In this document: positions 1 through 64,000 of the stretch, piece by piece | Position numbering within the stretch: position 1 is the stretch's first letter | Layout: every line of letters starts with the position of its first letter | Assembly (NCBI GenBank): GCA_965249715.1 | Contig: CBDFMP010000047.1 | Coordinates: 51,922 to 115,921 of the forward strand | Source: Spirochaetota bacterium | GTDB lineage: Bacteria > Spirochaetota > UBA12135 > COTS27 | Reading direction: 5' to 3' | Length of the DNA stretch: 64,000 nucleotides | The notes under the pieces: generated by a model | The model's database searches: none | What the model was told of the DNA's origin: nothing | Seen by the model: only the letters and a program-made list of their open reading frames with translations | Position numbers and translations under genes: made by a program

Positions 1-483
1 TAAAAATGCCTTATCATTTTTGTTTTTTTGGCTGAGTTCAGCTATGTTTAACTTTTTTCTGATGGCTAAAGCTGTATCCTTTGGGTCGTCTTTAGTGGAA
101 AAGATTTTCAGCTCTCTTTCAATTTTAAAATCAGCTAGGCTGGCAAATGTCAGCAGGGAAAGAATTTTGCCCTGCATTTGCCCCACACATTTTTTATCTC
201 CTAGTTTTAGCTGATTGTTAAACTGCTTTTTTCTGAAGAAAATGCTGGCAGAACTTCGTTTTTCAAGCTGCTGAGGATCTGTGTAAAAAGATAAACCTTG
301 TGCGAATATTTTGTCAATTTTTTTCAGGTGCGATAACTTTAGCTCACCTGTAAAAATCTCCTCGCTGGTAATTTTTTTTTGTACACCGTCATTGACGACT
401 GTTAAAACCTCATCCTCCGTTAAGTTAAAATAGGAAGTGAGATATTTAAGTCTGTCAAGATTGATCTTTAATTTCTTAATCAT
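1..483 (-). CDS. hypothetical protein, N-terminal 161 codons only (continues past window start)
   Basis: ATG at 483-481 on the minus strand. Manual translation MIKKLKINLDRLKYLTSYFNLTEDEVLTVVNDGVQKK... runs without a stop to position 1. AT-rich. Absent from the ORF track because it is truncated. Confidence 0.45.
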   Translation of the reverse strand, partial: MIKKLKINLDRLKYLTSYFNLTEDEVLTVVNDGVQKKITSEEIFTGELKLSHLKKIDKIFAQGLSFYTDPQQLEKRSSASIFFRKKQFNNQLKLGDKKCVGQMQGKILSLLTFASLADFKIERELKIFSTKDDPKDTALAIRKKLNIAELSQKNKNDKAFL

Positions 484-665
484 TGTTTCAGTGGCTTATT
501 TGAAATTTTCAAGCTGCTTACAGTTATAACAAACATAATATAAAATATTTTTTCATGAAGCTATATTTGTAAAAATCCAGAAAAAATATGTGTTTAAATT
601 TTATCTGCGAATACTTATTATTGGTCAGCTCATGTTATAACTGAAAAATAATATGACACTCACAT

Positions 666-1421
666 TCAGTGCAGTACACCCCCTCCGTCCACGACCAATG
701 TTTGCCCGGTGATCATTCGACTCCAATCGCTCGCTAAAAAAAGCACGGCATTGGCGATGTCCTCAGGCATCAGCTCCTGCTTCAATGCCTGTTTTTTCAA
801 TGTGGCAGCGAGGACTTCAGTAGTAACATAAAGCTTGCGTTGTTTCTCGGTCATCACCCACCCGGGCATGACGGTATTGACGCGAATCTTGAACTCACCC
901 AATTCTCGCGCTAATGAGCGCGTCAAGCCTATTACACCTGCTTTGGCAACGGCATAAGTAGGGTATTCTGTAACGCCATTCATGAATCCACATGAACTGA
1001 AATTAATAATGCTGCCTGAAGCTTGTTTGCGCATGATGGCAGCGGCAGCTTGCGCAGCAAAAACTTGAACTTTCAAATTAATGTCTATCAGCTTATCCCA
1101 CTGCTCGCTGCTTAGCTCGCTGAGTGTATGGCGCATGTCATTGGCGGCATTGTTGACAAGGACGTGGATGCCTTGGTGGGCTTGCGCGACTTTATTGATT
1201 GTGGCATGTAGAAGTTGGGTATCGCAGAGATCGCCCGCAATAAATGTAGGGGATACAGCAGCAGCTTTAAGCTCTGCAACAAGGTTTTCGCCAGCTTGCC
1301 GTTGAAGATCCATAAATGCGACCTGTGCACCTGCTGTCGCAAATGCCCGCACAAGCTCGGCACCAATGCCGCTGGCACCGCCTGTTATAAAAACACTCTT
1401 TCTTTTCAGCGTCGCTAACAT
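666..1421 (-). CDS. short-chain dehydrogenase/reductase (SDR) family oxidoreductase
   Basis: 251 aa. N-terminal Rossmann motif TGGASGIGAELV. YAVAKAG matches the catalytic YxxxK. Typical SDR length. Confidence 0.85.
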   Translation of the reverse strand: MLATLKRKSVFITGGASGIGAELVRAFATAGAQVAFMDLQRQAGENLVAELKAAAVSPTFIAGDLCDTQLLHATINKVAQAHQGIHVLVNNAANDMRHTLSELSSEQWDKLIDINLKVQVFAAQAAAAIMRKQASGSIINFSSCGFMNGVTEYPTYAVAKAGVIGLTRSLARELGEFKIRVNTVMPGWVMTEKQRKLYVTTEVLAATLKKQALKQELMPEDIANAVLFLASDWSRMITGQTLVVDGGGVLH

Positions 1422-1463
1422 AGAGAAATAAAAATATAAATAATAGCTAAAAGTTTATTGACT

Positions 1464-2306
1464 TCAACGTTTCTGTGCGTAACGTCCTTCTTCATTGCCG
1501 CCGCCTGCTTCATCCAATAGCTTAGGGTAGGGGTAATCAAAACCCAGCAACTGCTTGAGTAACGGCGATGCCCCCGCTAAGACGCGCTGGGAAACGCCGT
1601 TTTTTTGATCTTCCATTGGTTTCACAAACTTAGGCAAGTACTGGATAAGAATAGCGCTTCTATCAATGTCTTTGCTGGTATTGGGCATAGCAGCGTGCCA
1701 ACATAACCCATTGAAAATAACAACGTCGCCGGGCACGCCTGTCATTCTTTCACAATGTTCGTAAAAGTATTGTTCAGCGACGGGGTATTCACACTTTGTT
1801 TGTGTATGGGGAATGAAGCCTGTGGCACCGCTTGCTGGTGTGAAGGGATCGAGCATTACTGTAACCTGACAATTCAATGGAAAACTTGCATTCATGTTCA
1901 TCGGAAAACTGGAACGTTTGTAAAAATCCCAATACGGATAGTCAATGTGCGGCTCCTGCCCAGGTCCTCCCGGTAAAATCCGATTGGCAGCAATGGAACC
2001 GAGACAAAATTCATCGCCTAAAAATGCTTTCATAATAGCGATAATCTCAGGGTGTTCCAGCATTTCAATAAAAACATCGCCTTTTTCCACCAAGTTCCAT
2101 ACGCGCCGCTGCAAATTCAATTTATCTTGATGTTTGCCGTGAAAGTGTGTGACCTTCTGAGTAGCGGTCTCAGAATATTGATGAATGAGCTTACGTGCCT
2201 TAGCGATGCTCGCTTGACTGAAAGCATTGCGAATGTACACGTAACCTTTGCCGCTGAATAATTCCTGCGCTGCTTGTGCTGCAGACTTTTGTTTGTTTGT
2301 TTCCAT
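1464..2306 (-). CDS. PhyH-like Fe(II)/2-oxoglutarate dioxygenase (phytanoyl-CoA dioxygenase family)
   Basis: 280 aa. HID (HxD) iron-binding motif. Downstream VVIFNGLCWHAAMPNTS...R fits the second His and Arg of the PhyH fold. Co-directional with the SDR gene. Confidence 0.55.
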   Translation of the reverse strand: METNKQKSAAQAAQELFSGKGYVYIRNAFSQASIAKARKLIHQYSETATQKVTHFHGKHQDKLNLQRRVWNLVEKGDVFIEMLEHPEIIAIMKAFLGDEFCLGSIAANRILPGGPGQEPHIDYPYWDFYKRSSFPMNMNASFPLNCQVTVMLDPFTPASGATGFIPHTQTKCEYPVAEQYFYEHCERMTGVPGDVVIFNGLCWHAAMPNTSKDIDRSAILIQYLPKFVKPMEDQKNGVSQRVLAGASPLLKQLLGFDYPYPKLLDEAGGGNEEGRYAQKR

Positions 2307-2402
2307 AAAAGTTATTATGTTATGTTCTCAAGCAATGTTTAGCCTGTTAGTATTGTTCCAGCGAGGGTATTTGTTTAACGATAGCTGGTATTCAAATAGC
2401 TG

Positions 2403-2431
2403 TTGACAAAATAAGCTTACTACAATATAAT
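2403..2431 (+). promoter_or_regulatory. near-consensus sigma70-type promoter (TTGACA-17 nt-TATAAT)
   Basis: ttgaca aaataagcttactacaa tataat is read directly. It points toward tRNA-Thr about 300 nt downstream. Confidence 0.35.
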
Positions 2432-2738
2432 TATATACTTATGGTAAAGTTGTTTCTCAAAATTTAAATTTTTGTGATTTTTTTAGCTGGAAATGTTGTG
2501 GATTACTCTAATAGTTGCTGGTTTTTTCGTAAATTAGCTCAAGATAACGGCTGAAATAACTCAATTTCTTAAATTTTTTTTATTGTTGCGATTGTTAGTT
2601 GGTTTTTAGAGTATAATATACGTTCTAGGCTCAGCATTGATGTTTGTGTTGTGTGCGTTTGATGCTGAGCATCGTCGCAGGTAAGAAACTGCATCTGCCG
2701 AAGGAGACTGGATCTTAGGTTCTCTCATGTTCGTATCT

Positions 2739-2811
2739 GCCCACATAGCTCAGTTGGTAGAGCACTTGCATGGTAAGCAAGAGGTCAGCAGTTCGACCCT
2801 GCTTGTGGGCT
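2739..2811 (+). tRNA. tRNA-Thr (anticodon GGT)
   Basis: 73-nt cloverleaf. Acceptor GCCCACA/TGTGGGC, D-arm GCTC..GAGC, anticodon stem CTTGC/GCAAG with loop ATGGTAA, T-arm AGCAG-TTCGACC-CTGCT. No CCA is encoded. Confidence 0.9.
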
Positions 2812-2870
2812 TACTGAGTGAGCGTGAGCTTTTTGTTAAGCTGGTGTTGTCATTTGTCTAGGGTGCATTG

Positions 2871-2907
2871 CTTGTTATAACAAAATAAACCATGTTGTTA
2901 TAACAAG
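2871..2907. repeat. two copies of the perfect 12-bp palindrome TTGTTATAACAA separated by 11 nt, followed by a T-rich run (hairpin, terminator or operator-like)
   Basis: cttgttataacaa aataaaccatg ttgttataacaag tttt. The two copies together also form a 13-bp inverted repeat. Confidence 0.4.
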
Positions 2908-2963
2908 TTTTACTTTTCGGGTGTTAATTAACTAGAAGTCAAGGAACTGTCACACATAAAACT

Positions 2964-3039
2964 GGGCCAGTAGCTCCAATTGGTAGAGCCATGGACTCCA
3001 ACTCCGTGTGTTGTGAGGGTTCGAATCCTTCCTGGCCCG
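2964..3039 (+). tRNA. tRNA-Trp (anticodon CCA)
   Basis: Acceptor GGGCCAG/CTGGCCC, D-arm GCTC-CAATTGGTA-GAGC, anticodon stem ATGGA/TCCGT with loop CTCCAAC, T-loop TTCGAAT. The exact 3' end and variable-loop length are uncertain. Confidence 0.85.
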
Positions 3040-3076
3040 TTTGGCTGCATAGAATAAGGTATTATTTGTTTTCATT

Positions 3077-3376
3077 ATGAAAAAACTCATCAAATTTTTA
3101 AAGGAAGTTCGTGTCGAAATAAAAGATAAGACTACCTGGCCATCGCGTGATGACGCCCTCAATACCACTGTTGTTGTTGCAATGTCCATTGTGATTATTT
3201 CGGCGATGCTTTATTTGGTAGATATTGTTTCATCTACTGCTATCCAATTTATTGTGGTTGAGCGTGTGAATCAACTTAAGGTTTTTGTGAATGAGTTTAC
3301 GTTTATTCTTTTGGCAGCTATTATGTTGGGCAGTGTCGTTATTTATAGTCGTATCAAGGCGCGCATGTTGCGCTGA
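3077..3376 (+). CDS. secE: preprotein translocase subunit SecE
   Basis: 99 aa. KTTWPSRDD resembles the SecE K-V-x-W-P signature, followed by a single hydrophobic helix. It lies immediately upstream of nusG. Confidence 0.8.
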   Translation: MKKLIKFLKEVRVEIKDKTTWPSRDDALNTTVVVAMSIVIISAMLYLVDIVSSTAIQFIVVERVNQLKVFVNEFTFILLAAIMLGSVVIYSRIKARMLR

Positions 3377-3448
3377 GAGAAGTTATTGCAGTATATTGGG
3401 ATCACGCTGAAAAAAACTTAGTGAGTTTGATAAGGCAAAGCAGGATTT

Positions 3449-4006
3449 ATGGCAACCACGCAGGCAAGCAGTACCGCTTATAAATGGTTTGTGGTGCATA
3501 CGCAGGCAGGTAAGGAGTTTTCTGCCAAAAAATCGCTTGAGAACAGGATGCAGGAAGAGAATATAGAGGGTATTAAAGAAATCATTGTACCAGTCTATCA
3601 TGAGACGATTTATAAAAACGGTAAAAAAAAGAAGGTTGAAAAAAAATCTTTCCCAGGATATATCTGTGTGCAGATGATCATGGATGTTTTTTTAAAAAGT
3701 TTTGTTCGTGAAACTCCTTATATTACAAATTTTCTGGCTCAAGGAAGAGGCGAACCCATGCCCTTGGCGGAGAGTGAGATTAATGCCATCATCAGTAAGG
3801 GGCAGGAAGAAACAACGGAAGTTGTTTCCATGCAGATGGACTTTGATGTAGGGCAGAAAGTGTTGATTGTTGATGGGCCTTTTAATAATTTTACGGGAAC
3901 AGTGACGGCTGTCTTTCCAGATAAAGGCAAGGTTAATGTGAATATTGAAATTTTTGGACGCGAAACGCCCGTTGAAATAGATTATTATAAAGTGAAGAAA
4001 AACTAG
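3449..4006 (+). CDS. nusG: transcription termination/antitermination factor NusG
   Basis: 185 aa. N-terminal NGN domain (WFVVHTQAGKE) and a C-terminal KOW-like segment. Conserved position between secE and rplK. Confidence 0.9.
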   Translation: MATTQASSTAYKWFVVHTQAGKEFSAKKSLENRMQEENIEGIKEIIVPVYHETIYKNGKKKKVEKKSFPGYICVQMIMDVFLKSFVRETPYITNFLAQGRGEPMPLAESEINAIISKGQEETTEVVSMQMDFDVGQKVLIVDGPFNNFTGTVTAVFPDKGKVNVNIEIFGRETPVEIDYYKVKKN

Positions 4007-4023
4007 GTTGTTGGTGATGTTGT

Positions 4024-4458
4024 ATGAGTAAGCCCGTTCAGAAAAAAGTTAAATTGCAAATAGAAGCCACTAAGGCGACACCGGCACCTCCGGTGGGAAC
4101 CGCTTTAGGCCCCACTGGCATTAATATGATGAAATTTTGTAAAGAGTTTAATGAAAGGACCAAAGATAGTGCCGGCATGATCATACCGGTGGTGGTGAGT
4201 ATTTATGGGGATAAAAGTTACAGTTTTGATTTGCGTTCCCCGCCGGCGGCTGTATTGATAAAAAAAGCACTTGGCATTGAGAAGGGCTCTAATGAACCCA
4301 ATAAAAATAAGGTAGCAAGCATTACCCACCAACAGTTGGCGGACATTGCTAAACTTAAACAGCATGACCTGAACGCAAACGATGTTGAGGCTGCCTGCAA
4401 AATTATTGCTGGTACGGCACGCAGTATGGGTGTGACTGTGGTGGCAGGTGAAGCTTGA
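4024..4458 (+). CDS. rplK: 50S ribosomal protein L11
   Basis: 144 aa. The [24 protein letters not shown] motif is typical of L11. Confidence 0.95.
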
Positions 4459-5137
4459 TATGAGTAAAAAAGCAAGTAAACGTTATCGCGCGTTGCCGGT
4501 GGTTAGCGGTGAGCATGGGGTTGAGTCGGCGTTGCAGCAGGTGTTAAAACAAGCTAATGTTAAATTCGATGAAAATGTAGAAATGGCGATTGCGCTTAAT
4601 CTGCTAAAAAAACACGTTGTGCGGGATACAATGGTTCTGCCGCATAGCTTCGGTAAGGCAAAACGCGTGGTCGTGTTTGCAAAAGACAAACGTGCCGATG
4701 CGGCTAGTGCCGCGGGGGCGGATCACGTAGGTGGCGCTGAGTTGATCGATAAAATTAAGGGCGGTTGGCTGGATTTTGATGTGGCGATTGCTGCACCCGA
4801 TATGATGCGTGAGCTTGCGCGCATTGCGCAACTGCTGGGTACGCGCGGGTTGATGCCCTCGCCAAAAGCCAAAACCGTCACGCCCAATGTAGCGGAAGCT
4901 GTCAAAGCTGTCAAGGCTGGACGGCGCGAGTTTCGTGCGAATGGCGATGGGGTGCTTAATTTTGTAATCGGTAAAAAATCAATGCCCGTAGACGCTCTGC
5001 TTGAAAATGCACGTGTTTTTTACGAGGCTGTTTTGAAGGGAAAACCCGCGGACTTGAAAGGGGACTACATTCGTTCACTCTACGTGACCACGACAATGGG
5101 GCGTTCCATTAAGCTGGCTGCGCGCGCGTTGTTTTAG
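4448..5137 (+). CDS. rplA: 50S ribosomal protein L1
   Basis: 229 aa. Overlaps the rplK stop by 11 nt. L1-like sequence throughout. Confidence 0.95.
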
Positions 5138-5231
5138 CATCCGCTCGCAATTTTTTAAAATAGCGTTAAGTTTGTGGGAGTGTGCTGACCTTTGTTGTGA
5201 TTGTGTTGGATGAGGTAAAAGTTAAACTGTT

Positions 5232-5771
5232 ATGACAAAATCTACTGTAAAAGCTGAATTGGTAGCGAATTTCGCTGAGAGCTTGGCGGGCAAGTCGCTT
5301 ATCTTTTTTGACTACAAGGGTATAGATGTTTTGAGTCTTACCGAGCTGCGTCAACAATGCCGCGAGCATGGAAGTCGCATAAAGATATTTAAGAATACAC
5401 TGCTTAAACGCGCGCTCACCAAACAGAAGCTGTCCTTAACCGATGATAATATACTCAGCGGCATGACAGCAATAGTGATTGCGGACGCTGATGTGTTCAG
5501 CGCTTGCGGCAAGGCCTTGCTGGTGGCTGAAAAGCGCAAGCACCTTGTTATTAAGGGCGGGATTCATGAGGCAGCAGCTGTCGATGCCGTTGCAGTGCGG
5601 TATTTTGCAAAAATACCCAGTCGTACGGAGCTTTATGGCATGTTGGTCGGGGCATTGGAAGGTATCGTGAATAATCTGGTGGTGGCACTGACACAGGTGG
5701 CGGAGAAAAAACAAGCTCAGTCGCCTGAAACGGCAGCTGCCGTAAAGCCCGACGCCGATGCGCAGGTGTAG
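5232..5771 (+). CDS. rplJ: 50S ribosomal protein L10
   Basis: 179 aa. L10-like N-terminus. Preceded by a 94-nt leader, the usual site of L10-L12 autoregulation in other bacteria. Confidence 0.9.
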   Translation: MTKSTVKAELVANFAESLAGKSLIFFDYKGIDVLSLTELRQQCREHGSRIKIFKNTLLKRALTKQKLSLTDDNILSGMTAIVIADADVFSACGKALLVAEKRKHLVIKGGIHEAAAVDAVAVRYFAKIPSRTELYGMLVGALEGIVNNLVVALTQVAEKKQAQSPETAAAVKPDADAQV

Positions 5772-5889
5772 GAGTTTAGCTTGTGCAAAACTGTATTGTT
5801 TGCCTTTGTGGCGATTGATTTTTGGATTTAACTTAAATTTTATTTTTTATTTATTGCATGTTGATTGTATGAACAGGAGGAGAGCTTAA

Positions 5890-6258
5890 ATGGCACTCAC
5901 AAAAGAAGATTTTGTAAAAGAAATAGAAACCATGTCTGTGAGTCAGCTGCATGAGCTGGTGGAGACAATTAAAGAGCGGTTTAATGTGACAGGTGCTGTG
6001 GCAGTAGCTGCTGCTGCAGGTGATGCTGATGCTCAAGAAGCAGCTAAAAGTTCTTTTGATGTGGTGTTGAAAGAAACTGGAGCTAATAAAATTGCTGTCA
6101 TTAAAGTGATTCGTACTGCACTGAATATTGGGCTTATTGACGCGAAAAAATTGGCAGAAGAAGTAGGTGCTGTCATTAAGCAAGCTTTGGCTAAAGATGA
6201 AGCGCAGGAGCTGAAGGCTAAGCTGGAAGGCGCCGGTGCGGTTATTGAACTTAAGTAA
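5890..6258 (+). CDS. rplL: 50S ribosomal protein L7/L12
   Basis: 122 aa. Ala-rich hinge followed by the conserved C-terminal domain (KIAVIKVIRTALNIGLIDAKKLAEE...). Confidence 0.95.
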   Translation: MALTKEDFVKEIETMSVSQLHELVETIKERFNVTGAVAVAAAAGDADAQEAAKSSFDVVLKETGANKIAVIKVIRTALNIGLIDAKKLAEEVGAVIKQALAKDEAQELKAKLEGAGAVIELK

Positions 6259-6342
6259 TTGGTTTAAACTGTTCTTGCCGTTAGGGTTGGTACGGTTTTG
6301 TTGAAGCCTATTTTAATGATAGGCGCGACAGCGTGCAGCTTA

Positions 6343-6365
6343 CTCAGCGTCATGATGACGCTGAG
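6343..6365 (+). terminator. perfect 11-bp-stem hairpin in the rplL-rpoB spacer (putative attenuator or processing site)
   Basis: ctcagcgtcat g atgacgctgag. No strong U-tract follows. E. coli has a partial terminator and RNase III site at the equivalent position. Confidence 0.3.
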
Positions 6366-6453
6366 TGTTGATAACATATGATGTGGCTGGGCGTGTTTAG
6401 AAATATAATAAACTACTTGGTGGTTTAAAAAAAAACAGTCAAAGGAGGCCGTT

Positions 6454-9400
6454 TTGGAATCATTAGTTGCATCTCCTGCTGAAAAATCTAAAGTTGCCGT
6501 CAGTAGTGTGACGGTATTGCAAAAGCGTATGGCTGCCGGTTTTCCAGCTGGAGTCAATAATCGTATTTCTTTACAGAAGCGGGAAGGAAAAGACCTCCTG
6601 CCTATGCTTAATGAAACGCAGATAAACAGCTTTAAAGATTTTTTTCAGGAAGATATTCCGTTTGAAAAACGTCGGAACATTGGTTTACAGTACCTTTTTA
6701 AGTCCACGTTTCCATTTGAGTCCAGTGACGGCAAGGTGCGGCTGGAAGCTGATTATTACAAGGTTGGCAGCCGTTCCTTTTTGCCTGAAGAGGCGCTAGA
6801 AAAGGATAAAAGCTACACGGTGCAAGTTAGGGCCCTGGTTAAACTGTTTATTAAAGCCACCGGTGAGATTAAAGAGCAGGAAGTCTTTATTTGTGATATT
6901 CCTTATATGACTACGCAGGGAACCTTTATTATTAATGGTGCCGAACGTGTGGTAATCTCTCAGATTCATAGGAGCCCTGGCGTTATCTTTGATTATAATG
7001 AGCGCTTGGGGATTTATCACTCGCGGATTATTCCCGATAAGGGACCTTGGCTGGAATTTGAAATTATTCGCGATGTGTTTTATGTGCGCATCGATCGCAA
7101 AGCGCGTGTATTGCTGAGTGTTTTTCTTTCTGCATTGGGAATAGAAACGCGCGAGGATTTTATAGCCTTATTTCTTATTGCAGAAGAACAGAAAATTCCT
7201 GCTACGCTTGCCACCAAGGCGCGCGAAGTATTTATTGAAAGTTTGCTGGAACGGCGTGTTTTTACAGACTTAAAACGCTCAACAGACTCAGCTGAAGAAG
7301 AAAAACCTACGTATATTGTGCGTGCAGGCGATCGCCTGACAGAAGAACATCTGGAAGCAATTCTTGCAGCAGACTTTAAGCAACTCTCGCTCATTTCAGA
7401 GGAGAGTCTTGAAAAATATCAGTCCATTATCAACACGTTAGAGAAAGAGCCGGAATTTATGACGCAGGAAGATGCTTGTAAGTGGCTGCATCATATTATT
7501 AAGGGCAGTCATGCGGCTTCCGGCGCTGTTGCAATTAAAGAGGTTATTCCGTGTTTTCACTGCGAGACTTGTGAAGAAAAATGGCTGCAAATAAATTATA
7601 TGGATGTGAAAAAATGTCCAAGTTGCGGTAGTGAAAAATGGTTGCGCGTCGATAGATCTGTATTTTTTCATCCAGCTAACTATTCACTGGGTGAAGTCGG
7701 GCGTTATAAAATTGACAAAAAGTTTGGCAGTGATTTAGCTTCGCTTGCCATTACACTAGAAGATGTGCTCAATACGGTGCGCTACTTGCTCAATGTTAAA
7801 AACAATGAAGTTCCTGTTGATGATATTGATCACCTCGGCAATCGTCGTATTCGTTCCGTGGGCGAACAGCTGGTCAATCATCTTAAACCTTGTTTTGTGC
7901 GGATGGAGCGTTTGGCTAAGGATCGCATTACCATCCAGAATCACAGCACACTCACGCCGCAGAATCTTATTTCTGTTAAACCTATTGCCGGCGGCATTAA
8001 TGAATTTTTCGGCACCTCGCAGTTGTCACAGTTCATGGATCAAACCAATCCCTTGTCTTCTGTTACGCATAAGCGGCGCTTGAGTGCGCTGGGGCCTGGC
8101 GGTGTCACACGCGAGCGCGCCGGGTTCGAAGTACGCGATATTCACTACACACACTATTCACGCATGTGCCTTATAGAAACACCAGAAGGCCCCAATATTG
8201 GTCTCATTGTTTCACTGGCTTCGCATGCGCGCATCAATCCCTTTGGTTTCATCGAAGCACCGTATTATAAGGTGAAAGCTGGAAAGGTGACGGGGCAGAT
8301 AGAATATCTCTCAGCTATCGAAGAAGATCGTTTTGCTGTCGCGCCTATTGGCGTCCCAGTCGATGACAATGGCAAACTGCAAGCGGAAATGGTCCCTGTT
8401 AGAAAACGCGGCAATTATCCCATGCACTATGCCAAAGATGTCGATTATATGGATGTCGCCGCCAATCAAATTATATCGCTTTCAGCTTCATTGATCCCTT
8501 TTTTGGAACATGATGATGCTAATAGGGCGCTTATGGGCTGCAATATGATGCGTCAGGCTGTGCCGCTTTTGTTTCCACAGGCACCGATTGTGGGCACGGG
8601 CTTGGAGCATGTGATCGCGCGTTCTTCAGGATTTTGCAAGTTGGCGACGCGTGCAGGTACGGTAAAATACGTCGATAATGAGCGGATAGAATTGGCGGTA
8701 GGCGAGGAACTGATAGATGTTTATCGCATGAAAAAAACCAGCCGCACAAATCAGGATACGTTCTATAATCAACGTCCGCAAGTCATCCCCGGGGAAAAAG
8801 TAGAAGAAGGTAAAATTCTCTCCAGTGGTCCGGCTATTGTAGACGGAGATCTAGCATTGGGACGTAATGTTCTTGTGGCTTTCATGACTTGGGAGGGCTA
8901 TAATTACGAAGATGCCATCCTCATGAGTGAGAGCCTGCTTAAAGAAGATGCTTTTACATCTATTCATATTGAGGAACTGGATGTGGAGGCGCGTGAAACT
9001 AAACTGGGCATGGAAACCATCACGCGCGATATTCCCAATATCAGTGATGAAGATTATCGTGAGCTGGATGAGCGCGGAATTGTCAACATTGGTACGCGCG
9101 TCAAGTCCGGTAATATCTTAGTCGGCAAACTCACGCCTAAAAGTGTGACCGATACAACACCTGAATTCCGTTTGTTGTATTCTATTTTTGGCGAAAAAGC
9201 AAAAGATGCCAAAGATTCTTCCTTGCGTGTTCCCCACGGTACAGAAGGAATTGTTGTGGGTGTGCGCCACTACACGCGTGAGAATAGAGATGACCTGAGA
9301 CCGGGAACCTTGCAGAAAGTTAAGATTTATCTCGCCAAAAAACGCCGCTTGCGTGAAGGTGATAAATTTGCCGGACGCCATGGCAATAAGGGCATTGTCT

Positions 9401-10095
9401 CTAAGATCCTGCCAATTGAAGATATGCCCTATCTGAGCGACGGCACGCCTATTGATATTGTGCTCAATCCGCTGAGTGTACCTTCACGTATGAATATTGG
9501 ACAGGTCATGGAAATGGTTCTTGGTATGGTCGCTTCTAAACTCAATATACGTTTTGCCACTCCTGTTTTTAACAGTAAGGGTTATGATGTCATTAAGACA
9601 TTGCTGAAACAAGCAGAATTGCCGGAAGATGGAAAGTATGACATTTACGACGGGCGTACGGGAACGATGTTTAGAAATAAAGTGACCGTCGGCGTGATGT
9701 ACTATATGAAATTAGCGCATTTAGCGGACGATAAGATTCATGCACGTTCTACAGGTCCCTACTCACTTGTGACGCAGCAGCCGCTGGGTGGCAAGGCGCA
9801 ATTTGGCGGTCAGCGCGTGGGAGAAATGGAAGTTTGGGCCGTCGAGGCTTACGGTGCAGCTAATATTTTACAAGAGTTTTTGACAGTTAAATCTGATGCC
9901 ATAGAAGGACGCACGCGTATTTATGAAGCTATCGTTAAAGGCGACTTTGTTTCGACACCGGGTGTGCCCGAATCTTTTAATGTATTGGTTCATGAATTGC
10001 GCGGGTTAGGTTTGAATATTGAAATTTTTGATGAAGAGGATAAGGCGGTGACGATTATCCCACAGCGACGTAAGGAACAATTATTCACTAGCTGA
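6454..10095 (+). CDS. rpoB: DNA-directed RNA polymerase subunit beta, with a C4 zinc-ribbon insertion
   Basis: 1213 aa. Rifampicin cluster I ([29 protein letters not shown]) and other hallmark blocks are present. A TTG start at 6454 has a good SD (aaaggagg 5 nt upstream). Alternative ATG starts lie at 6529 and 6604. Confidence 0.93.
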   Translation: [1213 protein letters not shown]

Positions 10096-10131
10096 GCGCG
10101 TGTTTGTTATTTGTAGCAAAAAGGAATCATT

Positions 10132-13100
10132 ATGATGAATTACTCCAAGGTTAAAATAAGCCTAGCCTCCCCGGAAACCATTAAAGGTTGGTCTTACGGC
10201 GAGGTCTTGAAGCCTGAGACCATTAACTATCGCACACTCAGACCGGAAAAAGATGGGCTTTTTTGTGAACGCATCTTTGGCACCACAAAAGATTGGGAGT
10301 GTTTTTGCGGCAAATATAAAAGTATTCGTTATAAAGGGGTCGTCTGCGATCGCTGTGGCGTAGAAATTACACACGCAAAGGTGCGCCGTGAACGCATGGG
10401 GCACATTGAACTGGCTTGCCCGGTTGCGCATATTTGGTTTTATAAAGCAGTGCCCTCGCGCATTGGTTTATTGCTGGACCTTTCTATTGTTGCACTGAAG
10501 TCAATCATTTTTTATGAAAAATACATTATCACAGACCCCGGCGAGGTGCCAGGGCTCAAACTTTACGAGCTGCTCAAAGAAGACGAGTACTATGAACTCA
10601 AAGCTCGTTATCCCAATGACTTTAAGGTGGGAATTGGTGCAGATGTCATTCAGCAATTGCTTTCTGAAGTTGAAATAGAAACAGAGGCAACTACCATTCG
10701 TGAGAAGATGGCTGCTGCGCGTTCCTTGGATCGCCGTAAAATGGTGCGGCTCGCATTGATTGAAGACTTCATGAATTCTACTAATCGTCCTGAGTGGATG
10801 ATTATTAATGTGATCCCGGTGATTCCGCCAGAGCTGCGCCCCATGGTGCAACTGGATGGAGGTCGCTTTGCCACCTCAGATCTCAATGATCTTTACCGTC
10901 GTTTAATCAATCGCAATAATCGTCTTAAAAAATTAATCGCCCTCAAAGCCCCCGATGTAATTCTTAAAAATGAAAAACGCATGTTGCAAGAGTCCGTCGA
11001 TGCACTCTTTGACAATTCACGCCGTAAACGTGCTATCAGCGGCATAGGCAATCGTCCACTCAAATCGCTTTCGGATATCCTTAAAGGCAAACAGGGGCGG
11101 TTTCGCCAGAATTTGTTAGGCAAGCGCGTCGATTATTCAGCGCGTTCAGTGATTGTGGTGGGACCTGAGTTAAAGCTGCATCAGTGCGGCATTCCCAAGA
11201 TAATAGCATTGGAAATCTTTAAGCCCTTTGTTATCAATAAATTAATTGAAAAACAGATTGTTTATAATATTAAGAGCGCTAAACGGCTCATCGAGAGCGA
11301 ATATCCCGAAGTTTGGAGTATTTTGCAGGAGACTGTTGCCGGGCATCCCGTGATTTTAAACCGTGCGCCTACGCTTCACAGATTGGGCATGCAAGCTTTT
11401 GAACCCGTTCTCACTGATGAAAAAGCTATTCGTTTACATCCCTTAGTTTGTTCAGCCTATAATGCTGACTTTGACGGCGATCAAATGGCTGTACACTTGC
11501 CAATGAGCCCAGAGGCACAGATTGAAGCTTGGATATTAATGCTTTCTTCGTTAAATCTTTTTGATCCTGCAAATGGCACACCTATTGTCACACCCACACA
11601 AGATATTGTTTTGGGAACTTATAATTTGACTTCGCTGAGCGATGGTGCTGATGGTGAAGGTAAACGATTTTTCTCGACTGCAGAGGCCATCAAAGCTTAT
11701 GAAAGTGGGTGGGTGGATATTCAAGCGAAGATTCTTGTCCAGCACGATGGAAAAACGCAAAAGACTTCTGTCGGCAGGATCCTGTTTTCACAAATATTGC
11801 CGGAGGGGTTCCCCTTAGTGGATGAAGTGATTGCCGATCATAACTTAGCTCAGGTTATTCAGGCGGTTTATAAGGCTCACGGCAATTATCTTACATCTGT
11901 GATGTTGGATAAACTGAAAGATGTAGGTTTCCATTATTCCACTGTTTTTGCAGATACCATTTCGGTTGAGGATATTCTGATCCCTAAAGAAAAAGATAGA
12001 ATTGTTGACCAGACTCAGGATAAGGTCAAAAAAAATAACGAAGATTATCATGCCGGTGTGATCACTGAAGAGGAACGTTATCAGAAAAATATTTCATTGT
12101 GGACTTATGCTAATGATCAGATCACGCAGCATATGATGGACGAGCTGAAGGCAGATAAACAAGGACATAATTCACTTTATATCATGGCCACCTCAGGTGC
12201 GCGCGGCAGCAAACAGCAGATCAGACAGCTTGCCGGTATGCGCGGCCTCATGGCAAAACCCTCCGGTGAAATTATTGATATGCCGATTATTTCTAATTTT
12301 AAGGAAGGCCTCTCAGTTTTAGAATATTTTATTTCCACACACGGTGCCCGTAAAGGCCTTTCTGATACAGCACTTAAAACGGCTGATGCTGGTTATCTCA
12401 CACGTAAATTGGTGGATATTGCGCAAGACGTGGCCATCACTATGGAAAATTGCGGTACCATCCATGGTATTCAAATTTATCCCATTAAAGTAGGCGATGA
12501 GGTTATTGAAAAACTTTCCAAGCGTGTTGTCGGACGTTTTGCTGCTGATAAGCTCATTAATCCTTATAGTAATGAAATACTCTTGGAAGCAGATCAATTA
12601 GTGACCGAAGAAATGGCTGCTAAAATTGATGAATATGAGATTGAAACTGTTAAAATTCGTACAGTCGTCACTTGTGATGCAGGGCGCGGAATTTGTCAGA
12701 AGTGTTATGGTTTGAATCTTGCCAATGGCGAACTGGTCAATATTGGTGAAGTGGTGGGTATTATTGCTTCGCAGTCCATTGGGCAACCTGGGACACAGCT
12801 GACCATGCGTACTTTTCATATTGGCGGAACGGCTTCATCGGAGGTGCGCGATCCATACTTGCGTTTGTCATACGATAGTGTTCTTGTAGAATTGTCCGAA
12901 AATTTAATCCGCAACCGTGATGATCGTCTGGTGTCCCCGCGGCGCAGCTATATTAAGATTGCCACAGTGCTTGCTAAGTTTACACTTGCGAAGTTGGCAA
13001 AACTTAATGTGAAACATGGTCAGCGTGTTCAGCTGGAACAGGCGATTGGAGTGGATAAAAAAGGTGCAGAAGTGAAAGTAGGGAAGGCGGGGTATGTGTA

Positions 13101-14289
13101 TGTGAGCAAAGATAAAAGTTTGCTCTTACATACTGGCACGCCCTATCAACATCTTTTGGAAATTGGTGCTGTTTTTGAAAAAGAGATTTTTGAATTTATT
13201 GCCACCGATGAAACTATTTATACTTTTGATACCATCACCGAACCCATCATCGCTGAACTTTCCGGGACCATTTCTTATAGTGATGTCATTCTAAATCGCA
13301 CCTTGCGTGAGGAGGTCGATGAGCTGACGGGCGTGACAAATCGCCGCATTATTGCAAGCAAAGAAGACAACCTGCATCCTAAAATGATTATTGTTCCAGC
13401 AAAAGATGAGGCGGTGGCGACAGATATTCCAGTCGGCTCTAATTTGCAGGTGGTCGATGGACAAAAGGTAAAGCAAGGCGATATTCTCTCAGGACGTATT
13501 CGTTCGCTGAAACGCACAACAGATATTACTGGTGGGTTGCCGCGTGTGCAGGAATTATTTGAGGCACGTAATCCCCTCAGGACCGCAGTCGTCGCAGAAA
13601 TTGACGGTATTGTGGAGGTTGGAACGGCGTTTAAGGGCAAACGTGTTGTGGATGTGAAAAATTCGCATACTGAACTTATGGTCAAACATGTTGTTCCCTT
13701 AGCAAAAGCCTTATTGGTGCGCACCGGTGATGAAGTGCGTGTAGGCGATGCTCTCTCTGAAGGGATGAGATCTCCACACGATGTCCTGCGCGTCCATGGT
13801 GAAGTAGAATTATATCGCTTTATCCTGCGCAATATCCAAGAAGTTTATAAACGTCAAGGTGTGAGTATTAATGATAAACATATCGGCGTGATTGTCCGGC
13901 AGATGCTTCGTAAAGTGGAAGTGGTCGATCCAGGCGATACGTCCTGTATCCGTGGGCAGCTCGTGGACAAATTCAGAATTCGTAGGCAAAACGAAAGTGT
14001 GTTTAAGGAAGGCGGGCAACCGGCGGTTGTTAAAAGTGTGCTCTTAGGACTTACCAAAGCTTCGCTTAACACGGAAAGTTTTATTTCTTCAGCGGCATTT
14101 CAAGAAACCACAAAAGTGCTCACCAATGCGGCTATTAAAAATTCTATAGACGAACTTCGCGGGCTTAAAGAGAATATTATCATTGGCAAACGCATACCCG
14201 CCGGCACAGGGGACATCACGTATCAGGATGTTTCGGTGTATAAGGATATTCCAGGGGATCTGCAGCATCTCTTAGAAGTAGGAGATTAA
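10132..14289 (+). CDS. rpoC: DNA-directed RNA polymerase subunit beta'
   Basis: 1385 aa. N-terminal Zn-binding CFCGKY...CDRCG and the NADFDGD catalytic motif. 36-nt spacer after rpoB. Confidence 0.95.
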
Positions 14290-14317
14290 ACAATATTGTT
14301 AGCTGCATGGCGGGAAC

Positions 14318-15133
14318 TTGTTTGGGGTTTATACGCTGTATCAGTTGGGAGCGGATATGTTGGGTAGTACTGAAAAAAATCGCCAGATTAAAATAATTCG
14401 TATGCAATACGAAGAGCTTTCCACTAAGTGGGGCCATAATGTCAAAGAACTGGTGACACGTTTTGAAAAAAGATTTCAAGAGGCACGTAAGAATAAACAG
14501 GATATGGGAGTCTTTTTTACAGCGGAAAATGAGGCTATTAAGATCTTTGAAGAGCGCTTGCGCGATGGAGCTGATGAAGAGGAGCAAGAGCTGGAAAGGG
14601 AAGCTGAACAAAATTCCCCCGCTACTGGGCATCATGTTTCTACTATTGCTGAATATACGAATTATGAGCGTATTCATATTCATGAAAATGCATCAGCGGA
14701 GATTGAACATTTGTTTGGAGCGATGGTGGACTTCTCCAAGAAGCTTTTGCCTGTTTTGGAAGAGGTGCGTAAGCTTATTCGCGATAAAGCTTATCACAGC
14801 ATGAGTTATGAAATAGAGACTTTATTGCAAGATATCAGTCTTCAGCAGGAAGGGCGGCTGCCGAATGTATTTTCTGTTTATCGGGCAAAAGTTGTGCGCG
14901 CACGTAGCGGTGGAGAAGCTGAACGTGCACGTGCAGAGCCATTTAAGGCTATTTTAAATATTGCTCGTAAAGTCAAACGTTTGGGACGCTGGATTGAAAA
15001 TCATCATAGTAAGCTGCCCGCGTATATGCATGTCACCTACGATGGTGAAGGCCATTCGGCGCGCGAACTGGCAGTGATATCCGATGTGCAGCACATTGTG
15101 CGCAGTTTCGGATTGCAGGATTTTGCAGAATAA
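14318..15133 (+). CDS. hypothetical acidic protein
   Basis: 271-aa ORF directly downstream of rpoC with an Asp/Glu-rich middle segment. No family recognised. Its last ~55 nt seed the first unit of the tandem array that follows. Start could also be the M at 14354. Confidence 0.45.
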   Translation: MFGVYTLYQLGADMLGSTEKNRQIKIIRMQYEELSTKWGHNVKELVTRFEKRFQEARKNKQDMGVFFTAENEAIKIFEERLRDGADEEEQELEREAEQNSPATGHHVSTIAEYTNYERIHIHENASAEIEHLFGAMVDFSKKLLPVLEEVRKLIRDKAYHSMSYEIETLLQDISLQQEGRLPNVFSVYRAKVVRARSGGEAERARAEPFKAILNIARKVKRLGRWIENHHSKLPAYMHVTYDGEGHSARELAVISDVQHIVRSFGLQDFAE

Positions 15134-16245
15134 AAACGTCTAGCTTGGCAGTGCGGTTGTGCTTTGCGTGCTGGTCGCGCTTAGCGGCTGAGCCAGCTTT
15201 TCCAGCATTCGCCAATAAGTGTGCCTCCCACGGCGATGGCAATGACTGCAGGTGCAGCTGGAATATCTGACTATATGCTAAAAAAGATACCAAATCCTAT
15301 ATAAAATATATTCAGCAGGCTAGCGTAAACCATGGCACTGAATAAACTACGCGCGAACAGGAGCCGCAGTAGCGGCACCCAGCGCGCAAAAAGCGCGATG
15401 ATGAGGGTTATCCCTACTGCCTGAATGAGCGTGACAATGGCACAGGCACACAATAAGAGCAATCCCAGATGCAGGCGTTTAGTGGGAACTTTTTGTTAAG
15501 CTGATATCCGATGTGCAGCACATTGTGCGCAGTTTCGGATTGCAGGATTTTGCAGAATAAAAACGTCTAGCTTGGCAGTGCGGTTGTGTTTTGCGTGCTG
15601 GTCGCGCTTAGCGGCTGAGCCAGCGCTTTTCCAGCATTTGCCAATAAGTGTCCCACGGCGATGGCACTGAATAAGCTTACGCGCAAACAGGAGCCACAGT
15701 AGCGGCACCCAGCGCGCAAAAAGCGCGATGATGAGGGTGATCCCTACTGGAATGAGCGTGACAATGGCACAGGCACACAATAAGAGCAATCCCAGATGCA
15801 GGCGTTTAGTGGGAACTTTTCGTTAAGCTGATATCCGATGTGCAGCACATTGTGCGCTTCGGATTGCAGGATTTTGCAGAATAAAAACGTCTAGCTTGGC
15901 AGTGCGGTTGTGTTTTGCGTGCTGGCCGCGCTTAGCGGCTGAGCCAGCTTTTCCAGCATTCGCCAATAAGTGTGCCTCCCACGGCGATGGCAATGACTGC
16001 AGGTGCAGCTGGAATATCTGACCATACGCTAAAAAAGATACCAAATCCTATATAAAATATATTCAGCAGGCTGGCGTAAACCATGGCACTGAATAAACTA
16101 CGCGCGAACAGGAGCGCAGTAGCGGCACCCAGCGCAAAAAGCGCGATGATGAGGGTTATCCCTACTGCCTGAATGAGCGTGACAATGGCACAGGCACACA
16201 ATAAGAGCAACCCCAGATGCAGGCGTTTAGTGGGAACTTTTCTGA
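15077..16245. repeat. complex tandem array of three units (about 427, 327 and 415 bp). Each unit is the last ~55 bp of gene 14318..15133 plus the spacer plus the last ~300 bp of the permease gene (minus strand)
   Basis: Units begin with atatccgatgtgcagcacattgtgcg at 15077, 15504 and 15831. Copies differ by transitions, small indels and a ~100-bp internal deletion in unit 2. Only the last permease copy joins a full gene. The ORF-track pieces 15033..15293, 15271..15462, 15496..15789 and 15823..16044 are these fragments. Confidence 0.85.
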
Positions 16246-16783
16246 GAATGGCATAGTTTCGCTCGATGAAACTTAATTGCAGCTGGCGATAGCTTAAGAG
16301 AATAAAACCGATACTTGCAATGAGGACAGCTGTAATGAGTAACAGCTGAGTGTTGGTAATCAAAAAGAGTTCGCCAAAGAGCAGCGCTGAGAGGCTAGCT
16401 CCCAGCTGTTGTGTTTTTGTCAAAAAAATAATACCGCCGGCAATGCCGCTTGCCCAGAAGAGACTCAGCACAGTGTCTAATTTTGGACTTTCGCGCGCGC
16501 TCAGTACAGCAATGACAACTGCTGCACTCAGTGCTACGCTCAACGCACCCAGGAATGGGAAATTTAATGTGGCGCTCCATGTAGCTGGCAGCTGTTGATT
16601 GAGCAGCAACCCTAGGGCAATGCCGCCAAAACAGGTATGCGCTAAGCTTCCCGCCACATAAAGCAAACGTCGCGCAACAAGCAGTGTTCCCAGGATGCCG
16701 CTGAGTAGCCCCAAGGGGATGGCGCTTAACAGTGCGCGTTGAATAAAAGGTTCATTGAGATAAGCTTGCAGTTGTGTGAACAT
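15932..16783 (-). CDS. znuB: metal ABC transporter permease (ABC-3 / ZnuB-TroC family)
   Basis: 283 aa and polytopic. N-terminus MFTQLQAYLNEPFIQRALLSAIPLGLLSGILGTLLVARRL is typical of ZnuB/MntB permeases. Substrate could be Zn or Mn. Confidence 0.8.
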   Translation of the reverse strand: MFTQLQAYLNEPFIQRALLSAIPLGLLSGILGTLLVARRLLYVAGSLAHTCFGGIALGLLLNQQLPATWSATLNFPFLGALSVALSAAVVIAVLSARESPKLDTVLSLFWASGIAGGIIFLTKTQQLGASLSALLFGELFLITNTQLLLITAVLIASIGFILLSYRQLQLSFIERNYAILRKVPTKRLHLGLLLLCACAIVTLIQAVGITLIIALFALGAATALLFARSLFSAMVYASLLNIFYIGFGIFFSVWSDIPAAPAVIAIAVGGTLIGECWKSWLSR

Positions 16784-18052
16784 GGGAATGATAGAATGTC
16801 AATGTTTGTACAGGGTTGGCTGGATAATGGGCGGTGTTGAGGATGGTCTGCGGTTCTTAATCATGATAATGCGAATGGCTTAACATGGCGATTGTTTGCG
16901 GGTAGAGCTTAGCAGTACATTGTTTGTCAGGTATGCGCTAAGCTTCCCGCCACAGTAAACAAACGTCGCGCAACAAACAGTGTTCCCTGGATACCGCTGA
17001 GCAGCCCCAAGGGAATGGAGCTTAACAGAGTGCGCGTTGAATAAAAGGTTCATTGAGCTAAGCTTGCAAGTGTGCGAACATGGGAATGATAGAATGTCGA
17101 TGGTTGTACAGGATTGGCTGGATGCTGGGCGGCATTGAGGATGGTCTGCGGCTCTTAATCATGATAATGCGAGTGGTTTAACATGGCGATTGTTTGCGGG
17201 TAGAGCTTAGCAGTACATTGTTTGTCAGGTATGCGCTAAGCTTCCCGCCACAGTAAAGCAAACGTCGCGCAACAAACAGTGTTCCCTGGATACCGCTGAG
17301 CAGCCCCAAGGGAATGGAGCTTAACAGAGTGCGCGTTGAATAAAAGGTTCATTGAGATAAGCTTGCAAGTTGTGTGAACATGGGAATGATAGAATGTCAA
17401 TGTTTGTACAGGGTTGGCTGGATGCTGGGCGGCGTTGAGGATGGTCTGCGGCTCTTAATCATGATAATGCGAATGGTTTAACATGGCGATTGTTTGCGGG
17501 TAGAGCTTAGCAGTACATTGTTTGTCAGGTATGCGCTAAGCTTCCCGCCACAGTAAAGCAAACATCGCGCAACAAGCAGTGTTCCCAGGATACCGCTGAG
17601 CAGCCCCAAGGGAATGGAGTTTAACAGAGTGCGCGTTGAATAAAAGGTTCATTGAGCTAAGCTTGCAAGTGTGCGAACATGGGAATGATAGAATGTCGAT
17701 GGTTGTACAGGATTGGCTGGATGCTGGGCGGCATTGAGGATGGTCTGCGGCTCTTAATCATGATAATGCGAATGGTTTAACATGGCGATTGTTTGCGGGT
17801 AGAGCTTAGCAGTACATTGTTTGTCAGGTATGCGCTAAGCTTCCCGCCACAGTAAAGCAAACGTCGCGCAACAAGCAGTGTTCCCAGGATACCGCTGAGC
17901 AGCCCCAAGGGAATGGAGCTTAACAGAGTGCGCGTTGAATAAAAGGTTCATTGAGCTAAGCTTGCAAGTGTGTGAACATGGGGATGATAAAATGTCAATG
18001 TTTGTACAGGGTTGGCTGGATGCTGGGCGGCGTTGAGGATGGTCTGCGGCTC
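16784..18052. repeat. four extra ~300-bp tandem units between znuC and znuB. Each unit is the znuC 3' end plus the intercistronic spacer plus the znuB 5' end
   Basis: The znuC 3'-end marker catgataatgcgaatgg recurs at about 16863, 17163, 17463, 17762 and 18061 (last is genuine). The permease start cat...gaacatgggaatgatagaatgtc recurs at 16783 (genuine) and about 17080, 17380, 17678, 17977. Copies are diverged by SNPs and indels, and several pseudo-starts carry in-frame stops. Confidence 0.85.
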
Positions 18053-18937
18053 TTAATCATGATAATGCGAATGGTTTAACATGGCGATTGTTTGCGGGTA
18101 AAGCTTAGCGAGTGCATTGTTTGTGAACGCTGTTTTGGAAATGGTATGTACGGATTGTTTGACACAGAGCAGCTGATTGGAGAATTTGGGAGCTGCGTTG
18201 GTGTCATGTGAAACAATGAGAATGGTTTTGCCTTCAGCGCGCAGCTCTTGCAAAAGTTTATAAAAATGTGCTTCCGACTCTTCGTCAAGATTGGCAGTGG
18301 GTTCATCGAATAACAGGATGGGGGCATTGCTGATGAGTGCGCGTGCAATAGCGGCACGTTGCCGCTGTCCGGCAGAAAGTGTTATCAGCGGTACCGCAGT
18401 GAGTGCCTCCATTCCCACACGCAGCAAGGCCTTGTGAATACGCTCACGGCGTGCAGGCATGGCGGTGCGGATATTTTGGACAAATTGCCTAACTTGCTGC
18501 TTTAAAGACGGCAGTACAGGCTGAGCACTACGGATAGGGGATGATGGTTGTGAACGCTCAGTTTGTATGACGCCGCCCACACAACCAAGTGCAACATATT
18601 CTCCCAAACAAAGTGGAAAGGGGATGGGGGTGCCATGGCCGTAAGCAGCTGGCTGTTGTAAAACGCCATTGATGTAACGGCTGGGGAGCATGGCGGGTGT
18701 TAGCCCAGCAATATTGATGTTTCCCATTGTGGGATTGAGTTTGCCGCTGATGAGCATGAGGCACGTGGTTTTACCGCCGCCATTGGGGCCCAGTAAGGTA
18801 ACAATTTCACCTGCGGAGATGCTGAAACTAACAGCTTTAAGTGTTGGCTGGATTTGTGTGGGATAACGAAACGTGACCTTGTCGAAACACACTAGGGGCT
18901 TACCTTGCTGAGTGGTGGCGGCGGCGGTGATCGGCAT
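18053..18937 (-). CDS. znuC: metal ABC transporter ATP-binding protein (ZnuC-like)
   Basis: Walker A GPNGGGKT, signature LSAGQRQRAAIARAL, Walker B LLFDEP. Preferred start is MPITAAATTQQGKPLVCFDKV at 18937. The ORF track extends it to 19045, overlapping znuA. Confidence 0.8.
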   Translation of the reverse strand: MPITAAATTQQGKPLVCFDKVTFRYPTQIQPTLKAVSFSISAGEIVTLLGPNGGGKTTCLMLISGKLNPTMGNINIAGLTPAMLPSRYINGVLQQPAAYGHGTPIPFPLCLGEYVALGCVGGVIQTERSQPSSPIRSAQPVLPSLKQQVRQFVQNIRTAMPARRERIHKALLRVGMEALTAVPLITLSAGQRQRAAIARALISNAPILLFDEPTANLDEESEAHFYKLLQELRAEGKTILIVSHDTNAAPKFSNQLLCVKQSVHTISKTAFTNNALAKLYPQTIAMLNHSHYHD

Positions 18938-18992
18938 GGTTTTTTCAGGAGGAGCCGCTGCTGTTGGCAGTAGGCAGTAGGGATGCTGAGCT

Positions 18993-20066
18993 TTAGGGAA
19001 GCTGAAGCTTGGCAAAAGCGGTGAAGATTTTATCAAGTGTGGCAATGCCAGAGGTGCCGGTAGGATTCACTTGTAAATGGCTTAGTGAAGCAGCCACCGT
19101 TGGTGCCAGCTGGCTTTGAAGTCCGCTAAAATATTGGCTGTCATGCGGGGTGGTGATAACAAACTTATGTGTTGCGTGACTAAGAGCTGTGGTGAAACGT
19201 TTTAGCTGGCTGGGTGTTGGGGCAATGTGATCATCCTTGCTGAGTGAAATGACCTTGAGCGCTAACGGGGCATAAACATATTCCAGCTCTATTAATAGGG
19301 GATGAAGCGTGAAGAGTGTTTTTTCCTCAGCGTGGTTTATGGTCTGAACAATAAACTTATCCAGCTTGGCAATGCGTGTTTGATATTCGCTGAGCTTGTT
19401 TTGGTACAGCTGTGCATGAGCGGGCTGTTCAGCACTCAGTGCCTTAGCAACTAGCTCCGCCAGCTGCCTAAGTGAAGAGGGTGCCAACCAAGGATGAAAA
19501 CTGGCTGGAGGTACATTGTTAGCAGCAGCTTGATGGACTTCGTGCTGAGGCAGCTCTGTGGGGGGTTCATGGGTTTGATCATGATTGTTAAGGTTCAAAG
19601 CGTGCGTGTCAACGTGCGTATACTCAGCGTCATGAATAATGGCGTTATTTTGTTCGTTATAAAATGAAACGATCCGTATTTGCGGGTTCAGTGCGCGAAT
19701 TTTGGGCAGCAGTGGTTTTTCCAACTCCAGTCCTACACTTATGTATAAAGCTAAGTGTTTGAACTTTTGAATAGTCTGCGGTTTTAAGTGGAAGAAGTGC
19801 GGATCATCATTGCCATCGCTGAGCGTGATAATTTCTACGCGCTGCGGTGCAGCTTGTTGCGCGTGTTGATACTGCCACTCAGCGGCAATCGCTGCAATAA
19901 TGCTGCCAATAGCAGGGATGGCACAGCCAACCCGAAGTGGTGCAGCACTGAGTGGTGATCTCAGCAATAATACGACTAACAATCCCCAAATTATTAATGG
20001 CAATAATTGTAATTGTGAGGAGCGCAAGGAAAACATTAAATGGTTGAGCTTGTTATGGAACAGCAT
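18993..20066 (-). CDS. znuA: periplasmic metal-binding protein (ZnuA/TroA family)
   Basis: 357 aa with a signal peptide. DPHFFHLKP matches the DPHxWLxP metal-site motif. A His/Glu-rich loop (HDQTHEPPTELPQHEVH) is like the ZnuA zinc loop. Confidence 0.8.
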   Translation of the reverse strand: MLFHNKLNHLMFSLRSSQLQLLPLIIWGLLVVLLLRSPLSAAPLRVGCAIPAIGSIIAAIAAEWQYQHAQQAAPQRVEIITLSDGNDDPHFFHLKPQTIQKFKHLALYISVGLELEKPLLPKIRALNPQIRIVSFYNEQNNAIIHDAEYTHVDTHALNLNNHDQTHEPPTELPQHEVHQAAANNVPPASFHPWLAPSSLRQLAELVAKALSAEQPAHAQLYQNKLSEYQTRIAKLDKFIVQTINHAEEKTLFTLHPLLIELEYVYAPLALKVISLSKDDHIAPTPSQLKRFTTALSHATHKFVITTPHDSQYFSGLQSQLAPTVAASLSHLQVNPTGTSGIATLDKIFTAFAKLQLP

Positions 20067-20110
20067 AGAGTTTTTTTTATAGTTTGTTTACACGCTGCCA
20101 TGCACGAGTA

Positions 20111-20161
20111 TGTTACAGTGTAACACTGAAACTGTCATATCATAACATGTTATGGTGTAAC
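20111..20161. promoter_or_regulatory. cluster of Zur/Fur-family-like palindromic boxes 45-95 bp upstream of znuA
   Basis: TGTTACAgTGTAACA (20111-20125), ATAACATGTTAT (20142-20153) and TGTTATggtGTAAC (about 20148-20161). The half-sites GTTAT/ATAAC resemble the E. coli Zur box TGTTATawtATAACA. Confidence 0.5.
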
Positions 20162-20353
20162 GCGGGAATGATTTTAAGTATTTTTATGATTTTTTCAGTT
20201 ATTGCTCAATGGCAGTAGAATTAAGCGTATTTGTTTACAAAATACTTATGCAATTCTTTGAAATTCCGTTTATTGAAATGGGTAGCTGCTTTTATGGAAA
20301 ATAATTATTCAGTCATTGCATAGTATTGCCGCTAAGTTTTTAATGGGAGTTTC

Positions 20354-21559
20354 GTGGGAATAGTGATAACGCCTGCATTTTTGCTGAGGAATCTTTTATG
20401 TTTGTTTGCCGTTTGGGCAGCAATCGCTTGTTCCAAGCAGGAACCAGCAGCACAGGCGGCTGCAGAGCAGCCAGTGATTACCGTCCAACCGCTTGCAGAA
20501 CCTAAGTCTGCGGATGCAGCAGCGGGCAGCGTGATCAATAGTCTTGACGTCCCGGCAGCTTCAGCAGCAGCTGACGCCAAAGACCCCATTGCCGCCTTGG
20601 AACAGCTGTCGCAATCGCAATCCGCTGCGCGGCCAGCAGCGGCAAATTTCAACAATAAGCTAGTGAATGTGGCAGAGGTGCCGGCACGGGCACGAAGGCT
20701 CTCATCGCAAAAAATACAGCCCGGCAAGTCTGAACAGTCGCAAGCTGCCCGCAGGTCCCCGCTTGCGGAAATAAAAGAACTTTATCGCAAGCAGCAATAT
20801 GTGCAGCTGACGAAAGTGACGTTCACCAGTATGGAATTGCCGCAGCTTTATTATAAAGCAAGCGCTTATTTTCAGTTGGCTAAACAAGCGCCCCGCCGCT
20901 CGCGCAAGCAAGTGGAGTACGTGCGTTATAGTAAACAACTTTACGGACGAATTGCTGAGACCACTCGTGATGCTGAATTAAAAGCGCGCTCTTTGTTATG
21001 GTTGGCTATTTTGCGCTGGCGTTATCCTGCCTGGAGTGAAGATTTGGAAAAACAGCTTGCCTCCTTGTTTTATATTCAGCGTAAACTGAAAGCTACACGG
21101 ATTTATAACGATGCGCTGTTGTACACTGGATTTATTTATCAAAGTCATCAACGTTATAGTAAGGCGTATAGGTATTACAGAAAGTTGGCACAGACATCGG
21201 CGGACGATTGGGTCTATGATGATAATATTCGTAAATTTGTGCAACCAGAACGCGCCTCACGCTGGTATTTGGCGAAGTTGCAAGAGCAGCAGTTAACACA
21301 ATTGCTTGAACCTTCTTCACCCAATCCCGCCACGCCCGTAGCAGCCCCACGCGTTGTTGTTCCAGCTGCTCCACGCGCTGTTCCACAGCCTCCGCCAGCT
21401 GCCGCTGCCAGTGTTCCTTCCAATGTCCCCGTACTCAGTAGTGAAACCGAAACAGCAAATTATCAGCCATACCGAGAGCCTGCGGTTTTACCTGAAAATG
21501 ACGTGGAATTTAATGATCGTGACAATGCTGCAACAACAGACAGTTTTATATTTGATTAA
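20354..21559 (+). CDS. hypothetical lipoprotein with TPR-like helical region and Pro-rich C-terminus
   Basis: 401 aa. Signal peptide ending in the lipobox-like AIAC-S. Ala/Gln-rich linker. Tyr-rich helical repeats (YRYYRKLAQ...). PAAPRVVVPAAPRAVPQPPPAAAAS tail. Confidence 0.55.
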   Translation: MGIVITPAFLLRNLLCLFAVWAAIACSKQEPAAQAAAEQPVITVQPLAEPKSADAAAGSVINSLDVPAASAAADAKDPIAALEQLSQSQSAARPAAANFNNKLVNVAEVPARARRLSSQKIQPGKSEQSQAARRSPLAEIKELYRKQQYVQLTKVTFTSMELPQLYYKASAYFQLAKQAPRRSRKQVEYVRYSKQLYGRIAETTRDAELKARSLLWLAILRWRYPAWSEDLEKQLASLFYIQRKLKATRIYNDALLYTGFIYQSHQRYSKAYRYYRKLAQTSADDWVYDDNIRKFVQPERASRWYLAKLQEQQLTQLLEPSSPNPATPVAAPRVVVPAAPRAVPQPPPAAAASVPSNVPVLSSETETANYQPYREPAVLPENDVEFNDRDNAATTDSFIFD

Positions 21560-21919
21560 GTGATATGATGGTACGCATAGCTGCATGACGGCGAGCTTGC
21601 TAAGTCTGCAGACAATGTTTGTTTTTTATGTTTTTAGAGGTTTGAGAGGATGTTGAGAATATTGATTGATAAAACTAGGGTAATTTACTTTTTGCTGAGG
21701 ATGCGCTTGCTGAGCTGGCGTTTGAGAGCAGCACAGCGGCGTATGCGTATAGCCAATGCGCGTATGACTGCTCAGCTGGCTTCAAAATTCGATTAAGTTT
21801 TAAAGTGCTTAGTCCGATGATTAAGATATGGCTGGTTGTGGCAAAACTTCATAAAATTTGCAACATTATTAAAACCTGCTAAAAAAATGTTTTTTTTACA
21901 GCTTCGCCGAGAATCTGTT

Positions 21920-22354
21920 ATGAAGCGCTTTCGTTTTGCCTTAGCACCGGTTTTGCAGTATCACCAACATCAGGAACAGCTGGCATTGCAGGAATTGGCG
22001 CGACGGGTTGCGAAACTCAATGTTTTGCGTGCTGAAAGCAACGACGCACAGGAAACGCTGCGGTTGTGGCGGGTTGCTGCTGCGGGTTCGGCTCCACCTC
22101 CAATGGCAGGTGCAAATGTTTCACCGCAGCAGCACTTGCGTGCATTGTTGCGAAATTTGGCTGTCCAGGAACAGAGCTTAGTGGAAGCGGTCAAAACTGC
22201 ACAACAAGAAGTACAGCAACGCCAACAGGGCAAACGTAAATTTGAGCAGCTCAAGGAGCAAGCTTTGCTTGTTTGGCGTAAGGAAGCTGCACGGGCGGAT
22301 GAAATAACATTGACTGAGCAAATACTGAGGCGTTCTTTCCTAGGCGAGCATTAG
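21920..22354 (+). CDS. fliJ: flagellar export protein FliJ-like
   Basis: 144 aa from the internal ATG at 21920. The MKRFRFALAPVLQYHQHQEQLALQELARRV coiled-coil N-terminus matches the FliJ pattern (MKxFxFxLxxVLxxRxxxE). The ORF track's upstream extension to 21836 lacks support. Confidence 0.55.
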   Translation: MKRFRFALAPVLQYHQHQEQLALQELARRVAKLNVLRAESNDAQETLRLWRVAAAGSAPPPMAGANVSPQQHLRALLRNLAVQEQSLVEAVKTAQQEVQQRQQGKRKFEQLKEQALLVWRKEAARADEITLTEQILRRSFLGEH

Positions 22355-22426
22355 GCATAGGCAGGGTAGTTCAGTGGCTATTAGGAATATTAGGAAACTT
22401 GTTGTGAATTTGAATAAGGATGAGCG

Positions 22427-23242
22427 GTGAATTCACTGGTATCAGCATTAACGCGTATTGGGCAGTTAGAACGCCAATTTCAACAGTACTTCAGTAAAAC
22501 TGCGCCGCGCAATACGTTTACTGAAAGCAATGCTGCCTCAGCGCAGACCCCTGCTACTCCTACGGCAGCTTTATCACCATTTGCTACGTCGTTTGCCGCC
22601 ACTGATATTCTGCCGCAAAATTTATCCTCAGTGAATTTGGTTGATGGTCTAACAAATGGTCTAACCACCCAGTCTCCACTTGGCAATTTTAAGGAATTAC
22701 TTAACGCCAAGCTGCAATTAGCATCAGCGTCACCAACAACTGGCGGGCAGCAAACTGCAGTGAAGCAGCTTAAAACAAGCCCCATACAACAGGCGGCTCA
22801 GGTGCCTGTTGTACAAACAAGACAGTTAACGACTTTTCCTTTTCAGGCACAAATTACAGCTGCTGCAGAAGCCAATGGGTTGCCTGTCGCTTTGTTTCGC
22901 TCACTTGTAGCCGCTGAGTCGAATTTTAATCCACTGGCTGTATCGGCAAAAGGCGCTATGGGGCTGACTCAGCTTATGCCGCAAACGGCAGTCGCGCTTG
23001 GTGTCACGGAACCTTATGATGTGGAAGCCAATTTGCAGGGCGGCGCGCGCTACTTGCGAATGCTTTTGGATAAGTACGGCGGCGATTACGCTAAGGCGCT
23101 AGCGGCTTACAATGCCGGTGAGAAGGCTGTAGCACGTGCCGATGAGCTGAGTGGGGTCAGTGTGCCACCTTATGCTGAGACTAATCAATATGTGAAGCGT
23201 GTTTTAACAAGTTATTTAAAATATAGCGGGGTGAGTTTATGA
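22427..23242 (+). CDS. lytic transglycosylase (SLT domain) protein
   Basis: C-terminal AESNFNPLAVSAKGAMGLTQLMPQTA...AYNAG is the SLT catalytic core (ES...GLMQ...AYNAG). The N-terminal 130 aa are low-complexity. Possibly flagellum-associated, given its neighbours. Confidence 0.7.
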   Translation: MNSLVSALTRIGQLERQFQQYFSKTAPRNTFTESNAASAQTPATPTAALSPFATSFAATDILPQNLSSVNLVDGLTNGLTTQSPLGNFKELLNAKLQLASASPTTGGQQTAVKQLKTSPIQQAAQVPVVQTRQLTTFPFQAQITAAAEANGLPVALFRSLVAAESNFNPLAVSAKGAMGLTQLMPQTAVALGVTEPYDVEANLQGGARYLRMLLDKYGGDYAKALAAYNAGEKAVARADELSGVSVPPYAETNQYVKRVLTSYLKYSGVSL

Positions 23243-23862
23243 ATTTGGAACGTATTTTACGTATTGGCATATTACTGGTTGCAATTGGGTTAGGAGGATT
23301 GGTATTACTTTTTTTTATTGAGCAACAGCTGTTTATAACGGCTTATTCAAGCTTGAAAAGCAATTTGCCTGCCTTTTTGGTGAGTCAACCCAAACAAGAG
23401 CCCAGTCAGAGTGCTGAGCGTGCACGCGAATTGCAACTCTTAGCGGAAGAAGAACGTGCTAAGCTGCAAGAAAGCTTTTTTTTGCGTGAAAGCGGGCTTG
23501 CTGCAAAAGAGGCTATGCTGTTAGTTCTTGAACAGGAATTGCAAACTGAGCGTACCAATTTAATAACTGAACGTGAAGAGCTTCTGAAAATACGCGAACG
23601 TGCGGATACATTGGCGGCTGAAGCAGCCAGCTATGATAAAAAAATACAGGAGCTGGCGGAACGTTTTTATAATATGCCGCCACAAGCTGCTGCACCACGG
23701 ATTGTGGCATTGGAAGACGATATTCTTATTATCGACGTGCTTGCAGCCATGGATCTGGTCGCTGCTGAAAATGATCAACTTTCAATTGTGCCATTTCTGC
23801 TTTCATTAATGCCTGCAGAAGTTTCGGCGCGCATCATGAAAAAAGCGACAGTTGAGTTGTAA
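23239..23862 (+). CDS. single-pass membrane coiled-coil protein (FlbB/MotE-like, MgtE_N-like C-terminus)
   Basis: 207 aa. N-terminal TM helix, charged coiled coil, C-terminal IVALEDDILIIDVLAAMD...LMPAEVSARIMKK. Start overlaps the stop of the upstream gene by 4 nt. Confidence 0.4.
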   Translation: MNLERILRIGILLVAIGLGGLVLLFFIEQQLFITAYSSLKSNLPAFLVSQPKQEPSQSAERARELQLLAEEERAKLQESFFLRESGLAAKEAMLLVLEQELQTERTNLITEREELLKIRERADTLAAEAASYDKKIQELAERFYNMPPQAAAPRIVALEDDILIIDVLAAMDLVAAENDQLSIVPFLLSLMPAEVSARIMKKATVEL

Positions 23863-24813
23863 GCTGATTGTTCCCTAACCGTAAGCTTCAGGCAGCGGTT
23901 AATCACTAAAAGCTATAATCCTATAAACGCAGCAGCTTGTTTTAGCGGTTATGCTAGAATTAGGTGTTTGTTCGGCATAGTTTATTATTAAATGACCGAA
24001 CAGGTGTGACTAAATTAAACTTGTGGCAAAAAACTATCAAACACTCAGCTTTCAATTGTGCCATCTCTGCTTTCATTAATGCCTGCAGAAGTTTCGGCGC
24101 GCATCATGAAAAAAGCGACAGTTGAGTTGTAAGCTGATTGTTCCCTAACCGTAAGCTTCAGGCAGCGGTTAATCACTAAAAGCTATAATCCTATAAACGC
24201 AGCAGCTTGTTTTAGCGGTTATGCTAGAATTAGGTGTTTGTCCGGTATAGTTTATTGTTAAAGGATCGAATAGGTGTGACTAAATTAAACTTGTGGCAAA
24301 AAACTATCAAACACTCAGCTTTCAATTGTGCCATCTCTGCTTTCATTAATGCCTGCAGAAGTTTCGGCGCGCATCATGAAAAAAGCGACAGTTGAGTTGT
24401 AAGCTGATTGTTTCCTAACCGTAAGCTCCAGGCAGCGGTTAATCACTAAAAATTATAATCCTATAAACGCAGCAGCTTGTTTTAGCGGTTATGCTAGAAT
24501 TAGGTGTTTGTCCGGCATGGTTTATTATTAAATGACCGAATAGGTGTGACTAAATTAAACTTGTGGCAAAAAACTATCAAACACTCAGCTTTCAATTGTG
24601 CCATCTCTGCTTTCATTAATGCCTGCAGAAGTTTCGGCGCGCATCATGAAAAAAGCGACAGTTGAGTTGTAAGCTGATTGTTCCCTAACCGTAAGCTCCA
24701 GGCAGCGGTTAATCACTAAAAACTATAATCCTATAAACGCAGCAGCTTGTTTTAGCGGTTATGCTAGAATTAGGTGTTTGTCCGGCAGTTTATTGTTAAA
24801 GGATCGAATAGGT
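23863..24813. repeat. three extra ~270-bp tandem units between the FlbB-like gene and the AlkD-like gene
   Basis: Unit = internal fragment of the downstream gene (cognate at 24952-24990) fused to the last ~70 bp of the upstream gene, plus the spacer, plus the first ~40 bp of the downstream gene. The marker ctaaattaaacttgtggcaaaaaactatc recurs at about 24010, 24281 and 24551. The genuine junction is at 24811. Confidence 0.85.
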
Positions 24814-25545
24814 GTGACTAAAGCAGCGGAAATAACAAAAGCGTTATTACGTTATCAGAATAAGGTGAAATTAGCCTTTTTCCCGAGATATTTTAAAACA
24901 GGTAAAGGCGAATACGCTGAAGGTGATGAGTTTCTTGGCGTTACCGTGCCCAATATTAAACTTGTGGCAAAAAATTATCAAACACTCAGTTTTCCAGAGC
25001 TTAAGGAAGTTTTAGCGTCACCTAAACACGAGGTTCGTCTATTGGGCGCCCATGTCCTGGTTGCGCAGTTTGCGCGCGCGCGTACGCGTGCAGAACAAAC
25101 TGCCGTTTATCGTTTTTATTTGCAAAATTTGACAGGAATTAATCATTGGGATATTGTGGATGCCAGCACGCATAAGCTCATTGGTGTTTATGTGTTGTCG
25201 CTTACAGCGGCTGAACGCGATGCCGTCCTGGTGCCGCTTGCGGAACATTGTAATGTATGGCGCAGACGTGTGGCTTTGGTAGCAATGTATCGTTTGATCA
25301 AGGAACGCGAACTGGTTTATGTCAGCAAATTTCTCACACGTTTTGTTGCAGATGATCATCAGCTTATTCATAAAGGTTTGGGCTGGATGTTGCGCGAACT
25401 GGGTAAATATGCTCCAGAACGACTTAGTCGTTTTTTACATAAGTACCATCGCCGCTTAGCAGCGGTGACCATTTGTTACGCCACAGAGAAAATGGCGCGC
25501 TCAGAACGTGCGCTTTATTATAAACGCAAATCAAAATCAGGTTAA
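24778..25545 (+). CDS. DNA alkylation repair protein (AlkD/AlkC-like HEAT-repeat family)
   Basis: 255 aa. FFPRYFKTGKGEYAEGDEFLGVTVP...HEVRLLGAHVLV...INHWDIVD matches the DNA_alkylation family pattern. The ORF-track start is a TTG at 24778; an alternative GTG at 24814 follows aagga. Confidence 0.7.
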   Translation: MSGSLLLKDRIGVTKAAEITKALLRYQNKVKLAFFPRYFKTGKGEYAEGDEFLGVTVPNIKLVAKNYQTLSFPELKEVLASPKHEVRLLGAHVLVAQFARARTRAEQTAVYRFYLQNLTGINHWDIVDASTHKLIGVYVLSLTAAERDAVLVPLAEHCNVWRRRVALVAMYRLIKERELVYVSKFLTRFVADDHQLIHKGLGWMLRELGKYAPERLSRFLHKYHRRLAAVTICYATEKMARSERALYYKRKSKSG

Positions 25546-25550
25546 TAAAT

Positions 25551-28319
25551 ATGGACGAACGTTTCCAATCAAAAACCGCAATGACAAGCCCATCGTTAGC
25601 AGCACTTTCCGCTCCAAAGCTGCTTAACGGTAATGGCAGTTATGGCAGTGAAAGCGGCAGCCCCAGTACAGAACACATTTTTGCAGAGAAAGTCGCACTG
25701 CAATACAGGCTGTACAAGGGACTGCTCTCAGAATTGCCCTTTGCCAATTTGAAAACCTATCAGGTCATGTTGGCGCTCTTTACAGAGTTAGTGACCAAAC
25801 ACACTGAAAAGCCGCTTATTGTCAAACCTTTTGTAGAAGCTTTTTTAAAACGTTATTTGGATGGACAAACAGCGCACGAACAGCTTGGCACATTGTTTAA
25901 GTTTATTCAGTTTATTGAGCGGCAAGTCACGTTGTTTGACGCATTGGAGGAATCGGCATTTACAGAGCTTGTGGATGTGCATGGTGAAGGAACGCTTAAA
26001 CATTTGCTTGGGCGCGTCACTGCAGAATGGAAATTTAAGGACTTGCAGACGCGCTTAAAAACTTATAAGGTGCGTGTGGTCTTGACGGCACATCCTACAC
26101 AATTTTATCCCGCTTCTGTGTTGCGGATTATTTATGAACTTCATGTTGCCTTGAAAAATAATCAGCTCAGTGCTGTGCACCAGCTGCTCATGCAGCTGGG
26201 ACGCACGCCGTTCAGAAACAAGGAACGGCCCACACCGGAAGCAGAAGCGGAAAGTATCCTCATTTATTTGCGCAAAGTTTTTTATCATGTGATCCCAAGT
26301 ATTGAAGCAACACTTGTGGAACGGCTGTATCAAGATGCACCAGCTGAGACTGCGGAGCTGCCCAATATTATTGAACTGGGATTTTGGCCTGGCGGGGATC
26401 GCGATGGCAACCCTTATGTCACGGCTGCCACAACGCGCACAATTGCCCGGATGTTGAAGCGGAACATTTTACGCTGTTATCTTGAAGATACGCGTGTTTT
26501 GTGGAAAAGCTTCACTTTTAAAAAAGTTTATGAGCTGTTGCGAATAATTGAACAACGTTTGGTATTAAGCTATCGTGCAGTAGCCAGTGACAGGGCAGAC
26601 TTTTTTACATCAGAAGTGGCTGCCGTGTCTGACAAACTTTTCCCGTACGCTACTGTGGATGCACTCATTGCTGATGTTAAAGCTGTCCATGAAATAGTGG
26701 TGCGTGAACATGGCGGGCTTTTTAGTGAGAAACTAACAATTTTTATACGAAAATTGCGTGCTTTTGGTTTCCATTTTGCAACCATCGATATCCGTCAGAA
26801 TAGAAGCGTTCATCATCAATGTGTGACGGAATTGCTCAAGCGGCACGTGCCAGCAGCAGCAGCATATGCTACAGCTACTGAAACTCAGCAAATAACAATG
26901 CTCTTAGCCGCATGGGAGCAATTTTCTCAGCCGCTTAATAAACAAAAGGAACAACAACCAGCAGCGGCAGGGGCATCGCCTGAGTTAAAACAGCTATTGC
27001 TTTCATTGGAAACAGTTATGCAGGTTCAGGCGGCTAATGGCGAAAAGGGTTTAAATCGTTATATTATTTCCAATACAGAGAGTGCCTTGGATGTTTTGGA
27101 ATTGTTATTTCTTTTCCATGTAATAGGATTGCGCGGCAAGGCCCTGCGTGTGGATATTGTCCCGCTTTTTGAAACTATCAATGTCCTCAAGCGCGCAGGC
27201 ATAATTATGGAGCAACTTTATAAGTTGCCGCGCTATCGTGAGCATTTAGCGCAACGCACTAAGCGGCAACTGGTGATGTTGGGATATTCGGATGGTACTA
27301 AGGACGGCGGCTATTTGGCTGCCAACTGGGGGATCTTTTGTGCGAAGGAGCTTATGAGTGCAGGCGCTGAGCGCGCGGGCGTGCAAGTTGTCTTTTTTGA
27401 TGGACGCGGTGGACCACCGGCGCGCGGCGGTGGTGAAAGTAATCTTTTTTATCGCGCGCTTTCAGCTAAAATGGCTGCCCATGAATTGCAGTTGACCGTC
27501 CAGGGACAAACGATTAGCTCTAATTTTGCAACCGTGACGCGTGGACGTTACAATTTAGAACAACTTTTAACCGCAGGTTTGGAAAATCGTCTTTTTTTAC
27601 AACAACAGGCTACGCTTAACCCCAAGGCACGTCGTCTGCTTGCAGCCATGAGCGAGTTTGCACTCAAAAAATATGAAGCTTTAAAAGGGCACCCGAAATT
27701 TATTCCTTATCTGGAGCAAGTGACGCCGTTGCGCTTTTTTCGTTATTCCAATGTTGGCAGTCGTCCTACCAAACGCTCCTCAAAAGAGGGCATTAACTTA
27801 ACAAACTTACGTGCCATTCCTTTTGTAGCATCGTGGAACCAGCTTAAACAAAATGTGCCCGCTTATTATGGGTTTGGCAGCGCCTTAGCGTTTATGATTG
27901 AACGGGAAGGCAAGCTGGCAGAGCTTAAAGAGTTGTATCAGAATTCTATTTTCTTTCGCGCTTTGGTGGGAAATACCATGCAGGCGCTGTTAAAGACCGA
28001 TTTTTCATTCACAGTTCATTTGCAAGATGATGCAGAATTCAGTGAAATTTGGCGCTTAGCGCGTGACGAAGCCGAATTGACCAAACGGCTGCTTTTAAAA
28101 ATTTCAGGGCAGCGTGAGCTATTGGCAGATTTGCCGCTTAATCGCGAGTCTATTCGTTTTCGTGAGAGCATTGTTCGTCCACTGCTGATTATTCAGCAAT
28201 ATGCCCTGCAATGTCTCAGATCCACTAAGGAACTGGACGCTGTGCGTAAAGCCAGCTTGGAAAAGTTGGTTATTCGCTCCTTGGTGGGAAGTCTGAACGC
28301 CAGCCGCAATTCCGCGTAG
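25551..28319 (+). CDS. ppc: phosphoenolpyruvate carboxylase
   Basis: 922 aa. VLTAHPTQ (the TAHPT signature), GYSDGTKDGG and FFDGRGGPPARGGG glycine-rich loops. Confidence 0.88.
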   Translation: MDERFQSKTAMTSPSLAALSAPKLLNGNGSYGSESGSPSTEHIFAEKVALQYRLYKGLLSELPFANLKTYQVMLALFTELVTKHTEKPLIVKPFVEAFLKRYLDGQTAHEQLGTLFKFIQFIERQVTLFDALEESAFTELVDVHGEGTLKHLLGRVTAEWKFKDLQTRLKTYKVRVVLTAHPTQFYPASVLRIIYELHVALKNNQLSAVHQLLMQLGRTPFRNKERPTPEAEAESILIYLRKVFYHVIPSIEATLVERLYQDAPAETAELPNIIELGFWPGGDRDGNPYVTAATTRTIARMLKRNILRCYLEDTRVLWKSFTFKKVYELLRIIEQRLVLSYRAVASDRADFFTSEVAAVSDKLFPYATVDALIADVKAVHEIVVREHGGLFSEKLTIFIRKLRAFGFHFATIDIRQNRSVHHQCVTELLKRHVPAAAAYATATETQQITMLLAAWEQFSQPLNKQKEQQPAAAGASPELKQLLLSLETVMQVQAANGEKGLNRYIISNTESALDVLELLFLFHVIGLRGKALRVDIVPLFETINVLKRAGIIMEQLYKLPRYREHLAQRTKRQLVMLGYSDGTKDGGYLAANWGIFCAKELMSAGAERAGVQVVFFDGRGGPPARGGGESNLFYRALSAKMAAHELQLTVQGQTISSNFATVTRGRYNLEQLLTAGLENRLFLQQQATLNPKARRLLAAMSEFALKKYEALKGHPKFIPYLEQVTPLRFFRYSNVGSRPTKRSSKEGINLTNLRAIPFVASWNQLKQNVPAYYGFGSALAFMIEREGKLAELKELYQNSIFFRALVGNTMQALLKTDFSFTVHLQDDAEFSEIWRLARDEAELTKRLLLKISGQRELLADLPLNRESIRFRESIVRPLLIIQQYALQCLRSTKELDAVRKASLEKLVIRSLVGSLNASRNSA

Positions 28320-28491
28320 CGGGGTTGGTTTGTATTGTTTTGTGAACGACTCCCGTCTCTCACAGTAGCTTTTCAGTTTATAATTACAGAAAGAAATTGT
28401 AAGCCTTGGCTTTGGAATGTTTTGATGAACCAAGCTTGCGACTGAGTGGGAATTGGCACGTTGTGGATAAACCAGCTGTGCGGGAGGACTT

Positions 28492-29733
28492 GTGAAAACT
28501 GTACTTAGCGCAGGGAAGCGCCTTACGCGTAGAAAGCTGGCTGCGGCTTCAACATTGTCAGCAGGGGGGATCCGTGTGCGTCCAACCATTGCTAAAGCGG
28601 ATCTGGTTAGCGTTTTACGCTGCCTGCTTTCCGATCGCCTCACGCAAGCCGATGGCGGCACCAGTACGGGCGATTTTGAGCGTGTGTTTGCCGAGACAAT
28701 TGGAATCACTGACGCGCTTTTTGTGGTTAACGATTCGGCTGCTTGTTATTTACTGCTGCAGGCATTGAAACTTGCGCCGCAGGACGAGGTGATCGTCTCA
28801 CCGCTGATTGAACTGTCTATATGGGAAGCCATGCGCCATGCAGGTGTTAACCCAATATTTGCTGACCTTGCAGCAAATCGGCTGACCTTTAACGAAAAAA
28901 CGCTGCGTGCAAAAATATCACCGCGCACGCGGGCAATTATTGTGTCACATGCTTTTGGCATAGCCGTAGCGGAAACAGCTGAGCTTATAAGCAGTTTTAA
29001 ACGTTCGCATCCGCAACTGGTGATCATCGAAGAAGCTTTTGCTGGATTGGGCGCACGTTATGGGGCAACCAAACGTTCGCCTCATGTAGGCACACTGGGC
29101 GATTATGGTTTGTTCTCGCTTGCCAGCAGACGTATGCTCACTAGCGCAAAAGGAGCGATTATTGTGGCGCGCACACCTGAGGATTTGGCACGTCTGCGCA
29201 TGTTGCGCGCGCCTGAGGATGTGACAACAGCAATGGCCGCACGCACAAAAAAATTGCCTGCCGCTAAAGTGGTTCCGCCGCCGCATGATTTTGCGCGTTT
29301 GGAGCTATTGCCGACGGAATTGGAAGCGGCGTTGGGACTTTCTCAGCTTAAACATTTGCCGCGCATTCACGCACGCCAACGCGAAGTGGCTGAGGACTTA
29401 ATGCAGGCACTGAATAAACGCAATAAACAGGTCACACCTCTGCTGCCGCAAAAGGTGACACCCAGCTATCAGTTTCTCCCGCTTATTTTTACTGAAAATA
29501 AGGCCGTGGCGGAAGCGGCATTGGCACGTGCAGGGATGACCAATCTTACCCTTGCTGCCCATACGCTTTATGGCTGTTTGGCGCGGCAACACTACTCAGC
29601 GATTTATGATTTGACCGCTAAAGCTTACCCGGTCACACAAGACCTGCATCGCCGCACTTTGCTTATTCCGCTTTACGCAACGGTTAGTGAAGACGAGCTC
29701 ACTGCCCTCAAGAATATGTTAGGCAGCTTTTAA
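28492..29733 (+). CDS. DegT/DnrJ/EryC1/StrS-family PLP-dependent sugar aminotransferase
   Basis: 413 aa. The family's N-terminal block and the SLASRRMLTSAKGAIIV segment carrying the PLP-lysine are present. Confidence 0.8.
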   Translation: MKTVLSAGKRLTRRKLAAASTLSAGGIRVRPTIAKADLVSVLRCLLSDRLTQADGGTSTGDFERVFAETIGITDALFVVNDSAACYLLLQALKLAPQDEVIVSPLIELSIWEAMRHAGVNPIFADLAANRLTFNEKTLRAKISPRTRAIIVSHAFGIAVAETAELISSFKRSHPQLVIIEEAFAGLGARYGATKRSPHVGTLGDYGLFSLASRRMLTSAKGAIIVARTPEDLARLRMLRAPEDVTTAMAARTKKLPAAKVVPPPHDFARLELLPTELEAALGLSQLKHLPRIHARQREVAEDLMQALNKRNKQVTPLLPQKVTPSYQFLPLIFTENKAVAEAALARAGMTNLTLAAHTLYGCLARQHYSAIYDLTAKAYPVTQDLHRRTLLIPLYATVSEDELTALKNMLGSF

Positions 29734-29761
29734 GCTGCAGCAGCAATCATGAAACTCACTT

Positions 29762-30985
29762 GTGCTTAGGTCACTGAGTGGCAGGATGACTGAGTACAAG
29801 GGTGTTAAGCGGGTGCCGCCGGTTACGGCGGGCATCATTGGGCTTGGACGCATTGCTTCTGGTTTGGAGGCGGATCTTTTGCGTGAAAAACCTTGTACGC
29901 ATGCTGGTGCCATGATGGCGGCTAAAAATGTTAATTTGGTGGCAGGCGCAGATCTTGCCAGTGCTGCACGTATGCGGTTTACGCAGCAATGGAAAGGGCA
30001 TAAGGAACTGCGTGTTTATCCTAGCGCAGCGGCGTTATTGCGCGCCCAGCGGCTGCAGCTTTTGCATATTGCCACACCGCCACACACACATTTAGCTATT
30101 TTAAAACAAGCTGTGCGGGCAGCCGTGCCTGTTGTGGTTTTGGAGAAGCCCATTGCCCCCACGCGTTTGGCTGTGGAACGGTTTTTGCAAACGTATTTGC
30201 GCGCAGATGGCAGCTTGCCGCCTACTTTTCCGCGTATTCTTATCAATCACGAACGGCGTTTTGCCAACGATTACCGGGCAGTCCGTGAGCTTATGCGCAC
30301 TCAGGCTTACGGAACATTGCTGAGTGTGACAGCACAGTTTTATAGCCGAACGCCTGCACGTGTTTTGGATTTAATGCTGCATGACGGTACACATCTTGTG
30401 GATGCTGTATTTTATTTCTTAGAAGCTGATGCTGCCAAAGCGGAAGCCGCTCGTCTCAGAAGTTTTGCGGGTACGGGGAAATGGTTATTGCCTATTCGGG
30501 ATTGGAAGACACTTGTCACTTCTGAGCGCCCGCGTGCAGGCAAACACTTCTCCGCCCAGCTCACGCGTGGCATAAAAGCTGCTGCCGCTAAAACTCAGCG
30601 TGCTGAGACACTTAATATTACTTTCAGCTACAATACACAACCAGCACACAAAAAACAATTGTGGGTGCCTGTTCATTTGGAATTTGGCAGCGGACGTGAG
30701 TATTTTCATTTTAAGGTGACGCTTAATTGCAGCCAGGGACGACTGCATATTGGCAATGGCATTCTTCAGGCTGAGCGTGCAGCTCCCAGTCCGTATTATG
30801 AAGGATTTCAATCGCTCAAAGCAGCTCCGCGACCGCTGCGGACACGGCGCACACAGGCTTTTGCCAATATGCTGCAAAGCGCTGTAACACTTGTACGCGA
30901 TGAACATGCCCCAAACCCGGCACCGCTGACCAGCGGCTGTTTGCCGCTTTTACTTAAACACACAGTAGAACGCGTATTGCAGTAG
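29762..30985 (+). CDS. Gfo/Idh/MocA-family NAD(P)-dependent oxidoreductase
   Basis: N-terminal Rossmann AGIIGLGRIASG. EKP motif (VVLEKPIAP) typical of this family. Likely real start is the ATG at 29786 (MTEYKG...). Confidence 0.75.
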   Translation: MLRSLSGRMTEYKGVKRVPPVTAGIIGLGRIASGLEADLLREKPCTHAGAMMAAKNVNLVAGADLASAARMRFTQQWKGHKELRVYPSAAALLRAQRLQLLHIATPPHTHLAILKQAVRAAVPVVVLEKPIAPTRLAVERFLQTYLRADGSLPPTFPRILINHERRFANDYRAVRELMRTQAYGTLLSVTAQFYSRTPARVLDLMLHDGTHLVDAVFYFLEADAAKAEAARLRSFAGTGKWLLPIRDWKTLVTSERPRAGKHFSAQLTRGIKAAAAKTQRAETLNITFSYNTQPAHKKQLWVPVHLEFGSGREYFHFKVTLNCSQGRLHIGNGILQAERAAPSPYYEGFQSLKAAPRPLRTRRTQAFANMLQSAVTLVRDEHAPNPAPLTSGCLPLLLKHTVERVLQ

Positions 30986-31052
30986 AACGCGTGTTGCGTT
31001 TTGTGTGACCGCTTGAACCATTGTGATGACACGTTAAGCTTCGGGAGTACCC

Positions 31053-31898
31053 ATGACAGACGCAGCTGATGATGGAACAAATGTCCCGCTTGTCCCGCTG
31101 CCAAGTACTTTGCGCCGGCAGCTTGAGCAGCTGGCAGCTGAGCTCCGCGCGTGTACTGGAGGGCGTGTACTTTTTATAACAGGCGCTGGTGTTTCGGCAG
31201 AATCGGGTTTGCCCACTTATCGCGGCACGGGCGGACTTTACAATCAGACTGTTACAGCAGCTGGGCTTCCTATTGAAACCGTGCTTTCTGGAACGGTTAT
31301 GCAAACACAACCTGCGCTGACTTGGAAATATTTACAGGCAATGGAACAGGCTGCGCGCGGAAAACAACCCAATGCAGCACATATTGCCATTGCGCAGTTT
31401 GAAGCGTTTTTTACAACCATTGTTCTGACGCAGAATATTGACGGGCTGCATACTCAGGCTGGTTCAGCTGCGGTTATTGAAATTCATGGCAGCCTTTACC
31501 GCTTGCGTTGTACGGCTGCTGCATGTCCATGGGAAGCGACGGTTGCCAATTATGCGCACTTAGCGCCGCTGCCGCATTGCCCACGTTGTGATGCACTTAT
31601 GCGTCCCTGTGTGGTTTTATTTGGTGAAATGCTTCCCGCAGCTGCGCTGGAACAGCTGGAGCAGGCGCTGGCGGAGCCTTTTGCAGCTGTTTTTATTGTG
31701 GGAACGACGGCTGTATTTCCTTATATTCGTGCACCGCTACTTGCCGCACAACAAGCCGATATTTTAACGGTTGAAATTAATCCAACTCCCACTGAGCTTT
31801 CCGCTGTATGCAAGTACAGTTTGCGAGCGCAAGCAGGAGCCGTCCTCAGTGCGCTTCATGCAATGCTTGCGGCGGGGGAAGAACAGCATGAAAAGTAA
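31053..31898 (+). CDS. cobB: NAD-dependent protein deacylase (sirtuin, CobB-like)
   Basis: 281 aa. GAGVSAESGLPTYRG, TQNIDGLH, catalytic HG, and Zn-binding CTAAAC...CPRCD pairs. Confidence 0.85.
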   Translation: MTDAADDGTNVPLVPLPSTLRRQLEQLAAELRACTGGRVLFITGAGVSAESGLPTYRGTGGLYNQTVTAAGLPIETVLSGTVMQTQPALTWKYLQAMEQAARGKQPNAAHIAIAQFEAFFTTIVLTQNIDGLHTQAGSAAVIEIHGSLYRLRCTAAACPWEATVANYAHLAPLPHCPRCDALMRPCVVLFGEMLPAAALEQLEQALAEPFAAVFIVGTTAVFPYIRAPLLAAQQADILTVEINPTPTELSAVCKYSLRAQAGAVLSALHAMLAAGEEQHEK

Positions 31899-32329
31899 AA
31901 AGCGGCAGCGAACGTTTACACCCTGCACGCGCTGTTCAACTTAGCTTGGCAATACTTGTTTGAGCGTGTTGAGCAGCTCCTTATTCGCGTTGTTATGCGC
32001 TTATGCGCCCTGTGTGGTTTTATTTGGTGAATGCTTCGCAGCTGCGCTTCATGCAATGCTTGCGGCGGGGGGGAAGGACAGCATGAAAAGTAAAAAGCGG
32101 CTGCGAACGTTTACACCCCGCGCGCGCTGTTCAACTTAGCTTGGCAGCAAGCACTTGTTTGAGCGTGTTGAGCAGCTCCTTATCCGCGTTGTTATGCGCT
32201 TAAGGCGTCCCTGTGTGGTTTTAACTTTGGTAGAACTGCTTCGCGCAGCTGCGCTGCAACAGCAGGAGCCGTCATCAGTGCGCTTCATGCAATGCTTGCG
32301 GCAGCGAACGTTTACATCCCGCGCGCTGT
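31899..32329. repeat. two extra ~195-bp tandem units between the convergent sirtuin and GT9 genes
   Basis: Each unit contains the sirtuin 3' end (gcgcttcatgcaatgcttgcggc), an internal sirtuin fragment (cognate at about 31585-31640, CDALMRPCVVLFGEMLP) and the GT9 3' end. The marker cttagcttggca recurs at about 31941 and 32136. The genuine copy is at 32331. Confidence 0.8.
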
Positions 32330-33532
32330 TCAACTTAGCTTGGCAGCAAGCACCTGTTTGAGCGTGTTGAGCAGCTCCTTATTTTGGTATTGTTTCATGC
32401 ACTGAATGTCATTGGGACAGTTTTTATTCAGACACCTATACGATGTGCGAATGGGCGCTTTTTTTATGTAAGGACAATCATAAGCTGCCATGAGCGCAGC
32501 ACTGTGCCTGCTGCGGGCAGTGGCTGCTAGTGCTTGAGCATAAACAGGACTTTGCCGTTCTCTGTTGGTGGGCCCAAAGCAGGTAATAACGGCTTTGCCC
32601 ATTAGCTCGGCAATATAGGCTGGCCCGCTGTCTGCTGCAATGACAAGCTGGGCAAGGCCGATGAGCGCAAACAATTCGCTCAGTGTGGTGGGCGGTGCAA
32701 GGATGATTTTTTGCGGATAGCTGCGCTGGACAGCCTGTGCCTGCGCAGCGTGTGCCTTGTGGGCACTGAGGATAAGCGGACTTTGGGTATGCGCATAAGT
32801 GGCATTGATGATGAGAGCCAGCAGCTCAGTGCCCAGGTCACGTGTATAAAAGGTGCTCCATGGGGCAAGGACAATGACACGTTTGAGGCCTGCTTGTTTG
32901 ATGAACTGGCGCATATGTTTGAGTGCTGCTGCGGCAAACTGAAAGCGAATGAGTGCATTCTGGAGCGCAGGCACTTCTCCTGCTGCTGCTGCAGCGGGTA
33001 CGCTTGCTGGGGTGTGCGGGGTTGTTGCTGGGGCTAGGCTGTGGTGCAGGGAGCTATGGATGCCAAGTGGTTTCAGCAACTCAAGATTTTTATCAATAAT
33101 GTTTAGCGCCTGCCCGCGCACGCGTGTACTGTACCACCAGTGACTGCCTTCACGGCTTTCTGCGGCACTAAAACCAATGTGCTTAACACCGCGCATGAGC
33201 CGCGCAATGATCGCCGATTTTAAAAGTCCCTGCGGATCAATGATGGCGTCATAATAACGGGCACGCAGACGATGTAAACAGCGTTCGCGTTTGAAGTGGC
33301 TGAGACTGCGGAAGCTACTTCGCAATGTGACTTTTTGTGGCAGCGGGATGCTGATGATTTCATCGACAGCACTAAAATGCGCCACCACCTCAGCAAATGC
33401 CTCAGCGACTACCCAGGTGATAAATAGCTGCTCGCCGCGCTCCCGATGATAGCTTTCCAGACGACTGAGCAGGATACTGCTGTGGAGGATATCGCCCATA
33501 GAAGAAAGGCGGACGATTGCGTAACGGATCAT
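32330..33532 (-). CDS. glycosyltransferase family 9 (ADP-heptose:LPS heptosyltransferase-like)
   Basis: 400 aa. N-terminal IVRLSSMGDILH is the hallmark GT9 motif (compare WaaC/WaaF). Confidence 0.8.
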   Translation of the reverse strand: MIRYAIVRLSSMGDILHSSILLSRLESYHRERGEQLFITWVVAEAFAEVVAHFSAVDEIISIPLPQKVTLRSSFRSLSHFKRERCLHRLRARYYDAIIDPQGLLKSAIIARLMRGVKHIGFSAAESREGSHWWYSTRVRGQALNIIDKNLELLKPLGIHSSLHHSLAPATTPHTPASVPAAAAAGEVPALQNALIRFQFAAAALKHMRQFIKQAGLKRVIVLAPWSTFYTRDLGTELLALIINATYAHTQSPLILSAHKAHAAQAQAVQRSYPQKIILAPPTTLSELFALIGLAQLVIAADSGPAYIAELMGKAVITCFGPTNRERQSPVYAQALAATARSRHSAALMAAYDCPYIKKAPIRTSYRCLNKNCPNDIQCMKQYQNKELLNTLKQVLAAKLS

Positions 33533-33622
33533 TGTTGCTGGCGGTACAATGTTAATAGGTGTGCTCTGAACGATTGTTTGGGTTGAACCAGCGTTGCTGT
33601 GTCCGCTGAGCGTGGTGATGAT

Positions 33623-34984
33623 TTAGTGGCTTTTAATACTTTGCTGGATGGGAGGGTGGGGGGTTTGGCGAAAACGAATTGCCCTCAGTGGCGTGCGATT
33701 GCCGAAGGAGTCGCTGCTGTAATAATACACCGTTCCACTTTCACTGAGCTTAAGCGGTGCGTTTAGCAGCTGCAGCTGCGGGGGAAGTTTGTGAACGGCA
33801 GCTTGCGGCTGGAACAACGCGTAAAGCTTAGCCGCTGGTGCATGGGCGTCTATGGCGCGCAGACTGAGCTGCAACTGCCCGCTGAATGATAGCGGTGTTT
33901 GCAGCAGGGCAGCCTGCTGTAACTGGCGCGTGGTTAGGGTTACCGCGGCTGCAGGTGGCGCTGGTATGGTTTGCGCGGAGAGCTTGATGACAGGAGCTGT
34001 ATTGTCAACAATGAACGTAAAAAAATAGCTGGCAACATTGCCAAGGGCATCGCTTATTGTCATCTTTAATTGATTGCTGGCATTGCGGTGGAGTGGGATG
34101 TCGCGCAGCGGGCTTCCGCGCACGCGGGCGTGCAAGTCAAGCGCCGCTGCTTTTTCGGCTGGAGTAAGCTCTAGCTGTGCACCGCCCTGTGTTGTTTTGG
34201 AAACCACAGGCGGCGGCGCGTCCATTAAAAAATAATAAGCGTAACGTTCTTTCACAGCAGCAGGAGTCTTGCCTGCAGCTGTTTTACTTAGTGGTGTGCT
34301 GGTGAGCTGAAGCTTGGCATGCTGCACAGCACTGCCTGCATCGCTGAAAATGAAACTGATGCTGGGTGTGGCAGCTGCCGATAGCTTGCCGTCCAGTACG
34401 TATGGGGTATGTTTGGAGTATTGCCCAAGAGCTGAAGCGGGCGCGTCAAGCTTGACAGCATTGGCGGGAAGCAGCGGCCATACGGCGCCGGGCTCTTCGT
34501 CAATATGAATATTTAAGCGGCGCGGCAATAGCTTTGCGGCTGGTTGCATTTGTCTGGGGCTAAGTGAAAACTGCTGCGCGTTTGTGGTGACAAAAACATG
34601 GAATGTATTGATGTAGAGACGGTTTTTATTGCTGAGCAACATGCCGCCATGGGCTTGTTGGCTTGTTTGGGCTAAGGCAGCAAGCTCAATTTTTACTAAG
34701 GTATTTTTTTTTACGAAAACATCAATTGTTGCTGCAGTTTGGCGCGTGACAACTTGATGATTTCTCTGCTGATAACTGAATGCGGAAATAATAACCGTTT
34801 CCTGTTGAACTTGCGCGGTTGTGCTTTTGCCGCCTGCTGGGATGAACGTATTTGTGAATGTGACGAAACTTAGTTTGGCTTCATCTGCACTCAGTGTTTT
34901 GGCAGCGGAAAGGCTTGTGGCGGTCTGGTAGTACGGCAGCTGTATAAAAAACAAACACAATCCCGTTAACAAATAGCGGCTCAT
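33623..34984 (-). CDS. secreted hypothetical protein
   Basis: 453 aa. N-terminal signal peptide (MSRYLLTGLCLFFIQL). No recognisable catalytic motifs. Confidence 0.5.
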   Translation of the reverse strand: MSRYLLTGLCLFFIQLPYYQTATSLSAAKTLSADEAKLSFVTFTNTFIPAGGKSTTAQVQQETVIISAFSYQQRNHQVVTRQTAATIDVFVKKNTLVKIELAALAQTSQQAHGGMLLSNKNRLYINTFHVFVTTNAQQFSLSPRQMQPAAKLLPRRLNIHIDEEPGAVWPLLPANAVKLDAPASALGQYSKHTPYVLDGKLSAAATPSISFIFSDAGSAVQHAKLQLTSTPLSKTAAGKTPAAVKERYAYYFLMDAPPPVVSKTTQGGAQLELTPAEKAAALDLHARVRGSPLRDIPLHRNASNQLKMTISDALGNVASYFFTFIVDNTAPVIKLSAQTIPAPPAAAVTLTTRQLQQAALLQTPLSFSGQLQLSLRAIDAHAPAAKLYALFQPQAAVHKLPPQLQLLNAPLKLSESGTVYYYSSDSFGNRTPLRAIRFRQTPHPPIQQSIKSH

Positions 34985-35001
34985 GACAATGTGATAATCT
35001 G

Positions 35002-35802
35002 TTAGCTCAATGCTGTGGAAGGAGGTTCCATAGCAGCGCTGTATTCGGCATAATTGCTCTGAACAGCGGTTTCAATGGCTTCCATCAGCTGAACTTTTGC
35101 AGTATTGGTGAGTTTATGCGGAACAACGGAAAGCGGCTTGCCAAAAACAACGGTCACGCGCGCAGGAGTAATGCGTAAACTGCCTTTGCGATGAATGGTG
35201 CGTGTGTTAATAAGCGCAGTTGGTACCAGCTGCACCGCGCGCGCCGATTGACGTGCAGCACTTGTTGTGTCTTCATTTGCGGCAATGACGCGTAAAGTGG
35301 AGAGCTTGAAAGGATTGAGACTGCCATCGCGGCTGCGTGTGCCCTCAGGGAAGACGATAAGCGAACGTTTGCCGCTGAGCACGGCATGGCGTACACATTG
35401 TAAATCACTGAGCGCGCGGCGTTTATGCTTGCGTGTTATGCTAAAATGTCCCATTTCACGCATGGCCCAGCCAAAGAGCGGGAGCTTAAAGTAAAACGGT
35501 TTTGAGAGGAAGACAACGGGAACAGGTATGACCGCCATCAGTGTGAAAATATCAAAACTGGACTGATGGTTGGCATAAAACACATAAGTGGCACCGGGCT
35601 CAAGGTGCTGAGTGCCGTGTGTGACAATGTGCGCACCGCTTGCACGCAGCATGGCTTGTGCCCAATTTTTTTCCAAGCGATGCAAGGCTTGCTGCCGTGT
35701 TTTACCGGCAGGCGTTATTGTCCGCAGCCATAAAAGCTTGAGCGAACCCATCACCACATAGGCTACGAGATAAAGATGCCAATAAAGACCCCGGAGATTC
35801 AT
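35002..35802 (-). CDS. plsC: 1-acyl-sn-glycerol-3-phosphate acyltransferase
   Basis: 266 aa. HxxxxD box (NHQSSFD) and the VFPEGTRSRDG motif. Confidence 0.8.
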   Translation of the reverse strand: MNLRGLYWHLYLVAYVVMGSLKLLWLRTITPAGKTRQQALHRLEKNWAQAMLRASGAHIVTHGTQHLEPGATYVFYANHQSSFDIFTLMAVIPVPVVFLSKPFYFKLPLFGWAMREMGHFSITRKHKRRALSDLQCVRHAVLSGKRSLIVFPEGTRSRDGSLNPFKLSTLRVIAANEDTTSAARQSARAVQLVPTALINTRTIHRKGSLRITPARVTVVFGKPLSVVPHKLTNTAKVQLMEAIETAVQSNYAEYSAAMEPPSTALS

Positions 35803-35855
35803 GGTTAGTAAATTTGGGCAGCTGAGTGCTGGCTGTGTTTTGGTGTACGCTGGTT

Positions 35856-36521
35856 TTAAATTTTGTAAACAGCTTTTTCGGTGATGACAATGTGGAGTTG
35901 TTCATCGTGCGATGCCAGCGGCAGCTCTGCCTGAAGCTGAAAATCAAAACAGACGCCAACCAGTAGCGGCAGTCTTTTTTGGGGGGTAGCCTTGCAGGCG
36001 GCAATGAATTCATCGTAATAACCTCCACCGCGTCCCAAGCGATAACACCTTGTATCAAAGAGCAGCCCAGGCACAAGGATGCACTCTATGTCCGCTAAGG
36101 GTAAAGGTTGTCCGTTAACGGGCACTGGAATATTGTAGCGTCCTGGCTTGATTTGTTCTGCCAGCAAAATTGTTTTGTTGGGGACGATGGGACTGAGCCG
36201 TGGGAAGGAAGGAGACATTGCAGCAGCCTCGGATTTTTTTAGAATCTGCGGCAATGCCAGCGTTTGGCTGGGATTGTGATGGATGGCAACGAGGACTGAG
36301 TGGATATTGACTTCGCTGCCAAAAGGATAATATCCCATGATGCAGTCAATGCTGTTTTTTTCGATAAATTTTAAGATCTGTGTGGCAATGGCGGAAGAAG
36401 TGCTTTTGTGAGCTTCGCTCTCTTTTGTGGCAAAAGCTTCGCGTTTAGCGAGGGCAGCTGTACGCAGAGCTGCTTTGTTATTTTCGGTTGACATGGCGAT
36501 GTCTGTGTTGGGGGCGTTCAT
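35856..36521 (-). CDS. 5-formyltetrahydrofolate cyclo-ligase
   Basis: 221 aa. ILVPGLLFDTRCYRLGRGGGYYDEF matches the MTHFS GxGxGYYD signature. C-terminal ...HDEQLHIVITE fits the family. Confidence 0.7.
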   Translation of the reverse strand: MNAPNTDIAMSTENNKAALRTAALAKREAFATKESEAHKSTSSAIATQILKFIEKNSIDCIMGYYPFGSEVNIHSVLVAIHHNPSQTLALPQILKKSEAAAMSPSFPRLSPIVPNKTILLAEQIKPGRYNIPVPVNGQPLPLADIECILVPGLLFDTRCYRLGRGGGYYDEFIAACKATPQKRLPLLVGVCFDFQLQAELPLASHDEQLHIVITEKAVYKI

Positions 36522-36600
36522 CAGTGTACTCCTTGATCAATAATAATGGCTGGGATTATTTTCGGCTTATACTTATTTTAAACTTAAAATCACTTTATGT

Positions 36601-37467
36601 TTAGCTTTTACGGGAATGTACTGTTTGTATGAATTTTATGCACATTGCAGCGAAAGCAGCTGGCTGCTCAACGTGCAGGAGATGGCTGGTGGCGGGCAAT
36701 GTTTGCAGCTGATAACGCGGGAAATAAGCACCAAGCTTGGCAGTTTCACGCGCGCCCATGTAGGGGCTGTTTTCAGCGCGGATAAATAACACGGGCAATG
36801 TAGCGATGGCACTGGTGCTAACGGGCTTTGGAATGGCGGCGATAACTTCAGCGCGGCGTTCATAAAGCACTGGCAGATTGCATTGCCAACTGAGCTTGAT
36901 GGGTCCGTTTTTGTGCGCTGGAAGAATTTTTAAATTTTTAAGCAGGAAATTTATCATGATAGGGCTTTTGATCACTGATGTTAAGTGTTTGGCTACAGCA
37001 GCGCGCGAATTAAAAGTGTTCAGCTTGAGCGCGTAAAGTGCTTTAACATAAGGTTCGCTGTAAGCACTGGCGTAGGCACAGGGAGCTATATCGCCAACGA
37101 TCACACACTGCAGCTTTATCTGTGCGCGCGCGGCAACAGCCATCGCCACTTTCCCGCCCATAGAATGACCGATGAGGATTGGCCGGCTTAGTTTGTGAAT
37201 ACGGATGAATGTTTCGATGTCTTCTGCCATAGCGGAATAACTCATGTCATCGGCATGCGGTGACATGCCGTGATTGCGAAGCTCTACCAAATAAAAATGT
37301 GCGCGTCCAGTACTGATGTGCAAACTGATGGCATTTTTCAGCCCCAGCATATTGCTGTGCGATGCCAGATAACCATGCAGCAAGATAAAATTTGCAGCTG
37401 TGGGCGCTGTAGCGGCGGAGTTTTGTGCTGTTATGCTAAAGTGTTTATAAAAAAGGCTCAGTGCCAT
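36601..37467 (-). CDS. alpha/beta-fold hydrolase
   Basis: 288 aa. Nucleophile elbow GHSMGG. Confidence 0.75.
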   Translation of the reverse strand: MALSLFYKHFSITAQNSAATAPTAANFILLHGYLASHSNMLGLKNAISLHISTGRAHFYLVELRNHGMSPHADDMSYSAMAEDIETFIRIHKLSRPILIGHSMGGKVAMAVAARAQIKLQCVIVGDIAPCAYASAYSEPYVKALYALKLNTFNSRAAVAKHLTSVIKSPIMINFLLKNLKILPAHKNGPIKLSWQCNLPVLYERRAEVIAAIPKPVSTSAIATLPVLFIRAENSPYMGARETAKLGAYFPRYQLQTLPATSHLLHVEQPAAFAAMCIKFIQTVHSRKS

Positions 37468-37487
37468 AGTATGACAGAGGGATGCGC

Positions 37488-37612
37488 TTAGTGAAGTGAG
37501 CTTAGTGAAGTGAGCTTAGTGAAGTGAGCTTAGTGGAGTGAGCTTAGTGAAGTGAGCTTAGTGGAGTGGGCTTAGTGAGTGGGCCTGGTTAGTGAGCTTG
37601 GTGGTGGGGGGG
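37488..37612. repeat. about seven tandem 14-bp units (gcttagtgaagtga) degenerating into a G9 homopolymer
   Basis: The tract lies between the yejF stop (37616) and the hydrolase start (37467), within ~100 bp upstream of the hydrolase gene. Confidence 0.85.
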
Positions 37613-37615
37613 GGC

Positions 37616-39283
37616 TTATGGTGGCGTTTTGGATAGGAATGCTGCAGCAAGCAAGCTTGCTGTGTAGGGATCTTTGGGTGTTTTAAAAATGTTTTTTGTG
37701 CTGCCCTGCGCACGGATAATGCCGTTTTGCATAACAATAATGTTATCGGCTAGTGCGCGAATAACGCGTAAATCATGCGATATGAACAGGTAGGCAAGTT
37801 GTGTTTCAGCTTGAATATTGAGCAAGAGGTCAATAAGTTTTTGTTCCAATGAAACATCCAATGAAGAGGTGGGTTCATCGAGGATGAGCAGCACGGGTTT
37901 AAGGATAAGCGCGCGTGCAATCGCCACACGCTGGCGTTCGCCGCCCGAAAATTCGTGCGGGTAGCGATTTTCCATCTTGCGGCTGAGTTCCACTTGTGCC
38001 ATGACGGCACGCACTTTCTGACTGAGCGCAGTGCGTGTGAGTGTGGGAGCATGCAGCCGCAGCCCTTCACTGATGATGTCAAAAATGGTCAGCCGCGGTG
38101 AAAGCGAGGCGAAAGGATCTTGAAAGACCACTTGCATGGTGCGCCGCAACGCACGCAGCTGCGCACCGCGTGCCTGGTGCAGCGGCGCGTCCGCCAATAA
38201 AATACTTCCACTGGATGGAATTAGCCGCAAAATCGCTAATGCCAATGAGCTCTTACCGGACCCGGATTCACCGATGACACCAAGTGTTTGCCCCGCCGCT
38301 AAACTAAAACTAAGCTCTTTAACGGCGTGAATACTTCCCAGCTGGCGTCTGAGCACAGCGGACTTAAGCGGATAATGGACATTGAGCTGAGCAACCTTGA
38401 GGACGGGCGATGCCAAGTTTTGATGTTTCAATACCCTGCGTGTGAGCGGCTTAGGCGAAGCATTGAATAATTCCCGTGTGTAAGCGGCCTTGGGGTTGGC
38501 GAGGACGGTTGCGGTGCGTCCTTGTTCAACAATTTTGCCGTGCCGCATGATCGCGACGTCGTCTGCAAAGTGGCGAACAAGATTGAGATCATGGGTGATG
38601 AAAAGATAACTGAGTTTGAAGCGTACTTGCAGCTCTTTGAGCAATTTTAAAATTTCAGCTTGTACCGTAACATCCAGCGCTGTCGTGGGTTCATCGGCAA
38701 TGAGCATTTCGGCTTTACCGGCAAGCGCCATGGCAATCATCACGCGTTGGCGTTGGCCGCCTGAGAGTTCGTGCGGGTAGCGCATGGCGAAGGCTTTTGT
38801 GGCGGGCAGCTGAACTTGTGTTAGCAGCTCTAAGCTGGCATCAAGGTTTTTACGCGCATGTTTGGTATTGCTGCCTTGGCGGATGTTTTCGGAGAGCTGT
38901 GCGAAAACGGTTTGCAATGGGTTGAGGGAAGTCATCGGGTCTTGAAACACATAGCTGATGCGTTTGCCGCGCAGGCGGCACAGCGCGCTGATGGGAATGT
39001 CTAGAATTTCCAGCTCGCCAAAACGAATACTGCCGCTCAGTTCCGGAAGAATGTGCGGCGGAATCAACCGTGTGAGCGCCAGCGCACTAAGCGATTTGCC
39101 CGACCCGGACTCGCCTACCAATGCCAGTGTGCGTTGACGTCTCAGTTTAAAGCTGATGCCGCGCACAACCTCGCTGCGCTGACCGTCAGAGGTAATGTTG
39201 ATGCGTAAATCCTTAACGGTGATGAGGGTTTGATCGCCTTTTATCTGTGACAATTGGGGGGAGTCAGCATGGGCGGTGTTCAT
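37616..39283 (-). CDS. yejF: peptide/microcin-type ABC transporter, fused double ATP-binding protein (YejF-like)
   Basis: 555 aa. Two complete ABC cassettes: GESGSGKS twice, plus [15 protein letters not shown] and [15 protein letters not shown]. Confidence 0.85.
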
Positions 39284-40359
39284 GACTGGGAAGTTGAGGA
39301 ACTGCTAGCTGCGGCTGTTTGGCGGCTGGCGCGGAAAGTTTTTTGATAATCAAAGGCGTCGCGAATGGCTTCACCTGCAAACATCAATAACGAGAGCATG
39401 GACGCAAGAACAAAAAATCCTGTCAATCCCAACCAGGGCGCGTTGAGATTGTTTTTGCCCTGATAAATGAGTTCTCCCAGCGAAGCGGTGGGCGGCGGCA
39501 GACCAAACCCTAAAAAATCCAATGCTGCCAGTGTTGTGATGGCGGAGGAGAGATTAAATGGCAGGAAGGTAATGGTCGCAATCATAGCATTTGGCAGGAC
39601 ATGGCGCAGCATAATGCGTGAATGGGAAAGACCAAGTGCTTTGGCTGCGCGGACATAACCCAAATTGCGTGTGCGCAGGAATTCGGCACGCACCACTCCC
39701 GTATAACCTATCCACGAAAAAAGCGAGAGCAACAAGAGGAAATAACTGAAAGACGGTAGAATAATGCTGGAAAGGATGATCAACAGATAGAGTGTAGGGA
39801 TCGATTCCCAAATTTCAATGAAACGCTGGAAAAAAAGATCCAGCCAACCGCCAAAATAACCCTGGACGGCGCCTGCGCTGACACCAATCACCATGGTAAT
39901 AGCCGTGAGCGCAAGACCAAAAAACGTTGAGAGGCGAAATCCATAGACAACACGTGCCAGTACGTCGCGTGCCTGATCATCGGTGCCCAGCCAATTATCC
40001 CAACTGGGGGGTGAGGGTGCAGGACGATCAAGCGCGGTTATTATAGTATCGTAGCTGTAAGGAACGGGGGGGAAGAGTAGCCAGCCGTTTTGTTCAATGA
40101 TGTCTTGCAGATAAGGATCCAGGTAATCCGCTTCGGTTGCAAACTCTCCGCCGAAACTTTGTTCGCTGTATGTTTTGAAAATGGGAAAATACCATTTGTT
40201 TTGATAAGAAACGATGAGCGGTTTGTCGTTGATGAAAAGCTCGGCACAGAGCGAAACAATGAAGAGCAGACTGAAGATCCATAGTGAATAATACCCGCGT
40301 TTATTTTCACGCAGATTGTTCAGTCGGCGCTGCCAGAGCGGCGATAATTTTACGATCAT
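39280..40359 (-). CDS. yejE: ABC transporter permease (OppC/YejE-like)
   Basis: 359 aa and polytopic. Overlaps the yejF start by 4 nt. Confidence 0.8.
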   Translation of the reverse strand: MIVKLSPLWQRRLNNLRENKRGYYSLWIFSLLFIVSLCAELFINDKPLIVSYQNKWYFPIFKTYSEQSFGGEFATEADYLDPYLQDIIEQNGWLLFPPVPYSYDTIITALDRPAPSPPSWDNWLGTDDQARDVLARVVYGFRLSTFFGLALTAITMVIGVSAGAVQGYFGGWLDLFFQRFIEIWESIPTLYLLIILSSIILPSFSYFLLLLSLFSWIGYTGVVRAEFLRTRNLGYVRAAKALGLSHSRIMLRHVLPNAMIATITFLPFNLSSAITTLAALDFLGFGLPPPTASLGELIYQGKNNLNAPWLGLTGFFVLASMLSLLMFAGEAIRDAFDYQKTFRASRQTAAASSSSTSQS

Positions 40360-40399
40360 TAATGTTTAGCCATGGTCCTTGTATGCGATTACGCAGGCA

Positions 40400-41485
40400 T
40401 TACCCTTCACGTCTTTCAAAATCAATGCGCGGGTCAATGATAACATAAAGGATGTCGGAAACTAGTTTTAAAATGAGTCCCAATAAAGAGAAAAAAAACA
40501 AACTGGCAAACATCACCGGGTAGTCATGACGAATGGTTGCTTCAAACCCTAAGAGCCCAAGTCCATCCAAGGAAAAGATCACTTCAATAAGCAGTGACGA
40601 TGTGAACAAGAGTCCCACTAAGATACTTGGAAAAGAAGAGATGATGAGCAGCATGGCATTTCTAAATACGTGGCGCATAAGGATTTGCCCTTCACTCAGA
40701 CCTTTTGCCCGCGCGGTGATCACATAATGTTTATGAATTTCATCAATAAAGGAATTTTTGGTGAGCAGGGTGAGCCCGGCGAAACCGGAGATGGTCATGG
40801 CTAATACGGGGAGGGCGAGGTGATGAAAATAGTCGCCGAGCTTGCTCCAAAAGGAGAGCTCGGCAAAATTTTCACTGACCAATCCGCGCAACGGGAACCA
40901 CTGAAAATATTCACCGCCCGCAAAAACGATGATCAGAAAGATGGCGAAGAGAAAATTGGGAATGGCATAACCAATGGTGATCATGGCACTGCTTGTCAGG
41001 TCAAAACGGCTGCCATCGCGTACTGCTTTGCGGATGCCCAAGGGGATGGAGATAAAATAAATGATGAGAGTCGTCCAGATGCCAAGCGAGATGGAGACAG
41101 GCAGTTTTTCAATGATCAACTCCACCACGCTGCGATCACGATAAAAACTTTCGCCAAATTGAAAAGTAAAATACCTTTTAAGCATACCCATAAACCGTTC
41201 CAACGGCGGTTTATCAAGACCGTAGAGGGCCGTCAGTTCAGTGCGCAGCTCAGCCTCCAGTCCGCTTGCGCCCCGGTAGCTCGATGCACCGCTTGAAAGG
41301 TTTTCGCTGCCGCCTTCGCTTGTAAGGCGCGCCAACATGCCGCTATCGCCGCTGTGGCTGAGGCGCGCCATCATGTCTTCTACAGGGCCGCCGGGGACAA
41401 ACTGGATGACAAGGAAGTTTATCGTCATAATCCCGACGAGTGTTGGAATGATGAGCAGGAGGCGTTTAATGATGTAAAGTGTCAT
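40400..41485 (-). CDS. yejB: ABC transporter permease (OppB/YejB-like)
   Basis: 361 aa. N-terminal TM helix, then the conserved permease core. Confidence 0.8.
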
Positions 41486-41578
41486 CGTGATGCACTGATA
41501 CGCTTGCAGGATTATGCGTGCTGAGCCGCTGGTTTATACTGGGATGCAAGAGGGCTAAACTGACTGATGTAAGCCATT

Positions 41579-41720
41579 GGCAGTTGGCGCAGTTGGCAGT
41601 TGGCAGTTGGCAGTTGGCAGTTGGCAGTTGGCAGTTGGCAGTTGGCAGTTGGCAGTTGGCAGTTGGCAGTTGGCAGTTGGCAGTTGGCAGTTGGCAGTTG
41701 GCAGTTGGCAGTTGGCAGTG
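41579..41720. repeat. heptanucleotide microsatellite (GGCAGTT)n, about 20 units, one variant unit
   Basis: Near-perfect array in the 266-bp spacer between yejA and yejB. Confidence 0.95.
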
Positions 41721-41751
41721 TGGGGTATTGCTGTGAGGTATCCGTGTAAGC

Positions 41752-43719
41752 TTAGCGTGTGAAGGAGAACTGGGCACTGAGCGCACGAGCTTTTTCTGCA
41801 TCAATCCACCATGCGGTGAACGGCACGCCATAAGGCGGAGCTGTCTTGGGTTTGCCAAAGCGTTCCCAGTACAGGACGCGAAAAGAGGCAATGTACCATT
41901 GCGGGATAATGTAATGTTCCCAGCGCAAGATCCTATCCAAGGCACGCGTATGGGCTAGCAGCTCAGTGCGTGTACGGGTGGCAATCAGTTTTTCAACAAC
42001 TTCATCAATAACAGGATTTTGAATGCCGATGAGATTGCGCGACCCCGGTGTTTGTGCGGCTTGCGAGCTCCAGAAATCGCGTTGTTCGTTGCCCGGTGAA
42101 CTGGACTGACCAAATGTGCCGATGATCATATCAAAGTCAAATTTTTGCACAATATTCTCATATTGCGCAGTATTGATGGTGGCAACCTGAACCTTGATGC
42201 CCAATTTTTTCATATTTTGCACAAAAGGATTGACGATGCGTTCAAAGGCAGCGAGTACAAGGAGGATTTTAAATTCCATGCGCTTGCCGCTTGTGTTATG
42301 GACGCGCATGCCGTTTTGGACAGTCCAGCCTGCTTCATTGAGCAGGGCTGTAGCTTTACGTAGGTTCGCGCGGATATTGCCGGAGCCGTCTGTTTGTGGG
42401 GGCGTGTAAACCTGGGTGAAGACTTCATCGGGAATGCGCCCTTTATACGGCTTAAGGATTTTAAGTTCGGCGGGACTGGGCAGTCCTTTTGCCGATAACT
42501 CACTATTGTTGAAATAGCTGTTTGCGCGGGTGTAGGCATTGTAAAAAAGCACGCGGTTAGACCACTCAAAGTCAAACGCATAAGCTAATGCTGCGCGTAC
42601 ACGTCTGTCTTTGAAGATGTTTTTGCGGATATTGAAGACAAACCCCTGCACGCCTTGTGGATTTTTATCGGGAATAAGACTTTTTTTGAGCAGCCCGTTT
42701 TTGACGGCAGTAATATCGTAGCTGGTTGCCCAGGCCTTGGAATTGTTTTCGTTCAGAAAGTCAATTTTCCCGGAGCGCAGTGCTTCGCGGATGATGTCCA
42801 AACTCTTGTAGTAGTCGTAACGAATTTCATCAAAATTGTCAAAGCCTTTTTTGATCGGGACGTTGCGCCCCCAGTAGTCGGGCATACGTTCATAAGTAAT
42901 AGATTTACCAGGGCGCACATTTTTTATTTTATAAGGACCACTGCCTAGCGGCGCTTTTAAGGTGGTTTTACTGAAGTCGCGGGTGGCCCAATAGTGTTTG
43001 GGCAGGATCACCAATTGACCAAGGATGAGGGGGAGCTCGTGATTGGCTGTGGAGAAGTCAAAGCGCACCACGCGCGGGGCTGTTTGTGTGACACTTTTTA
43101 CATTTTTATAATAAACGCGATAAAACGGCGCGCCTTTTTCTACAAGCGCGTTAAATGTCCAGATCACATCGGCAGGTGTGACAGGTTTGCCATCATGCCA
43201 GCGCGCTTCTTTACGCAAGGTAAATGCCACCCAGCGCCGTGTATCGTCGTAATGAATACGCTCTGCCAGCAGTCCGTACTCGACGCTTTTTTCATCCAGC
43301 GTGCTAGCGGTGAGCGTATCGTAAATATTGCCGATGCCATCCCCGCTTTCGCCTTTAATAATAAACGGGTTCAGGTTATCGAAACTGCCCAATGCACCAA
43401 GTACTACTTTGCCGCCCTTGGGCGCATTGGGATTCACGTAAGCTAAATGTTTAAAATTGTCTGAATACTTCGGTTTGCCGTGTATGCTAACGGCATGCGA
43501 ACCGGTTTTGCTGCTTTGTGCCAGAAGGTTGAGACTTAGTAAGCTGAGTACAAGTAAGAGTGATTGCCAGAATAGTGCTGGCGGGTGTTTATCCGCTAAG
43601 CGACTGAATAGTTGAAAGGGAGTTTTAAATTTTATAATCATCTTGACCTTCTTTTGATAGTTTGACTTTTGAATTGTAAATGATTGTTGTTTGCACGGAG
43701 CAGTTTTAAGGTAAACCAA
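41752..43719 (-). CDS. yejA: ABC transporter substrate-binding protein, family 5 (YejA/OppA-like)
   Basis: 655 aa with a signal peptide. First gene of the yejABEF-like operon. Confidence 0.8.
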
Positions 43720-43742
43720 TTGAAGACTTAGTGCTTGGGAGG

Positions 43743-44684
43743 TTAGGGACTGCTGTTTTGTGCAGCAGCAGGTGTTTGTGTTTGTGTTTTGGAGTGAAAT
43801 GCACTGGGGGAGACAATCGCTTCACCGCGCAGGCGCAGGACAATTTGCGCGACCGCTAGACAGTCTTGCTCGCAATACTCGTAAATGTTTTGCATTGCCC
43901 GTTTATGGTAGTATAACTCGTGAATCATGCTTCCGTCCACTGATTCGGCTGTGCCTGTTGTTTTGGGCGATGGAAATTCCAATGTTTGCGCGATTAATTC
44001 CAATGAAGCGTAATTTTTTGTCCCCATAAACTTCCATAACTCCATTGTGTCCAAAAGCCAGTAAGTATTCCAAGGTTTCTTTTGCAACAGTTGCAATGCA
44101 GGCGGGAGCGTAAGTGCATGAATAATGCTGCGCCGACAGATAAAGGGGTAGTCAAAATTAAAACCATTGTGTGCACAAAGGTAAAAAGTCGATTTTCTTT
44201 CAAGAAGCTTATGGAACTGAGTGAGGATTGTTTTTTCATTATCCCCATAAAACGATTTGGCTAAAAACTTGTACGTGGCGGCGGCATTGTTTGATGAAGA
44301 GCTTTCTTCTGGAGTAAGATATCCCACCGAAATACAGACAATCTTTGCGAATTCACTGTGAATACCGGCTTCGGTTAAATAAAGCGCTTCTGCTACATTG
44401 GGCGGGACGATGGCATTGCGAGCTAGGTAATCACGGATAGCTTGTGCGGAGGCTGTGGGTTGCGGTACAGGGTTTAAGGCATTACGCAGCGCGGCATATT
44501 TGTTTTGAAATGCAATAAGTGAGGCAGCTTTTTTTTGCCAGCGTTTTTGGGCACTGCCGGTTAATTCATCAAATGCAGCCGCCTTTGCCACTGTTTCAAT
44601 GTCAATAAACAAGATCTGCTCAAGTTTGAGCTTGTTAAAATCATGATAATTGATGGGGTGATTCACGTTTTCAGCAGTAAACAA
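43743..44684 (-). CDS. predicted 3'-5' exonuclease, RNase H-like fold (PolB-exonuclease-related)
   Basis: 313 aa. LFIDIETVA (Exo I-like DxE), HNGFNFDYPFI and YCEQDCLAVAQI (YxxxD) motifs. It diverges from rpmH. Confidence 0.5.
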   Translation of the reverse strand: MFTAENVNHPINYHDFNKLKLEQILFIDIETVAKAAAFDELTGSAQKRWQKKAASLIAFQNKYAALRNALNPVPQPTASAQAIRDYLARNAIVPPNVAEALYLTEAGIHSEFAKIVCISVGYLTPEESSSSNNAAATYKFLAKSFYGDNEKTILTQFHKLLERKSTFYLCAHNGFNFDYPFICRRSIIHALTLPPALQLLQKKPWNTYWLLDTMELWKFMGTKNYASLELIAQTLEFPSPKTTGTAESVDGSMIHELYYHKRAMQNIYEYCEQDCLAVAQIVLRLRGEAIVSPSAFHSKTQTQTPAAAQNSSP

Positions 44685-44784
44685 CGGAGCTGCAATAATT
44701 GTTTACAAGTTAGCAGCCAAGCCGTTAAAAATTATTGACAGGATTCATGAAGTATTATATAATATAATCGTATGGAATCAGTAT

Positions 44785-44929
44785 AATGAAGAAAACCTAT
44801 CAACCCAAGCGTTTAAAACGAGCACGCAAGTTTGGCTTCAGGTGTAGAATGTTTAGCAAAAGCGGGCGTGCCATTATTAATGCACGAAGACGTAAAGGAA
44901 GACAAAGGCTCACATCTGCCGACGAATAG
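44785..44929 (+). CDS. rpmH: 50S ribosomal protein L34, reading frame broken by an apparent +1 indel near 44818-44822
   Basis: [12 protein letters not shown] is in frame 1 from the ATG at 44785. [35 protein letters not shown] continues in frame 2 and ends at the tag at 44927-44929. Together they give a canonical 47-aa L34. As written, frame 1 stops after 20 codons. Confidence 0.7.
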
Positions 44930-45284
44930 CTCCAAACAGCGCAATGGCCGTATTCATGCAAAGGACTACAAGCAACTTTTTGTTAACAGTAGGAAAATCT
45001 ATGCTGGTTATTGTGTTTTTTATTATAAGCAGCAGCAACTGGCTAAAGTAATTAAGGCATCTGCTAGTAAGAAATCTGGTAAAGCGCATCAAAGAAACTA
45101 TTACAAGCGTCGCATACGGCATATCTTGCGACTGCTTCCTCTGCGCCATGATGTTTTTTTGCTTGCAATTGTTCTAAAACCACATCGGATGGCTTTTAAT
45201 CATGAAAAAAGTTATTTGGCTAAGAAATTGCGACCTTTATTTAGCGAAAGCAAGTCAGTTTCTTATCAGGCTTTATCAATATAG
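44880..45284 (+). CDS. rnpA: ribonuclease P protein component
   Basis: [22 protein letters not shown] matches the RnpA K-K-x-x-x-A-V-x-R-N-R-x-K-R-x-x-R motif. The ATG at 44880 overlaps the rpmH 3' end by ~50 nt in another frame. Confidence 0.7.
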
Positions 45285-45456
45285 CTTAGCGCCGCATTTT
45301 CCGCCAACTTGTCGTTTTCTGCCCACCTGTTCTGCTTATGCTTATGAGGCTTACGGGACATGGGGCTTTTGCAAGGGATCTTATTTGGCGGTAAAGCGAA
45401 TCTTGGTATGTCATCCGTTTAGCAAACCGTGTGTAGATAATGTTCCGAAAGTTTGA
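45202..45456 (+). CDS. yidD: membrane protein insertion efficiency factor YidD
   Basis: 84 aa. [53 protein letters not shown] is the YidD signature. Overlaps the rnpA 3' end by 83 nt. Confidence 0.8.
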
Positions 45457-45773
45457 ATGTTTATTCTTCCTGTCCTTAACTTATAAGGGATGCCAGACTT
45501 TATTCTGTTAGAATGGAGTATGGTTGCGCGTTTGTTAAGGGTTGAGCAGTTTCTTTTGTGTTGATGTTCGGGTTTAGCTTACTTAGTGAAGCTTGGCTTG
45601 GCGTTGACTTTTCCATACTCGAACAAGTGGGCAGTTTTTTACTGCTTGCTATGTTATAGTTTTTTGCGGGGTGCTGAGTACTGTAAATGGTTGGTGTTTG
45701 CCTTAAGCTGAGCGGATCAAGCTGGGACTTTGTTAGGTATGTGAGGTTAGGATGAATATTCAGGAGTGTATGT

Positions 45774-47585
45774 TTGGTGATAGAAACTGAGAATCGTTTT
45801 GACAAATTACGTTACCCCTTGGCGGTTGGGCTGTCAACGGGGATTATTTTATTATGGTATTTTGTTTATAGTCCTAACCCAAAGGTGCCCGAGGACGCAG
45901 GCGGCAGCAATGCTGAGACCAGCGAACAAACCGCAGCGCCTATGGCTGATGAACTGTTGCCAGAAGTAACATCAGCTGATGATGTGCTCTTAAACGATTT
46001 GCCGCAAGCGGCAACTGCAGCGGATACAGCGGTGCCGCTAAACGATGCTGTGGAAACGGTTGTTTTAAGTAATGCCGTGATGAAGTTGCAGTTCAGTACG
46101 GATGATGCTGTCGTCACAGCTGCTGAGGTTTTAAATGGTACGAATGAGGAGGCGCAAGCTGCTGGTGTTTGGAGTGAAGATTTTGAGGCAATGGGGCTGC
46201 CGGGATTTTTCACAGGTAAAGTGTTTTTTAGCGAAACCTTCCCCAGTCTAAGTAGTGCCAGCGTTCAACGAATCATTTACACTGTTGTGGCTGTAACGGA
46301 AAACAGCGTCACCATGCAAACACAGCTTAAAGGGCAGCGTGGGATTGTGACCGTTGAAAAATATTACGAACTCAACGATGCTTTTGAATTAAAACTGCGC
46401 ATTCGCTTCAGCGATGAGCAGGGACGCCCGGTGCGCGTGCCTTATCATGTGTTAAATGGTGCCAATTTAGGTGATGCGGCGGGTACGAAGAAAAGTCCTT
46501 TTGATATTAAACGTTTGTCTTATCAGCGTGGCAATGACAATGATACAATCCTCGATGCTTCATTTTTTGGCAGCGATCAGACTTTTAGCGAAATAACAGG
46601 CGCGGTGGATTGGTTGGCCTTGGATAATCGTTTTTACGCACGTGTGTTAAAAGCTGCTCAAGATGTTCAATTGGATAAAGCCGTTTTTGCTAAACGCAGT
46701 ACGGTGCAGTTCGATGGGCGTGAGGATTTTTATATGGCGGGAGCATTGCAGGTGAGCGGCGATGGCGACGATGAGTTTACGTTTTATTATTTCCCTAAAA
46801 ACCGTGCAGTATTAAATGATTATTATGAGCGGACGCAGGAACATTTCTTCAGCTTGTTTCATCAATTTTCGTTTATGCGTATTCTTTCTTCAATTATGTA
46901 TTGGTTATTGCAGCAGATTAACATTGTGTTGAACAGTTATGGTTGGTCTATTTTAGTGATGACAATCTTGGTGAAACTCGCAATCCTCCCGCTTACGCAC
47001 AGGGGGATGCGTTCAATGTACAGAATGCAGCAACTCAGTCCTAAACTTGAAGCAATTAAAGCACAATATAAGGCACATCCGCAAAAATTGAATGCTGAGA
47101 TGATGCTTTTGTACAGGAAAGAGAAAGTTTCTCCATTGGGGGGGTGTTTGCCAATGTTGCTGCCCATTCCTATTTTTATTGCATTGTACTCGTTATTTCA
47201 GAATATGGTGGAGTTGCGCGATGTTTCGTTTTTTTGGATCCGCGACCTTTCAATACCAGACACCATTTATAAATTTAGTTTTGATCTTCCGCTTTTGGGC
47301 AATGAGCTCAATCTTTTGCCAATCTTGATGACGACTACGGCTTTAGGGCAGGCATTATTGCCAAGCAGTCCTCAGCAGAGCAAAGCCAAACTAAGTAGTG
47401 CTTCGCCTACGGCACAGAGTATGCAGAAGCAGATGATGATGATGAAATATATTTTTCCGGTCATGTTCTTTTTTATTTGCTGGAATTTGCCGAGCGCCTT
47501 AGTCTTTTTTTGGACTATTCAAAATGTTTTTTCATTCTTTCAAGCTCTTTATACAAGAAAAGCTCTTAATTTTAGCGGAGGGTAA
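45774..47585 (+). CDS. yidC: membrane protein insertase YidC
   Basis: 603 aa. N-terminal TM, large periplasmic domain, then the conserved C-terminal five-TM core. Confidence 0.9.
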   Translation: MVIETENRFDKLRYPLAVGLSTGIILLWYFVYSPNPKVPEDAGGSNAETSEQTAAPMADELLPEVTSADDVLLNDLPQAATAADTAVPLNDAVETVVLSNAVMKLQFSTDDAVVTAAEVLNGTNEEAQAAGVWSEDFEAMGLPGFFTGKVFFSETFPSLSSASVQRIIYTVVAVTENSVTMQTQLKGQRGIVTVEKYYELNDAFELKLRIRFSDEQGRPVRVPYHVLNGANLGDAAGTKKSPFDIKRLSYQRGNDNDTILDASFFGSDQTFSEITGAVDWLALDNRFYARVLKAAQDVQLDKAVFAKRSTVQFDGREDFYMAGALQVSGDGDDEFTFYYFPKNRAVLNDYYERTQEHFFSLFHQFSFMRILSSIMYWLLQQINIVLNSYGWSILVMTILVKLAILPLTHRGMRSMYRMQQLSPKLEAIKAQYKAHPQKLNAEMMLLYRKEKVSPLGGCLPMLLPIPIFIALYSLFQNMVELRDVSFFWIRDLSIPDTIYKFSFDLPLLGNELNLLPILMTTTALGQALLPSSPQQSKAKLSSASPTAQSMQKQMMMMKYIFPVMFFFICWNLPSALVFFWTIQNVFSFFQALYTRKALNFSGG

Positions 47586-47590
47586 TTCCT

Positions 47591-48217
47591 ATGTTGTACG
47601 TAGATTATGAAGCAAACACAGTTGATGAGGCTGTGGTTAAGGCAGTTGAAAAACTGGGGGTCAATAAGGCGGATATCACGACGGAGGTTTTGCGCGAAGC
47701 CAAGCGGGGTATCTTTGGGATCGGGCAGAAGGCTCTTGCGAAAGTGCGCATTTATTACAAAGAGAAAAACGATATTGATGCAGTCTTAGCAAATGTAAAA
47801 GGATTGGTTATGCATTTGGATGAAGAGGCGAAAATCAATTTCCGTAAACTCTCAGAAACGCGCTACGATGTTGTCATCAATAGCCAAAATATTTCGCATA
47901 TGATCGGTAAAAAAGGGAAGACGCTTAAAGCTATGCAGACACTTGTGAATAGCTTTTTGCAGAAGTACAATAACCCCTGTAGTATTATTGTTGATATCGA
48001 TCATTACAATATGAAGCGCGAAGAACAGTTTTCACGATGGGCGGAAGGACAAGCGCGTGAGGTGTTGAAAACTAAACGTTCCATTGTTTTGAAGTCCTTG
48101 AATTCTTATGAGCGCCGAATTATTCACTTAGAAATTACAAAATTTAAGGATATCGTCTCAGAGTCCAAGGGAAAGGGGCGCATTAAAAACATTAAGATCA
48201 AGTACGTCGGCAGTTGA
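47591..48217 (+). CDS. jag: Jag/KhpB-like RNA-binding protein (KH + R3H domains)
   Basis: 208 aa. R3H-like YERRIIHLEI near the C-terminus. Conserved position after yidC. Confidence 0.8.
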   Translation: MLYVDYEANTVDEAVVKAVEKLGVNKADITTEVLREAKRGIFGIGQKALAKVRIYYKEKNDIDAVLANVKGLVMHLDEEAKINFRKLSETRYDVVINSQNISHMIGKKGKTLKAMQTLVNSFLQKYNNPCSIIVDIDHYNMKREEQFSRWAEGQAREVLKTKRSIVLKSLNSYERRIIHLEITKFKDIVSESKGKGRIKNIKIKYVGS

Positions 48218-48285
48218 ACTTGTGTTGCCACAGCTTGTGTTTAGTGGCGGATGGCTTTGTTGCCGTCAATTTAAATGAACCTGCT

Positions 48286-48308
48286 GATTGCGATTGCGAT
48301 TGCGATTG
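48286..48308. repeat. hexanucleotide repeat (GATTGC)x4 in the jag-mnmE spacer
   Basis: gattgcgattgcgattgcgattgtg. Confidence 0.7.
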
Positions 48309-48354
48309 TGTGAGCTTGGCTAGTGCGCTAAGCCGTGAGCGCGTGTAAGCGTTA

Positions 48355-49998
48355 TTGGGGGCGGGGGTGCCAATGGATGTTCTGACGCGTATGGACGCCA
48401 CCATCATCCAATTGCTTACCCCGCGTGCACCGGCGGCGGTGCATATTATCCGTCTTTCCGGGCAGGAAAGTCTTTCATTTCTACGCGCGCACACGCGTTT
48501 GCAGTCCAAGCTCAGTGCGCGGCGTATGTATTATACGCCGTTTTTTGCAGCGCCGCAGACAGCTGATGAAGTAGCTGGGGCTGTCCAAGCGCTCGATCAT
48601 ATTCTTTGTGTGTATTTTAACGCGCCTTATTCGTTCACGGGCGAAGCAGTGGTGGAATTGCATTTGCATGGCTCGCTTTTCATTGTAGATGAAGTGTTGC
48701 GTGCGGGATTGCGTGCGGGATTGCGGTTGGCAGAACGCGGTGAATTCAGCTATCGCGCATTTCTCAACGGCAAACTCACAAGCGAACAAGCTGAAGCTTT
48801 GGATGCACTGATCCATGCACGCAGTGTTTACACACATCGCAATGCCATTAACCTCCTCCAGCAGCAGAGCTCTTTTGCATTTGCTGACTTGCAGCATAAA
48901 TTATTGGCGATGCTGGCAACACTGGAGAGCGCGATTGAATTTCCCGAAGAAGACATTCCCGAGTTAGAGCTTGATAAAACAACACTTTACAGCCGTTATG
49001 AAAAACAATTGACCGAGCTGCAGCTGAGTTTTCAGCAGCTGCTTGCCAATTACCAACGCGGGCAAAAGTTGGAAGCGGGGCTCCGCGTTGTGATCCTGGG
49101 CGCGCCGAACGTAGGAAAATCCACCCTGCTCAATGTTCTATTGAATACCGAACGCGCTTTGGTCTCTGAACATGCAGGCACCACGCGTGATTACATTGAG
49201 GCGAACTTGGAGCTTGGCGGTACGCGTTTTATCCTCACAGATACCGCAGGACTGCGCGCAGCAGACGATGCAACAGAACGTGCAGGCATCGCCAAGACTG
49301 CTGAGGTGACCGCACACGCCGATGTTATCATTCTGCTGCTGGGTTTGACGGAAGGTTCAGGCGAGCAGCAATACGCTGAGCTGCGTGCGCAATGTGCCAC
49401 ATTGCTTGAGCTTGAGGAATTGAAGCTGGCGGAACGGGAAGCGATTGCCGCGCGCGCATCCAATGCTGCCGCTCCCCATGCAAAAGCCAATACACATCGC
49501 AATCATACAGGTGTGTTAGGCCTCAGTCCGCAGTTTTTGCTGTACTGGAACAAGTCCGATTTATGTCCAGCTGCTGTCTGGGATGAGTTATGTGTAAAAT
49601 TGCAAGCCGATGTTTCCTTTCAACGCCTCTTCCGCTTGGTACATTTAGTGGGGGGGATTGAGGCGCTGGACGTTAACCAGCGATTTTCATTGACACAGGA
49701 CGCAGCGGCAGCCATTGACAATGTGCAGGCAGCATTGCAACGCTGTGCAGTATCGATAAGCGGTGCGCGTGCTGATGGGCATTCCCTTGCCTTGCTCAAT
49801 GTCAGACAGGCGGCGATCACTGAGCGATTGCTCGCTGGTTTTGCGCGTGCATTGGAACTGGTGCGGGTGGGGGAGAGTGAGGAGATCTTAGCAGAGGAGT
49901 TTCGCACACTTGGCGACTACTTTAGCGAATTGGGGTTCTCTACCCACAATGAAAAACTTTACGATACGCTTTTTAAGCAGTTTTGTATTGGTAAGTGA
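48355..49998 (+). CDS. mnmE: tRNA modification GTPase MnmE (TrmE)
   Basis: 547 aa. G-domain GAPNVGKSTLLN, DTAGLR, NKSD. C-terminal FCIGK motif. About 35 extra Ala-rich residues lie between G3 and G4. Confidence 0.9.
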   Translation: MGAGVPMDVLTRMDATIIQLLTPRAPAAVHIIRLSGQESLSFLRAHTRLQSKLSARRMYYTPFFAAPQTADEVAGAVQALDHILCVYFNAPYSFTGEAVVELHLHGSLFIVDEVLRAGLRAGLRLAERGEFSYRAFLNGKLTSEQAEALDALIHARSVYTHRNAINLLQQQSSFAFADLQHKLLAMLATLESAIEFPEEDIPELELDKTTLYSRYEKQLTELQLSFQQLLANYQRGQKLEAGLRVVILGAPNVGKSTLLNVLLNTERALVSEHAGTTRDYIEANLELGGTRFILTDTAGLRAADDATERAGIAKTAEVTAHADVIILLLGLTEGSGEQQYAELRAQCATLLELEELKLAEREAIAARASNAAAPHAKANTHRNHTGVLGLSPQFLLYWNKSDLCPAAVWDELCVKLQADVSFQRLFRLVHLVGGIEALDVNQRFSLTQDAAAAIDNVQAALQRCAVSISGARADGHSLALLNVRQAAITERLLAGFARALELVRVGESEEILAEEFRTLGDYFSELGFSTHNEKLYDTLFKQFCIGK

Positions 49999-50101
49999 GC
50001 CACTAATGATTGAGCATGATGATCAATGATGCAGCTTGATTTATAGATTTTGGGTGGAATATGTTATAATGAGCTGCAAACTTTACACGAGGGGATGAAT
50101 A

Positions 50102-51838
50102 ATGGCAATTGGTAATGTTGATTTTAACGGTAATCATGATTTGGCAATGGTATTTCGTAATGGGGCTATTTATGATGTCCCATTTTTCCAACGCAGCTAT
50201 TCATGGGAAGCGGAGCAGTGGGAGGAACTATGGGAAGAGCTTGTCGCTTTATTAAACAAAGAAACGGATTATCATTACATGGGCTGTTTGGTACTGCAGC
50301 CCAGTCAGCGAGAGAAAAAAAAAGCATTTCGTATTATTGACGGTCAACAGCGTCTCGCAAGCTTTAGTATTATTATTCTTGCAGTACTCAGCCGCTTAAA
50401 TGCAATTATAAACGGACAAACCAATGATGCCGCAGCTGGAAATAAGGATCGTTTTGAAACGTTTGAAAAACAATATATTGGTTCAAAAGATCCCGTTAGC
50501 TTAGCATATTATACTAAGTTAAAACTTAATAAGGAAGATAATAATTTTTATTGCGATAGTCTGGTTCCGTTGAAAAAACCGGCATCAAGGTTTCCTAAGT
50601 CTTATTCACAACGTTTATTAGATAAAGCACTTAAATGGTTTGAACAAAAGCTGGAGGCACTGTACCAAAGTGACGGGGAAGCGTTGGCGAAATTTGTTGA
50701 AACCATTGCAGAAAAGACGTTTTTTACGGTTATTCAAGTTGATGATGAATCAGAGGCATTTGCTGTTTTCGAAACACTCAATGCACGCGGTGTTCAGCTG
50801 GCGCCAACAGATTTGCTAAAAAACTATTTGTTTTCAATAGTTAACAAGGAACCCGATACAACAGCTGCTAAAAAATATCTTAAAATAATGGAGGAAGCTT
50901 GGGAAGGTATGCTCAGTACACTTGGAGCTGATAAAGTCATGGACTTTATCAGAGCGTATTGGAATAGTAAACATGAATTGCCAAAGGGACGTAACTTATT
51001 TAAAACTATACGTCCTAAAGTTAAAATGCCCAAAGAGGCGTTTGATTTAGTCGCTGATTTAAAATTTAACGCTGGTATTTATGCTGTGTTAAGAAATCCT
51101 TATGATCGTAAGTGGGAGGATTTGGGTCAGAAAGATAAATTTGAAAAATATCTTAACGAATTAAAACTTTTTAGCAATATAAAACGGCCATTTCCGTTAT
51201 TATTAGCTGTTTATCGGAAGTATGCAGATACAGATGTCAATAAGCTTTTAACCTTTTTAAGATATGTTAGTATCATTACGTTTCGTTATAATGTCATTTG
51301 TGGTCTTGAGACGCGAGAACAGGAAGCTGTTTACAATAAAGCAGCACTAGCAGTTAATGAAAATAACTTAGACGATGCAAAAAGATATTTGCGAACATTA
51401 TATGGTAAAGTAGAAGATTCCACTTTTAAAGAGGCATTTTCAACGAAAGATATTAAGCGTGAAAAAATGACTAAATATATTCTTGCTGAATTAGAAAAAG
51501 ATGAGAGCGAGGGGCAAGGGAACTTTGAAGTTCCTGCTAGTGTTACGGTTGAGCATATATTTCCTCAGGGAGACACGCATTGGGATGACTGGCCAGCTAG
51601 TCCTGATTTAAAAGAGCATATCTTTCGTTTGGGTAATCAGACCTTGCTAGATGCCGGCGATAATCGAAACTTGGATAATAGTTCTTATGATAATAAAAAA
51701 GCTGTGTACCGCAACTCTCAATACAAGCTCACTTCTTCAATCCCCGATGAATTTCCTGAATGGAACGTTGAAAACATTAATGCACGTCAAAAAAATATGG
51801 CTAAACGTGCCGCTCAGCTCTGGCGCATCGACTTTTAA
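50102..51838 (+). CDS. GmrSD-like DUF262 (ParB-like, DGQQR) plus DUF1524 (His-Me finger) nuclease, a type IV restriction-like defence protein
   Basis: 578 aa. N-terminal FFQRSYSWE and IIDGQQRLAS motifs. C-terminal EHIFPQ and GNQTLLDAGDNRNLDNSSYDNKK (H...N...N) motifs. Own promoter-like tataat at 50065-50070 and an SD gagggga. Confidence 0.8.
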   Translation: MAIGNVDFNGNHDLAMVFRNGAIYDVPFFQRSYSWEAEQWEELWEELVALLNKETDYHYMGCLVLQPSQREKKKAFRIIDGQQRLASFSIIILAVLSRLNAIINGQTNDAAAGNKDRFETFEKQYIGSKDPVSLAYYTKLKLNKEDNNFYCDSLVPLKKPASRFPKSYSQRLLDKALKWFEQKLEALYQSDGEALAKFVETIAEKTFFTVIQVDDESEAFAVFETLNARGVQLAPTDLLKNYLFSIVNKEPDTTAAKKYLKIMEEAWEGMLSTLGADKVMDFIRAYWNSKHELPKGRNLFKTIRPKVKMPKEAFDLVADLKFNAGIYAVLRNPYDRKWEDLGQKDKFEKYLNELKLFSNIKRPFPLLLAVYRKYADTDVNKLLTFLRYVSIITFRYNVICGLETREQEAVYNKAALAVNENNLDDAKRYLRTLYGKVEDSTFKEAFSTKDIKREKMTKYILAELEKDESEGQGNFEVPASVTVEHIFPQGDTHWDDWPASPDLKEHIFRLGNQTLLDAGDNRNLDNSSYDNKKAVYRNSQYKLTSSIPDEFPEWNVENINARQKNMAKRAAQLWRIDF

Positions 51839-51860
51839 TACTTAATATTCATCATTCACC

Positions 51861-53813
51861 ATGCGATACAACTTCGACGTCGTTGTTATTGGGGCGGGAC
51901 ATGCAGGGCTGGAAGCCGCGCTGGCTGCTGCTAAATTAGGACAGTCAACCGCGCTGATCACCATCAATACCGATCACATTGTTTATATTTCCTGCAATCC
52001 GTCGATTGGCGGCTTGGGGAAAAGCCATATTGTCAAGGAGCTGCACGCCCTAGGGGGTGCAATGCCCGCACTCGCCGATCGCTCCGCTCTGCAATATAAA
52101 CTACTCAATAAATCGAAAGGCATGGCTGTTTGGTCATTGCGCGCGCAGATTGATAAATATCAATATTCCCGCTGTGCAAGTGATGCTGCTCTTTCCTGTC
52201 CCAAGCTTCAAGTCATCCAGGATCGCATTGACGAGCTGATTATTGATAAAAGCGGGGGAGGCAAGACAACCGCGCGTGTCCTGGGAGCAGTGGGGGAGCG
52301 CGGCACGGAATACCGTGCTCAGGCTGTCATCCTTGCTACCGGCACTTTTCTTGGCGGGAAGCTTTACATTGGCGACCACACCATACAGGGGGGGCGCCTT
52401 GGCGAGCTCAGCTCCACCAAGCTGGCGGCAGCACTCAAACAGTTTAACTTTAAGCTGGAACGATTGAAGACTGGGACTCCCGCGCGGGTACATAAGGATA
52501 GCATTGACACAACAGAGCTGGCCGTGGAGTGGGGCGATAACGATGAACCGTTGGCATTCACCGATGATTTCTCACTCAATCAAAACCCGCGCCTGCCGTG
52601 TTACATCACCTACACCAATGAAGCCACGCACGCTGTCATTCGCAACAATAAGGCGTGTTCGCCGATTTATTCAGGAAGCATTACCGGTACAGCGCCGCGT
52701 TATTGTCCATCCATTGAGGATAAGGTCTTTCGTTTTGCAGGAAAAACCAGCCACCAACTTTATTTGGAACCTGAAAGCGCGCACACAAAAGAAGTTTACA
52801 TTAATGGTCTCTCATCCAGTATGCCTGAGGACGTCCAATACGCTATGCTCCGTACCATTAAAGGTTTGGAGCAAGTGCGTGTGATCAAACCTGCCTATGC
52901 CGTAGAATACGATTACATTGAACCGACGCATATGCGGCATACATTGGAAAGCAAGCTGATTGCGGGGCTTTATTTTGCGGGACAAGTTAACGGTACATCG
53001 GGTTATGAAGAAGCTGCCGGTCAAGGGTTTATGGCCGGGGTCAACGCTGCCCGTAAAATTGCCGGTGCTGAGCCCTTCACGCTCAGTCGCACTGAAAGCT
53101 ACATTGGTGTCATGATAGACGATTTGGTCCTTAAAGGTGTGCGTGAACCTTATCGCATGTTCACCTCGCGTGCCGAACATCGCCTTTCGCTGCGTTTGGA
53201 TAATGCCGATCTTCGCCTCTTGCATTATGGTGTTCACTTAGGACTGGTGAATGCCGAGCGTGAAGCTGCGTTTAAGGAGCGCTTAAAAACATTGAAAACG
53301 CTTAAACAGCAACTTGCCGTGACAACACTGCCTGCTGATGAGCTTGCCGCCTGTTATGGCGATACGGCGTTGCCCGAGCATAAACTTTCCTATTTGCTTA
53401 CACGCGGAGATACTCCTTTTAGTAAATTACTGAGGCTCAGCGCCCCCCTGCTGCAACCCAACTTCAGCACCGCCTCCCCCGCCAGTAAAGCCCAACTCCT
53501 TCGCAATCTCAGTACCGCCGCTTGTGATATTAAATATCAAGGCTACATTTCCAAACAAGCCAAAGAACAAGCACGCCTGCACAAACACCTCAACCATAAA
53601 CTTCCGCATGGCTTTGATTATGCTGCCATCAGTAGTCTTAAATTAGAAGCGCGTGAAAAGTTACAGTGCATTCAGCCGTGTACACTGCTGGAAGCCTCGC
53701 GCATTCCCGGTGTTAAATCCAGTGATCTGGAAATTCTCCTCTGGACCCTCACCAAAGCTCGTCGCAATAAACCCGCTGCCGCCGCAACGTCCATCGCAAA
53801 ATCCAATAGCTAA
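51861..53813 (+). CDS. mnmG: tRNA uridine 5-carboxymethylaminomethyl modification enzyme MnmG (GidA)
   Basis: 650 aa. N-terminal FAD-binding [23 protein letters not shown] and GidA-typical blocks throughout. Confidence 0.95.
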
Positions 53814-54091
53814 GCTTGTACAAGTTCTTCTAAGCTTAAAGGTAAAGGCGTTGTGCGAGTGATTTTTAACGTTTGTTTGTGTTGTCTGCTGAAGCCTGCT
53901 TAACAGACGCTGACTTTATTAACACTGCGAGCCTTAGCGGTACTACTAAGAGGTTTTTTATTGTTTACATTGATTATGTGCTTGTTTTTAATGTTATACT
54001 TCATAAAATATGTTTAGTACCAACATTTTAATGTGAAACTATGGGATGATAACTTAATTTTAACTTTCAAATATTATTAAAGAAATTAACT

Positions 54092-57000
54092 ATGAAAATT
54101 ACTGATTTTATAAGCTTAAAAAGTGCGTTACTTTTACCTCTTGCATTTACTGCGTGCAGTGTTGCCGATGATGCCAGCATACGCACGCTCACATTTGAAG
54201 AAATGTTAGAACCTGCAATCACTCTCACCGATGCTAACGGGGAAGAGTTTTTCGGCGCTTCTGTCAATATTGAGTTTAATGACGATACGACTGGCGAGTC
54301 TACGGACGGCACTATTTTCGTTAACGGTTTTACGAATGTTTGTTCCAATCCGCCCTGCACGGACGCTGAGCTGCAGGAGCCCATCGGCCGCCTTACCATT
54401 ACTGGAATGTCCGATACTTTTACCCTCGCAGAGGACGCAGCAAGTAATGTCATCGACATACCTGATCAGGAAGGCGCTGCCAGCATCTCAGGTAACTTAG
54501 GCAACATTGTCATCACACGCACAAGTGACAAGGCGCTCCGCACCTATGCTGTCATTGTTCAGTACAGTGGGACGCTTGTCACTGAAATTGTCGACAATGC
54601 CGGAGGCTTTGTGAATGTCATTTCCCCAGCTATGGCACCTATGGCTAGCGCTACTTTGGGCTACCAAGCGACAACAACTGCTGTATGGGACGAAGAGGTA
54701 TTAGTCGTCACTGATATGGTGAACCTACCCGGTGATACCGCAATGGGAACGGTTTCTGTTACTGCCAGCGAACTTCCTGCTGGCTACTATGTCATGCCTT
54801 ACACCTATACCGACCCTGCCGGCACAAAGGCTGTCGCACTTATGGGTACACTTACCATTGCTGAAGGCGATGAAAATACACTAAGCGTAGCTTATGAGAA
54901 CCAAGCTTCTTACGACAACCTGCGCATTGAGCTAACTGAAGCGCCTGATCTTGCAATCACTCCCCAAGACCTGATCATCTCAGTAACGAATACGCTCAAC
55001 AACGATATCGTCCTTGACGCTGGGCACTTCGTTATTAATTACAACCATTTTACCGTTACCATCACTGACGCTACTATTTTTCACAATTTAAACGGAGCTG
55101 AGTTAAGTTTAAGCAGTGGTTCGCTTAGCCTTAGCGGAACAGAAAATAGCGCTTTTGATATTGATGCCGCAAATATAACTACCGTGTTTACGGATCCCAT
55201 CGGTACTGAAGCTATCACTACCAACCTCAATACTTTCAGCGTAACAAAAGATGCTATTTCTATTGACTACTCGCTTTATTTGACGTTTGCAAGTACTTAT
55301 AACTTCGAGCTGGATAGTGAGGTCATTGCTGACATGGAAACAGGTGTATCCGCTCCTTTTGTTATTGCAGCTTGCGATAACCCAACCAGCTCTATCTTCA
55401 CTATCGCCACTGACGGCACGACCAACTATTTTGCTAATGTGAGCGGACGTGTTAATTATTATTATAATAGCGCGATAGATGCTAATAACACCAATACCAT
55501 TGTCCTTACGGCTGATGATGGCAGTAGTTTGGATTTTACAGGAGCCATTGCTGTACAGAAGTGCGACAGTTTTGCAGGCGGCGATGGCAGCGCTGGCAAT
55601 CCCTGGCAAATTGATAACGATATGCAATTAGACCTTATGAGCCGCCTCATTAATAATGATGATGCCGCTACAGCTACATATAGTGACTACGGCGATGATG
55701 CCTACATCCTCACTGCGAACATCGATATGAGCATTCCCGAAGCGCCATGGGCAGAAGGTAGTTTGCACCCCAATGCAAATACAAACGGCTTCATACCCAT
55801 TGGCAAGAGTGTTAATCCTATCGGACTCTCAGTCTCACATCAAAGCAACAGCTTCAAGGGACAGCTGAACTGTGAGGCTAACAACACCCGCTATGCTATT
55901 GCGAATTTATACATTAACAATACAAATGACACTGCAGCTGAGAATACTGAGGGAGTTTTTATCGGTCTTTTCAGCGTTCTCACTAATGGCGCTGTGATTA
56001 CAAACTGTACATTGGAAAATGCTTCTATAACTGGATACCAAATTGTAGGAGGCATAGCAGGATATGCGTATAGTTCAAATAATGAGAATATTAGTATTGG
56101 AAGTAATATCGTTGCCAATAGTAGTATCACGGCTAATAGTAGCCGCGTAGGCAGTATTGTGGGAGTTATTTATAGTGTACAAAACAGCAGCATTGTTATC
56201 AGCAGCAATGCCGTTACAAATGGCAATGTTTCAACTGGCAATAGCTACGCAGGCGGCATCATAGGAGCTTCCACTAGTTCAGGCACCAGTACTAATACTA
56301 TCAGTGGCAATACCGTTACTGATGGAAGTATCACGGCTGACAATGACAACGCAGGCGGCATCACAGGGTATGTGGCTAGTTCCGGTGGTAATACTATTGT
56401 CAGCATGAATACTGTTACTGGCGGTAGCGTCACGGTAAACGATGATAACGCAGGCGGCATTGTGGGATATATTCATAGTTCACAGGACGCAAACAGTACC
56501 ATAAGCGGTAATACTGTTGCAAACGGCAATATCACCGCTAGCAACAATTTCGTAGGCGGTATTGCAGGATATATGTATAGTGGAGAGAGGGGCGGCGGCA
56601 CCCTCAGTAATAATGTTGTTACAAATGGCACCATCAGCGTAAGCTTCTATGATGCAGGCGGCATTGCAGGAGTGATGTATAGCACATCCTTTGGCAGCAA
56701 TGCCCTCAATGACAACGTCGTTACAAATAGCAGCATCACAGCTGATAATACAGCAGGCGGCATTGTGGGAGATGTGTATAGTTTAGAAGATGGCAGCAAT
56801 ATCATCAGCACGAATAACATTAGTGGCGGTAGCATCACGGCTAACATAAGCAACGCAGGCGGCATCGTGGGATTTATGTATAGTGAAAATGCCAGCAAGA
56901 GCAATGTCATCAATGCCGCGTTTGCCGCCACAACCATTACTGCCAGCAATGGAAACGCCGGCGGAGTAGTCGGGTACATTCTTCAGGGAGGCATCACTAA

Positions 57001-57445
57001 CAGCTTTTTTATGGGAACCATTAGTGCTGATAGCGGTACAGTTGGCGGTGTCGTGGGTTTTGTGACCGATACCACGTCCACTATCACCAACTCTTATGCG
57101 GCGGCAATTGTAACGGGTATTCCTGATACTAGCTATGGATTGGTGCCCACCAGCGTTACGGTCAACCATAGCTACTACAATAGCACATTGCACACAGGCG
57201 CAGCCGACAGTGCTGAGGGAACAGTCGCGCAAAGCCATGACGTGCTGCGATACCCCAGGGGCAGTAGAGGCATTTATGCGAACTGGGATGAAGCCAGTTG
57301 GGATTTCGGCACTGACGATCAGTACCCCATGCTGAGAGGATTGCCACTTACGGCTTCCGAGCAGTGCGGAGTTGCCGATGCTGCGCTTACCAGTGTGACG
57401 TTTAACTGTGGAACGGGTACGGGCGATACTGGTTACGATGATTAA
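54092..57445 (+). CDS. giant surface lipoprotein with an N-terminal Cys-x-x-Pro-Pro-Cys module and ~13 tandem GLUG-like 29-aa repeats
   Basis: 1117 aa. Lipobox LAFTAC-S. N-terminal module CSNPPCTDAE...IPDQEGA is paralogous to modules in 58617..63817. Repeats have consensus N-x-V-T-N-G-x-I-T-A-x-N-x-N-A-G-G-I-V-G-Y-x-Y-S. Ends ...NCGTGTGDTGYDD. Confidence 0.7.
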   Translation: MKITDFISLKSALLLPLAFTACSVADDASIRTLTFEEMLEPAITLTDANGEEFFGASVNIEFNDDTTGESTDGTIFVNGFTNVCSNPPCTDAELQEPIGRLTITGMSDTFTLAEDAASNVIDIPDQEGAASISGNLGNIVITRTSDKALRTYAVIVQYSGTLVTEIVDNAGGFVNVISPAMAPMASATLGYQATTTAVWDEEVLVVTDMVNLPGDTAMGTVSVTASELPAGYYVMPYTYTDPAGTKAVALMGTLTIAEGDENTLSVAYENQASYDNLRIELTEAPDLAITPQDLIISVTNTLNNDIVLDAGHFVINYNHFTVTITDATIFHNLNGAELSLSSGSLSLSGTENSAFDIDAANITTVFTDPIGTEAITTNLNTFSVTKDAISIDYSLYLTFASTYNFELDSEVIADMETGVSAPFVIAACDNPTSSIFTIATDGTTNYFANVSGRVNYYYNSAIDANNTNTIVLTADDGSSLDFTGAIAVQKCDSFAGGDGSAGNPWQIDNDMQLDLMSRLINNDDAATATYSDYGDDAYILTANIDMSIPEAPWAEGSLHPNANTNGFIPIGKSVNPIGLSVSHQSNSFKGQLNCEANNTRYAIANLYINNTNDTAAENTEGVFIGLFSVLTNGAVITNCTLENASITGYQIVGGIAGYAYSSNNENISIGSNIVANSSITANSSRVGSIVGVIYSVQNSSIVISSNAVTNGNVSTGNSYAGGIIGASTSSGTSTNTISGNTVTDGSITADNDNAGGITGYVASSGGNTIVSMNTVTGGSVTVNDDNAGGIVGYIHSSQDANSTISGNTVANGNITASNNFVGGIAGYMYSGERGGGTLSNNVVTNGTISVSFYDAGGIAGVMYSTSFGSNALNDNVVTNSSITADNTAGGIVGDVYSLEDGSNIISTNNISGGSITANISNAGGIVGFMYSENASKSNVINAAFAATTITASNGNAGGVVGYILQGGITNSFFMGTISADSGTVGGVVGFVTDTTSTITNSYAAAIVTGIPDTSYGLVPTSVTVNHSYYNSTLHTGAADSAEGTVAQSHDVLRYPRGSRGIYANWDEASWDFGTDDQYPMLRGLPLTASEQCGVADAALTSVTFNCGTGTGDTGYDD

Positions 57446-58432
57446 TACCCAACGTACATAACCCTTGCTTTTGCGGGGACGCGGGGCATAGTGGGGAAGG
57501 CTTGCCATGCTCCGCCTGTTAATGTTTTTAATTGCCGTTGCCCATAAAATCAGCGGCGGCGGCTTTTTCTTCCAGCAGCTCACGGCGGGTGGCGTTCAAC
57601 TTCTTCTGAGCAAGGGTGTCATGGGCACTGGCAGCGGATGAAGAGCCGCGCGCCTTGAATGAGCGTTGCGCCGCCGTTGCTGAACATTGTCGATAAACTC
57701 GCCGCGCAGCCAGCTTTCGTTGTCAATGACAGTCGTGACGGGTTTCGTGTCAATGGTGCCGGTGCTATTGGCAAACTATTGGCAAAATCGAAAAATTGGG
57801 TGCTGGAATGCCAGTAGCTGGGATTTCGGCGCTAATGACCAGTACCCCATGCTGAGAGGACTGCTGCTTACAGCTTCAGAGCAATGCCAAGCCGCGGATG
57901 CTGCGCTTACCAGTGTGACACTTAACTGTGGAACAGGTACGGGCAATACTGGCTACGATGAGTAAGGCACACTAAAACTCACCGCGCCGCTTGCGGGAAC
58001 GCGGGGCATAGTGGGGAAGGCTTGCCATGCTCCGCCTGTTAATGTTTTTAATTGCCGTTGCCCATAAAATCAGCGGCGGCGGCTTTTTCTTCCAGCAGCT
58101 CACGGCGGGTGGCGTTCAACTTCTTCTGAGCAAGGGTGTCATGGGCACTGGCAGCGGATGAAGAGCCGCGCGCCTTGAATGAGCGTTGCGCCGCCGTTGC
58201 TGAACATTGTCGATAAACTCGCCGCGCAGCCAGCTTTCGTTGTCAATGACAGTCGTGACGGGTTTCGTGTCAATGGTGCCAGTGCTATTGGCAAACTATT
58301 GGCAAAATCGAAAAATTGGGTGCTGGAATGCCAGTAGCTGGGATTTCGGCACTGACGATCAGTACCCCATGCTGAGAGGATTGCCACTTACGGCTTCCGA
58401 GCAGTGCGGAATTTCCAATAGCTAAGCTTGTA
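57446..58432. repeat. two ~520-bp tandem units, each a ~290-bp segment of unknown origin plus a copy of the last ~55 codons of the lipoprotein gene. The array ends in a 26-bp copy of the mnmG 3' end
   Basis: C-terminal copies at 57800-57965 and 58320-58405; genuine at 57280-57445. tccaatagctaagcttgtacaagttc occurs at 53801-53826 and at 58407-58432. ORF-track 57687..57965 and 58207..58425 are the copied fragments. Confidence 0.75.
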
Positions 58433-58616
58433 CAAGTTCGCATAAATTTAGCGGTATTGTACGGTTGATTTTTTTAGTTTTATTTGTTAAATAAAACAAC
58501 CCAAATTGCTAATCTGTGTTATTATTTAACCTAAGATACTTTAACTGTATATAAGACACTAACACTTCCGCATGAAAAATAAAAGTGGAATAGTTTAGCT
58601 TTTCAAATTAGGAGCC

Positions 58617-61600
58617 TTGATTATGAAATTCACTCAAACAACTTCAACAAAACACTTCACCCCGCCCAAAAAAATACCTAAATTTGTTTTTGCTTTCCTC
58701 ATAAGCATCTTATTCTCCGTTTTCACGGCATGTACCACCGCCGATGACAGCACTTCCACTCGCTTAACGTTTGAACGGGCATTGGATGACGCTATCGCAC
58801 TTAACAATGTTGACGGCAGTAGCTCACTTCAGGGTGCTATTGTTCGCTTTGAGCATACAACCAATGATAACGGTGAAACCACCGGCGATGGTACTATTAT
58901 TATTGAAAATATCACCAATATCTGCTCCAGCCCGCCTTGTGGGGTTGCTGAAACTGCCGATATCGGTACGCTTGTGCTGTCTTATAATGACAATTCTTTT
59001 ACCATCGCCAATAATCCAGCTTTCACCATTACTGACACAGCAGCTTCCCTGTCTATCCCAGACCAAGACGGCGCTGTTGCTGCAAGTGTTACATTAGCTA
59101 CCATTACCATCACCAGGAACAGCGATGCAATGGACTTCAACTACGACATTATCGCCGATTACAATGGAACTCCTGTCGCTAATATTATTAATGCCATTGT
59201 CTCCACTCCTGCTGATATTACAAAAATTATCAATGCCACCTTTGATGCTGTTGAACTGGAAGCAACCTTAGATGCTGCTTCCGCTACTATCGCCCTCAGC
59301 GGCATCAACCGCGTCAATGGCAGCGGTGTTATCAGCATTAATGACAACGACGACGGCACGCTCCCAGCTGGCTTCGCGGTCACTAAACCTGACGGCACAG
59401 CTTACACTTTCGCCGATCCCGATGATGCCGACATTACCAATTATGACGCCACCCCGCTAGCTGAAGGCATGCTGAGCATTGCTGAACGTGTGGATAATGG
59501 CGACGGCACCTTCGGCGATGTTGTGGGCGGCAATGAAGCCAGGTTCACGGTTACATTCGCCTTAGCCGAACTCAGCGGCTTCGGTAAAACTTTCCTCAGC
59601 ATCGCTGACCCAGACGGTAATGACCTCAACGGTTATGACATCACCGTGACAACAAACGACGCCACTACTGGTACCATTGCCATTAGCGGTCTTATAAATG
59701 CCTGTGCCACGCCGCCCTGTATGAACGCAGGAGGCGCCATCGGTACACTCATCTTTACTAAAGAGAATGCCGCTTTCATCATTACTGCCGATGGAGACTT
59801 CATCGACGCCGGTACAACCGTCACCCGTAGTGTCCCCGACCAGGACGGTGCCGGCGCTATAGCAGCTGTTGCCTTGGGCAACATTACTATCTCTAACATT
59901 GATGACGCTGATGAAATCAGCTATGCCGTTACTGCCACTTACACAGGCACACCCGTTAATGACATCATTGCCAACGCAGCAGGCGGCATCGCTGACCTCA
60001 TCACCGCTACGTTTACTTACGGTACTTTCACCAGTCAAACACTCACCCCAAGTTTGAACGCCGAGTTTGATACCATCACCCTTGCAGGTACCAATACCTA
60101 CTCGGGCACAGGCGCTATCAATGGCATTGACACTGTCCTCCCAGCTGGTTTCACCGTCTCCACCCCAGACGACACGGACTTTACTTTCAGCGACCCCGAT
60201 GATGGTGCCATCACTGAAACCAATGCCACCTTAACTACATCGCTCACCATTGCTGAAACGGGTACGGATAACAGCAATGATTACAGCATTATGCTGGACT
60301 TAGCCGCACTCACCTTGTTTGATGAAACGTTCCTCAGTCTCAATGACGCTGACGGCAACACCGTCACCGCTGATAATGCCATCATCGTAGCCACAACTGA
60401 AGACCCTGACCCAGCTGTCAGCTCAGGCGCCATCACGCTTAGTCAAATCACAAACTTGTGTACCGCCCCGCCCTGCAGTGATGCTGAATCGGATGCTGTT
60501 GTCGGTACGCTCATTCTTACTAAGGATAACGCTTTTAGCTGTTGCGTTCAGCGCCACTTTCAGCCGATGACGACACCACCGCCACACTCAGTCTCCCCGA
60601 TCAAATTGGTGCGACAAATACAAACGTTGATTTTGCTGCTGCAACCAATATCACCATCACGCGCGGCGATAATGCTGTCATCACTTATACCCTCAGTGCC
60701 GCTTACAGCAGCACTGCTGTCGCTGACATCATTGCCAATGCCGTAGGCGGCGTGCCTGCCCTTATTAAGGCTACATTCAGTGGACGTGACCTCATTGCCG
60801 AGCTCAGCGCTGACGGCAGCACCATCGCACTCAGCGGCACCAATGCCGCAACACCCGTCGACGCCGACCCCCCAGCAGGTGCCATTAACGCCAGCAGCAT
60901 GCTCCCAGCTGGCTTCTTCGTCACTAAAATTGACGGCACAGCTTATACAGCTTATACCTTTGCTGACCCTGACAATGAAAATACCAACGATTATCTCGCC
61001 ACTACGCTGACTGAAGGCATGCTGAGCATTGCTGAACGCGCGGATAACGGCGACGGCACCTTCAGCGATGCTGTGGGCGGCAATGAAGCCACTTTCACGG
61101 TTACACTTGCCTTAGCTGAACTCTTAGAACTTAACCAGGTAAATTTTAGCATCAATGCCCCAAGCGGCACTCCGCTTGGCACGGATGTTTATTCCATTGA
61201 CGTGACAATAAACGATGACGCCACCGCCACCGGCACCATCGCTATTAGCGGTCTGACTAATGCCTGTGCCACGCCGCCCTGCATGAACGCAGGTGATGCC
61301 ATTGGCACGCTCGTTCTCACTAAAGATGCCGCCGCTTTCACCATTACTGCCGATGGAGACTTCACCAATGACACCGACACCGCCACCGCCACCCTCAGTA
61401 TCCTAGACCAGGACGGCGCCGGCGCTGCAGCAGCTGTTACCTTGGGGAACATTACCATCTCTAACCAAGGCGCTGATGAAATCACCTATACCGTTACTGC
61501 CACTTACACAGGCACACCCGTTAATGACATCATTGCCAACGCAGCAGGCGGCATCGCTGACTTCATCACCGCTACGTTTACTTACGGTACTTTCCCCAGT

Positions 61601-63817
61601 CAAACACTCACCCCAAGTTTGAACGCCGAGCTTGACACCATCACCCTTGCAGGTACCAATACCTACTCGGGCACAGGTGCTATCAATGGCATTGACACTG
61701 TCCTCCCAGCTGGTTTCACCATCACCCCAGTAGGCAGTACGGATTTCACCGACCCCGATGGTGATGACATCACTGAAACCAATGCCACCTTAACTACATC
61801 GCTCACCATTGCTGAAACGGGTACGGATAACAGCAATGATTACAGCATTATGCTGGACTTAGCCGCACTCACCTTGTTTGATGAAACGTTCCTCAGTCTC
61901 AATGACGCTGACGGCAACACCGTCACCGCTGATAATGCCATCATCGTAGCCACAACTGAAGACCCTGACCCAGCTGTCAGCTCAGGCGCCATCACGCTTA
62001 GTCAAATCACAAACTTGTGTACCGCCCCGCCCTGCAGTGATGCTGAATCGGATGCTGTTGTCGGTACGCTCATTCTTACTAAGGATAACGCTTTTAGCGT
62101 TGCGTTCAGCGCCACTTTCAGCGATGACGACACCACCGCCACACTCAGTCTCCCCGATCAAATTGGTGCGACAAATACAAACGTTGATTTTGATGCTGCA
62201 ACCAATATCACCATCACCCGCGGCGATAATGCTGTCATCACTTATACCCTCAGTGCTACTTACAGCAGCACTGCCGTTAATGACATCATCGCCAATGCAG
62301 GCGGCGTGCCTGCCCTTATTGAGGCTACATTCAGTGGACGTGACCTCAGCGCCGAGCTCAGCGCTGACGACAGCACCATCGCACTCAGCGGCACCAATGC
62401 CGCAACAGCCATCGACGCTGACCCCCCAGCAGGTGCCATTAACGCCAGTAGTCTTCTGCCAGCTGGCTTCGCGGTCACTAAAACTGACGGCACAGCTTAT
62501 ACCTTTGCTGACCCTGACGGTGAAAACACCAATGATTATGACGCCACCCCGCTAGCTGAAGGCATGCTGAGCATTGCTGAACGCGTGGATAATGGCGACG
62601 GCACCTTCGGCGATGTTGTAGGCAATAATGAAACCAATTTCTCCGTTATGCTGACATTAGAAGAATACAGCGACTTCGGTATGCTTTTTTTCACCATCAA
62701 TGATCCAGCCGGTAATGAACTCACAGGCGCTTCACTCAGCGTAACAACAGCCGCCACCACCGGCACCATCGCCATTAGCGGTCTTACTAATGTCTGTGCC
62801 GCCCCGCCCTGCGCGAACGCAGAAGCGAATATCGGCACGCTCGCTCTTAGTAATGATGCTGTAGTGTTCACCGTTACTGACTTCGGAGATTTTGCCAATA
62901 ACGACGGGACCGCTACCCTTATCATCCCAGACCAGGTCAGCGCTACCCAGCTGCTGAGTGTTGCCTTGGGGAACATTACCGTCGCCAATATTGGGGCTGA
63001 CGCCATTACCTATACCATCACCGCCGCTTACAGCAGTACTCCCGTTACTGAGCTTATCGCTAATGTTGGCGGCATATCAGCACTGCTGCCGCCGGCAGCA
63101 GCAACCGTCACTTTGGGCAGCAGTGGAGCAGGTGATAATGCCATACTCAGCTGGGAGAATGATGTTTTAACCATCGTAAACATCCCCAACCTCAGCGGCA
63201 ACACTGAAGCGGGAATGGTGACACTGCCTACTCCCAGCTTATTGCCCGCAGGATTTTACATTAGCTCGACAAGTTACCCCTTTACGGACCCAGTCGGTAC
63301 GGATGACGCCAACATAAATGATGATGCTGCCTTTACCATTGCTGAAGGTGATCCAGGCGATGGTACTGAACAAAACCCGCCCACCATAACCGATAACAAT
63401 AGCAATGTTTATGGTCTGAACATTAATTTTGGCGCAACTCCTCCTGTTATTCTTAGTGCTACAGACCTGAGTATCATCGTTACGGATACGCGCGGCATTG
63501 ATCACAGCATCGCTTCAGCTCAACTGCGCGTTGTCCAGTATGATGCGAATCCCAGCGTGACCATCACTGCCGTTGCTGATATTCGTAACTTTAACGAAGC
63601 AATAACTGCACTTGGGTTACGTGATGGAACAGTTATGCTTGCTGCTGCAACGGGCAGCAGTATTTCCATTGATATAACAGACATCGAAACTACCTTTGTT
63701 GATGCCGCTGGCACGGAATCCATCACGCTTGACCTTGGCAGTTTCAGCGCAACAGAAAATTCTAGTTCCACTACTTATACGTTTATGCTTTACGCTACTG
63801 ACAGCTTATGGCATTGA
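58617..63817 (+). CDS. giant modular surface lipoprotein (paralog of 54092..57445), reading frame interrupted near 60535-60575
   Basis: ORF-track pieces 58617..60746 and 60542..63817 are one gene. The segment 60000-60540 is nearly identical to 61530-62100. The break has two 1-nt insertions relative to the internal paralogous copy at about 62095. Lipobox FTAC-T. About 8 modules start at ISGLTNxCAxPPC...LPDQDGA. Confidence 0.6.
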
Positions 63818-64000
63818 AGTGAACATTGAGCTAGGTGGTAGTGCTGACTATTCGCTGACATGGAAACAAGCAGTCCCATCAGCATCCGTTCATACTATTA
63901 CTCGCTTGCACATAAACCAGCCCGCCGTTGCTTTCACTATTACTGCTGACGGCACGACCAACAATCTCAATGACGTGACCGTAAATATTAACTATTATTA
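63797..64000 (+). pseudogene. continuation or fragment of a paralogous lipoprotein module in a shifted frame
   Basis: After the tga at 63815-63817, GSADYSLTWKQAVPSASVHTITRLHINQPAVAFTITADGTTNNLNDVTVNINYY continues in another frame. It is homologous to the 55300-55460 region (ELDSEVIADMETGVSAPFVIAACDNPTSSIFTIATDGTTNYFANVSGRVNYYYN). Confidence 0.4.

Follow-up and report, generated by a model that had tools for sequence, protein, structure and literature searches.

The 64-kb window, i.e. the whole stretch of DNA analysed here, belongs to a starfish-symbiont-like marine spirochaete (47% GC, probably extracellular) and contains five long-period tandem arrays, which we refer to as A1 to A5. Using TRF and self-BLAST, we found units of ~199–520 bp present in 2–5 copies with 84–99% identity, and since the self-BLAST E-values between copies range from 0 to 1e-87, the arrays are not due to chance. 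All five had been proposed in an earlier note on this DNA and all five are present in the assembled sequence; the coordinates given there match the gaps between intact ORFs, but the repeated DNA itself reaches 45–310 bp into the flanking genes. Short-period arrays in operon and gene spacers are also present in the window as part of the same repeat-rich habit: a 14-bp unit repeated 8.6 times fills an operon spacer (37486–37603; TRF), and 20 copies of TTGGCAG lie in the spacer that separates a transporter permease gene from the gene for its binding protein (41577–41719).

A1 and A2 lie on either side of an ABC-3 (ZnuB-like) permease gene (15932–16783, minus strand), which is intact, keeps its orthologue-invariant residues and has the outermost repeat copies as its two ends. 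A1 (15075–16241) separates this gene from a convergent, intact conserved hypothetical gene that follows rpoC (14318–15133, plus strand) and whose C-terminus, FGLQDFAE, agrees with orthologues. The three A1 units of 427, 327 and 411 bp (15077–15503, 15504–15830 and 15831–16241) are 96–98.5% identical; in each, the spacer lies between the last 57 bp of the hypothetical gene and the last ~310 bp of the permease gene, with the same 7-nt filler, GTTAAGC, at both junctions. Unit 2 carries a 96-bp deletion between ATGGCA repeats. Units 1 and 2 have common +1/+2 frameshifts in the segment corresponding to LGAATA of the permease and unit 1 also contains a stop codon, while the functional gene, as compared with orthologues, retains the invariant A-T-A within this segment.

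A2 (16632–18124; 5.0 × 299 bp, 93–98% identity) comprises five units of 296–300 bp, in each of which the spacer links the first 152 bp of the permease gene to the last 72 bp of an ABC ATPase (ZnuC-like) gene (18053–18820, minus strand). The ATPase gene is intact: its last 72 bp are the outermost A2 copy and its C-terminus agrees with orthologues. The four A2 junctions are identical and blunt (...CATTGTTTGT directly abutting CAGGTATGCGC...), and sequence variants are shared in a two-unit pattern with a higher-order period of 599 bp. The four inner, non-functional permease start regions all terminate after 7–10 codons. Every A2 unit offers such a short ORF along with the same promoter-like match, as would be expected if the arrays were functional and multiplied regulatory signals. 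Upstream of znuB, A2 would then supply promoter-like sites and short decoy ORFs, while arrays at 3′ ends would supply terminators. However, the promoter match is weak (9/12) and is not enriched over shuffles, no motif or structure is common to the units, disabling mutations and deletions build up in the inner copies as they do in neutral DNA, and the orthologous junctions of relatives lack these arrays.

A3 (23775–24822; 3.9 × 270 bp, 96–99% identity) lies between two intact plus-strand genes, one to which no family is assigned (23239–23862) and one of the DNA-alkylation-repair family (24778–25545). Its unit begins with the last 88 bp of the former and a 105-bp spacer, followed by the first ~45 bp of the latter and a 34-bp piece from inside the same gene; the source of this internal fragment, which measures 34–40 bp and closes each unit, is at 24955–24994 (plus strand). 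The three A3 junctions are identical and fall at a TCA/TTTC microhomology. A4 (31832–32383) comprises three units of ~199 bp with 84–95% identity, located between an intact SIR2-family gene (31053–31898, plus strand) and an intact, convergent family-9 glycosyltransferase gene (32330–33532, minus strand) whose 3′ end is the last A4 copy. In each A4 unit, the spacer is flanked by the 3′-terminal 67 bp of the SIR2-family gene and the 3′-terminal ~54 bp of the glycosyltransferase gene; an internal SIR2 fragment originating from 31581–31662 (plus strand) stands ahead of units 2 and 3 (31988–32048 and 32184–32269). Internal deletions in A4 sit at GGAGC, TGCGCT and GCGGC repeats. The view that units are assembled from the ends of neighbouring genes plus the spacer accordingly holds for A1–A4, with an additional internal fragment in A3 and A4.

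A5 (57283–58423; 2.2 × 520 bp, in the order a1-X1-a2-X2-a3) is different. Here the a segment corresponds to the final ~150 bp of a gene encoding a 1117-aa repetitive, probably surface, protein (54092–57445, plus strand), the 3′ end of which is the first A5 copy, while the X segment of ~345–370 bp has no intact partner gene. Because its minus strand is open in two frames, X may be the relic 3′ end of a gene. Identity is 99.4% between the two X copies but only 85% between a1 and a2, and the terminal partial copy a3 (72 bp) is identical to a1. The a2 frame remains open to the same stop codon, with 10 of 18 changed codons synonymous (P ~0.016). Judged by these comparisons, simple in-situ decay does not fit A5, in which a2 has diverged by 15% and shows excess synonymous change next to X copies that have hardly diverged. 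The open frame, the synonymous excess and the membership of the upstream gene in a repetitive surface-protein family would suit a silent cassette recombining into the 3′ end of a surface-protein gene, similarly to the vls and tprK donor sites of other spirochaetes; yet there is a single variant cassette, which differs by only 8 amino acids. Taken jointly, this cassette and the multiplied regulatory signals considered for A2 make a highly improbable account of the arrays.

Apart from the A5 X segment and the 7-nt filler of A1, every unit is fully derived from the adjacent native genes and their spacer, and each array has its own locus-specific sequence. Repetitiveness aside, nothing speaks for a mobile or templated-mutagenesis element, be it a MITE or IS, a REP-like sequence, a template/variable-region pair of a diversity-generating retroelement (DGR) or a CRISPR-like array. 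Self-BLAST detected no unit copies elsewhere in the 64-kb window, the units lack terminal inverted repeats, no Rfam family was found within the arrays, and none of the ORFs in the window was found to encode a transposase, integrase or reverse transcriptase. As the earlier note had argued, the substitutions also carry no adenine bias of the DGR type, with 44 A/G and 39 C/T transition columns. Within the window this class of explanation is effectively refuted, and we give it next to no credence.

The differences between copies carry a coherent record. The variable columns comprise 83 transitions and 32 transversions, and the indels are either 1–4 bp or 29–133 bp long, which bears out the description of the copies as differing by transitions and indels; the arrays are of several ages and do not go back to a single recent event. 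Four of the five internal deletions of 29–133 bp sit at 5–6 bp direct repeats. Junctions within any one array are identical to each other, and the founding junctions of A3 and A4 show 3–4 bp or imperfect ~14 bp homology. The earlier placing of junctions at microhomologies is thus only partly borne out: microhomology is a feature of most internal deletions and, in short and imperfect form, of A3 and A4, but not of A2, where the junctions are blunt, or of A1, where they contain filler.

Template switching had been put forward as one possible mechanism, and in its fuller form this reading, essentially that of the earlier note, holds that duplications arise preferentially at the ends of transcription units, especially between convergent genes, where transcription–replication conflict or trapped supercoiling would stall replication forks and make them switch template with little homology or none, as in FoSTeS/MMBIR (Hastings et al. 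2009). The arrays resemble FoSTeS/MMBIR products in the microhomology at some junctions, the filler DNA at one and the composite look of the units. Furthermore, both intact convergent junctions of the window carry long-period arrays (five arrays over 42 junctions, P ~0.012, from a tiny sample), A5 is a third array that may hold a relic convergent 3′ end, and the orthologous convergent junction of the related COTS27 carries an unrelated array of 44-bp period (15466–15647 of its sampled locus). However, the fragments of the mosaic A3 and A4 units are always collinear and in the orientation of the native DNA, whereas events with multiple switches often yield inverted or out-of-order segments, and one founding junction is blunt. 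Multi-step template switching is unnecessary because a larger founding duplication followed by internal deletion at 5–6 bp repeats suffices to explain the mosaic units. The units also have no hairpins or terminator-like structures in common. Finally, selection predicts the same 3′-3′ enrichment, since with no promoters, start codons or operon coupling at stake these junctions are the least harmful place for extra DNA. While the convergent-junction pattern could instead reflect a mechanistic hotspot, we regard this as unlikely. The proposal of tandem duplications at gene boundaries is itself supported.

Could the arrays have been created by assembly? The window is part of a metagenome-assembled contig, the species has no second assembly for comparison, array copy number is the feature most often wrong in assemblies and the middle unit of A5 resembles a second allele; by unrolling a cycle or stacking strain variants, an assembler might have produced tandem copies present in no cell. 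Against this, the unit-to-unit junctions are novel and must occur in reads before any cycle could be assembled, and the non-homopolymer indels and the substitutions that separate the copies tell a coherent history. Only the non-functional inner copies have frameshifts and stops in common, the outer copies retaining orthologue-invariant residues, a pattern that neither mis-assembly nor strain stacking would yield. The large genes of the window, rpoB and rpoC, are intact, and the independently assembled COTS27 genome, the structure of which was checked by mate pairs and PCR, is likewise rich in tandem repeats. An artefact is thus very unlikely, and the five arrays are probably real, slowly decaying tandem duplications straddling gene ends.

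We compared the window with loci from relatives: L001 (COTS27), L002, L003 and L004. COTS27 is the closest sequenced relative (RpoC 82% identical), with a syntenic rpoC–hypothetical gene–znuBCA order. It has 1650 genes in 2.68 Mb, i.e. one gene per 1.6 kb, and lacks transposable elements; the only tandem repeats mentioned in the genome paper are those in genic regions, to which it ascribes assembly gaps (PMC7444263). Tandem repeats cover 7.05% of the window (8.9% with A1 included), 13% of L001, 2% of L002 and <0.5% of L003 and L004. In the sampled loci, this agrees with the suggested lineage-specific propensity: tandem repeats are unusually abundant in the window and COTS27, and the more distant L003 and L004 contain almost none. 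The genome-wide habit suggested in the earlier note would be an extrapolation from the 64 kb of the window. A comparison of orthologous junctions, which had been proposed as a check, found them single-copy in L001 and L002, and gene-fragment arrays are absent from the orthologous A1 and A2 junctions of COTS27. In contrast to the window, the arrays in the 47 kb sampled from COTS27 are mostly of short period (11–106 bp) and purely intergenic rather than built from gene fragments, so the long-unit flavour may be specific to the present organism.

Several known systems resemble the arrays in part. In classical duplication and amplification (Anderson & Roth; Reams & Roth), a RecA-independent founding join with little or no homology is followed by homology-driven amplification and loss; such duplications span kilobases to hundreds of kilobases, include whole genes and are unstable, with selection usually maintaining them. 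As here, no gene is disrupted when the end points fall in different genes, but our units are sub-genic (0.2–0.5 kb), old enough for 1–16% divergence and apparently neutral. Mycobacterial MIRUs, 40–100 bp units forming a family dispersed over many loci, are similarly found in tandem between operon genes and overlap the stop and start codons of neighbours, but each of our arrays has a sequence of its own. The Wolbachia arrays VNTR-105 and VNTR-141 are intergenic and of long period, with few copies, 98–99% alike units, internal deletions in some periods and slippage as the proposed origin; they differ in having hairpins and short internal repeats within the period, in not being described as flanking-gene fragments, and in a far lower repeat load (0.9–1.6% of the genome) (PMC3287509).

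The earlier note did not recognise the arrays as a described element class, but a genome style rich in tandem repeats is known from Ehrlichia ruminantium, the classic example of a genome in which tandem repeats in non-coding DNA predominate and actively expand and contract (studies by Collins et al. 2005 and Frutos et al. 2006, with summaries in PMC10710844 and PMC3287509). Its repeats have a mean period of 139 bp, and up to 471 bp, with expansion and contraction ascribed to slipped-strand mispairing (PMC10710844, PMC3287509); genome-wide, tandem repeats cover 6.3% in E. ruminantium and 0.38% in E. coli (PMC3287509, Table 4). Host restriction, long intergenic regions and many long-period repeats in non-coding DNA are points of likeness. 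E. ruminantium is, however, an obligate intracellular alphaproteobacterium of 27–29% GC, unlike the marine spirochaete studied here, and its copy-number variability was demonstrated experimentally. In the spirochaete, on the other hand, the units demonstrably come from both flanking gene ends and the steps of decay can be read directly. The E. ruminantium repeats are also reportedly associated with duplicated and truncated genes (Collins et al. 2005). Ordinary tandem segmental duplication is the reading that fits the arrays of the window best, and they are not a new kind of element.

We propose that each array started as a head-to-tail duplication of a 300–520 bp segment across a gene boundary. 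As the junctions suggest, the joining would have been illegitimate and poor in homology, e.g. through slippage during replication or misalignment of sister strands. Since the end points lie in different genes, each gene would automatically keep one intact copy; it is true that only the outermost copies join intact genes, but this follows from any such duplication and needs no special architecture. The founder was then amplified by unequal homologous exchange between units, as the identical junctions of each array and the two-unit variant pattern of A2 show. The units decay by deletions, mostly between 5–6 bp direct repeats, which account for the mosaic A3 and A4 units and the short A1 unit, as well as by small indels and transition-biased substitutions, with shared frameshifts and stops disabling the inner gene fragments and purifying selection maintaining the outer copies. 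The arrays would persist, and be seen, only at gene boundaries, especially 3′-3′ junctions, if selection removes duplications that arise inside genes or multiply promoters or start codons and if selection against extra non-coding DNA is weak in this symbiont lineage; in principle, such removal of duplications inside genes can produce the preference for gene boundaries. With a probability of roughly 0.73, we consider the arrays to be tandem segmental duplications that are selectively neutral and decaying, carried by a marine, host-associated spirochaete of a lineage in which tandem repeats accumulate.

The earlier note, a first reading of the sequence alone, had claimed five tandem arrays at gene boundaries of the window, and all five were recovered when we combined TRF, a direct-repeat search and self-BLAST of the window (TRF misses A1). 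A1 (15075-16241) consists of three units of 427, 327 and 411 bp with 96-98.5% identity, A2 (16632-18124) of 5.0 copies of 299 bp (93-98%), A3 (23775-24822) of 3.9 copies of 270 bp (96-99%), A4 (31832-32383) of three ~199-bp units (84-95%) plus a source piece at 31581-31662, and A5 (57283-58423) of 2.2 copies of 520 bp. The copies are arranged head-to-tail, two to five per array, with periods of 199-520 bp, and the E-values range from 0 to 1e-87, so that chance is not an issue. The limits reported in the first reading are those of the gaps between intact ORFs; the repeated DNA enters the neighbouring genes by 45-310 bp. Each of the five arrays lies between intact ORFs, and at their ends the flanking genes agree with the orthologues.

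A1 is located between two convergent genes: the conserved hypothetical gene after rpoC, which contributes its final 57 bp to each unit, and an ABC-3 (ZnuB-like) permease gene, which contributes its final ~310 bp; the spacer is part of the unit as well. Both of A1's unit-to-unit junctions carry an untemplated-looking 7-nt filler, GTTAAGC, with a one-base difference between the two, and unit 2 is a deletion derivative that has lost 96 bp between two ATGGCA repeats. A2 sits within the znu operon; its unit runs from the final 72 bp of the ATPase gene through the spacer into the permease gene, of which it takes the first 152 bp, and all four junctions are identical and blunt. Variants alternate along A2 (u2 is like u4, and u3 is like u5) and TRF scores a period of 599 bp above one of 299 bp. 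This higher-order structure and the shared variants would imply repeated unequal exchange. As a side observation, the ZnuC-like ATPase (18053-18820, - strand) has an extra segment of ~34 residues relative to the COTS27 and L002 orthologues (COTS27 is the closest sequenced relative, L002 a locus of a more distant one), with a 3-residue insertion just upstream; both lie between the Walker A region and the signature motif.

The A3 unit comprises 88 bp from the 3' end of gene 23239-23862, a spacer of 105 bp, ~45 bp from the start of a DNA-alkylation-repair gene and a 34-bp piece whose native position is 133 bp deeper in the same gene (24955-24994). Its outer junction falls within TCA-n-TTTC, and the three A3 junctions are identical. 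A4, between convergent SIR2-family and GT9 genes, has units made of a fragment from inside SIR2 (its native copy is at 31581-31662), the SIR2 3' end (67 bp), the spacer and the GT9 3' end (~54 bp), and its internal discontinuities are deletions at GGAGC, TGCGCT and GCGGC. Throughout A1-A4 the segments are ordered and oriented as in the native DNA. The breaks within units are deletions, of which four out of five lie between repeats of 5-6 bp, and comparison of the junctions in A1, A2 and A3 reveals one founding junction common to the units of an array. For the seemingly mosaic units of A1-A4 the simplest explanation is a larger founding duplication, which would have measured about 427, 299, 405 and 407 bp, respectively, and from which slippage at short direct repeats later removed internal pieces. 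That a unit consists of the ends of the flanking genes plus the spacer holds for A1-A4 but not for A5, which contains a segment (X) without an intact partner gene. Similarly, the proposed placement of junctions at microhomology applies to the A3 and A4 junctions and to four of the five deletions, but not to A2, which is blunt, or to A1 with its 7-nt filler.

The best-supported account of the arrays has four parts. An illegitimate, RecA-independent tandem duplication would start an array, unequal exchange driven by homology amplifies it, and slippage deletions and point mutation erode it; it would persist because a host-restricted symbiont is under little selection to shed surplus DNA. The interpretation first put forward, microhomology-mediated template switching or slipped tandem duplication, is partly supported: the arrays are tandem duplications, and deletion accounts for the collinear units more simply than template switching would. 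None of the inverted or out-of-order segments that MMBIR or FoSTeS may produce was seen in the array units.

Whether such arrays are real DNA or an artefact of assembly can be judged indirectly from how the inner copies decay. The LGAATA segment of the permease is scrambled in A1 units 1 and 2 by +1 and +2 indels that the two have in common. Its A-T-A, invariant among the orthologues of COTS27 and L002, remains intact in the outer functional copy; unit 1 additionally carries a stop codon. In A2, four of four inner permease starts share a 2-bp insertion and end after 7-10 codons, while the outer copy reads through. Outer copies also encode the C-terminal ends of the hypothetical protein and the ATPase, and both ends agree with the orthologues. 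Redundant inner copies thus behave as pseudogenes and functional copies are conserved, the one exception being the middle copy a2 of A5 with its excess of synonymous changes. The copies differ by 83 transitions and 32 transversions, and the indels between them are not homopolymer errors. Since an assembler would not make shared disabling mutations only in dispensable copies, we consider the arrays, on this sequence evidence, to be real DNA rather than an assembly artefact, with the assembled copy numbers taken as provisional.

A5 has the order a1-X1-a2-X2-a3, in which "a" denotes the 3'-terminal ~150 bp of gene A (54092-57445, + strand), encoding a 1117-aa repetitive protein related to the product of the giant repetitive gene downstream, and X is a segment of ~345-370 bp for which a family search gave no Pfam match. 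X1 and X2 differ at two positions (99.4% identity) and a3 has 72 bp identical to a1. As the middle copy of the gene-A 3' end, a2 (57816-57965) shows 22 differences from a1 in 150 positions; its stop codon is at the same place, and of its 18 altered codons 10 are synonymous, more than random placement would give (P about 0.016). A5 looks like a recent duplication in which a diverged functional allele or paralogue has replaced the middle gene fragment, and a2 itself looks like an imported functional allele or silent cassette rather than a product of in-situ decay. Several further features were observed around A5. An exact direct repeat of 26 bp, covering the final 11 nt of mnmG and 15 nt downstream, is present at 53802-53827 and 58414-58439; its second copy lies at the right end of A5, and the two copies bracket gene A and A5 (4.6 kb). 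The repeat may mark the site of a past insertion, or it may be what is left of a larger duplication, most of which has been deleted. The giant gene at 58617-63817, to which gene A is a paralogue (34% identical), probably encodes a surface protein and contains three internal tandem repeats (59356-63051) of ~1541-1559 bp each with 80-84% nucleotide identity; it is split into overlapping ORFs, 58617-60746 and 60542-63817, with a frame change near 60.56-60.75 kb.

We then compared the arrays with known systems. Variation by a diversity-generating retroelement (DGR), against which the first reading had already argued from a lack of adenine bias, can be rejected: variable columns are balanced between A/G (44) and C/T (39), 61 of 115 involve A, differences are not adenine-specific and none of the large ORFs of the window has a reverse transcriptase domain. 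Identity with a known mobile element had been named as what would refute the original reading. An element of the IS, MITE or REP type is likewise rejected, as self-BLAST found no match of array units to other arrays or to the rest of the window, there are no dispersed copies in the window, no terminal inverted repeats and no transposase, and no transposase, integrase or reverse transcriptase was found associated with the arrays among the window ORFs. A CRISPR-like reading was rejected as well. Although the arrays had not been recognised as a described class, they reveal no new element class or mechanism and appear to work like, and to belong with, the long-period non-coding tandem repeats of Ehrlichia ruminantium. 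The likeness lies in head-to-tail units of 100-500 bp between genes, longer intergenic regions, intact flanking genes and a high repeat load; according to Collins et al. 2005, the E. ruminantium repeats are reportedly associated with duplicated and truncated genes. In Wolbachia, the periods of VNTR-105 and VNTR-141 also have internal deletions, and slippage has been given as the origin (PMC3287509). The window arrays differ from these systems in host lineage and base composition and, for the window's organism, in units that can be shown to be put together from both flanking genes.

A search for a specific cause gave rejected candidates. Loss of MutS, and hence of mismatch repair, is not a clade feature: in L003 and L004, loci of more distant relatives, mutS follows rpoC-hyp-methyltransferase, where the window, COTS27 and L002 have the znu operon instead, but COTS27 encodes MutS at another locus (P0244, L005). 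The COTS27 mutS ORF (L005 10001-13051) is 1016 aa long vs 874-886 aa in relatives, and no more than 52% of the query is covered in the best local alignment, pointing to an insertion or to one half being divergent. The sequence AGCTTGGCAG was rejected as a shared motif driving the duplications, since it is enriched only through its position inside arrays; with at most one mismatch, all 22 occurrences in the window are on the + strand and 10 are inside A1, A2 and A4. The TTGGCAG heptamer of the 20-copy microsatellite at 41577-41719 is related to it. We found no inverted repeats, hairpins or terminators common to the arrays and no Rfam family within them, the only Rfam matches of the window being two tRNAs outside the arrays.

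The window carries tRNA-Thr/Trp, secE, nusG, rplKAJL and rpoBC, and further on rnpA, yidC, jag, mnmE and mnmG. The last five form an origin-type cluster (44832-53813) in which an inserted GmrSD-family restriction gene separates mnmE from mnmG, and the + strand GC skew turns from positive to negative around 52-58 kb (50-60 kb region). By RpoC, the nearest relative is the starfish-associated COTS27 (82% identity; AP019861, 2.68-Mb chromosome), and the RpoC proteins of L002, L003 and L004 are 66-70% identical. COTS27 represents an order-level clade of 'marine spirochetes'; its genome has 1650 protein-coding genes in 2.68 Mb, lacks transposable elements and was left with assembly gaps caused by tandem repeats (PMC7444263). 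TRF coverage is 7.05% in the window (8.9% with A1 added; 64 kb of genome sampled), 13.0% in the COTS27 locus L001 (24 kb), 2.0% in L002 and under 0.5% in L003 and L004. Compared with 6.3% in E. ruminantium and 0.38% in E. coli (PMC3287509), the repeat load in the 64 kb sampled here and in L001 is unusually high for a bacterium. The arrays of COTS27 are short-period and purely intergenic in the 47 kb examined; against this, long gene-fragment units are so far seen only in the window's organism. L001 (AP019861 794969-819129) includes a 2.6-kb gene-free stretch (18855-21481) made nearly entirely of tandem repeats with periods of 16-106 bp, and repeats also inflate the secE-nusG-rplK spacers of its ribosomal-protein operon. 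Short-period arrays fill co-directional operon spacers of the window too: GCTTAGTGAAGTGA x 8.6 (14 bp) at 37486-37603 and TTGGCAG x 20 at 41577-41719, the latter between the permease and substrate-binding-protein genes of a peptide-type ABC transporter, where it looks like a contingency locus. At A1 and A2, the two arrays for which orthologous junctions were checked, these are single-copy in COTS27 and L002, which shows only that the arrays post-date a deep split; PEP carboxylase, tried as an anchor for the A3 and A4 junctions, has no close COTS27 orthologue.

That only the outermost copies join intact genes is correct as an observation, but it is not a special architecture: duplication of a segment that starts in one gene and ends in another automatically leaves both genes with a complete copy. 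A 300-500 bp duplication wholly inside a single gene would disrupt that gene and be lost, so that survivors would be over-represented at gene boundaries. Among the 42 gene junctions of the window, 37 are co-directional, three divergent and two convergent; long-period arrays occupy both intact convergent junctions (15133/15932 and 31898/32330; P about 0.012) and none of the divergent ones, and the orthologous convergent hyp/ABC-3 junction of COTS27 has an unrelated array with a 44-bp period (L001 15466-15647). This pattern fits selection, as 3'-3' spacers would tolerate junk best, and it also fits a replication-transcription hotspot at convergent junctions; the data do not separate the two. A bolder reading, which we regard as unlikely, is that the marine-spirochaete symbiont lineage containing COTS27 has an active, lineage-specific duplication process at the ends of transcription units, especially at convergent 3'-3' junctions, that continuously spins off gene-fragment arrays. 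If this is true, E. ruminantium would have a second, independent and GC-neutral counterpart in this lineage, which would lend itself, as a natural system, to studies of how conflict between replication and transcription seeds tandem repeats and perhaps also new ORFs or silent cassettes, a2 of A5 being an example.

The arrays present an unusually legible record of the birth, amplification and erosion of sub-genic tandem duplications in a bacterial genome: the sequence shows the founding junction, the homologous amplification, the deletions at short direct repeats and the decay of the pseudogene copies. For annotation and assembly of such MAGs they are a warning: gene-fragment ORFs, inflated intergenic DNA and uncertain copy numbers are to be expected. 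They would also serve as high-resolution VNTR markers for symbiont tracking. Finally, our results suggest that echinoderm-associated marine spirochaetes join E. ruminantium among the most tandem-repeat-laden bacteria.

Follow-up and report, generated by a model that had tools for sequence, protein, structure and literature searches.

Tandem triplication of a convergent gene junction beside an ABC-3 permease gene in a Spirochaetota bacterium

How does the meeting point of two convergent genes come to stand three times in a row with both genes still whole, and does the arrangement serve a purpose? This question is raised by a locus in a stretch of 64,000 nucleotides from a Spirochaetota bacterium (GCA_965249715.1 CBDFMP010000047.1:51922-115921), referred to here as the window, in which the gene that follows rpoC (gene A) faces the permease gene of a metal transporter. 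An initial annotation of this DNA had described the 3'-end junction between the two genes as triplicated, and nucleotide alignment and self-BLAST bear this out. Positions 15075-16242 are occupied by three contiguous head-to-tail units without unique DNA between them, an arrangement recovered from the one assembly by direct reading, a repeat finder, a three-way alignment and self-BLAST alike. The units are composed as follows.

Unit 1, 15075-15501, 427 bp: functional gene A tail 15075-15133; spacer 15134-15180; orphan permease 3' fragment 15181-15494 (minus strand); filler 15495-15501.
Unit 2, 15502-15828, 327 bp, orphan on both sides: gene A tail copy 15502-15560; spacer 15561-15607; permease fragment 15608-15821; filler 15822-15828.
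Unit 3, 15829-16242, 414 bp: orphan gene A tail 15829-15884; spacer 15885-15931; functional last 103 permease codons 15932-16242.

Common to all units are the last 18-19 codons of gene A (ISDVQHIVRSFGLQDFAE followed by the stop), the spacer and about the last 103 codons of the permease, close to the 100 first estimated, and successive units start 427 and 327 bp apart. In the self-BLAST of the window, units 1 and 3 are 97.1% identical over 419 bp and the pairs that involve unit 2 reach 93-95%, values far above chance. The gene A tail of approximately 19 codons is present three times as originally described, with the qualification that an in-frame 3-bp deletion has removed one Ser codon from the unit 3 copy, and the spacer measures 47 bp in each unit instead of the 48 bp given before. 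A 7-bp filler, GTTAAGC, stands at both unit-unit junctions and is missing from both native flanks, in neither of which by-eye inspection identified a source for it. Since the filler is identical at both junctions, the units are taken to descend from one founding junction. The convergent spacer now amounts to 798 bp, compared with 47 bp before the triplication. Although the repeat finder and BLAST detected this array, TRF did not call it, plausibly because unit 2 is shortened.

The genes on either side of the array, and the operon to which one of them belongs, are the following.

14357..15133, plus strand: gene A (post-rpoC gene; ORF 14318..15133), with its intact 3' end in unit 1.
15932..16783, minus strand: ABC-3 metal-transporter permease, 283 aa, intact (Pfam ABC-3; exact protein P0004).
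18053..19045, minus strand: ABC ATPase (Pfam ABC_tran).
18993..20066, minus strand: ZnuA-family (cluster A-I) binding protein (Pfam ZnuA).

The start of gene A is placed at 14357 because the database copy of its product (P0001) is 258 aa long and 100% identical. Among 5.8 billion proteins, gene A matched only itself and COTS27_00521, with which it shares 49-51% identity and a conserved C-terminus; it matched no Pfam family, and a scan of a genome collection returned no relative. Gene A is a lineage-specific conserved hypothetical protein. The permease matches PF00950 (ABC-3) over its full length (E=8.9e-46, residues 12-268 of 283), aligns end to end with its COTS27 orthologue at 45% identity and is encoded at the end of a minus-strand operon, behind the genes of the ZnuA-family binding protein and the ABC ATPase. 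The name 'znuB-like' used in the initial annotation is appropriate at the level of the ABC-3 family. Since the protein scores below the NCBIfam equivalog cut-offs for both AztB (105.6 bits, cut-off 280) and ZnuB (77.4 bits, cut-off 284), zinc specificity is not established and the assignment is kept at the family level. The part of the permease that is repeated, earlier taken for a single C-terminal TM segment present three times, is indeed triplicated and covers about 3-4 hydrophobic segments. In an alignment with COTS27, the ABC ATPase retains its Walker A, signature, Walker B and H-loop motifs. Its ORF (18053-19045, minus strand) encodes 330 aa compared with 252 aa in COTS27, an excess that is made up of a TTG start that is probably over-extended, M37 being the likely start, and of 36 aa inserted after the Q-loop region and before the signature motif.

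The three copies have not fared equally. Gene A continues without a break into unit 1, as does the permease gene into unit 3, so that the intact genes lie at the outer edges of the array, and the two orphan permease fragments are in broken frames, as had been proposed from the first reading. An extra C (+1) and an extra GC (+2), located in unit 1 at 15364 and 15382-15383, are common to the stubs of both of these units, 1 and 2. Over the stretch ALFALGAATALLFARS, the frame of unit 3 resembles the COTS27 permease (ALFS-LSSATAALSSRT), with LGAATALL in the former and LSSATAAL in the latter; the additional bases change the frame in units 1 and 2 to ARWVPLLRLL, which breaks the motif conserved with COTS27. 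In the unit 1 stub, a C>T change additionally creates a premature stop, visible as an ORF at 15271..15462 that ends in FFSI. The internal deletion of about 100 bp ascribed to unit 2 is real and comprises 96 bp between direct repeats ATGGCA (unit 1 positions 15236 and 15332), with small indels bringing the net shortening to 100 bp; such a deletion, flanked by a short direct repeat, would be a typical footprint of slippage. Based on the frameshifts, the premature stop and the 96-bp deletion, the inner copies are read as decaying pseudogene stubs. Between the units of the array (15075-16242), variable columns comprise 13 transitions and 4 transversions, and the corresponding ratios in the other arrays of the window are 20:6 (16632-18124), 12:1 and 29:17. 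When the functional copy is used as reference, the changes in the permease stubs are mostly GC>AT (11 vs 4), a bias that weakens to 37 vs 26 once all arrays are pooled.

The age of the triplication can be approached through COTS27, a crown-of-thorns starfish symbiont and the nearest relative found, which was reached via protein search and whose RpoC is 82% identical. A syntenic 21-kb locus (AP019861.1) carries rplJ-rplL-rpoB-rpoC-gene A facing permease-ATPase-ZnuA, with rpoB-rpoC-gene A and permease-ATPase-ZnuA in the same order as in the window. Its gene A/permease junction is single copy, which indicates that the triplication arose after the two lineages split. The COTS27 spacer at this position is 500 bp long and contains 11/22/44-bp tandem repeats (11148-11329 of the 21-kb locus) that are unrelated to the units of the window; the spacer has been lengthened by tandem repetition independently in both lineages. 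COTS27 and the window agree in the order of the genes at the locus and in having intergenic DNA that is rich in repeats. The COTS27 repeats differ in being short in period (11-106 bp, and 96-289 bp in one spacer), purely intergenic and unrelated in sequence, and no coding ends were found within repeats of the 21-kb locus. Downstream of znuA, positions 14600-17100 of the COTS27 locus form a gene-free stretch of approximately 2.6 kb that consists almost entirely of tandem repeats, with periods of 11-106 bp and 96/193/289 bp. The authors of the COTS27 genome reported 23 assembly gaps from tandem repeats, 1650 genes in 2.68 Mb and a chromosomal G+C content of 39.6%; the G+C content of the window is 47%. 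Nine exact window proteins, all of them on a single NCBI/ENA contig of 228,857 bp, form singleton clusters at 90% identity among approximately 15 billion sequences, pointing to an uncultured COTS27 relative that is known from one assembly. Among the matches listed in an RpoC scan of a genome collection by a universal motif, proteins of approximately 50% identity came from many phyla and say nothing about the true relatives.

The triplication does not stand alone. Beyond what the initial annotation had recorded, the window contains at least five such arrays, i.e. at least four further large-period arrays, each of which spans a gene junction and includes gene ends. The five arrays together cover about 5.6 kb, or approximately 9% of the window, and the additional ones are listed here.

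Array 2, 16632-18124: 5 units of ~299 bp (TRF: period 299, 5.0 copies, 95% matches).
Array 3, 23775-24822 (and 24955-24994): 3.9 units of 270 bp.
Array 4, 31581-32383: ~199-bp period, at a second convergent 3'-end junction, 31053..31898 (plus strand) / 32330..33532 (minus strand).
Array 5, 57296-58423: 2.2 units of 520 bp, 92% identity.

In array 2, it is the 5' end of this same permease gene that is repeated. Each unit joins the final 24 ABC ATPase codons, a spacer of ~75 bp and the first ~50 permease codons; the junctions are blunt and identical, and the units are 93-98% identical to each other. As a result, 1.27 kb separate the ATPase stop from the permease start within one operon, and of the 852-bp permease gene just 389 bp (16243-16631), between the two arrays, are single copy. 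In every array 2 unit, a permease start also has the same weak promoter-like site, TCGCCA-17-TATCAT, upstream of it. The units of array 3 combine the 3' end of 23239..23862, a spacer and the 5' end of a DNA-alkylation-repair gene (24778..25545). All orphan units of this array lack 132 bp of the native gene (24823-24954), and this common deletion suggests that a longer founding unit was trimmed before amplification. The copies of array 4 are 84-91% identical, contain internal deletions and are described as older. Array 5 duplicates the last ~50 codons of a gene for a 1117-aa surface protein (54092..57445) together with the downstream spacer, and was unreported by TRF because its period exceeds the 500-bp limit of that program. 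In addition, the window has two intergenic arrays of short period, TTGGCAG x20 and GCTTAGTGAAGTGA x8.6 (41577-41719 and 37486-37603, respectively); TTGGCAG occurs 49 times in the window compared with 15.5 expected, mostly because of its array. Two overlapping large ORFs, 58617..60746 and 60542..63817, share an internal repeat of ~1.5 kb (59356-61527 vs 60897-63051, 84% identity), and the ORFs in 58617-63817 have the appearance of a single gene for a repetitive surface protein, broken in two by a frameshift.

Taken together, the locus is very probably a real, lineage-specific tandem segmental duplication that began with an illegitimate join, grew by homologous recombination or slippage and was followed by neutral decay of the stubs. 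In such a scheme, a segment of ~420 bp, with one end 57 nt within gene A, the other 310 nt within the permease and the 47-bp spacer in between, would have been duplicated over the convergent junction by illegitimate, non-homologous joining that left the 7-bp GTTAAGC at the join. Unequal homologous recombination between the units, or replication slippage between them, could then have brought the array to three units, and the inner copies, presumably unselected, would decay neutrally. The outermost copies keep each gene whole because the breakpoints lie in different genes. A duplication that falls wholly inside a gene would disrupt it, and purifying selection may leave mainly those that straddle a spacer; a filter of this kind would account for the gene ends in all five arrays without a targeting mechanism. 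Two features fit this explanation poorly and are counted against it. Unit 2 is the most diverged (12 substitutions vs either neighbour), more so than expected if it were the youngest and despite the indels it shares with unit 1, and the 57-nt gene A tail has zero substitutions in all three units. Gene conversion between units, or a mild constraint on the 3'-UTR side, could explain both anomalies. As far as the window reaches, the triplication is one instance of a genome-wide tendency toward large-period arrays across gene junctions, and it is best read as a commonplace structural side effect of a host-associated genome that is prone to repeats, with no pointer to a new molecular mechanism.

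Alternatively, the array might be maintained by selection, providing serial termination signals, an 800-bp insulator against read-through or antisense collision, or stabilisation of the 3' UTR. The ancestral convergent spacer of 47 bp is very short, each gene has kept >100 nt of its native downstream sequence, and in COTS27 the corresponding spacer has independently reached 500 bp through unrelated 44-bp repeats, all of which would favour this view. The gene A tail and the spacer are also better conserved than the permease part, with 0 substitutions over 57 nt in each of the three units, but this contrast is marginal (P about 0.04, own estimate). It had been argued that any terminator between the two genes would be triplicated as well, which is logically true; the spacer copies, however, yielded no canonical intrinsic terminator in a consensus scan, and terminator-like sites across the region number 7 vs 7.7 expected. 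The permease stop is overlapped by a weak hairpin with UUUU after it, which cannot be told apart from chance. The spacers fold no better than shuffled sequence (z = +0.95, +0.33, -0.53, +0.33), and an Rfam search over 14000-20500 returned best matches of E >=0.13, far below gathering scores. Moreover, arrays of like construction are found at co-directional junctions, where the argument from convergence fails, and the stubs are visibly decaying. A selected function is consequently considered improbable. A 10-mer, AGCTTGGCAG, was also considered as a shared motif. It is found at 15142-15151, 32138-32147, 32337-32346 and 36734-36743, including the spacers of two convergent arrays, and its 6 occurrences compare with 0.38 expected, but they reduce to 3 independent sites after removal of duplicates; as one of these is coding and one lies inside another gene, the recurrence is probably a coincidence and the candidate was rejected.

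A slightly poorer case can be made for an assembly artefact, in which a repeat was inflated, or variants from different strains were joined in tandem, during assembly, so that the true locus would hold one unit or some other number. The organism is known from one assembly, arrays with units of 300-430 bp are hard for short reads, small indels separate the copies, and a 38-nt stretch that is invariant across the units has no exact match in JGI metagenome contigs. On the other hand, the differences between units do not resemble random noise: the substitutions are unit-specific and biased toward transitions, the 96-bp deletion is bounded by microhomology, and either flanking gene is preserved whole in precisely the outer unit expected for it, which argues for real mutation after duplication and against assembler behaviour. 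An artefact would also have to produce the filler common to both junctions, and five arrays that follow the same logic with different periods and different divergence (84-98%). With this evidence on the other side, an error of assembly is likewise improbable.

The position of the permease between two arrays invites a third proposal, namely that the orphan C-termini act as donors in a recombination cassette that toggles the gene between an intact and a defective C-terminus. With only 389 bp of single-copy sequence between the arrays, unit identities of 93-98% that suffice for homologous recombination and uneven unit divergence that hints at gene conversion, the components of such a switch would be at hand. 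The donors are broken by frameshifts, a stop and a deletion, however, and could thus bring about loss of function only. Antigenic or phase variation is not known to act on a metal permease, arrays of this kind also adjoin unrelated housekeeping genes, and neither a site-specific recombinase nor inverted repeats were found nearby. A switch is therefore very unlikely, and this proposal was rejected. Repeated insertion of a mobile or selfish repeat, such as a MITE-like or IS-derived element, was rejected as well and has a negligible probability: several repeat families exist in the window, but the unit consists of two native gene ends and their native spacer, colinear with the COTS27 gene order, and the hallmarks of an IS or MITE are absent within the window, where unit ends carry no inverted repeats and no copies of the unit occur elsewhere.

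Tandem segmental duplication followed by decay thus remains the preferred reading. Going one step further, the lineage may possibly run an active process of junction-spanning duplication with expansion and contraction, at an array density equal to or above that of Ehrlichia ruminantium, a suggestion that is put forward tentatively and is the less likely state of affairs. If it held, copy number would differ between host individuals and the arrays would be usable as VNTR markers; additionally, the arrays that bracket the metal-uptake permease could modulate its expression or occasionally knock it out. Irrespective of ongoing activity, the locus offers a clean and datable case in which tandem duplication inflates intergenic DNA and makes gene-end stubs with the flanking genes unharmed. 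The orphan ORFs of such arrays lead gene callers astray, and the arrays themselves are fragile spots in assemblies and could give high-resolution strain markers.

Two known systems resemble this organization. In the literature reviewed, E. ruminantium has the highest tandem-repeat content reported for a bacterium, with 6.3% of the genome (0.38% in E. coli) and periods of up to 471 bp (PMC3287509 Table 4). The underlying studies (Collins et al., 2005 PNAS; Frutos et al., 2006 J Bacteriol) are represented here by the figures given in secondary summaries, according to which the arrays expand and contract in non-coding regions and slipped-strand mispairing is the proposed origin (PMC10710844, PMC3287509). 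As portrayed in these summaries, E. ruminantium shares with the lineage of the window a host-associated life, extended intergenic regions and numerous head-to-tail arrays of large period, and its 6.3% can be set beside the ~9% of the window. E. ruminantium belongs to the Rickettsiales and has ~27% G+C, whereas the window comes from a Spirochaetota-labelled COTS27 relative with 47%, and variable copy number is a hallmark shown for E. ruminantium, in contrast to the one assembly available here. A further difference is that the units of the window demonstrably derive from the coding ends of both flanking genes. Duplicated gene fragments are reportedly formed at the edges of E. ruminantium arrays. 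The second system is Wolbachia, in which VNTR-141 and VNTR-105, as summarized in the same source, are long-period intergenic arrays between single-copy genes, with internal deletions in their periods and high between-period identity for which slippage and concerted evolution have been invoked (PMC3287509). The Wolbachia periods are described there as non-coding and equipped with hairpins thought to drive slippage, whereas the units described here are gene ends with no significant hairpin. With contiguous head-to-tail units, a local native origin with intact genes at the edges and many arrays in the window, the locus has, in this one assembly, the structure of a junction-spanning tandem segmental duplication of the E. 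ruminantium/VNTR type. The repeat-driven plasticity highlighted in Ehrlichia and Wolbachia is in this way shared by little-known, spirochaete-like associates of marine invertebrates.

Follow-up and report, generated by a model that had tools for sequence, protein, structure and literature searches.

Among known systems, the tandem repeats of long period in Ehrlichia ruminantium and Wolbachia are the closest analogues of the repeat array described here. In E. ruminantium, tandem repeats occupy 6.3% of the genome (0.38% in E. coli), with a mean period of 139 bp, periods of up to 471 bp and an internal match of about 92% (PMC3287509, Table 4). The repeats of both organisms have been put down to slippage and unequal exchange, in E. 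ruminantium specifically to slipped-strand mispairing, and their copy number varies (PMC3287509). The Wolbachia loci VNTR-141 and VNTR-105 are intergenic head-to-tail arrays with periods of 105–141 bp, present in 1–7 copies between single-copy flanking genes and attributed to slippage combined with concerted evolution (PMC3287509). [quoted passage not shown]

The DNA considered here is a stretch of 64 kb, referred to below as the window, which RpoC places in the Spirochaetota, with COTS27 (AP019861.1) as the nearest genome at 82% RpoC identity. It carries a metal-uptake operon in which the junction between the ATPase gene (znuC) and the permease gene (znuB) occurs five times in tandem. How does such an array arise within an operon, and does it serve the operon in any way? 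The most probable reading, to which a probability of about 0.7 can be attached, is that the znu array arose when the ATPase/permease junction was duplicated in tandem, in several steps and in this lineage only. It would be one product of a genome-wide tendency to create and multiply tandem duplications of ~200–500 bp in a host-associated, repeat-rich spirochete lineage (“genome-wide” being extrapolated from five arrays in 64 kb of one genome), and a by-product that the operon tolerates.

The operon around the array

A ZnuA-family binding protein, an ATPase with its characteristic motifs and a full-length permease identify the locus as a metal-uptake operon of the ZnuABC type (cluster A-I, ABC-3). 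The coordinates of its genes, of the array and of the related features are collected in Table 1.

Table 1. Features of the znu operon and of the gene-junction arrays in the 64-kb window
Feature	Coordinates	Strand	Description	Basis
ZnuA-family periplasmic metal-binding protein gene	18993–20066	minus	First gene of the operon	PF01297, E = 3.6e-24, 86 bits (cutoff 29)
ABC ATPase gene (ZnuC-like)	18053–18937	minus	Intact; authentic 3' end 18053–18124 is the tail of unit 1	PF00005, E = 1.8e-27
ABC-3 permease gene (ZnuB-like)	15932–16783	minus	Intact, full length; authentic 5' end 16632–16783 is the head of unit 5	PF00950, E = 8.9e-46, residues 12–268
Candidate operator and promoter upstream of znuA	20110–20161	minus	Two palindromes overlapping the promoter-like site ATGACA-17-TAACAT	Sequence level
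znu array	16632–18124	minus	Five head-to-tail units of 296–300 bp	TRF, unit alignment, landmark positions
Decayed internal segment (example)	17680–17979	minus	Decoy ATG 17979 (MFTHLQA*), joint 17825/17824, pseudo-tail with 1-nt deletion, TAA 17754, next decoy ATG 17680	
Array A	15075–16242	n/a	Last 59 nt of convergent gene 14318–15133, spacer, last ~310 nt of permease gene; ~3 copies, internal deletions	
Array C	23775–24822	plus	88-nt tail of gene 23239–23862, 137-nt spacer, head of gene 24778–25545; 3.9 copies, period 270	
Array D	31847–32383	n/a	52-nt tail of Sir2-like gene, spacer, 53-nt tail of convergent gene 32330–33532; ~2.8 copies, 84–88% identical	
Array E	57296–58423	plus	150-nt tail of gene 54092–57445, ~370 nt of downstream spacer; ~2.2 copies, period 520	

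The ATPase retains the motifs GPNGGGKTT, LSAGQRQR and LLFDEPTANLD (Walker A, signature and Walker B), which are also kept in its orthologues. Its listed reading frame extends over 18053–19045. The first 36 codons of this frame overlap with znuA and lack a counterpart in the relatives, which makes M37, at 18937, the probable true start. The C-terminus of the ATPase as encoded in unit 1, ...LYPQTIAMLNHSHYHD, aligns with the orthologues from COTS27 and from a second syntenic relative (L002) and is therefore authentic. The same holds for the N-terminus that the last unit gives the permease, MFTQLQAYLNEPFIQRALL..., which aligns with both relatives, and the permease as a whole aligns end to end with its orthologues (46% identity with COTS27, 25% with L002). 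An earlier reading of this DNA, made from the sequence alone, had described the operon as otherwise intact, and it was right to do so, as all three genes are confirmed by Pfam and the permease and ATPase are full length when set against their orthologues.

The same sequence-only reading had noticed Zur-box-like palindromes upstream of znuA. The palindromes are real: they lie 45–90 nt upstream of the znuA ATG and consist of a perfect 7-1-7 palindrome, TGTTACA-C-TGTAACA, and of ATAACATGTTAT. The function given to them has the standing of a candidate. Their sequence is compatible with a Fur-family operator but only resembles the 7-1-7 boxes of that family, and the specificity for zinc (versus Mn or Fe) and the repression by Zur are likewise putative.

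Anatomy of the junction array

TRF reports a single array at the znu junction, with a period of 299, 5.0 copies, 95% matches, 0% indels and a score of 2702. Self-BLAST of the window agrees, giving a ladder of offsets at 296, 594, 894 and 1193. The proposal that a junction segment stands five times in tandem with a period of ~300 bp is thus borne out, although the proposed division of the unit into ~115, ~75 and ~110 bp had to be redrawn. Read in gene orientation, each unit is made up of 71–72 nt from the 3' end of the ATPase gene (including the TAA), a spacer of 73 nt, and 152–155 nt from the 5' end of the permease gene.

Landmarks recur in every unit. The five TAA stops of the ATPase tails are found at 18053 (the authentic one), 17754, 17455, 17155 and 16857, and the five permease ATGs at 17979, 17680, 17381, 17081 and 16783 (the last being authentic). 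The authentic stop and the authentic start are consequently 1269 nt apart (16784–18052), compared with the 73-nt spacer of a single unit, and the stretching from ~75 bp to ~1.3 kb that had been claimed is matched with exact coordinates. Four extra permease starts followed by short dead frames had also been foreseen; the four decoy ATGs open reading frames of 7–10 codons (MFTHLQA*, MFAHLQA*, MFTQLASLSQ* and MFAHLQA*).

Successive units meet at 17825/17824, 17526/17525, 17226/17225 and 16928/16927. The joint reads CATACCTG/ACAAACAATG at all four boundaries, and a check of this breakpoint for microhomology and filler DNA found neither. Pairwise comparison of the five units gives 6–24 differences per ~299 nt (92–98% identity), no two units being alike.

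The order of events

The differences between units allow an order of events to be read. The pseudo-tails of units 2–5 have in common a 1-nt deletion and two substitutions when compared to the authentic tail, and the pseudo-heads of units 1–4 have in common two insertions, of 2 nt and 1 nt, and seven substitutions when compared to the authentic head. A nonsense change from TAT to TAG is present in three of the four pseudo-heads. The sharing of derived indels among the pseudo-tails and among the pseudo-heads argues for an old duplication, followed by decay and then by amplification. On this sequence record, all of the internal joints between a pseudo-head and a pseudo-tail descend from a single joint that had already decayed, which is the outcome expected of unequal crossing-over between the copies. 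Further substitutions are common to units 2 and 4 (five) and to units 3 and 4 (two), a mosaic suggesting that amplification or exchange took place several times.

Across the five units, the variable columns number 5 of 72 in the tail, 10 of 73 in the spacer and 17 of 156 in the head, all of them small numbers. The spacer, the sole part able to hold a regulatory signal, thus appears as the least conserved segment and bears no sign of selection. The divergence of 2–8% between units implies what is probably a slow turnover, unlike that of contingency loci. A contingency locus or phase-variable repeat had been considered as an identity for the array and was rejected on the length of the units (296–300 nt), their identity (92–98%) and their position between two cistrons.

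Sister arrays in the window

The znu array is not isolated. At least five gene-junction arrays of like architecture, the znu array and arrays A, C, D and E, are present in the window. They involve unrelated genes, in co-directional as well as convergent arrangements, and intact gene ends are found only at their outer edges; internal identity across the arrays is 84–98%. The permease gene has an array on both flanks, the znu array on one side and array A on the other. In array C, a 133-nt deletion and a 2-nt insertion, both older than the amplification, are common to all the pseudo-heads, and the breakpoint shows an imperfect microhomology of ~9 nt (TCAGnTTTC). What looked like 30 nt of filler at the joints of array C corresponds to nt 24956–24985 of the downstream gene and reveals the 133-nt deletion instead. 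A sixth candidate, array F (59356–63051, period 1541), is not counted here, as it consists of domain repeats within the gene for a large surface protein.

The weight of these arrays in the window can be judged from a rough, ORF-based gene map of 43 genes, with 86% of the DNA coding and a median intergenic gap of 85 nt. On this rough map, the five gaps that hold arrays account for 52% of the non-coding DNA, and the only gaps longer than 400 nt are these five and one of 770 nt that bears tRNAs. If five units of these sizes were placed at random on the same rough map, the probability that all of them would span a gene end is ~0.003.

Could the znu array be a product of assembly, a single or double junction inflated, for example, by the stringing of metagenomic strain variants into a tandem array? 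The source, a contig of 229 kb, is probably metagenomic, and tandem repeats are well known for upsetting assemblies; in that of COTS27, 23 gaps fell on such repeats (PMC7444263). However, errors of collapse or expansion would give identical copies, whereas the five units are distinct and their substitutions and nested shared indels fit descent. Both genes are exactly intact at the edges of the array, and four further arrays follow the same logic over a range of divergence (84 to 98% identity). Moreover, COTS27, the nearest relative, is likewise repeat-rich in its finished genome. An artefact is therefore very unlikely.

The junction in relatives

The gene order rpoC, hypothetical gene, permease, ATPase, ZnuA is kept in COTS27 and in L002, an ENA contig with 70% RpoC identity. 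The spacing between znuC and znuB, a comparison that the sequence-only reading had put forward as a check, could thus be followed in two syntenic relatives. The junction is single copy in both, with spacers of 151 nt in COTS27 and 181 nt in the second relative, and the amplification is therefore specific to the lineage of the window. A more distant relative (L003, 67% RpoC identity) has no znu operon beside rpoC and is uninformative for the junction.

The spacers in the relatives also show that a tight stop-to-start coupling of the two cistrons is not ancestral. The idea that the array uncouples translation of znuB from that of znuC consequently loses its footing: with 73 nt between the two genes, as with the 151 and 181 nt of the relatives, tight coupling was absent beforehand. 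As to age, the permease and ATPase are only 43–46% identical to the COTS27 proteins while the arrays are 84–98% identical internally, and the arrays must be much younger than that split.

Searches beyond these relatives brought up no closer genome, strain or metagenomic contig. Peptide words of the permease had no confirmed match in GTDB representative genomes, and an exact 25-mer from the znu unit had 0 matches in genome and metagenome collections. A permease profile run against metagenomes retrieved relatives of 27–29% identity at best, and the protein database contained the exact permease once, with the next relative 34% identical.

To measure the tandem-repeat load, TRF was run as in a published survey (2,7,7; score 50; maximum period 500), under which arrays A, E and F, with periods above 500, are left out. 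At those settings the load amounts to 4.5% in the window, 12% in the COTS27 locus and 0.12% in the more distant relative L003. The clade appears to be repeat-prone, the gene-junction form having been seen so far in the organism of the window alone.

Searches for function inside the array

The RNA of the znu unit folds no better than expected (z = 0.17; 110 of 200 shuffles fold as well), and a search for terminator-like sites on the gene strand of the array found none. At gathering thresholds, Rfam returned two tRNAs in the window and no match in the array; below threshold, the matches around the operon were at chance level only. Two further identities were rejected. A leader-peptide or uORF attenuator does not fit decoy peptides that differ from one another and are remnants of the permease start, in an RNA with z = 0.17 and no terminator-like site. 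A dispersed intercistronic element (REP/BIME/MITE-like) does not fit a unit that consists wholly of local gene ends and spacer, lacks an Rfam match and, by self-BLAST of the 64-kb window, is confined to its own locus.

The array RNA is rich in C (30.7%, with 18.0% G and a C/G ratio of 1.71), and its longest ATG-initiated ORF encodes 57 aa. Untranslated RNA that is rich in C and poor in G favours Rho-dependent termination. The effect of the array, if there is any, would most likely be a reduced read-through into the permease gene.

The sequence-only reading had gone further and suggested that the array works as an expression rheostat. In its full form, this explanation would have copy number adjust the output of the permease relative to the ATPase through the decoy starts, the length of the transcript or polarity, with the array being maintained by selection. 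Several features would suit such a role. The operon around the array is otherwise intact and looks metal-regulated, with its palindromes upstream of znuA; the decoy ATGs retain nearly the upstream context of the real start; and, in an RNA that is C-rich and untranslated, the strength of polarity could follow the number of copies. In addition, long-period repeats do vary in copy number in other host-associated bacteria (PMC3287509). The array itself, however, has the look of junk. Its spacer shows no more conservation than do the dead gene fragments on either side, it is without structure, terminator or known RNA element, and the 2–8% divergence between units speaks for slow turnover. Furthermore, the ancestral spacer (73 nt in the unit, 151 and 181 nt in the relatives) already barred tight coupling, and the same architecture is found at four unrelated junctions within 64 kb, including convergent gene ends where decoy starts have no logic. 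The rheostat is thus unsupported and very improbable, and the znu array does not look like an evolved regulator.

A second functional explanation is based on transcription. If the unit contained an internal promoter, in the spacer or in the ATPase tail, its fivefold multiplication could raise permease transcription independently of znuA and znuC. A promoter-like sequence, TCGCCA-17-TATCAT, recurs in every unit at the ATPase tail, and spacers of 73–181 nt in this clade could hold a promoter. The match is nevertheless weak (9 of 12 positions), about eight sites as good arise by chance in a 6.4-kb shuffle, and its recurrence follows from the duplication of the unit. Transcripts from the upstream copies would still have to cross untranslated RNA laden with decoy starts, and the arrays at convergent gene ends would be left unexplained. 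The search for a promoter of znuB's own within the array, which the sequence-only reading had raised, therefore ends with an unconvincing site, and promoter multiplication is very improbable.

Origin and consequences of the array

According to the preferred reading, in which the array is the tolerated by-product of a duplication tendency, three steps would account for what is seen. The anatomy suggests that the first was an illegitimate tandem duplication of ~300 bp, with its limits 72 nt ahead of the ATPase stop and 152 nt beyond the permease start. As the junction lies inside the duplicated segment, the ATPase gene stays intact in the first copy and the permease gene in the last. In the second step, the permease head and the ATPase tail at the new joint, being redundant, decayed through the frameshifts and the nonsense codon now visible in the internal units. 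In the third, the decayed head-tail joint was amplified to the four internal joints, as their shared derived indels show. Unequal homologous recombination or replication slippage may have driven this last step, with exchange between units leaving the mosaic of shared substitutions.

On the simplest reading, selection would act on this process as a filter. Duplications that lie entirely within a gene would damage it and be lost, and those spanning a gene end would be tolerated because one intact copy of each neighbour is left, which would explain why all arrays in the window straddle a gene end. The pattern would look no different under a mechanism that targets gene ends, such as stalling where transcription or replication units meet.

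For the operon, the expected consequence is a polycistronic RNA longer by ~1.2 kb of C-rich, unstructured and essentially untranslated sequence in which four decoy starts are found. As the decay of the sequence suggests, this is probably neutral in effect, or else it slightly lowers permease expression via Rho-type polarity; a regulatory side-effect on the dosage of the permease is conceivable. The znu operon seems little changed by it: its transporter genes remain intact, and the array is best regarded as debris that the operon tolerates.

A wider claim can be built on the same observations. The lineage may have an unusual and still-active mutational regime that preferentially makes and amplifies tandem duplications at gene boundaries. 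Such a regime would be chiefly responsible for the growth of intergenic DNA in COTS27-like symbionts (1650 genes in 2.68 Mb). Arrays inside operons, such as that between znuC and znuB, would modulate the expression of distal genes via polarity, in a heritable way that depends on copy number. Possible causes would be the loss or alteration of a repair or recombination function, or breakage at the ends of transcription units. Taken as a whole this claim is unlikely.

Returning to the duplication tendency with its tolerated by-products, a single array of the znu kind would be ordinary. What is noteworthy is the density and the uniform logic of such arrays in a little-studied symbiont lineage, five junction-spanning arrays that account for half of the non-coding DNA in 64 kb of otherwise compact sequence. 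Each array appears to record a history of duplication, decay and amplification, and together they offer what may be a clean natural example of intergenic growth under the filter “keep one intact copy of each gene”. This hints at how the low coding density and the repeat load of COTS27-like spirochetes of marine invertebrates may have come about, a matter not analysed in the COTS27 genome paper. In practical terms, arrays of this kind mislead annotation, through short ORFs that are spurious and N-terminal extensions that are false, and they break assemblies. If they prove polymorphic, they would be good strain-typing (MLVA) markers for these unculturable symbionts.

Comparison with known repeat systems

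With its period of 299, its 5.0 copies and its intact flanking genes, in DNA that is repeat-rich over the 64 kb sampled, the znu array has the structure of the long-period intergenic VNTR class. Which of the described systems does it resemble, and where does it part from them? With E. ruminantium, it shares a host-associated way of life, a high repeat load and repeats that are largely non-coding and inflate the intergenic regions. The repeats and tandem duplications of that genome are treated by Collins et al. (2005, PNAS) and Frutos et al. (2006, J Bacteriol); according to the former, the repeats reportedly caused the duplication and truncation of some genes. E. ruminantium belongs to the Alphaproteobacteria, however, and the window to the Spirochaetota. 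The long-period arrays examined in the window are all built from recognisable ends of the two flanking genes and carry a history of decay before amplification. Variability in copy number, moreover, is the defining observation in E. ruminantium, whereas the window is known from one sequence.

The Wolbachia VNTRs are comparable in being head-to-tail intergenic arrays between single-copy genes in the genome of a symbiont. Their periods are 98–99% identical and contain hairpins thought to trigger slippage, in contrast to the znu units, which are 92–98% identical, unstructured, made of gene fragments and the native spacer, and located inside an operon.

Contingency loci, such as the CTCTT repeats of Neisseria opa, resemble the znu array in that repeat number could in principle alter the expression of an adjacent gene (PMC4534519). 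They differ in using near-identical units of 1–10 nt, placed in the reading frame or in the promoter spacer, where a change of one unit switches expression. The znu unit is ~299 nt long, diverged and placed between two cistrons.

The satellites of COTS27 are those of the nearest sequenced relative, in which the gene order around the znu operon is the same and tandem repeats cover 12% of the 24-kb locus. The periods of these satellites are nevertheless short, 11–106 nt, apart from one array with periods of 96/193/289 nt, and they are purely intergenic and without recognisable gene fragments, unlike the znu array, in which the end of one gene and the beginning of the next can be read in every unit.

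Permease starts and flanking arrays

The decoy ATGs of the znu array, that is, the four extra permease starts created by its five tandem ~299-bp units, lie in the same context as the authentic permease start and, given this shared context, are probably as competent for initiation. Many genes of the window have no recognisable Shine-Dalgarno sequence, znuA and the permease included; a strong one precedes some of the genes for ribosomal proteins and RNA polymerase (rplL, rpoB). The 3' end of the permease gene is also tandemly duplicated, in three copies with internal deletions (array A), so that junction arrays lie on both sides of the permease (see table).

ATPase gene and znuA upstream region

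The ABC domain of the ATPase (18053-18937) carries a ~34-residue insertion, VIQTERSQPSSPIRSAQPVLPSLKQQVRQFVQNI, at residues ~159-192 of the 330-aa ORF. It is absent from both relatives, COTS27 (AP019861.1, the nearest) and a second one with the same znu gene order (L002), and because it interrupts the domain, the Pfam ABC_tran match falls into two stretches. A His-rich motif is conserved at the C-terminus (18053-18080), reading NHSHYH here, NHSHYK in COTS27 and THTHKK in L002; this tail may be metal-sensing. Each pseudo-tail of the znu array (a decayed copy of the ATPase gene end) retains an intact mini-ORF, MLNHSHYHD. Upstream of znuA, two palindromes overlap with a promoter-like site and constitute a candidate operator for a Fur-family (Zur-like) regulator.

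Other gene junctions and satellites

In array C, a 133-nt deletion is common to the pseudo-heads (decayed copies of the downstream gene start), with ~9 nt of microhomology (TCAGnTTTC) at the breakpoint. Array D, the copies of which are 84-90% identical, is an older array; it also holds a copied 80-nt piece from the interior of the Sir2-like gene (31581-31662). The duplication in array E yields a 92-aa ORF (57687-57965) imitating the C-terminus of the large surface-protein gene. A further, giant and repetitive surface-protein gene (58617-63817) contains ~2.4 copies of an internal repeat of ~1541 nt, with 84% identity. The gene is divided between two ORFs that overlap (58617-60746, 60542-63817); it could be frameshifted or a pseudogene, or the split could stem from a sequencing error.

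Repeat arrays and palindromes of the window
Feature	Position	Description
Array A	15075-16242	Unit: tail of convergent gene 14318-15133, spacer, ~310 nt of permease tail
Palindromes	20110-20161	Two: perfect 7-1-7 TGTTACA-C-TGTAACA; ATAACATGTTAT
Array C	23775-24985	Junction of genes 23239-23862 and 24778-25545; 270-bp period, 3.9 copies
Array D	31581-32383	Convergent 3' ends of Sir2-like gene and gene 32330-33532; period ~195, ~2.8 copies
Satellite	37486-37603	14-nt unit x 8.6; intergenic, between co-directional minus-strand genes
Satellite	41577-41719	TTGGCAG x 20, 97% match; intergenic, between co-directional minus-strand genes
Array E	57296-58423	Last 150 nt of surface-protein gene 54092-57445 plus downstream spacer; 520 bp, about 2.2 copies

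The znu operon of COTS27 has short tandem repeats in nearly all of its spacers. Between znuA and the next gene lie 2.6 kb without genes (AP019861.1, 18856-21480), made up almost entirely of tandem satellites with periods of 16, 20/43/106, 22 and 96/193/289; the two short-period repeats of the window are similar to these COTS27-type satellites.

Follow-up and report, generated by a model that had tools for sequence, protein, structure and literature searches.

The interval between a FlbB-like flagellar gene and an AlkD-like DNA alkylation repair gene of an uncultured spirochaete is filled almost entirely by a tandem array of 270-bp units, in which the tail of the upstream gene, the intergenic spacer, the start of the downstream gene, and a fragment from inside the downstream gene are joined head to tail. 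The array is one of five large-period arrays in the window (the whole 64,000-nt stretch of DNA that we analyzed), all of them on gene ends. We consider it likely that mutation left the array behind as a neutral by-product, by way of duplication of the gene junction, deletion, and amplification with exchange among units, and that the array is not a device.

Anatomy of the array and its flanking genes

Tandem Repeats Finder (TRF) placed the array at 23775-24822, with a period of 270, 3.9 copies, 96% matches, no indels, and a score of 1956. The same 270-bp register was recovered by repeat finding and by self-BLAST of the window. The gap between the stop codon of flbB (23862) and the GTG start codon of alkD (24814) measures 951 nt, nearly all of it repeat. 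Pairwise alignment of the four units upheld the mosaic anatomy and gave a mean column identity of 94%, flanks counted, and sequence comparison showed that all pieces of the unit are colinear and in their native orientation. The features of the array and of the two flanking genes are as follows.

23239-23862, plus strand: FlbB-like flagellar collar gene, 207 aa, intact (NCBIfam NF047368, collar_FlbB)
23779-24048, plus strand: unit 0, made of the FlbB tail (23779-23862), the spacer (23863-24005), GTGACTAAA (24006-24014), and the AlkD-internal piece (24014-24048)
23876-23901, plus strand, with repeats at 24146, 24416, and 24686: hairpin TAACCG-N14-CGGTTA, in all four units
24014, plus strand, also 24284 and 24554: junction J1, AlkD nt 9 (24822) joined to nt 142 (24955) with a 1-nt overlap
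24048/24049, plus strand, also 24318/24319 and 24588/24589: junction J2, AlkD position 24989 joined to FlbB position 23779
24049-24318, plus strand: unit 1, an extra copy with all four segments (TRF, alignment, self-BLAST)
24319-24588, plus strand: unit 2, an extra copy with all four segments (TRF, alignment, self-BLAST)
24589-24822, plus strand: unit 3, a dead copy of the FlbB tail and the native spacer, running into the true AlkD start (alignment)
24762-24770, plus strand, also 23952, 24222, and 24492: extended -10-like motif TGcTAGAAT, 44 nt upstream of the GTG of AlkD
24814-25545, plus strand: AlkD-like DNA alkylation repair gene, 243 aa, intact (PF08713 at 2e-45)
24955-24989, plus strand: counterpart of the internal fragment within AlkD, IKLVAKNYQTLS, with one mismatch to the array copies

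Each extra unit consists, in order, of 84 nt of FlbB tail, 143 nt of spacer, 9 nt of AlkD start, and 35 nt from inside AlkD; the segments sum to 270 nt, with one base common to both sides of the first join. The first copy of the repeated tail is the 3' end of the FlbB-like gene itself (84 nt, stop codon included), and the copy of the AlkD start in unit 0 (24006-24014), GTG ACT AAA, corresponds to codons 1 to 3 of alkD. The internal piece, ATTAAACTTGTGGCAAAAAACTATCAAACACTCAG, lies at 24014, 24284, and 24554 and is identical to 24955-24989 of the AlkD-like gene at 34 of its 35 positions; 100 shuffles gave 0 matches to it, and 0 are expected by chance. In unit 3, the native spacer carries a 2-nt deletion. 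The array also yields junk open reading frames (ORFs) of 41 to 53 aa and false gene fragments.

A sequence-only reading of this DNA had proposed a 270-bp mosaic tandem unit of these four parts, three extra units, and a 35-bp AlkD-internal piece with its cognate at about 24952-24990. The unit was borne out by TRF, self-BLAST, and alignment, the three extra copies were confirmed by the four-unit alignment, and the cognate was found at 24955-24989. The other three segments are likewise present, at lengths that changed on measurement: the FlbB tail spans 84 nt (23779-23862), not about 70 bp; the spacer, given as about 150 bp, measures 143 nt; and the AlkD start, given as about 40 bp, contributes only 9 nt of coding sequence, the earlier count having begun at the TTG at 24778.

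The FlbB-like protein matched NF047368 (periplasmic-type flagellar collar protein FlbB) at 2e-27 over profile positions 17-191 of 193, with a score of 96 bits that falls below the curated cut-off of 110 bits, and its 207 aa gave no Pfam match. FliJ-like and flagellar lytic-transglycosylase-like genes lie upstream of it. On the other side of the array, the start of AlkD at GTG 24814 was placed by alignment with nine homologues and by an identical 243-aa public gene call (P0001); the closest homologue is 46% identical and has an unrelated gene context. The C terminus of the AlkD-like protein (25451-25545) reads LAAVTICYATEK, compared with a near-invariant MPRTMLRYAIEK in the nine homologues; constraint may have been relaxed, or function altered, in this lineage.

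We examined the two junctions of the unit by sequence comparison and frame arithmetic. J1, which reads ...GTGACTAA[A]TTAAACTTG... and has one A common to both sides, amounts to the loss of 133 nt with a shift of frame. Its flanks are similar at just 4 of 11 positions and overlap by 1 nt; the deletions in the sister arrays described below use repeats of 6 to 10 nt. J2 reads ...CACTCAG/CTTTCAATTG..., and its parental sites, TCAGTTTTCCA and TCAACTTTCAA, have 8 of 11 bases in common (two 11-mers drawn at random from the region match this well with P about 0.0025), with no exact overlap left at the join. Two readings of these joins were rejected. A deletion between ACTAAA and ATTAAA does not account for J1, because the array keeps both motifs (ACTAAATTAAAC), and the unit does not encode an in-frame chimeric protein, because of the frameshift at J1 and because the 53-aa ORFs read the FlbB tail in another frame.

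Unit differences and sister arrays

The units differ at 13 positions, in both unit-specific and shared patterns and with one 2-nt indel included. The FlbB-tail copies of units 1 to 3 all have C where the functional flbB has T, and the three array copies of the AlkD piece all have C where the native AlkD has T. These shared substitutions, absent from the native genes, indicate that time passed between founding and amplification and that the founder copy aged first. Furthermore, sites 109 and 133 group units 0 and 1 against units 2 and 3, whereas sites 208, 214, and 217 group units 0 and 2 against units 1 and 3. Such conflicting groupings fail the four-gamete test and thus point to exchange or gene conversion among the units; failure of this kind is expected where homologous misalignment makes arrays expand and contract.

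The differences are not spread evenly. Eight of the 13 fall within unit positions 193-222, the 30 nt just upstream of the AlkD start (23971-24000, 24241-24270, 24511-24540, and, in the native copy, about 24781-24808; scan P about 0.001). This stretch is an imperfect inverted repeat, TGTTCGG...CCGAACA, that is perfect in unit 0 only, and within the array units 1 and 3 have AAAGGAT, which is Shine-Dalgarno-like, and units 0 and 2 have AAATGAC. Quasi-palindrome templated mutation, gene conversion, and selection on the leader are all possible sources of the cluster. Pure neutral decay does not predict such clustering upstream of the AlkD start, and the cluster counts against the explanation that we favor.

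Using TRF and self-comparison of the 64 kb, we found four further large-period arrays in the window, each on gene ends.

15075-16242, no strand assigned: sister array (a), on the convergent tails of the gene at 14318-15133 (plus) and an ABC-3 permease gene (15932-16783, minus) (self-BLAST)
16632-18124, minus strand: sister array (b), 299 bp x 5 at 95%, made of an ABC ATPase tail, spacer, and permease head
31847-32383, no strand assigned: sister array (c), on the convergent tails of a Sir2-family gene (plus) and a GT9 heptosyltransferase-family gene (minus)
57296-58423, plus strand: sister array (d), period 520, about 2.2 copies, with a unit that combines the tail of ORF 54092-57445 with the downstream spacer

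Counting the array at flbB, large-period arrays overlap gene termini in five cases out of five and include pieces of both flanking genes in four. TRF gave sister periods of 299 (5 copies at 95%) and 199 (2.6 copies at 83%), and self-BLAST gave periods of about 330 to 430; the period-520 array has 92% identity over 593 aligned columns. Array (b) has a simple, nonmosaic unit. In array (a), unit I is full length, and unit II has lost about 90 nt, bounded exactly by ATGGCAaTGA and ATGGCAcTGA, direct repeats identical at 9 of 10 positions. The units of array (c) open with a Sir2-internal piece (cognate at about 31577-31662) and then pass straight to the tail of that gene; the deletion end points differ between units 2 and 3, lying at a TGCGCT repeat in one of them and at AGC..GGAGC in the other. 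The two units hold distinct deletions of a single longer ancestor, which indicates that those deletions postdate the duplication. Internal deletions of units, as seen in arrays (a) and (c), do occur in this genome.

Self-BLAST of the window showed no sequence shared between the arrays. This result points to a process and not to a mobile element, and a mobile or REP-like element was rejected on the same ground. Tandem repeats make up 5.3% of the window by TRF and about 8.4 to 9% when the arrays that TRF missed are included; the five large-period arrays alone account for 8.4%. With five such arrays in 64 kb, the genome appears to produce them frequently or else to be poor at removing them.

Repeats of other kinds are present in the window as well. 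At 41577-41719, a 7-nt repeat (TTGGCAG x 20, 97% identity) overlaps listed minus-strand ORFs, including 41466-41945, and could be slippage-prone. A 14-nt repeat, GCTTAGTGAAGTGA, occurs 8.6 times at 37486-37603, between the minus-strand ORFs 36601-37467 and 37616-39283. ORF 54092-57445, whose 3' tail lies in the 520-nt array, encodes 1117 aa with a lipoprotein-like N terminus and no Pfam match, and it holds internal repeats of about 100 nt (56083-56884) of the NxxAGGIxGY type. Downstream, ORFs 58617-60746 and 60542-63817 are large and overlapping, carry repeats about 1541 nt long (59356-63051; 84% identity), and gave no Pfam match. There is an apparent frameshift between these two ORFs, and their N terminus is similar to that of ORF 54092-57445. 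They probably form a repetitive surface protein family.

Origin of the mosaic unit

The explanation that we favor has three steps. In the first, an illegitimate tandem duplication of about 403 nt, from 23779 (84 nt before the FlbB stop) to 24989 (AlkD nt 176), would have joined the imperfectly similar sites TCAaCTTTCaA and TCAgTTTTCcA and created J2. In the second, a 133-nt deletion of AlkD nt 10-142 from the redundant, truncated AlkD head would have created J1, joining the 9-nt start out of frame to the 35-nt internal piece and leaving the 270-nt unit. The arithmetic closes (84 + 143 + 176 = 403; 403 - 133 = 270). In the third step, which is partly shown, the founder extra copy would have gained at least two substitutions and then been amplified to three extra copies, as the long repeats slipped or exchanged unequally, and the units would have exchanged or converted sequence among themselves. 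At least four other gene ends in the 64 kb would have undergone the same process. When a duplication spans a gene junction, its first copy still contains a complete upstream gene and its last copy a complete downstream gene, whether the pair is co-directional, convergent, or divergent, and such a duplication should escape purifying selection. The location of all five arrays on gene ends would then follow if only such duplications are tolerated by selection.

The sequence-only reading had inferred template jumps instead of unequal crossing-over from the use of an internal AlkD fragment. Although the mosaic anatomy behind that inference stands, the jumps themselves are not required, since the pieces keep their native order and orientation and the sister arrays carry secondary deletions. 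In its fullest form this alternative is one complex event, in which a stalled fork makes two template switches (AlkD nt 9 to nt 142, then nt 176 back to the FlbB tail) and homologous slippage then amplifies the product. We regard such an event as unlikely. It fits the almost complete lack of microhomology at J1, which resembles some template-switch joins, and the imperfectly similar sites at J2, and no 403-nt unit from before the deletion is preserved among the units of the array at 23775-24822. The absence of that intermediate also means that the first two steps of the favored pathway could have been a single event. However, with the order and orientation exactly native, the second jump is superfluous; the secondary deletions of the sister arrays fall at different points in different units; and the fixed substitutions imply a multistep history anyway.

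Comparison with described mechanisms leads to a similar balance. Like products of FoSTeS/MMBIR, the unit joins three nonadjacent template stretches through two joins with little homology; unlike them, its pieces are colinear and direct, with no inversions or templated insertions. Duplication plus deletion explains the unit as well as FoSTeS/MMBIR does, and the sister arrays support the former. The direct head-to-tail arrangement and the novel join J2 between short similar sites (8/11) recall microhomology-mediated tandem duplication (PMC3411829), from which the array differs in its imperfect microhomology, in the 1-nt overlap at J1, and in being fixed and amplified and not a transient variant in a subpopulation.

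We also considered a functional regulatory array, in which AlkD or flbB expression would be adjusted by the multiplication of terminator hairpins, promoters, or 5' leaders, with copy number serving as a contingency switch. This is improbable, more so than the complex event above. Every unit carries the hairpin, as the sequence-only reading had pointed out, along with the TGcTAGAAT motif, which is invariant across all four units. The proposed role of the hairpin as a terminator found no support: its 6- to 7-bp stem encloses a 14-nt loop and has no T-run, ATCACTAAAAGC follows directly, its fold is no more stable than those of shuffled sequences (z = -1.18), and a terminator scan called no site anywhere in the array. 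An intrinsic terminator was rejected on these scan and fold results. A structured RNA was rejected too, given that the whole unit folds no better than shuffles (z = -1.19) and that Rfam 15 returned no family, its sole hits being two at chance level (E 0.7 to 0.9), far below the gathering score.

The TGcTAGAAT motif, which a simple sigma-70 scan did not call, is a possible candidate for the AlkD promoter, and the extra units may carry spare copies of it. The clustering of variable sites in the AlkD leader, where AAAGGAT and AAATGAC alternate between units, would also suit a regulatory role. Against such a role, similar arrays lie on unrelated gene pairs, including convergent tails that have no promoter logic, the units contain frameshifted gene debris, and AlkD is an improbable target for phase variation. 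The genes on either side are intact, no sign of a function emerged, and the array is probably nonfunctional. Finally, expansion or invention of the repeat by the assembler is very hard to credit, even with a single assembly of the organism in the collections searched, because the units differ at 13 positions, a 2-nt indel among them, because four other arrays with distinct internal deletions lie in the same window, and because assemblers tend to collapse, not expand, such repeats.

Relatives, precedents, and significance

We looked for relatives of the locus at the levels of protein, DNA, and genome. The PEP carboxylase of the organism is 66% identical to that of "Spirochaetes bacterium COTS27," a starfish subcuticular symbiont; this was the best match in a genome scan whose other matches to the protein were also distant. 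The PEP carboxylase locus of COTS27 is not syntenic and holds no comparable junction arrays, the tandem repeats there being coding or short-period. In the sequence AP019861.1 of COTS27, the nearest relative with a sequenced genome, 357-nt coding repeats at 4043-4727 and 6723-7765 are common to two adjacent large ORFs upstream of the PEP carboxylase gene; assembly gaps in COTS27 have been attributed to tandem repeats in genic regions (PMC7444263), and the 357-nt repeats agree with that attribution. The FlbB-like, PEP carboxylase, and AlkD-like proteins are singletons in a collection of 15 billion proteins, all on one 228,857-bp NCBI/ENA contig, and look-ups of the three exact proteins returned no further contig. 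Scans of metagenome contigs, with the FlbB tail plus spacer as a DNA pattern and with the FlbB-like protein as a guide, returned nothing, and the genome is absent from the GTDB species representatives searched.

Among known systems, the genome of Ehrlichia ruminantium, rich in tandem repeats, comes nearest. Its repeats, treated by Collins et al. (PNAS, 2005), reportedly also yield truncated gene fragments, and Frutos et al. (J Bacteriol, 2006) are said to have dealt with the repeats of this genome as well. The arrays described here resemble those of E. ruminantium in their period of 100 to 500 bp, high identity, few copies, position in and around intergenic regions, and, within the window, high density, in their location at gene boundaries with truncated gene fragments (five of five arrays on termini), and in belonging to a host-associated bacterium. 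The two cases differ in that E. ruminantium is an alphaproteobacterium with 27% GC, compared with about 46% GC in this member of the Spirochaetota, and in that the E. ruminantium case is defined by copy-number variation between isolates, whereas the array here is known from one assembly.

In E. ruminantium, tandem repeats occupy 6.3% of the genome, with a mean period of 139 bp and 4.8 copies, according to Table 4 of PMC3287509. The same source, where it deals with this genome, calls that load the highest for a bacterium at the time and gives 0.38% for E. coli; the repeat work is summarized there and in PMC10710844. The load here is 5.3 to 9% of one 64-kb window, to be set against 6.3% genome-wide in E. 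ruminantium. A second resemblance is to VNTR-105 and VNTR-141 of Wolbachia, which, in the section of PMC3287509 that describes them, are intergenic and have long composite periods, hairpins, and internal deletions in some periods. That section attributes them to slipped-strand mispairing and concerted evolution, and, unlike the Wolbachia loci as described in it, the units here are visibly built from flanking coding sequences.

Taken alone, the array is debris left by an ordinary mechanism, and it is notable as one of five in 64 kb. The five arrays record different stages, from a simple junction duplication through units with private deletions to a trimmed and reamplified unit, and these stages indicate that mosaic units can arise without exotic mechanisms. 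The array also carries a warning for annotation, through the junk ORFs and false gene fragments that it produces. Reasoning from E. ruminantium, we put forward, as a tentative idea that we hold with less than even confidence, that this organism represents a second, phylogenetically independent genome of the same kind, in which junction duplications arise, decay, and reamplify continually at a density matching the bacterial record. If so, its arrays would form a natural time series of the birth and erosion of bacterial duplications and could seed new small ORFs or alter the expression of flanking genes. Moreover, if the density seen here holds genome-wide, the E. ruminantium phenomenon would extend to the Spirochaetota, and the arrays would serve, as they stand, as VNTR markers in a symbiont lineage that has been sampled little.

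Follow-up and report, generated by a model that had tools for sequence, protein, structure and literature searches.

A lone, putative HEC-06-type GmrSD-like defence gene in a variable mnmE|mnmG junction of an uncultured Spirochaetota clade

Introduction

HEC-06 (Hma-embedded candidate 06; Payne et al., bioRxiv 10.1101/2024.01.29.577857; PADLOC models PDLC04154-04157) is a published stand-alone anti-phage protein of the GmrSD-like family. On its own it protects E. coli, and defence is lost in the mutants Q79A, R80A, E471A, and H472A (10.1101/2024.01.29.577857); it is likewise said to act independently (10.1101/2024.04.04.588119). HEC-06_Bact stops T-even phages but not the unmodified T4-GT7 (10.1101/2025.02.28.640651). 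The opposite logic is found in DndI, which appears in PADLOC as 'Orf5' (PMC4198939); this phosphorothioate-sensing nickase attacks unmodified DNA, is restrained by host phosphorothioate, and is toxic when phosphorothioate is absent (PMC11662687). The motif set QR, DGQQR, and FxxxN has been defined for the DUF262 domain (10.1101/2024.04.04.588119). Among other proteins with the same Pfam domain pair, TgvAB needs two proteins, BrxU is BREX-associated, and SspE requires the ssp phosphorothioation genes of the SspABCD-SspE system.

The gene block that contains mnmE and mnmG is among the most conserved in bacteria. Known defence hotspots have conserved flanking core genes and carry alternative defence cargoes among relatives, and the SGI1-family islands of Gammaproteobacteria use the 3' end of mnmE (= trmE) as their site, the final 18 bp of the gene being the integration target of SGI1 variants (PMC8409611, PMC6531882). 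Here we analyse a 64-kb stretch (the window) of a 229 kb Spirochaetota contig, in which a single gene encoding a GmrSD-like protein lies between mnmE and mnmG.

Results

A single gene interrupts a housekeeping block

The block begins with rpmH (ribosomal protein L34, 47 aa by direct reading; positions 44786-44929) and continues, always on the plus strand, through rnpA (RNase P protein; 44832-45284; Pfam Ribonuclease_P, 6.7e-12), yidD (45202-45456; Pfam YidD, 7.7e-23), yidC (45774-47585; Pfam 60KD_IMP, 1.6e-52), and jag/khpB (47591-48217; Pfam Jag_N, KH_KhpA-B, and R3H) to mnmE (48355-49998; Pfam TrmE_N, MnmE_helical, and MMR_HSR1; TIGR00450 above cut-off). The TTG listed for rnpA probably lies upstream of the true start. 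The right flank is mnmG (51861-53813, plus strand; TIGR00136, 7.8e-223; Pfam GIDA, 9.2e-148). Pfam, NCBIfam, and direct reading of these flanks bear out the original prediction that one gene interrupts the block: a plus-strand open reading frame at 50102-51838 that starts with ATG and encodes 578 aa. Reading the sequence revealed no frameshifts and no internal stop codons in this gene, and the C-terminus of MnmE is intact as well (ending in FCIGK and aligned with five relatives).

The gene is preceded by an AT-rich leader of 103 nt (49999-50101, plus strand, GC 0.369), part of the inserted cassette, which holds a promoter-like element and a ribosome-binding site. The former is an extended -10-like element, TGTTATAAT, at 50062-50070; this is the sole occurrence of TGNTATAAT on either strand of the window. 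The latter is a Shine-Dalgarno-like GAGGGG at 50089-50094, 7 nt 5' of the ATG. These are the two elements named in the original prediction. A strict -35/-10 scan found no matching -35 and no full sigma-70 promoter upstream of the gene. On the other side, a gap of only 22 nt (51839-51860, plus strand, GC 0.273) leads into mnmG without a terminator, and terminator-like sites are absent from both gaps flanking the gene. Probably, mnmG is now transcribed by read-through across the inserted gene. Over the window as a whole, the promoter and terminator scans gave totals that do not exceed those of shuffled sequence.

The original prediction also placed the locus near the replication origin, which the window does not support: it lacks dnaA, gidB, and parAB, its DnaA boxes are scattered and form no cluster, and at about 52-58 kb the GC skew switches from plus to minus. 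The only Rfam matches were two tRNAs, located at 2.7-3.0 kb; the surroundings of the mnmE|mnmG junction are free of RNA elements.

The protein retains both GmrSD domains and their motifs

Pfam searches of the 578-aa protein returned both expected domains well above their cut-offs, which places it in a nuclease family; no NCBIfam model matched. GmrSD_N (PF03235; 1.3e-33, 117.2 bits against a cut-off of 33.2) covers residues 18-244 (50153-50833), the N-terminal DUF262/ParB-like NTPase-sensor domain. GmrSD_C (PF07510; 7.3e-20, 71.7 bits against a cut-off of 23) covers residues 438-568 (51413-51805), the C-terminal DUF1524 His-Me finger nuclease domain. Between them lies an all-alpha linker or core region at about residues 253-437 (50858-51412); in a DSSP assignment of the predicted structure, helices occupy 253-468.

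Motifs named in the original prediction were read directly. In the DUF262 domain these are FQR at residues 29-31 (Q30-R31) and the NTP-hydrolysis motif DGQQR at 80-84 (50339-50353), to which we add FETLN at 223-227, corresponding to FxxxN; all three are invariant across a 64-sequence family alignment. In the DUF1524 domain, EHIFP spans residues 484-488 (51551-51565; EHIFPQ, 484-489, 51551-51568), with the catalytic E-H closing the first beta strand, and is followed by the nuclease-motif asparagines N512 (51635-51637) and N521 (51662-51664). Across that alignment, E484, P488, N512, and N521 show no variation, and conservation of H485 is 90% or more. The protein keeps 83 of the 83 invariant family positions despite an identity of only 40-44%.

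The AlphaFold2 model (pLDDT 86.7, pTM 0.77) contains the beta-beta-alpha arrangement of a His-Me finger between residues 481 and 524, made of strands 481-485 and 513-517 and helix 518-524. H485 closes the first strand, N512 stands just before the second, and N521 lies within the helix.

HEC-06 is the best-matching defence family

The best of 32 PADLOC matches was the HEC-06 model PDLC04154 (4.5e-176), aligned over residues 11-577 of the protein and positions 11-567 of the 569 in the profile. The protein and HEC-06 resemble each other in size (578 aa against a 569-position model), in their DUF262-linker-DUF1524 layout, in having DGQQR and E-H at matching positions, and apparently in being single-gene systems. 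The residues essential for HEC-06 (Q79, R80, E471, and H472) have counterparts in Q83, R84, E484, and H485, matched by motif identity and not by direct alignment to the tested protein. The two differ in the nuclease motif (EHIFP here, EHICP in HEC-06) and in setting, since this gene lies within a housekeeping operon and not in an Hma or restriction-modification cluster. The lineage is also very divergent: among about 15 billion proteins no relative exceeds 47% identity, and the protein is the sole member of its 50%-identity cluster. HEC-06_Bact is a homologue at 22% identity. Members of the family are found on plasmids from several phyla. Homologues in phage records are only distant, at most 29% identical, and so provide no evidence for a phage vehicle.

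The nearest solved structure is DndI (Orf5 of Salmonella enterica Cerro 87; 9JFL), which Foldseek matched to the AlphaFold2 model with TM scores of 0.71/0.70 and E 3e-18, and which the family profile matched over its full length in the PDB (3.8e-33). DndI shares both domains, DGQQR, an HNH/His-Me nuclease, and a similar size (596 aa), and the PADLOC 'Orf5' model PDLC02687 scores nearly as well as HEC-06 on our protein (9.7e-159). Yet the two proteins are only 19% identical, and a second Orf5 model, PDLC02701, separates them: it scores 2e-135 on the N-domain of the Salmonella DndI and 4.4e-48 on the window protein, whose best profile is HEC-06 and not this authentic-DndI model. DndI is encoded beside dndBCDE/dndFGH, whereas this gene has no dnd neighbours.

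The architecture had been described as of the GmrSD/BrxU/SspE type. The GmrSD-like part of that description stands, since the protein shares with GmrSD/Eco94GmrSD, TgvAB, and BrxU the Pfam domain pair and the motifs QR, DGQQR, FxxxN, and H...N...N; the precise family, however, is HEC-06, and the nearest solved relative is DndI. The PADLOC mREase_IV model is matched by the N-domain only (1.1e-17), and neither the two-protein context of TgvAB nor the BREX context of BrxU is present. We rejected membership of BrxU because the window contains no BREX genes and because BrxU (7P9K) was recovered neither by Foldseek (E up to 10) nor by the family profile against the PDB. SspE (6JIV/7DRR) has DUF262 and DUF1524, gave the second-best structural matches, and aligns over residues 479-538; we rejected membership there too, given that SspE is about 770 aa long against 578 aa, that the matches are partial (TM 0.31-0.47; HMM about 1e-17), and that no ssp genes lie in the window.

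No partner genes are seen in the window

PADLOC and Pfam screens of the 64-kb window (25 of 31 Pfam families listed) turned up neither a methyltransferase gene nor any dnd, ssp, or brx gene, in agreement with the original prediction that partner genes are lacking there. Nor did the window yield matches of the Dnd, PAPS_reduct, or DndB type; the matches listed by the partner screens were generic ABC-ATPase ones. The PADLOC mad3/mad8 matches were rejected as partners because they stem from a peptide transporter, whose tandem ABC ATPase lies at 37616-39283. Likewise, no dnd or ssp genes lie within 10 kb of the four closest homologues on long contigs. These four occupy unrelated genomic contexts, and one of them is also a lone gene flanked by housekeeping genes.

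The base composition of the gene is foreign

The gene has a GC content of 0.371 and a GC3 of 0.301, whereas 40 other genes average 0.477 and 0.464, respectively; the corresponding z values, -2.84 and -2.82, are both the lowest among the genes of the window. In the local comparison, only GC and GC3 mark the gene as an outlier; the relative-synonymous-codon-usage distance does not single it out, because short genes dominate that statistic. Neither direct nor inverted repeats bound the gene, there is no integrase or tRNA at the junction, and the left and right boundaries have no exact words of 8 nt or more in common.

The mnmE|mnmG junction is variable among relatives

We compared the junction in the window with those of seven relatives, all distant (MnmG at most 66% identical); in total, three junctions hold cargo and five are empty. 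In the closest genome, L013 (MnmG 66%), mnmE and mnmG are separated by orf170 and a HEC-01 ATPase/TOPRIM pair, and in the next, L022 (MnmG 57%), by an N6_N4 MTase and a HinfI-type REase, together a type II restriction-modification pair. In five more distant relatives (L015, L016, L023, L001, and L008), mnmE directly adjoins mnmG. An ortholog of the gene is therefore not fixed at this position across the lineage, and the junction itself is variable, which is a new finding of this work. In the MnmG tree, the three genomes with an occupied junction group together as a clade (bootstrap 100 and 75), and they have an insertion in the G-domain of MnmE in common.

Each of the three inserts is richer in AT than its own flanks and has its left edge directly after the mnmE stop codon. 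The inserts share no DNA and no boundary motif. L013 contains a repeated segment of about 210 nt, consisting of a degenerate copy of the mnmE 3' end and the following intergenic region, which recurs before the HEC-01 ATPase and so brackets orf170; the window lacks this intergenic repeat. Hallmarks of mobility (integrase, tRNA, or att repeats) are missing at the window junction, the degenerate duplication being confined to L013. The cargo is mostly defence, apart from the unassigned orf170 of L013, and because the two closest genomes carry different defence genes at the exact spot, the location looks like a reusable defence slot. The description of the gene as a single-gene defence islet is right in that it is a single gene, but it is not a one-off: the slot, which is specific to this clade, holds three different cargoes, of which the gene is one.

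Discussion

Profile matches, motif conservation, the predicted structure, and synteny agree in supporting a stand-alone GmrSD-like defence gene set into a housekeeping block. Because its family is already described and its defence function validated experimentally, the gene by itself is ordinary. Our preferred explanation, which we consider probable as a whole, is that it was acquired horizontally into the variable mnmE|mnmG slot and encodes an anti-phage nuclease that acts as a single protein and belongs, within the GmrSD-like family, to the HEC-06 branch. Horizontal acquisition fits its foreign base composition, its isolation in its 50% cluster, and the occurrence of the family on plasmids of several phyla.

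If it follows the relatives that have been characterised, the protein would bind DNA with its N-terminal ParB-like DUF262 domain, which would hydrolyse NTP through DGQQR. Hydrolysis would gate the C-terminal His-Me finger nuclease (E484/H485, N512, and N521), which in turn would nick or cleave invading DNA. GmrSD, TgvAB, and BrxU are alike in this proposed logic, in which an NTP-gated nuclease would act against hypermodified phage DNA. Phage DNA with hypermodified bases is the most likely target here too, although modification dependence is established for a distant HEC-06 homologue only. Given that the nearest solved relative is DndI, such modification-dependent type IV logic is the most likely but not the sole possibility; under it the host would need no partner methylase. 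The gene sits in operon orientation within the junction and has its own -10-like element.

If the protein instead worked like DndI or SspE, it would sense phosphorothioate and attack unmodified DNA, and the host would be spared by its phosphorothioate marks, for which dnd or ssp genes at another place in the genome would be responsible. The structural match to DndI, with SspE next, the full-length profile match, the strong score of PDLC02687, and the common DGQQR and HNH layout at a similar size all speak for this, and our partner screen covered 64 kb of a 229 kb contig, which leaves space for dnd or ssp genes elsewhere. However, PDLC02701 fits authentic DndI far better than it fits this protein, sequence identity to DndI is low, and dnd and ssp were found neither in the window nor within 10 kb of the four close homologues. 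Moreover, HEC-06 works alone in phosphorothioate-free E. coli, whereas DndI is toxic without phosphorothioate. We therefore regard a phosphorothioate-sensing effector as improbable. Still less credible, to the point of being very improbable, is an inactive or decaying passenger, or a gene with a role outside defence, such as providing a promoter or read-through context for mnmG. This is the only copy known, it is highly diverged, its activity is a prediction, and mnmG expression probably now depends on transcription across it. Against this, the reading frame is full length and uninterrupted, the family HMM matches end to end, every invariant family residue is kept, including the catalytic motifs, and the structure is confidently predicted.

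A different alternative concerns the route by which the gene arrived and not its function. It could be the cargo left behind when an integrative element, inserted site-specifically at the mnmE 3' end, decayed, as opposed to having entered by homologous recombination through the flanks. The SGI1 variants set a precedent for this site, the duplication in L013 brackets orf170 with copies of the mnmE 3' end, and all three inserts start right after the mnmE stop codon. But the window contains no second mnmE 3' end (the closest candidate differs at 7 of 18 positions, a match no better than those of shuffled sequence), its junction lacks bounding repeats, an integrase, and a tRNA, and the three inserts have no boundary motif in common. 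Even in L013, the match to the 18-nt end is marginal, with 4 mismatches, and is equalled by 7% of shuffles. We consider this route unlikely.

Like core-gene-flanked defence hotspots, the slot has conserved flanking genes and alternative cargoes, and its left boundary lies at the mnmE stop codon, the site that SGI1-family islands use. It differs from both in that the window has no integrase, att repeats, or mobility genes, and in that the cargoes, of one to three genes each, lie within a transcription unit and follow the orientation of the operon; its lineage, compared to the hosts of SGI1, is an uncultured Spirochaetota clade. A more speculative reading, which we hold as doubtful though conceivable, combines an integrase-free, operon-embedded slot for cassette exchange, coupled to mnmG by read-through, with a modification specificity of the window protein that would be new to the HEC-06/DndI branch. 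Short AT-rich cassettes (HEC-06, HEC-01, and type II restriction-modification) would be swapped in operon orientation and without terminators, and mnmG transcription through the cargo would tie the retention and expression of defence genes to the housekeeping operon.

With respect to the preferred explanation, a defence nuclease of the HEC-06 branch, the protein is a very divergent, spirochaete-borne addition to an experimentally validated family. HEC-06 and DndI are adjacent in sequence and fold, and the PADLOC HEC-06 and 'Orf5' models overlap; since the characterised members follow opposite self/non-self logic, a model name is not sufficient to assign a target, and genomic context is needed. 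This makes the window protein a useful test case for what sets targeting of modified versus unmodified DNA. The three defence cargoes in three related genomes constitute a compact natural slot flanked by core genes in a poorly studied phylum, one that echoes the SGI1-type use of the trmE 3' end, and searches for new defence genes in Spirochaetota could be anchored on the mnmE|mnmG junction.

A variable slot between mnmE and mnmG

The 578-aa ORF at 50102-51838 (+ strand) is flanked on its left by mnmE (48355-49998) and on its right by mnmG (51861-53813), both assigned by Pfam and NCBIfam (TIGR00136 for mnmG, 7.8e-223). Upstream of mnmE lie jag, yidC and yidD, identified by Pfam, together with rnpA and rpmH (47 aa, 44786-44929); the housekeeping block with its inserted gene is as the original prediction described it. 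The window MnmE scores under the cut-off of NCBIfam NF003661 and passes TIGR00450.

This lineage is poorly sampled, with the closest MnmG among ~15 billion proteins only 66% identical. We compared the junction across related loci using the window MnmG as reference. In L013 (AP019861.1, Spirochaetota; MnmG 66%), it contains a 170-aa protein and an ABC-ATPase/DUF4276 pair that matches the defence system HEC-01 (3.8e-130 and 1.5e-37), and in L022 (57%) it contains an N6_N4 methyltransferase and a HinfI-type restriction endonuclease; the ORF upstream of the L022 cargo is MnmE, with the C-terminus FCIGK. The junction is empty in five relatives: L015 (56%), where mnmE abuts mnmG, L016 (55%), L023 (55%), L001 (51%) and L008 (41%). 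The mnmE-mnmG gap is 6 nt in L015, 8 nt in L023 and 47 nt in L016. Relatives with mnmE directly adjacent to mnmG are thus found, and no orthologue occupies the junction lineage-wide, in line with the single-gene islet originally proposed. A 1075-aa JGI metagenome protein that joins MnmE and MnmG domains (P0154; 49% identical to the window MnmG), which may be a genuine fusion or a gene call that reads through, agrees with the very tight adjacency in relatives.

The three occupied loci form a clade in a neighbour-joining tree of MnmG; bootstrap support is 100 for the window with L013 and 75 when L022 is added. A further common trait is an insertion in the G domain of MnmE, missing from the empty-junction genomes. 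It falls after the G3 region and before the NKxD (G4) motif, at residues ~335-395 of the window MnmE; the genes that bear it are window 48355-49998, L013:3009-4856 (which has further inserts) and L022:335-1861, and the MnmE proteins of L015, L016 and L023, at 464-485 aa, are without it. Each of the three cargoes points in the direction of the operon and is richer in AT than its own flanks: GC is 0.32 in the L013 insert versus 0.41-0.42, and 0.31-0.33 in the L022 restriction-modification genes versus 0.43-0.45. Three independent insertions, or replacement of cargo at an ancestral insertion, would both yield this pattern, and either one implies a preferred slot. What this chiefly adds to the original prediction is a slot that holds three different cargoes inside a deeply conserved operon.

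L013 also carries a second, diverged HEC-01-like pair (AAA_15/21 ATPase and DUF4276; L013:12511-14576) ~2.5 kb downstream of mnmG, where it follows a gene for Methyltransf_30 and one for lactate/malate dehydrogenase.

The window gene is compositionally unusual in base content; codon-usage distance does not single it out. Its GC (0.371) and GC3 (0.301) are the lowest among the window ORFs, 2.8 standard deviations under the mean of 40 other genes, and its leader and trailer are AT-rich too. Plasmids of cyanobacteria and of Alpha-, Beta- and Gammaproteobacteria carry homologues at 36-41% identity; phage records yielded distant homologues only. We count the base composition and the plasmid-borne homologues as evidence that the gene was acquired horizontally.

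Expression and route of insertion

The 103-nt leader of the gene contains the -10-like element TGTTATAAT at 50062-50070 and, 7 nt ahead of the ATG, GAGGGG; the former is the single occurrence of TGNTATAAT in the whole 64 kb, both strands counted. The predicted -10-like and Shine-Dalgarno elements are therefore present, but a strict -35/-10 scan found no complete sigma-70 promoter in the leader. In the leader of the L022 cargo (L022:1865-2021), an extended -10-like element, TGCTATAAT, stands shortly ahead of the methyltransferase start, paralleling TGTTATAAT; every cassette thus seems to arrive with a promoter-like element of its own. Because neither intergenic gap flanking the window gene contains a terminator-like hairpin and a spacer of only 22 nt lies between its stop codon and the start of mnmG, mnmG is probably transcribed through the inserted gene.

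We found no integrase, nearby tRNA or bounding repeats for the insert in the window, and the mnmE 3' end is not repeated there (the best match has 7/18 mismatches, and shuffled sequences do equally well). Nor is any sequence common to the inserts of the window, L013 and L022. In L013, a ~210-nt segment comprising the last ~25 nt of mnmE and the spacer that follows recurs as a degenerate copy just before the HEC-01 ATPase; the copies, at 4842-5060 and 5823-5992, share ~76% column identity and lie on either side of orf170. The arrangement resembles an att-type or duplication scar left by cassettes inserting one after another at the 3' end of mnmE, and is reminiscent of the SGI1-type site-specific integration that occurs at the trmE 3' end (PMC8409611, PMC6531882). 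The simplest alternative to such integration is homologous recombination through the conserved flanks.

Surroundings of the block

The proposed proximity to the replication origin found no support in the window: dnaA, gidB and parAB are absent from it, its DnaA boxes are scattered, and + strand GC skew stays positive from position 1 to ~52 kb whichever way the genes point, drops to near zero at 52-58 kb and is clearly negative beyond. By the usual convention, such a switch from positive to negative is terminus-like, not origin-like. The order in L023 is dnaA-rnpA-yidC-jag-mnmE-mnmG-gidB-parA-parB. Ahead of rpmH the window has a peptide transporter and a divergent gene for a predicted PolB-like 3'-5' exonuclease (43743-44684, - strand; DNA_pol_B_exo2, RNase_H_2), the latter in the position that dnaA holds in L023.

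After mnmG comes a 1117-aa protein (54092-57445) that has no Pfam match at E ≤ 1e-5 and whose numerous degenerate repeats end in ...AGGI(V/A)GY. A 92-aa ORF ~240 nt downstream (57687-57965), possibly a gene fragment or variation cassette, carries a copy of the last 53 residues of this protein at 79% identity. Two + strand ORFs that overlap by ~200 nt, 58617-60746 (709 aa) and 60542-63817 (1091 aa), sit in the strongly negative skew region and likewise have no Pfam match at E ≤ 1e-5.

PADLOC also gave 'mad3/mad8' hits, which we traced to the tandem ABC ATPase of the peptide-transporter operon (37616-39283, - strand; 'mad3' 2.1e-56, 'mad8' 6e-21), adjoined at 39280-43719 by two permeases and an SBP_bac_5 protein. 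This is likely a false positive, the models matching ordinary ABC transporters.

A divergent HEC-06-type protein related to DndI

Pfam assigns both GmrSD_N (1.3e-33) and GmrSD_C (7.3e-20) to the window protein, far over the gathering cut-offs, and direct reading recovers the predicted motifs: FQR (29-31) and DGQQR (80-84), along with FETLN (223-227), in the N-terminal part, EHIFPQ (484-489), N512 and N521 in the C-terminal part. The top PADLOC match is HEC-06 (PDLC04154, 4.5e-176, end to end), closely followed by an 'Orf5' model (PDLC02687, 9.7e-159); the SspE and mREase_IV models match partially (~1e-17). HEC-06 is a GmrSD-like protein embedded in Hma systems that alone protected E. coli, and mutating either DGQQR (Q79A, R80A) or the nuclease motif (E471A, H472A) abolished protection (10.1101/2024.01.29.577857). 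A distant homologue, HEC-06_Bact, protects against T-even phages but not against T4-GT7 with unmodified cytosines (10.1101/2025.02.28.640651).

The family comprises 1,046 clusters (50% identity) at E ≤ 1e-30 and 7,534 at E ≤ 1e-10. The window protein is the sole member of its cluster, with the closest representative 47% identical and word-indexed matches at 38-44% identity in many phyla. Despite this divergence it keeps all 83 positions that are invariant in a 64-sequence alignment, including every catalytic motif, which speaks for a protein that is active and under purifying selection. The original interpretation as a GmrSD-like defence gene is essentially right and the finding real: the protein adds a new and highly divergent member to a known, validated defence family and does not constitute a new type of system.

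AlphaFold2 gave a confident model (pLDDT 86.7, pTM 0.77) in which an alpha/beta N-domain is joined to a long helical core; its beta-beta-alpha element is formed by strand 481-485 ending at H485, strand 513-517 and helix 518-524 with N521. In Foldseek searches of the PDB, DndI (9JFL) is the best match by far (TM 0.71/0.70, E 3e-18), followed by SspE, with BrxU absent from the matches. The family profile likewise ranks DndI first among PDB sequences (3.8e-33, full length), ahead of an 818-aa protein and SspE; the former is a solved structure named 'DUF262 domain-containing protein' (20yv/20yw, 2.8e-18). Of the GmrSD/BrxU/SspE-type architecture first proposed, the domain pair therefore stands, with DndI as the nearest structure. 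The 'Orf5' label is explained by the former name of dndI, orf5 (PMC4198939). In DndI, a nickase, host phosphorothioate stimulates the ATPase; this frees the enzyme from self DNA, and DndI is toxic without the modification (PMC11662687), the reverse of type IV logic, in which modified invading DNA is attacked.

The Orf5 match (PDLC02687) and the fold and profile searches, by placing the protein near DndI, raise the possibility that it is itself a phosphorothioate-sensing effector. When we ran the N-domain of 9JFL through PADLOC, however, its best model was a different one, Orf5 PDLC02701 (2e-135), which the window protein matches far less well (4.4e-48 full length, 5.4e-31 for the N-domain alone); the protein thus belongs to a HEC-06/PDLC02687 sub-family, sister to authentic DndI. 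As originally noted, no partner genes are seen: among the PADLOC and Pfam matches listed for 37 other window ORFs, there is no methyltransferase, dnd, ssp or brx gene. Phosphorothioate sensing is accordingly unlikely, and we put it no lower because our view covers 64 kb of a 229-kb contig.

Four of the closest homologues on long contigs all lack dnd and ssp within 10 kb: one adjoins AddAB-like genes, one has conflict-system surroundings, one stands by itself between genes for a tRNA synthetase and a prepilin peptidase, and one adjoins a HEC-01-like pair, a methyltransferase and a helicase. A Salmonella plasmid homologue, adjoining an IS110 element, stands alone too. Sub-family placement and genomic context together favour stand-alone action, most likely modification-dependent.

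The best-scoring homologue in one search, P0002 (42% identity), lies inside a defence island (L020:10001-16636), with a HigB-like toxin and a Peptidase_M78/HTH gene upstream and a HEC-01-like ATPase/DUF4276 pair, an N6_N4 methyltransferase and a ResIII helicase directly after it; HEC-06 and HEC-01, which alternate at the spirochaete slot, are thus neighbours elsewhere. The kinship of HEC-06 with DndI means that the self/non-self logic of such genes is unpredictable from the domain pair alone.
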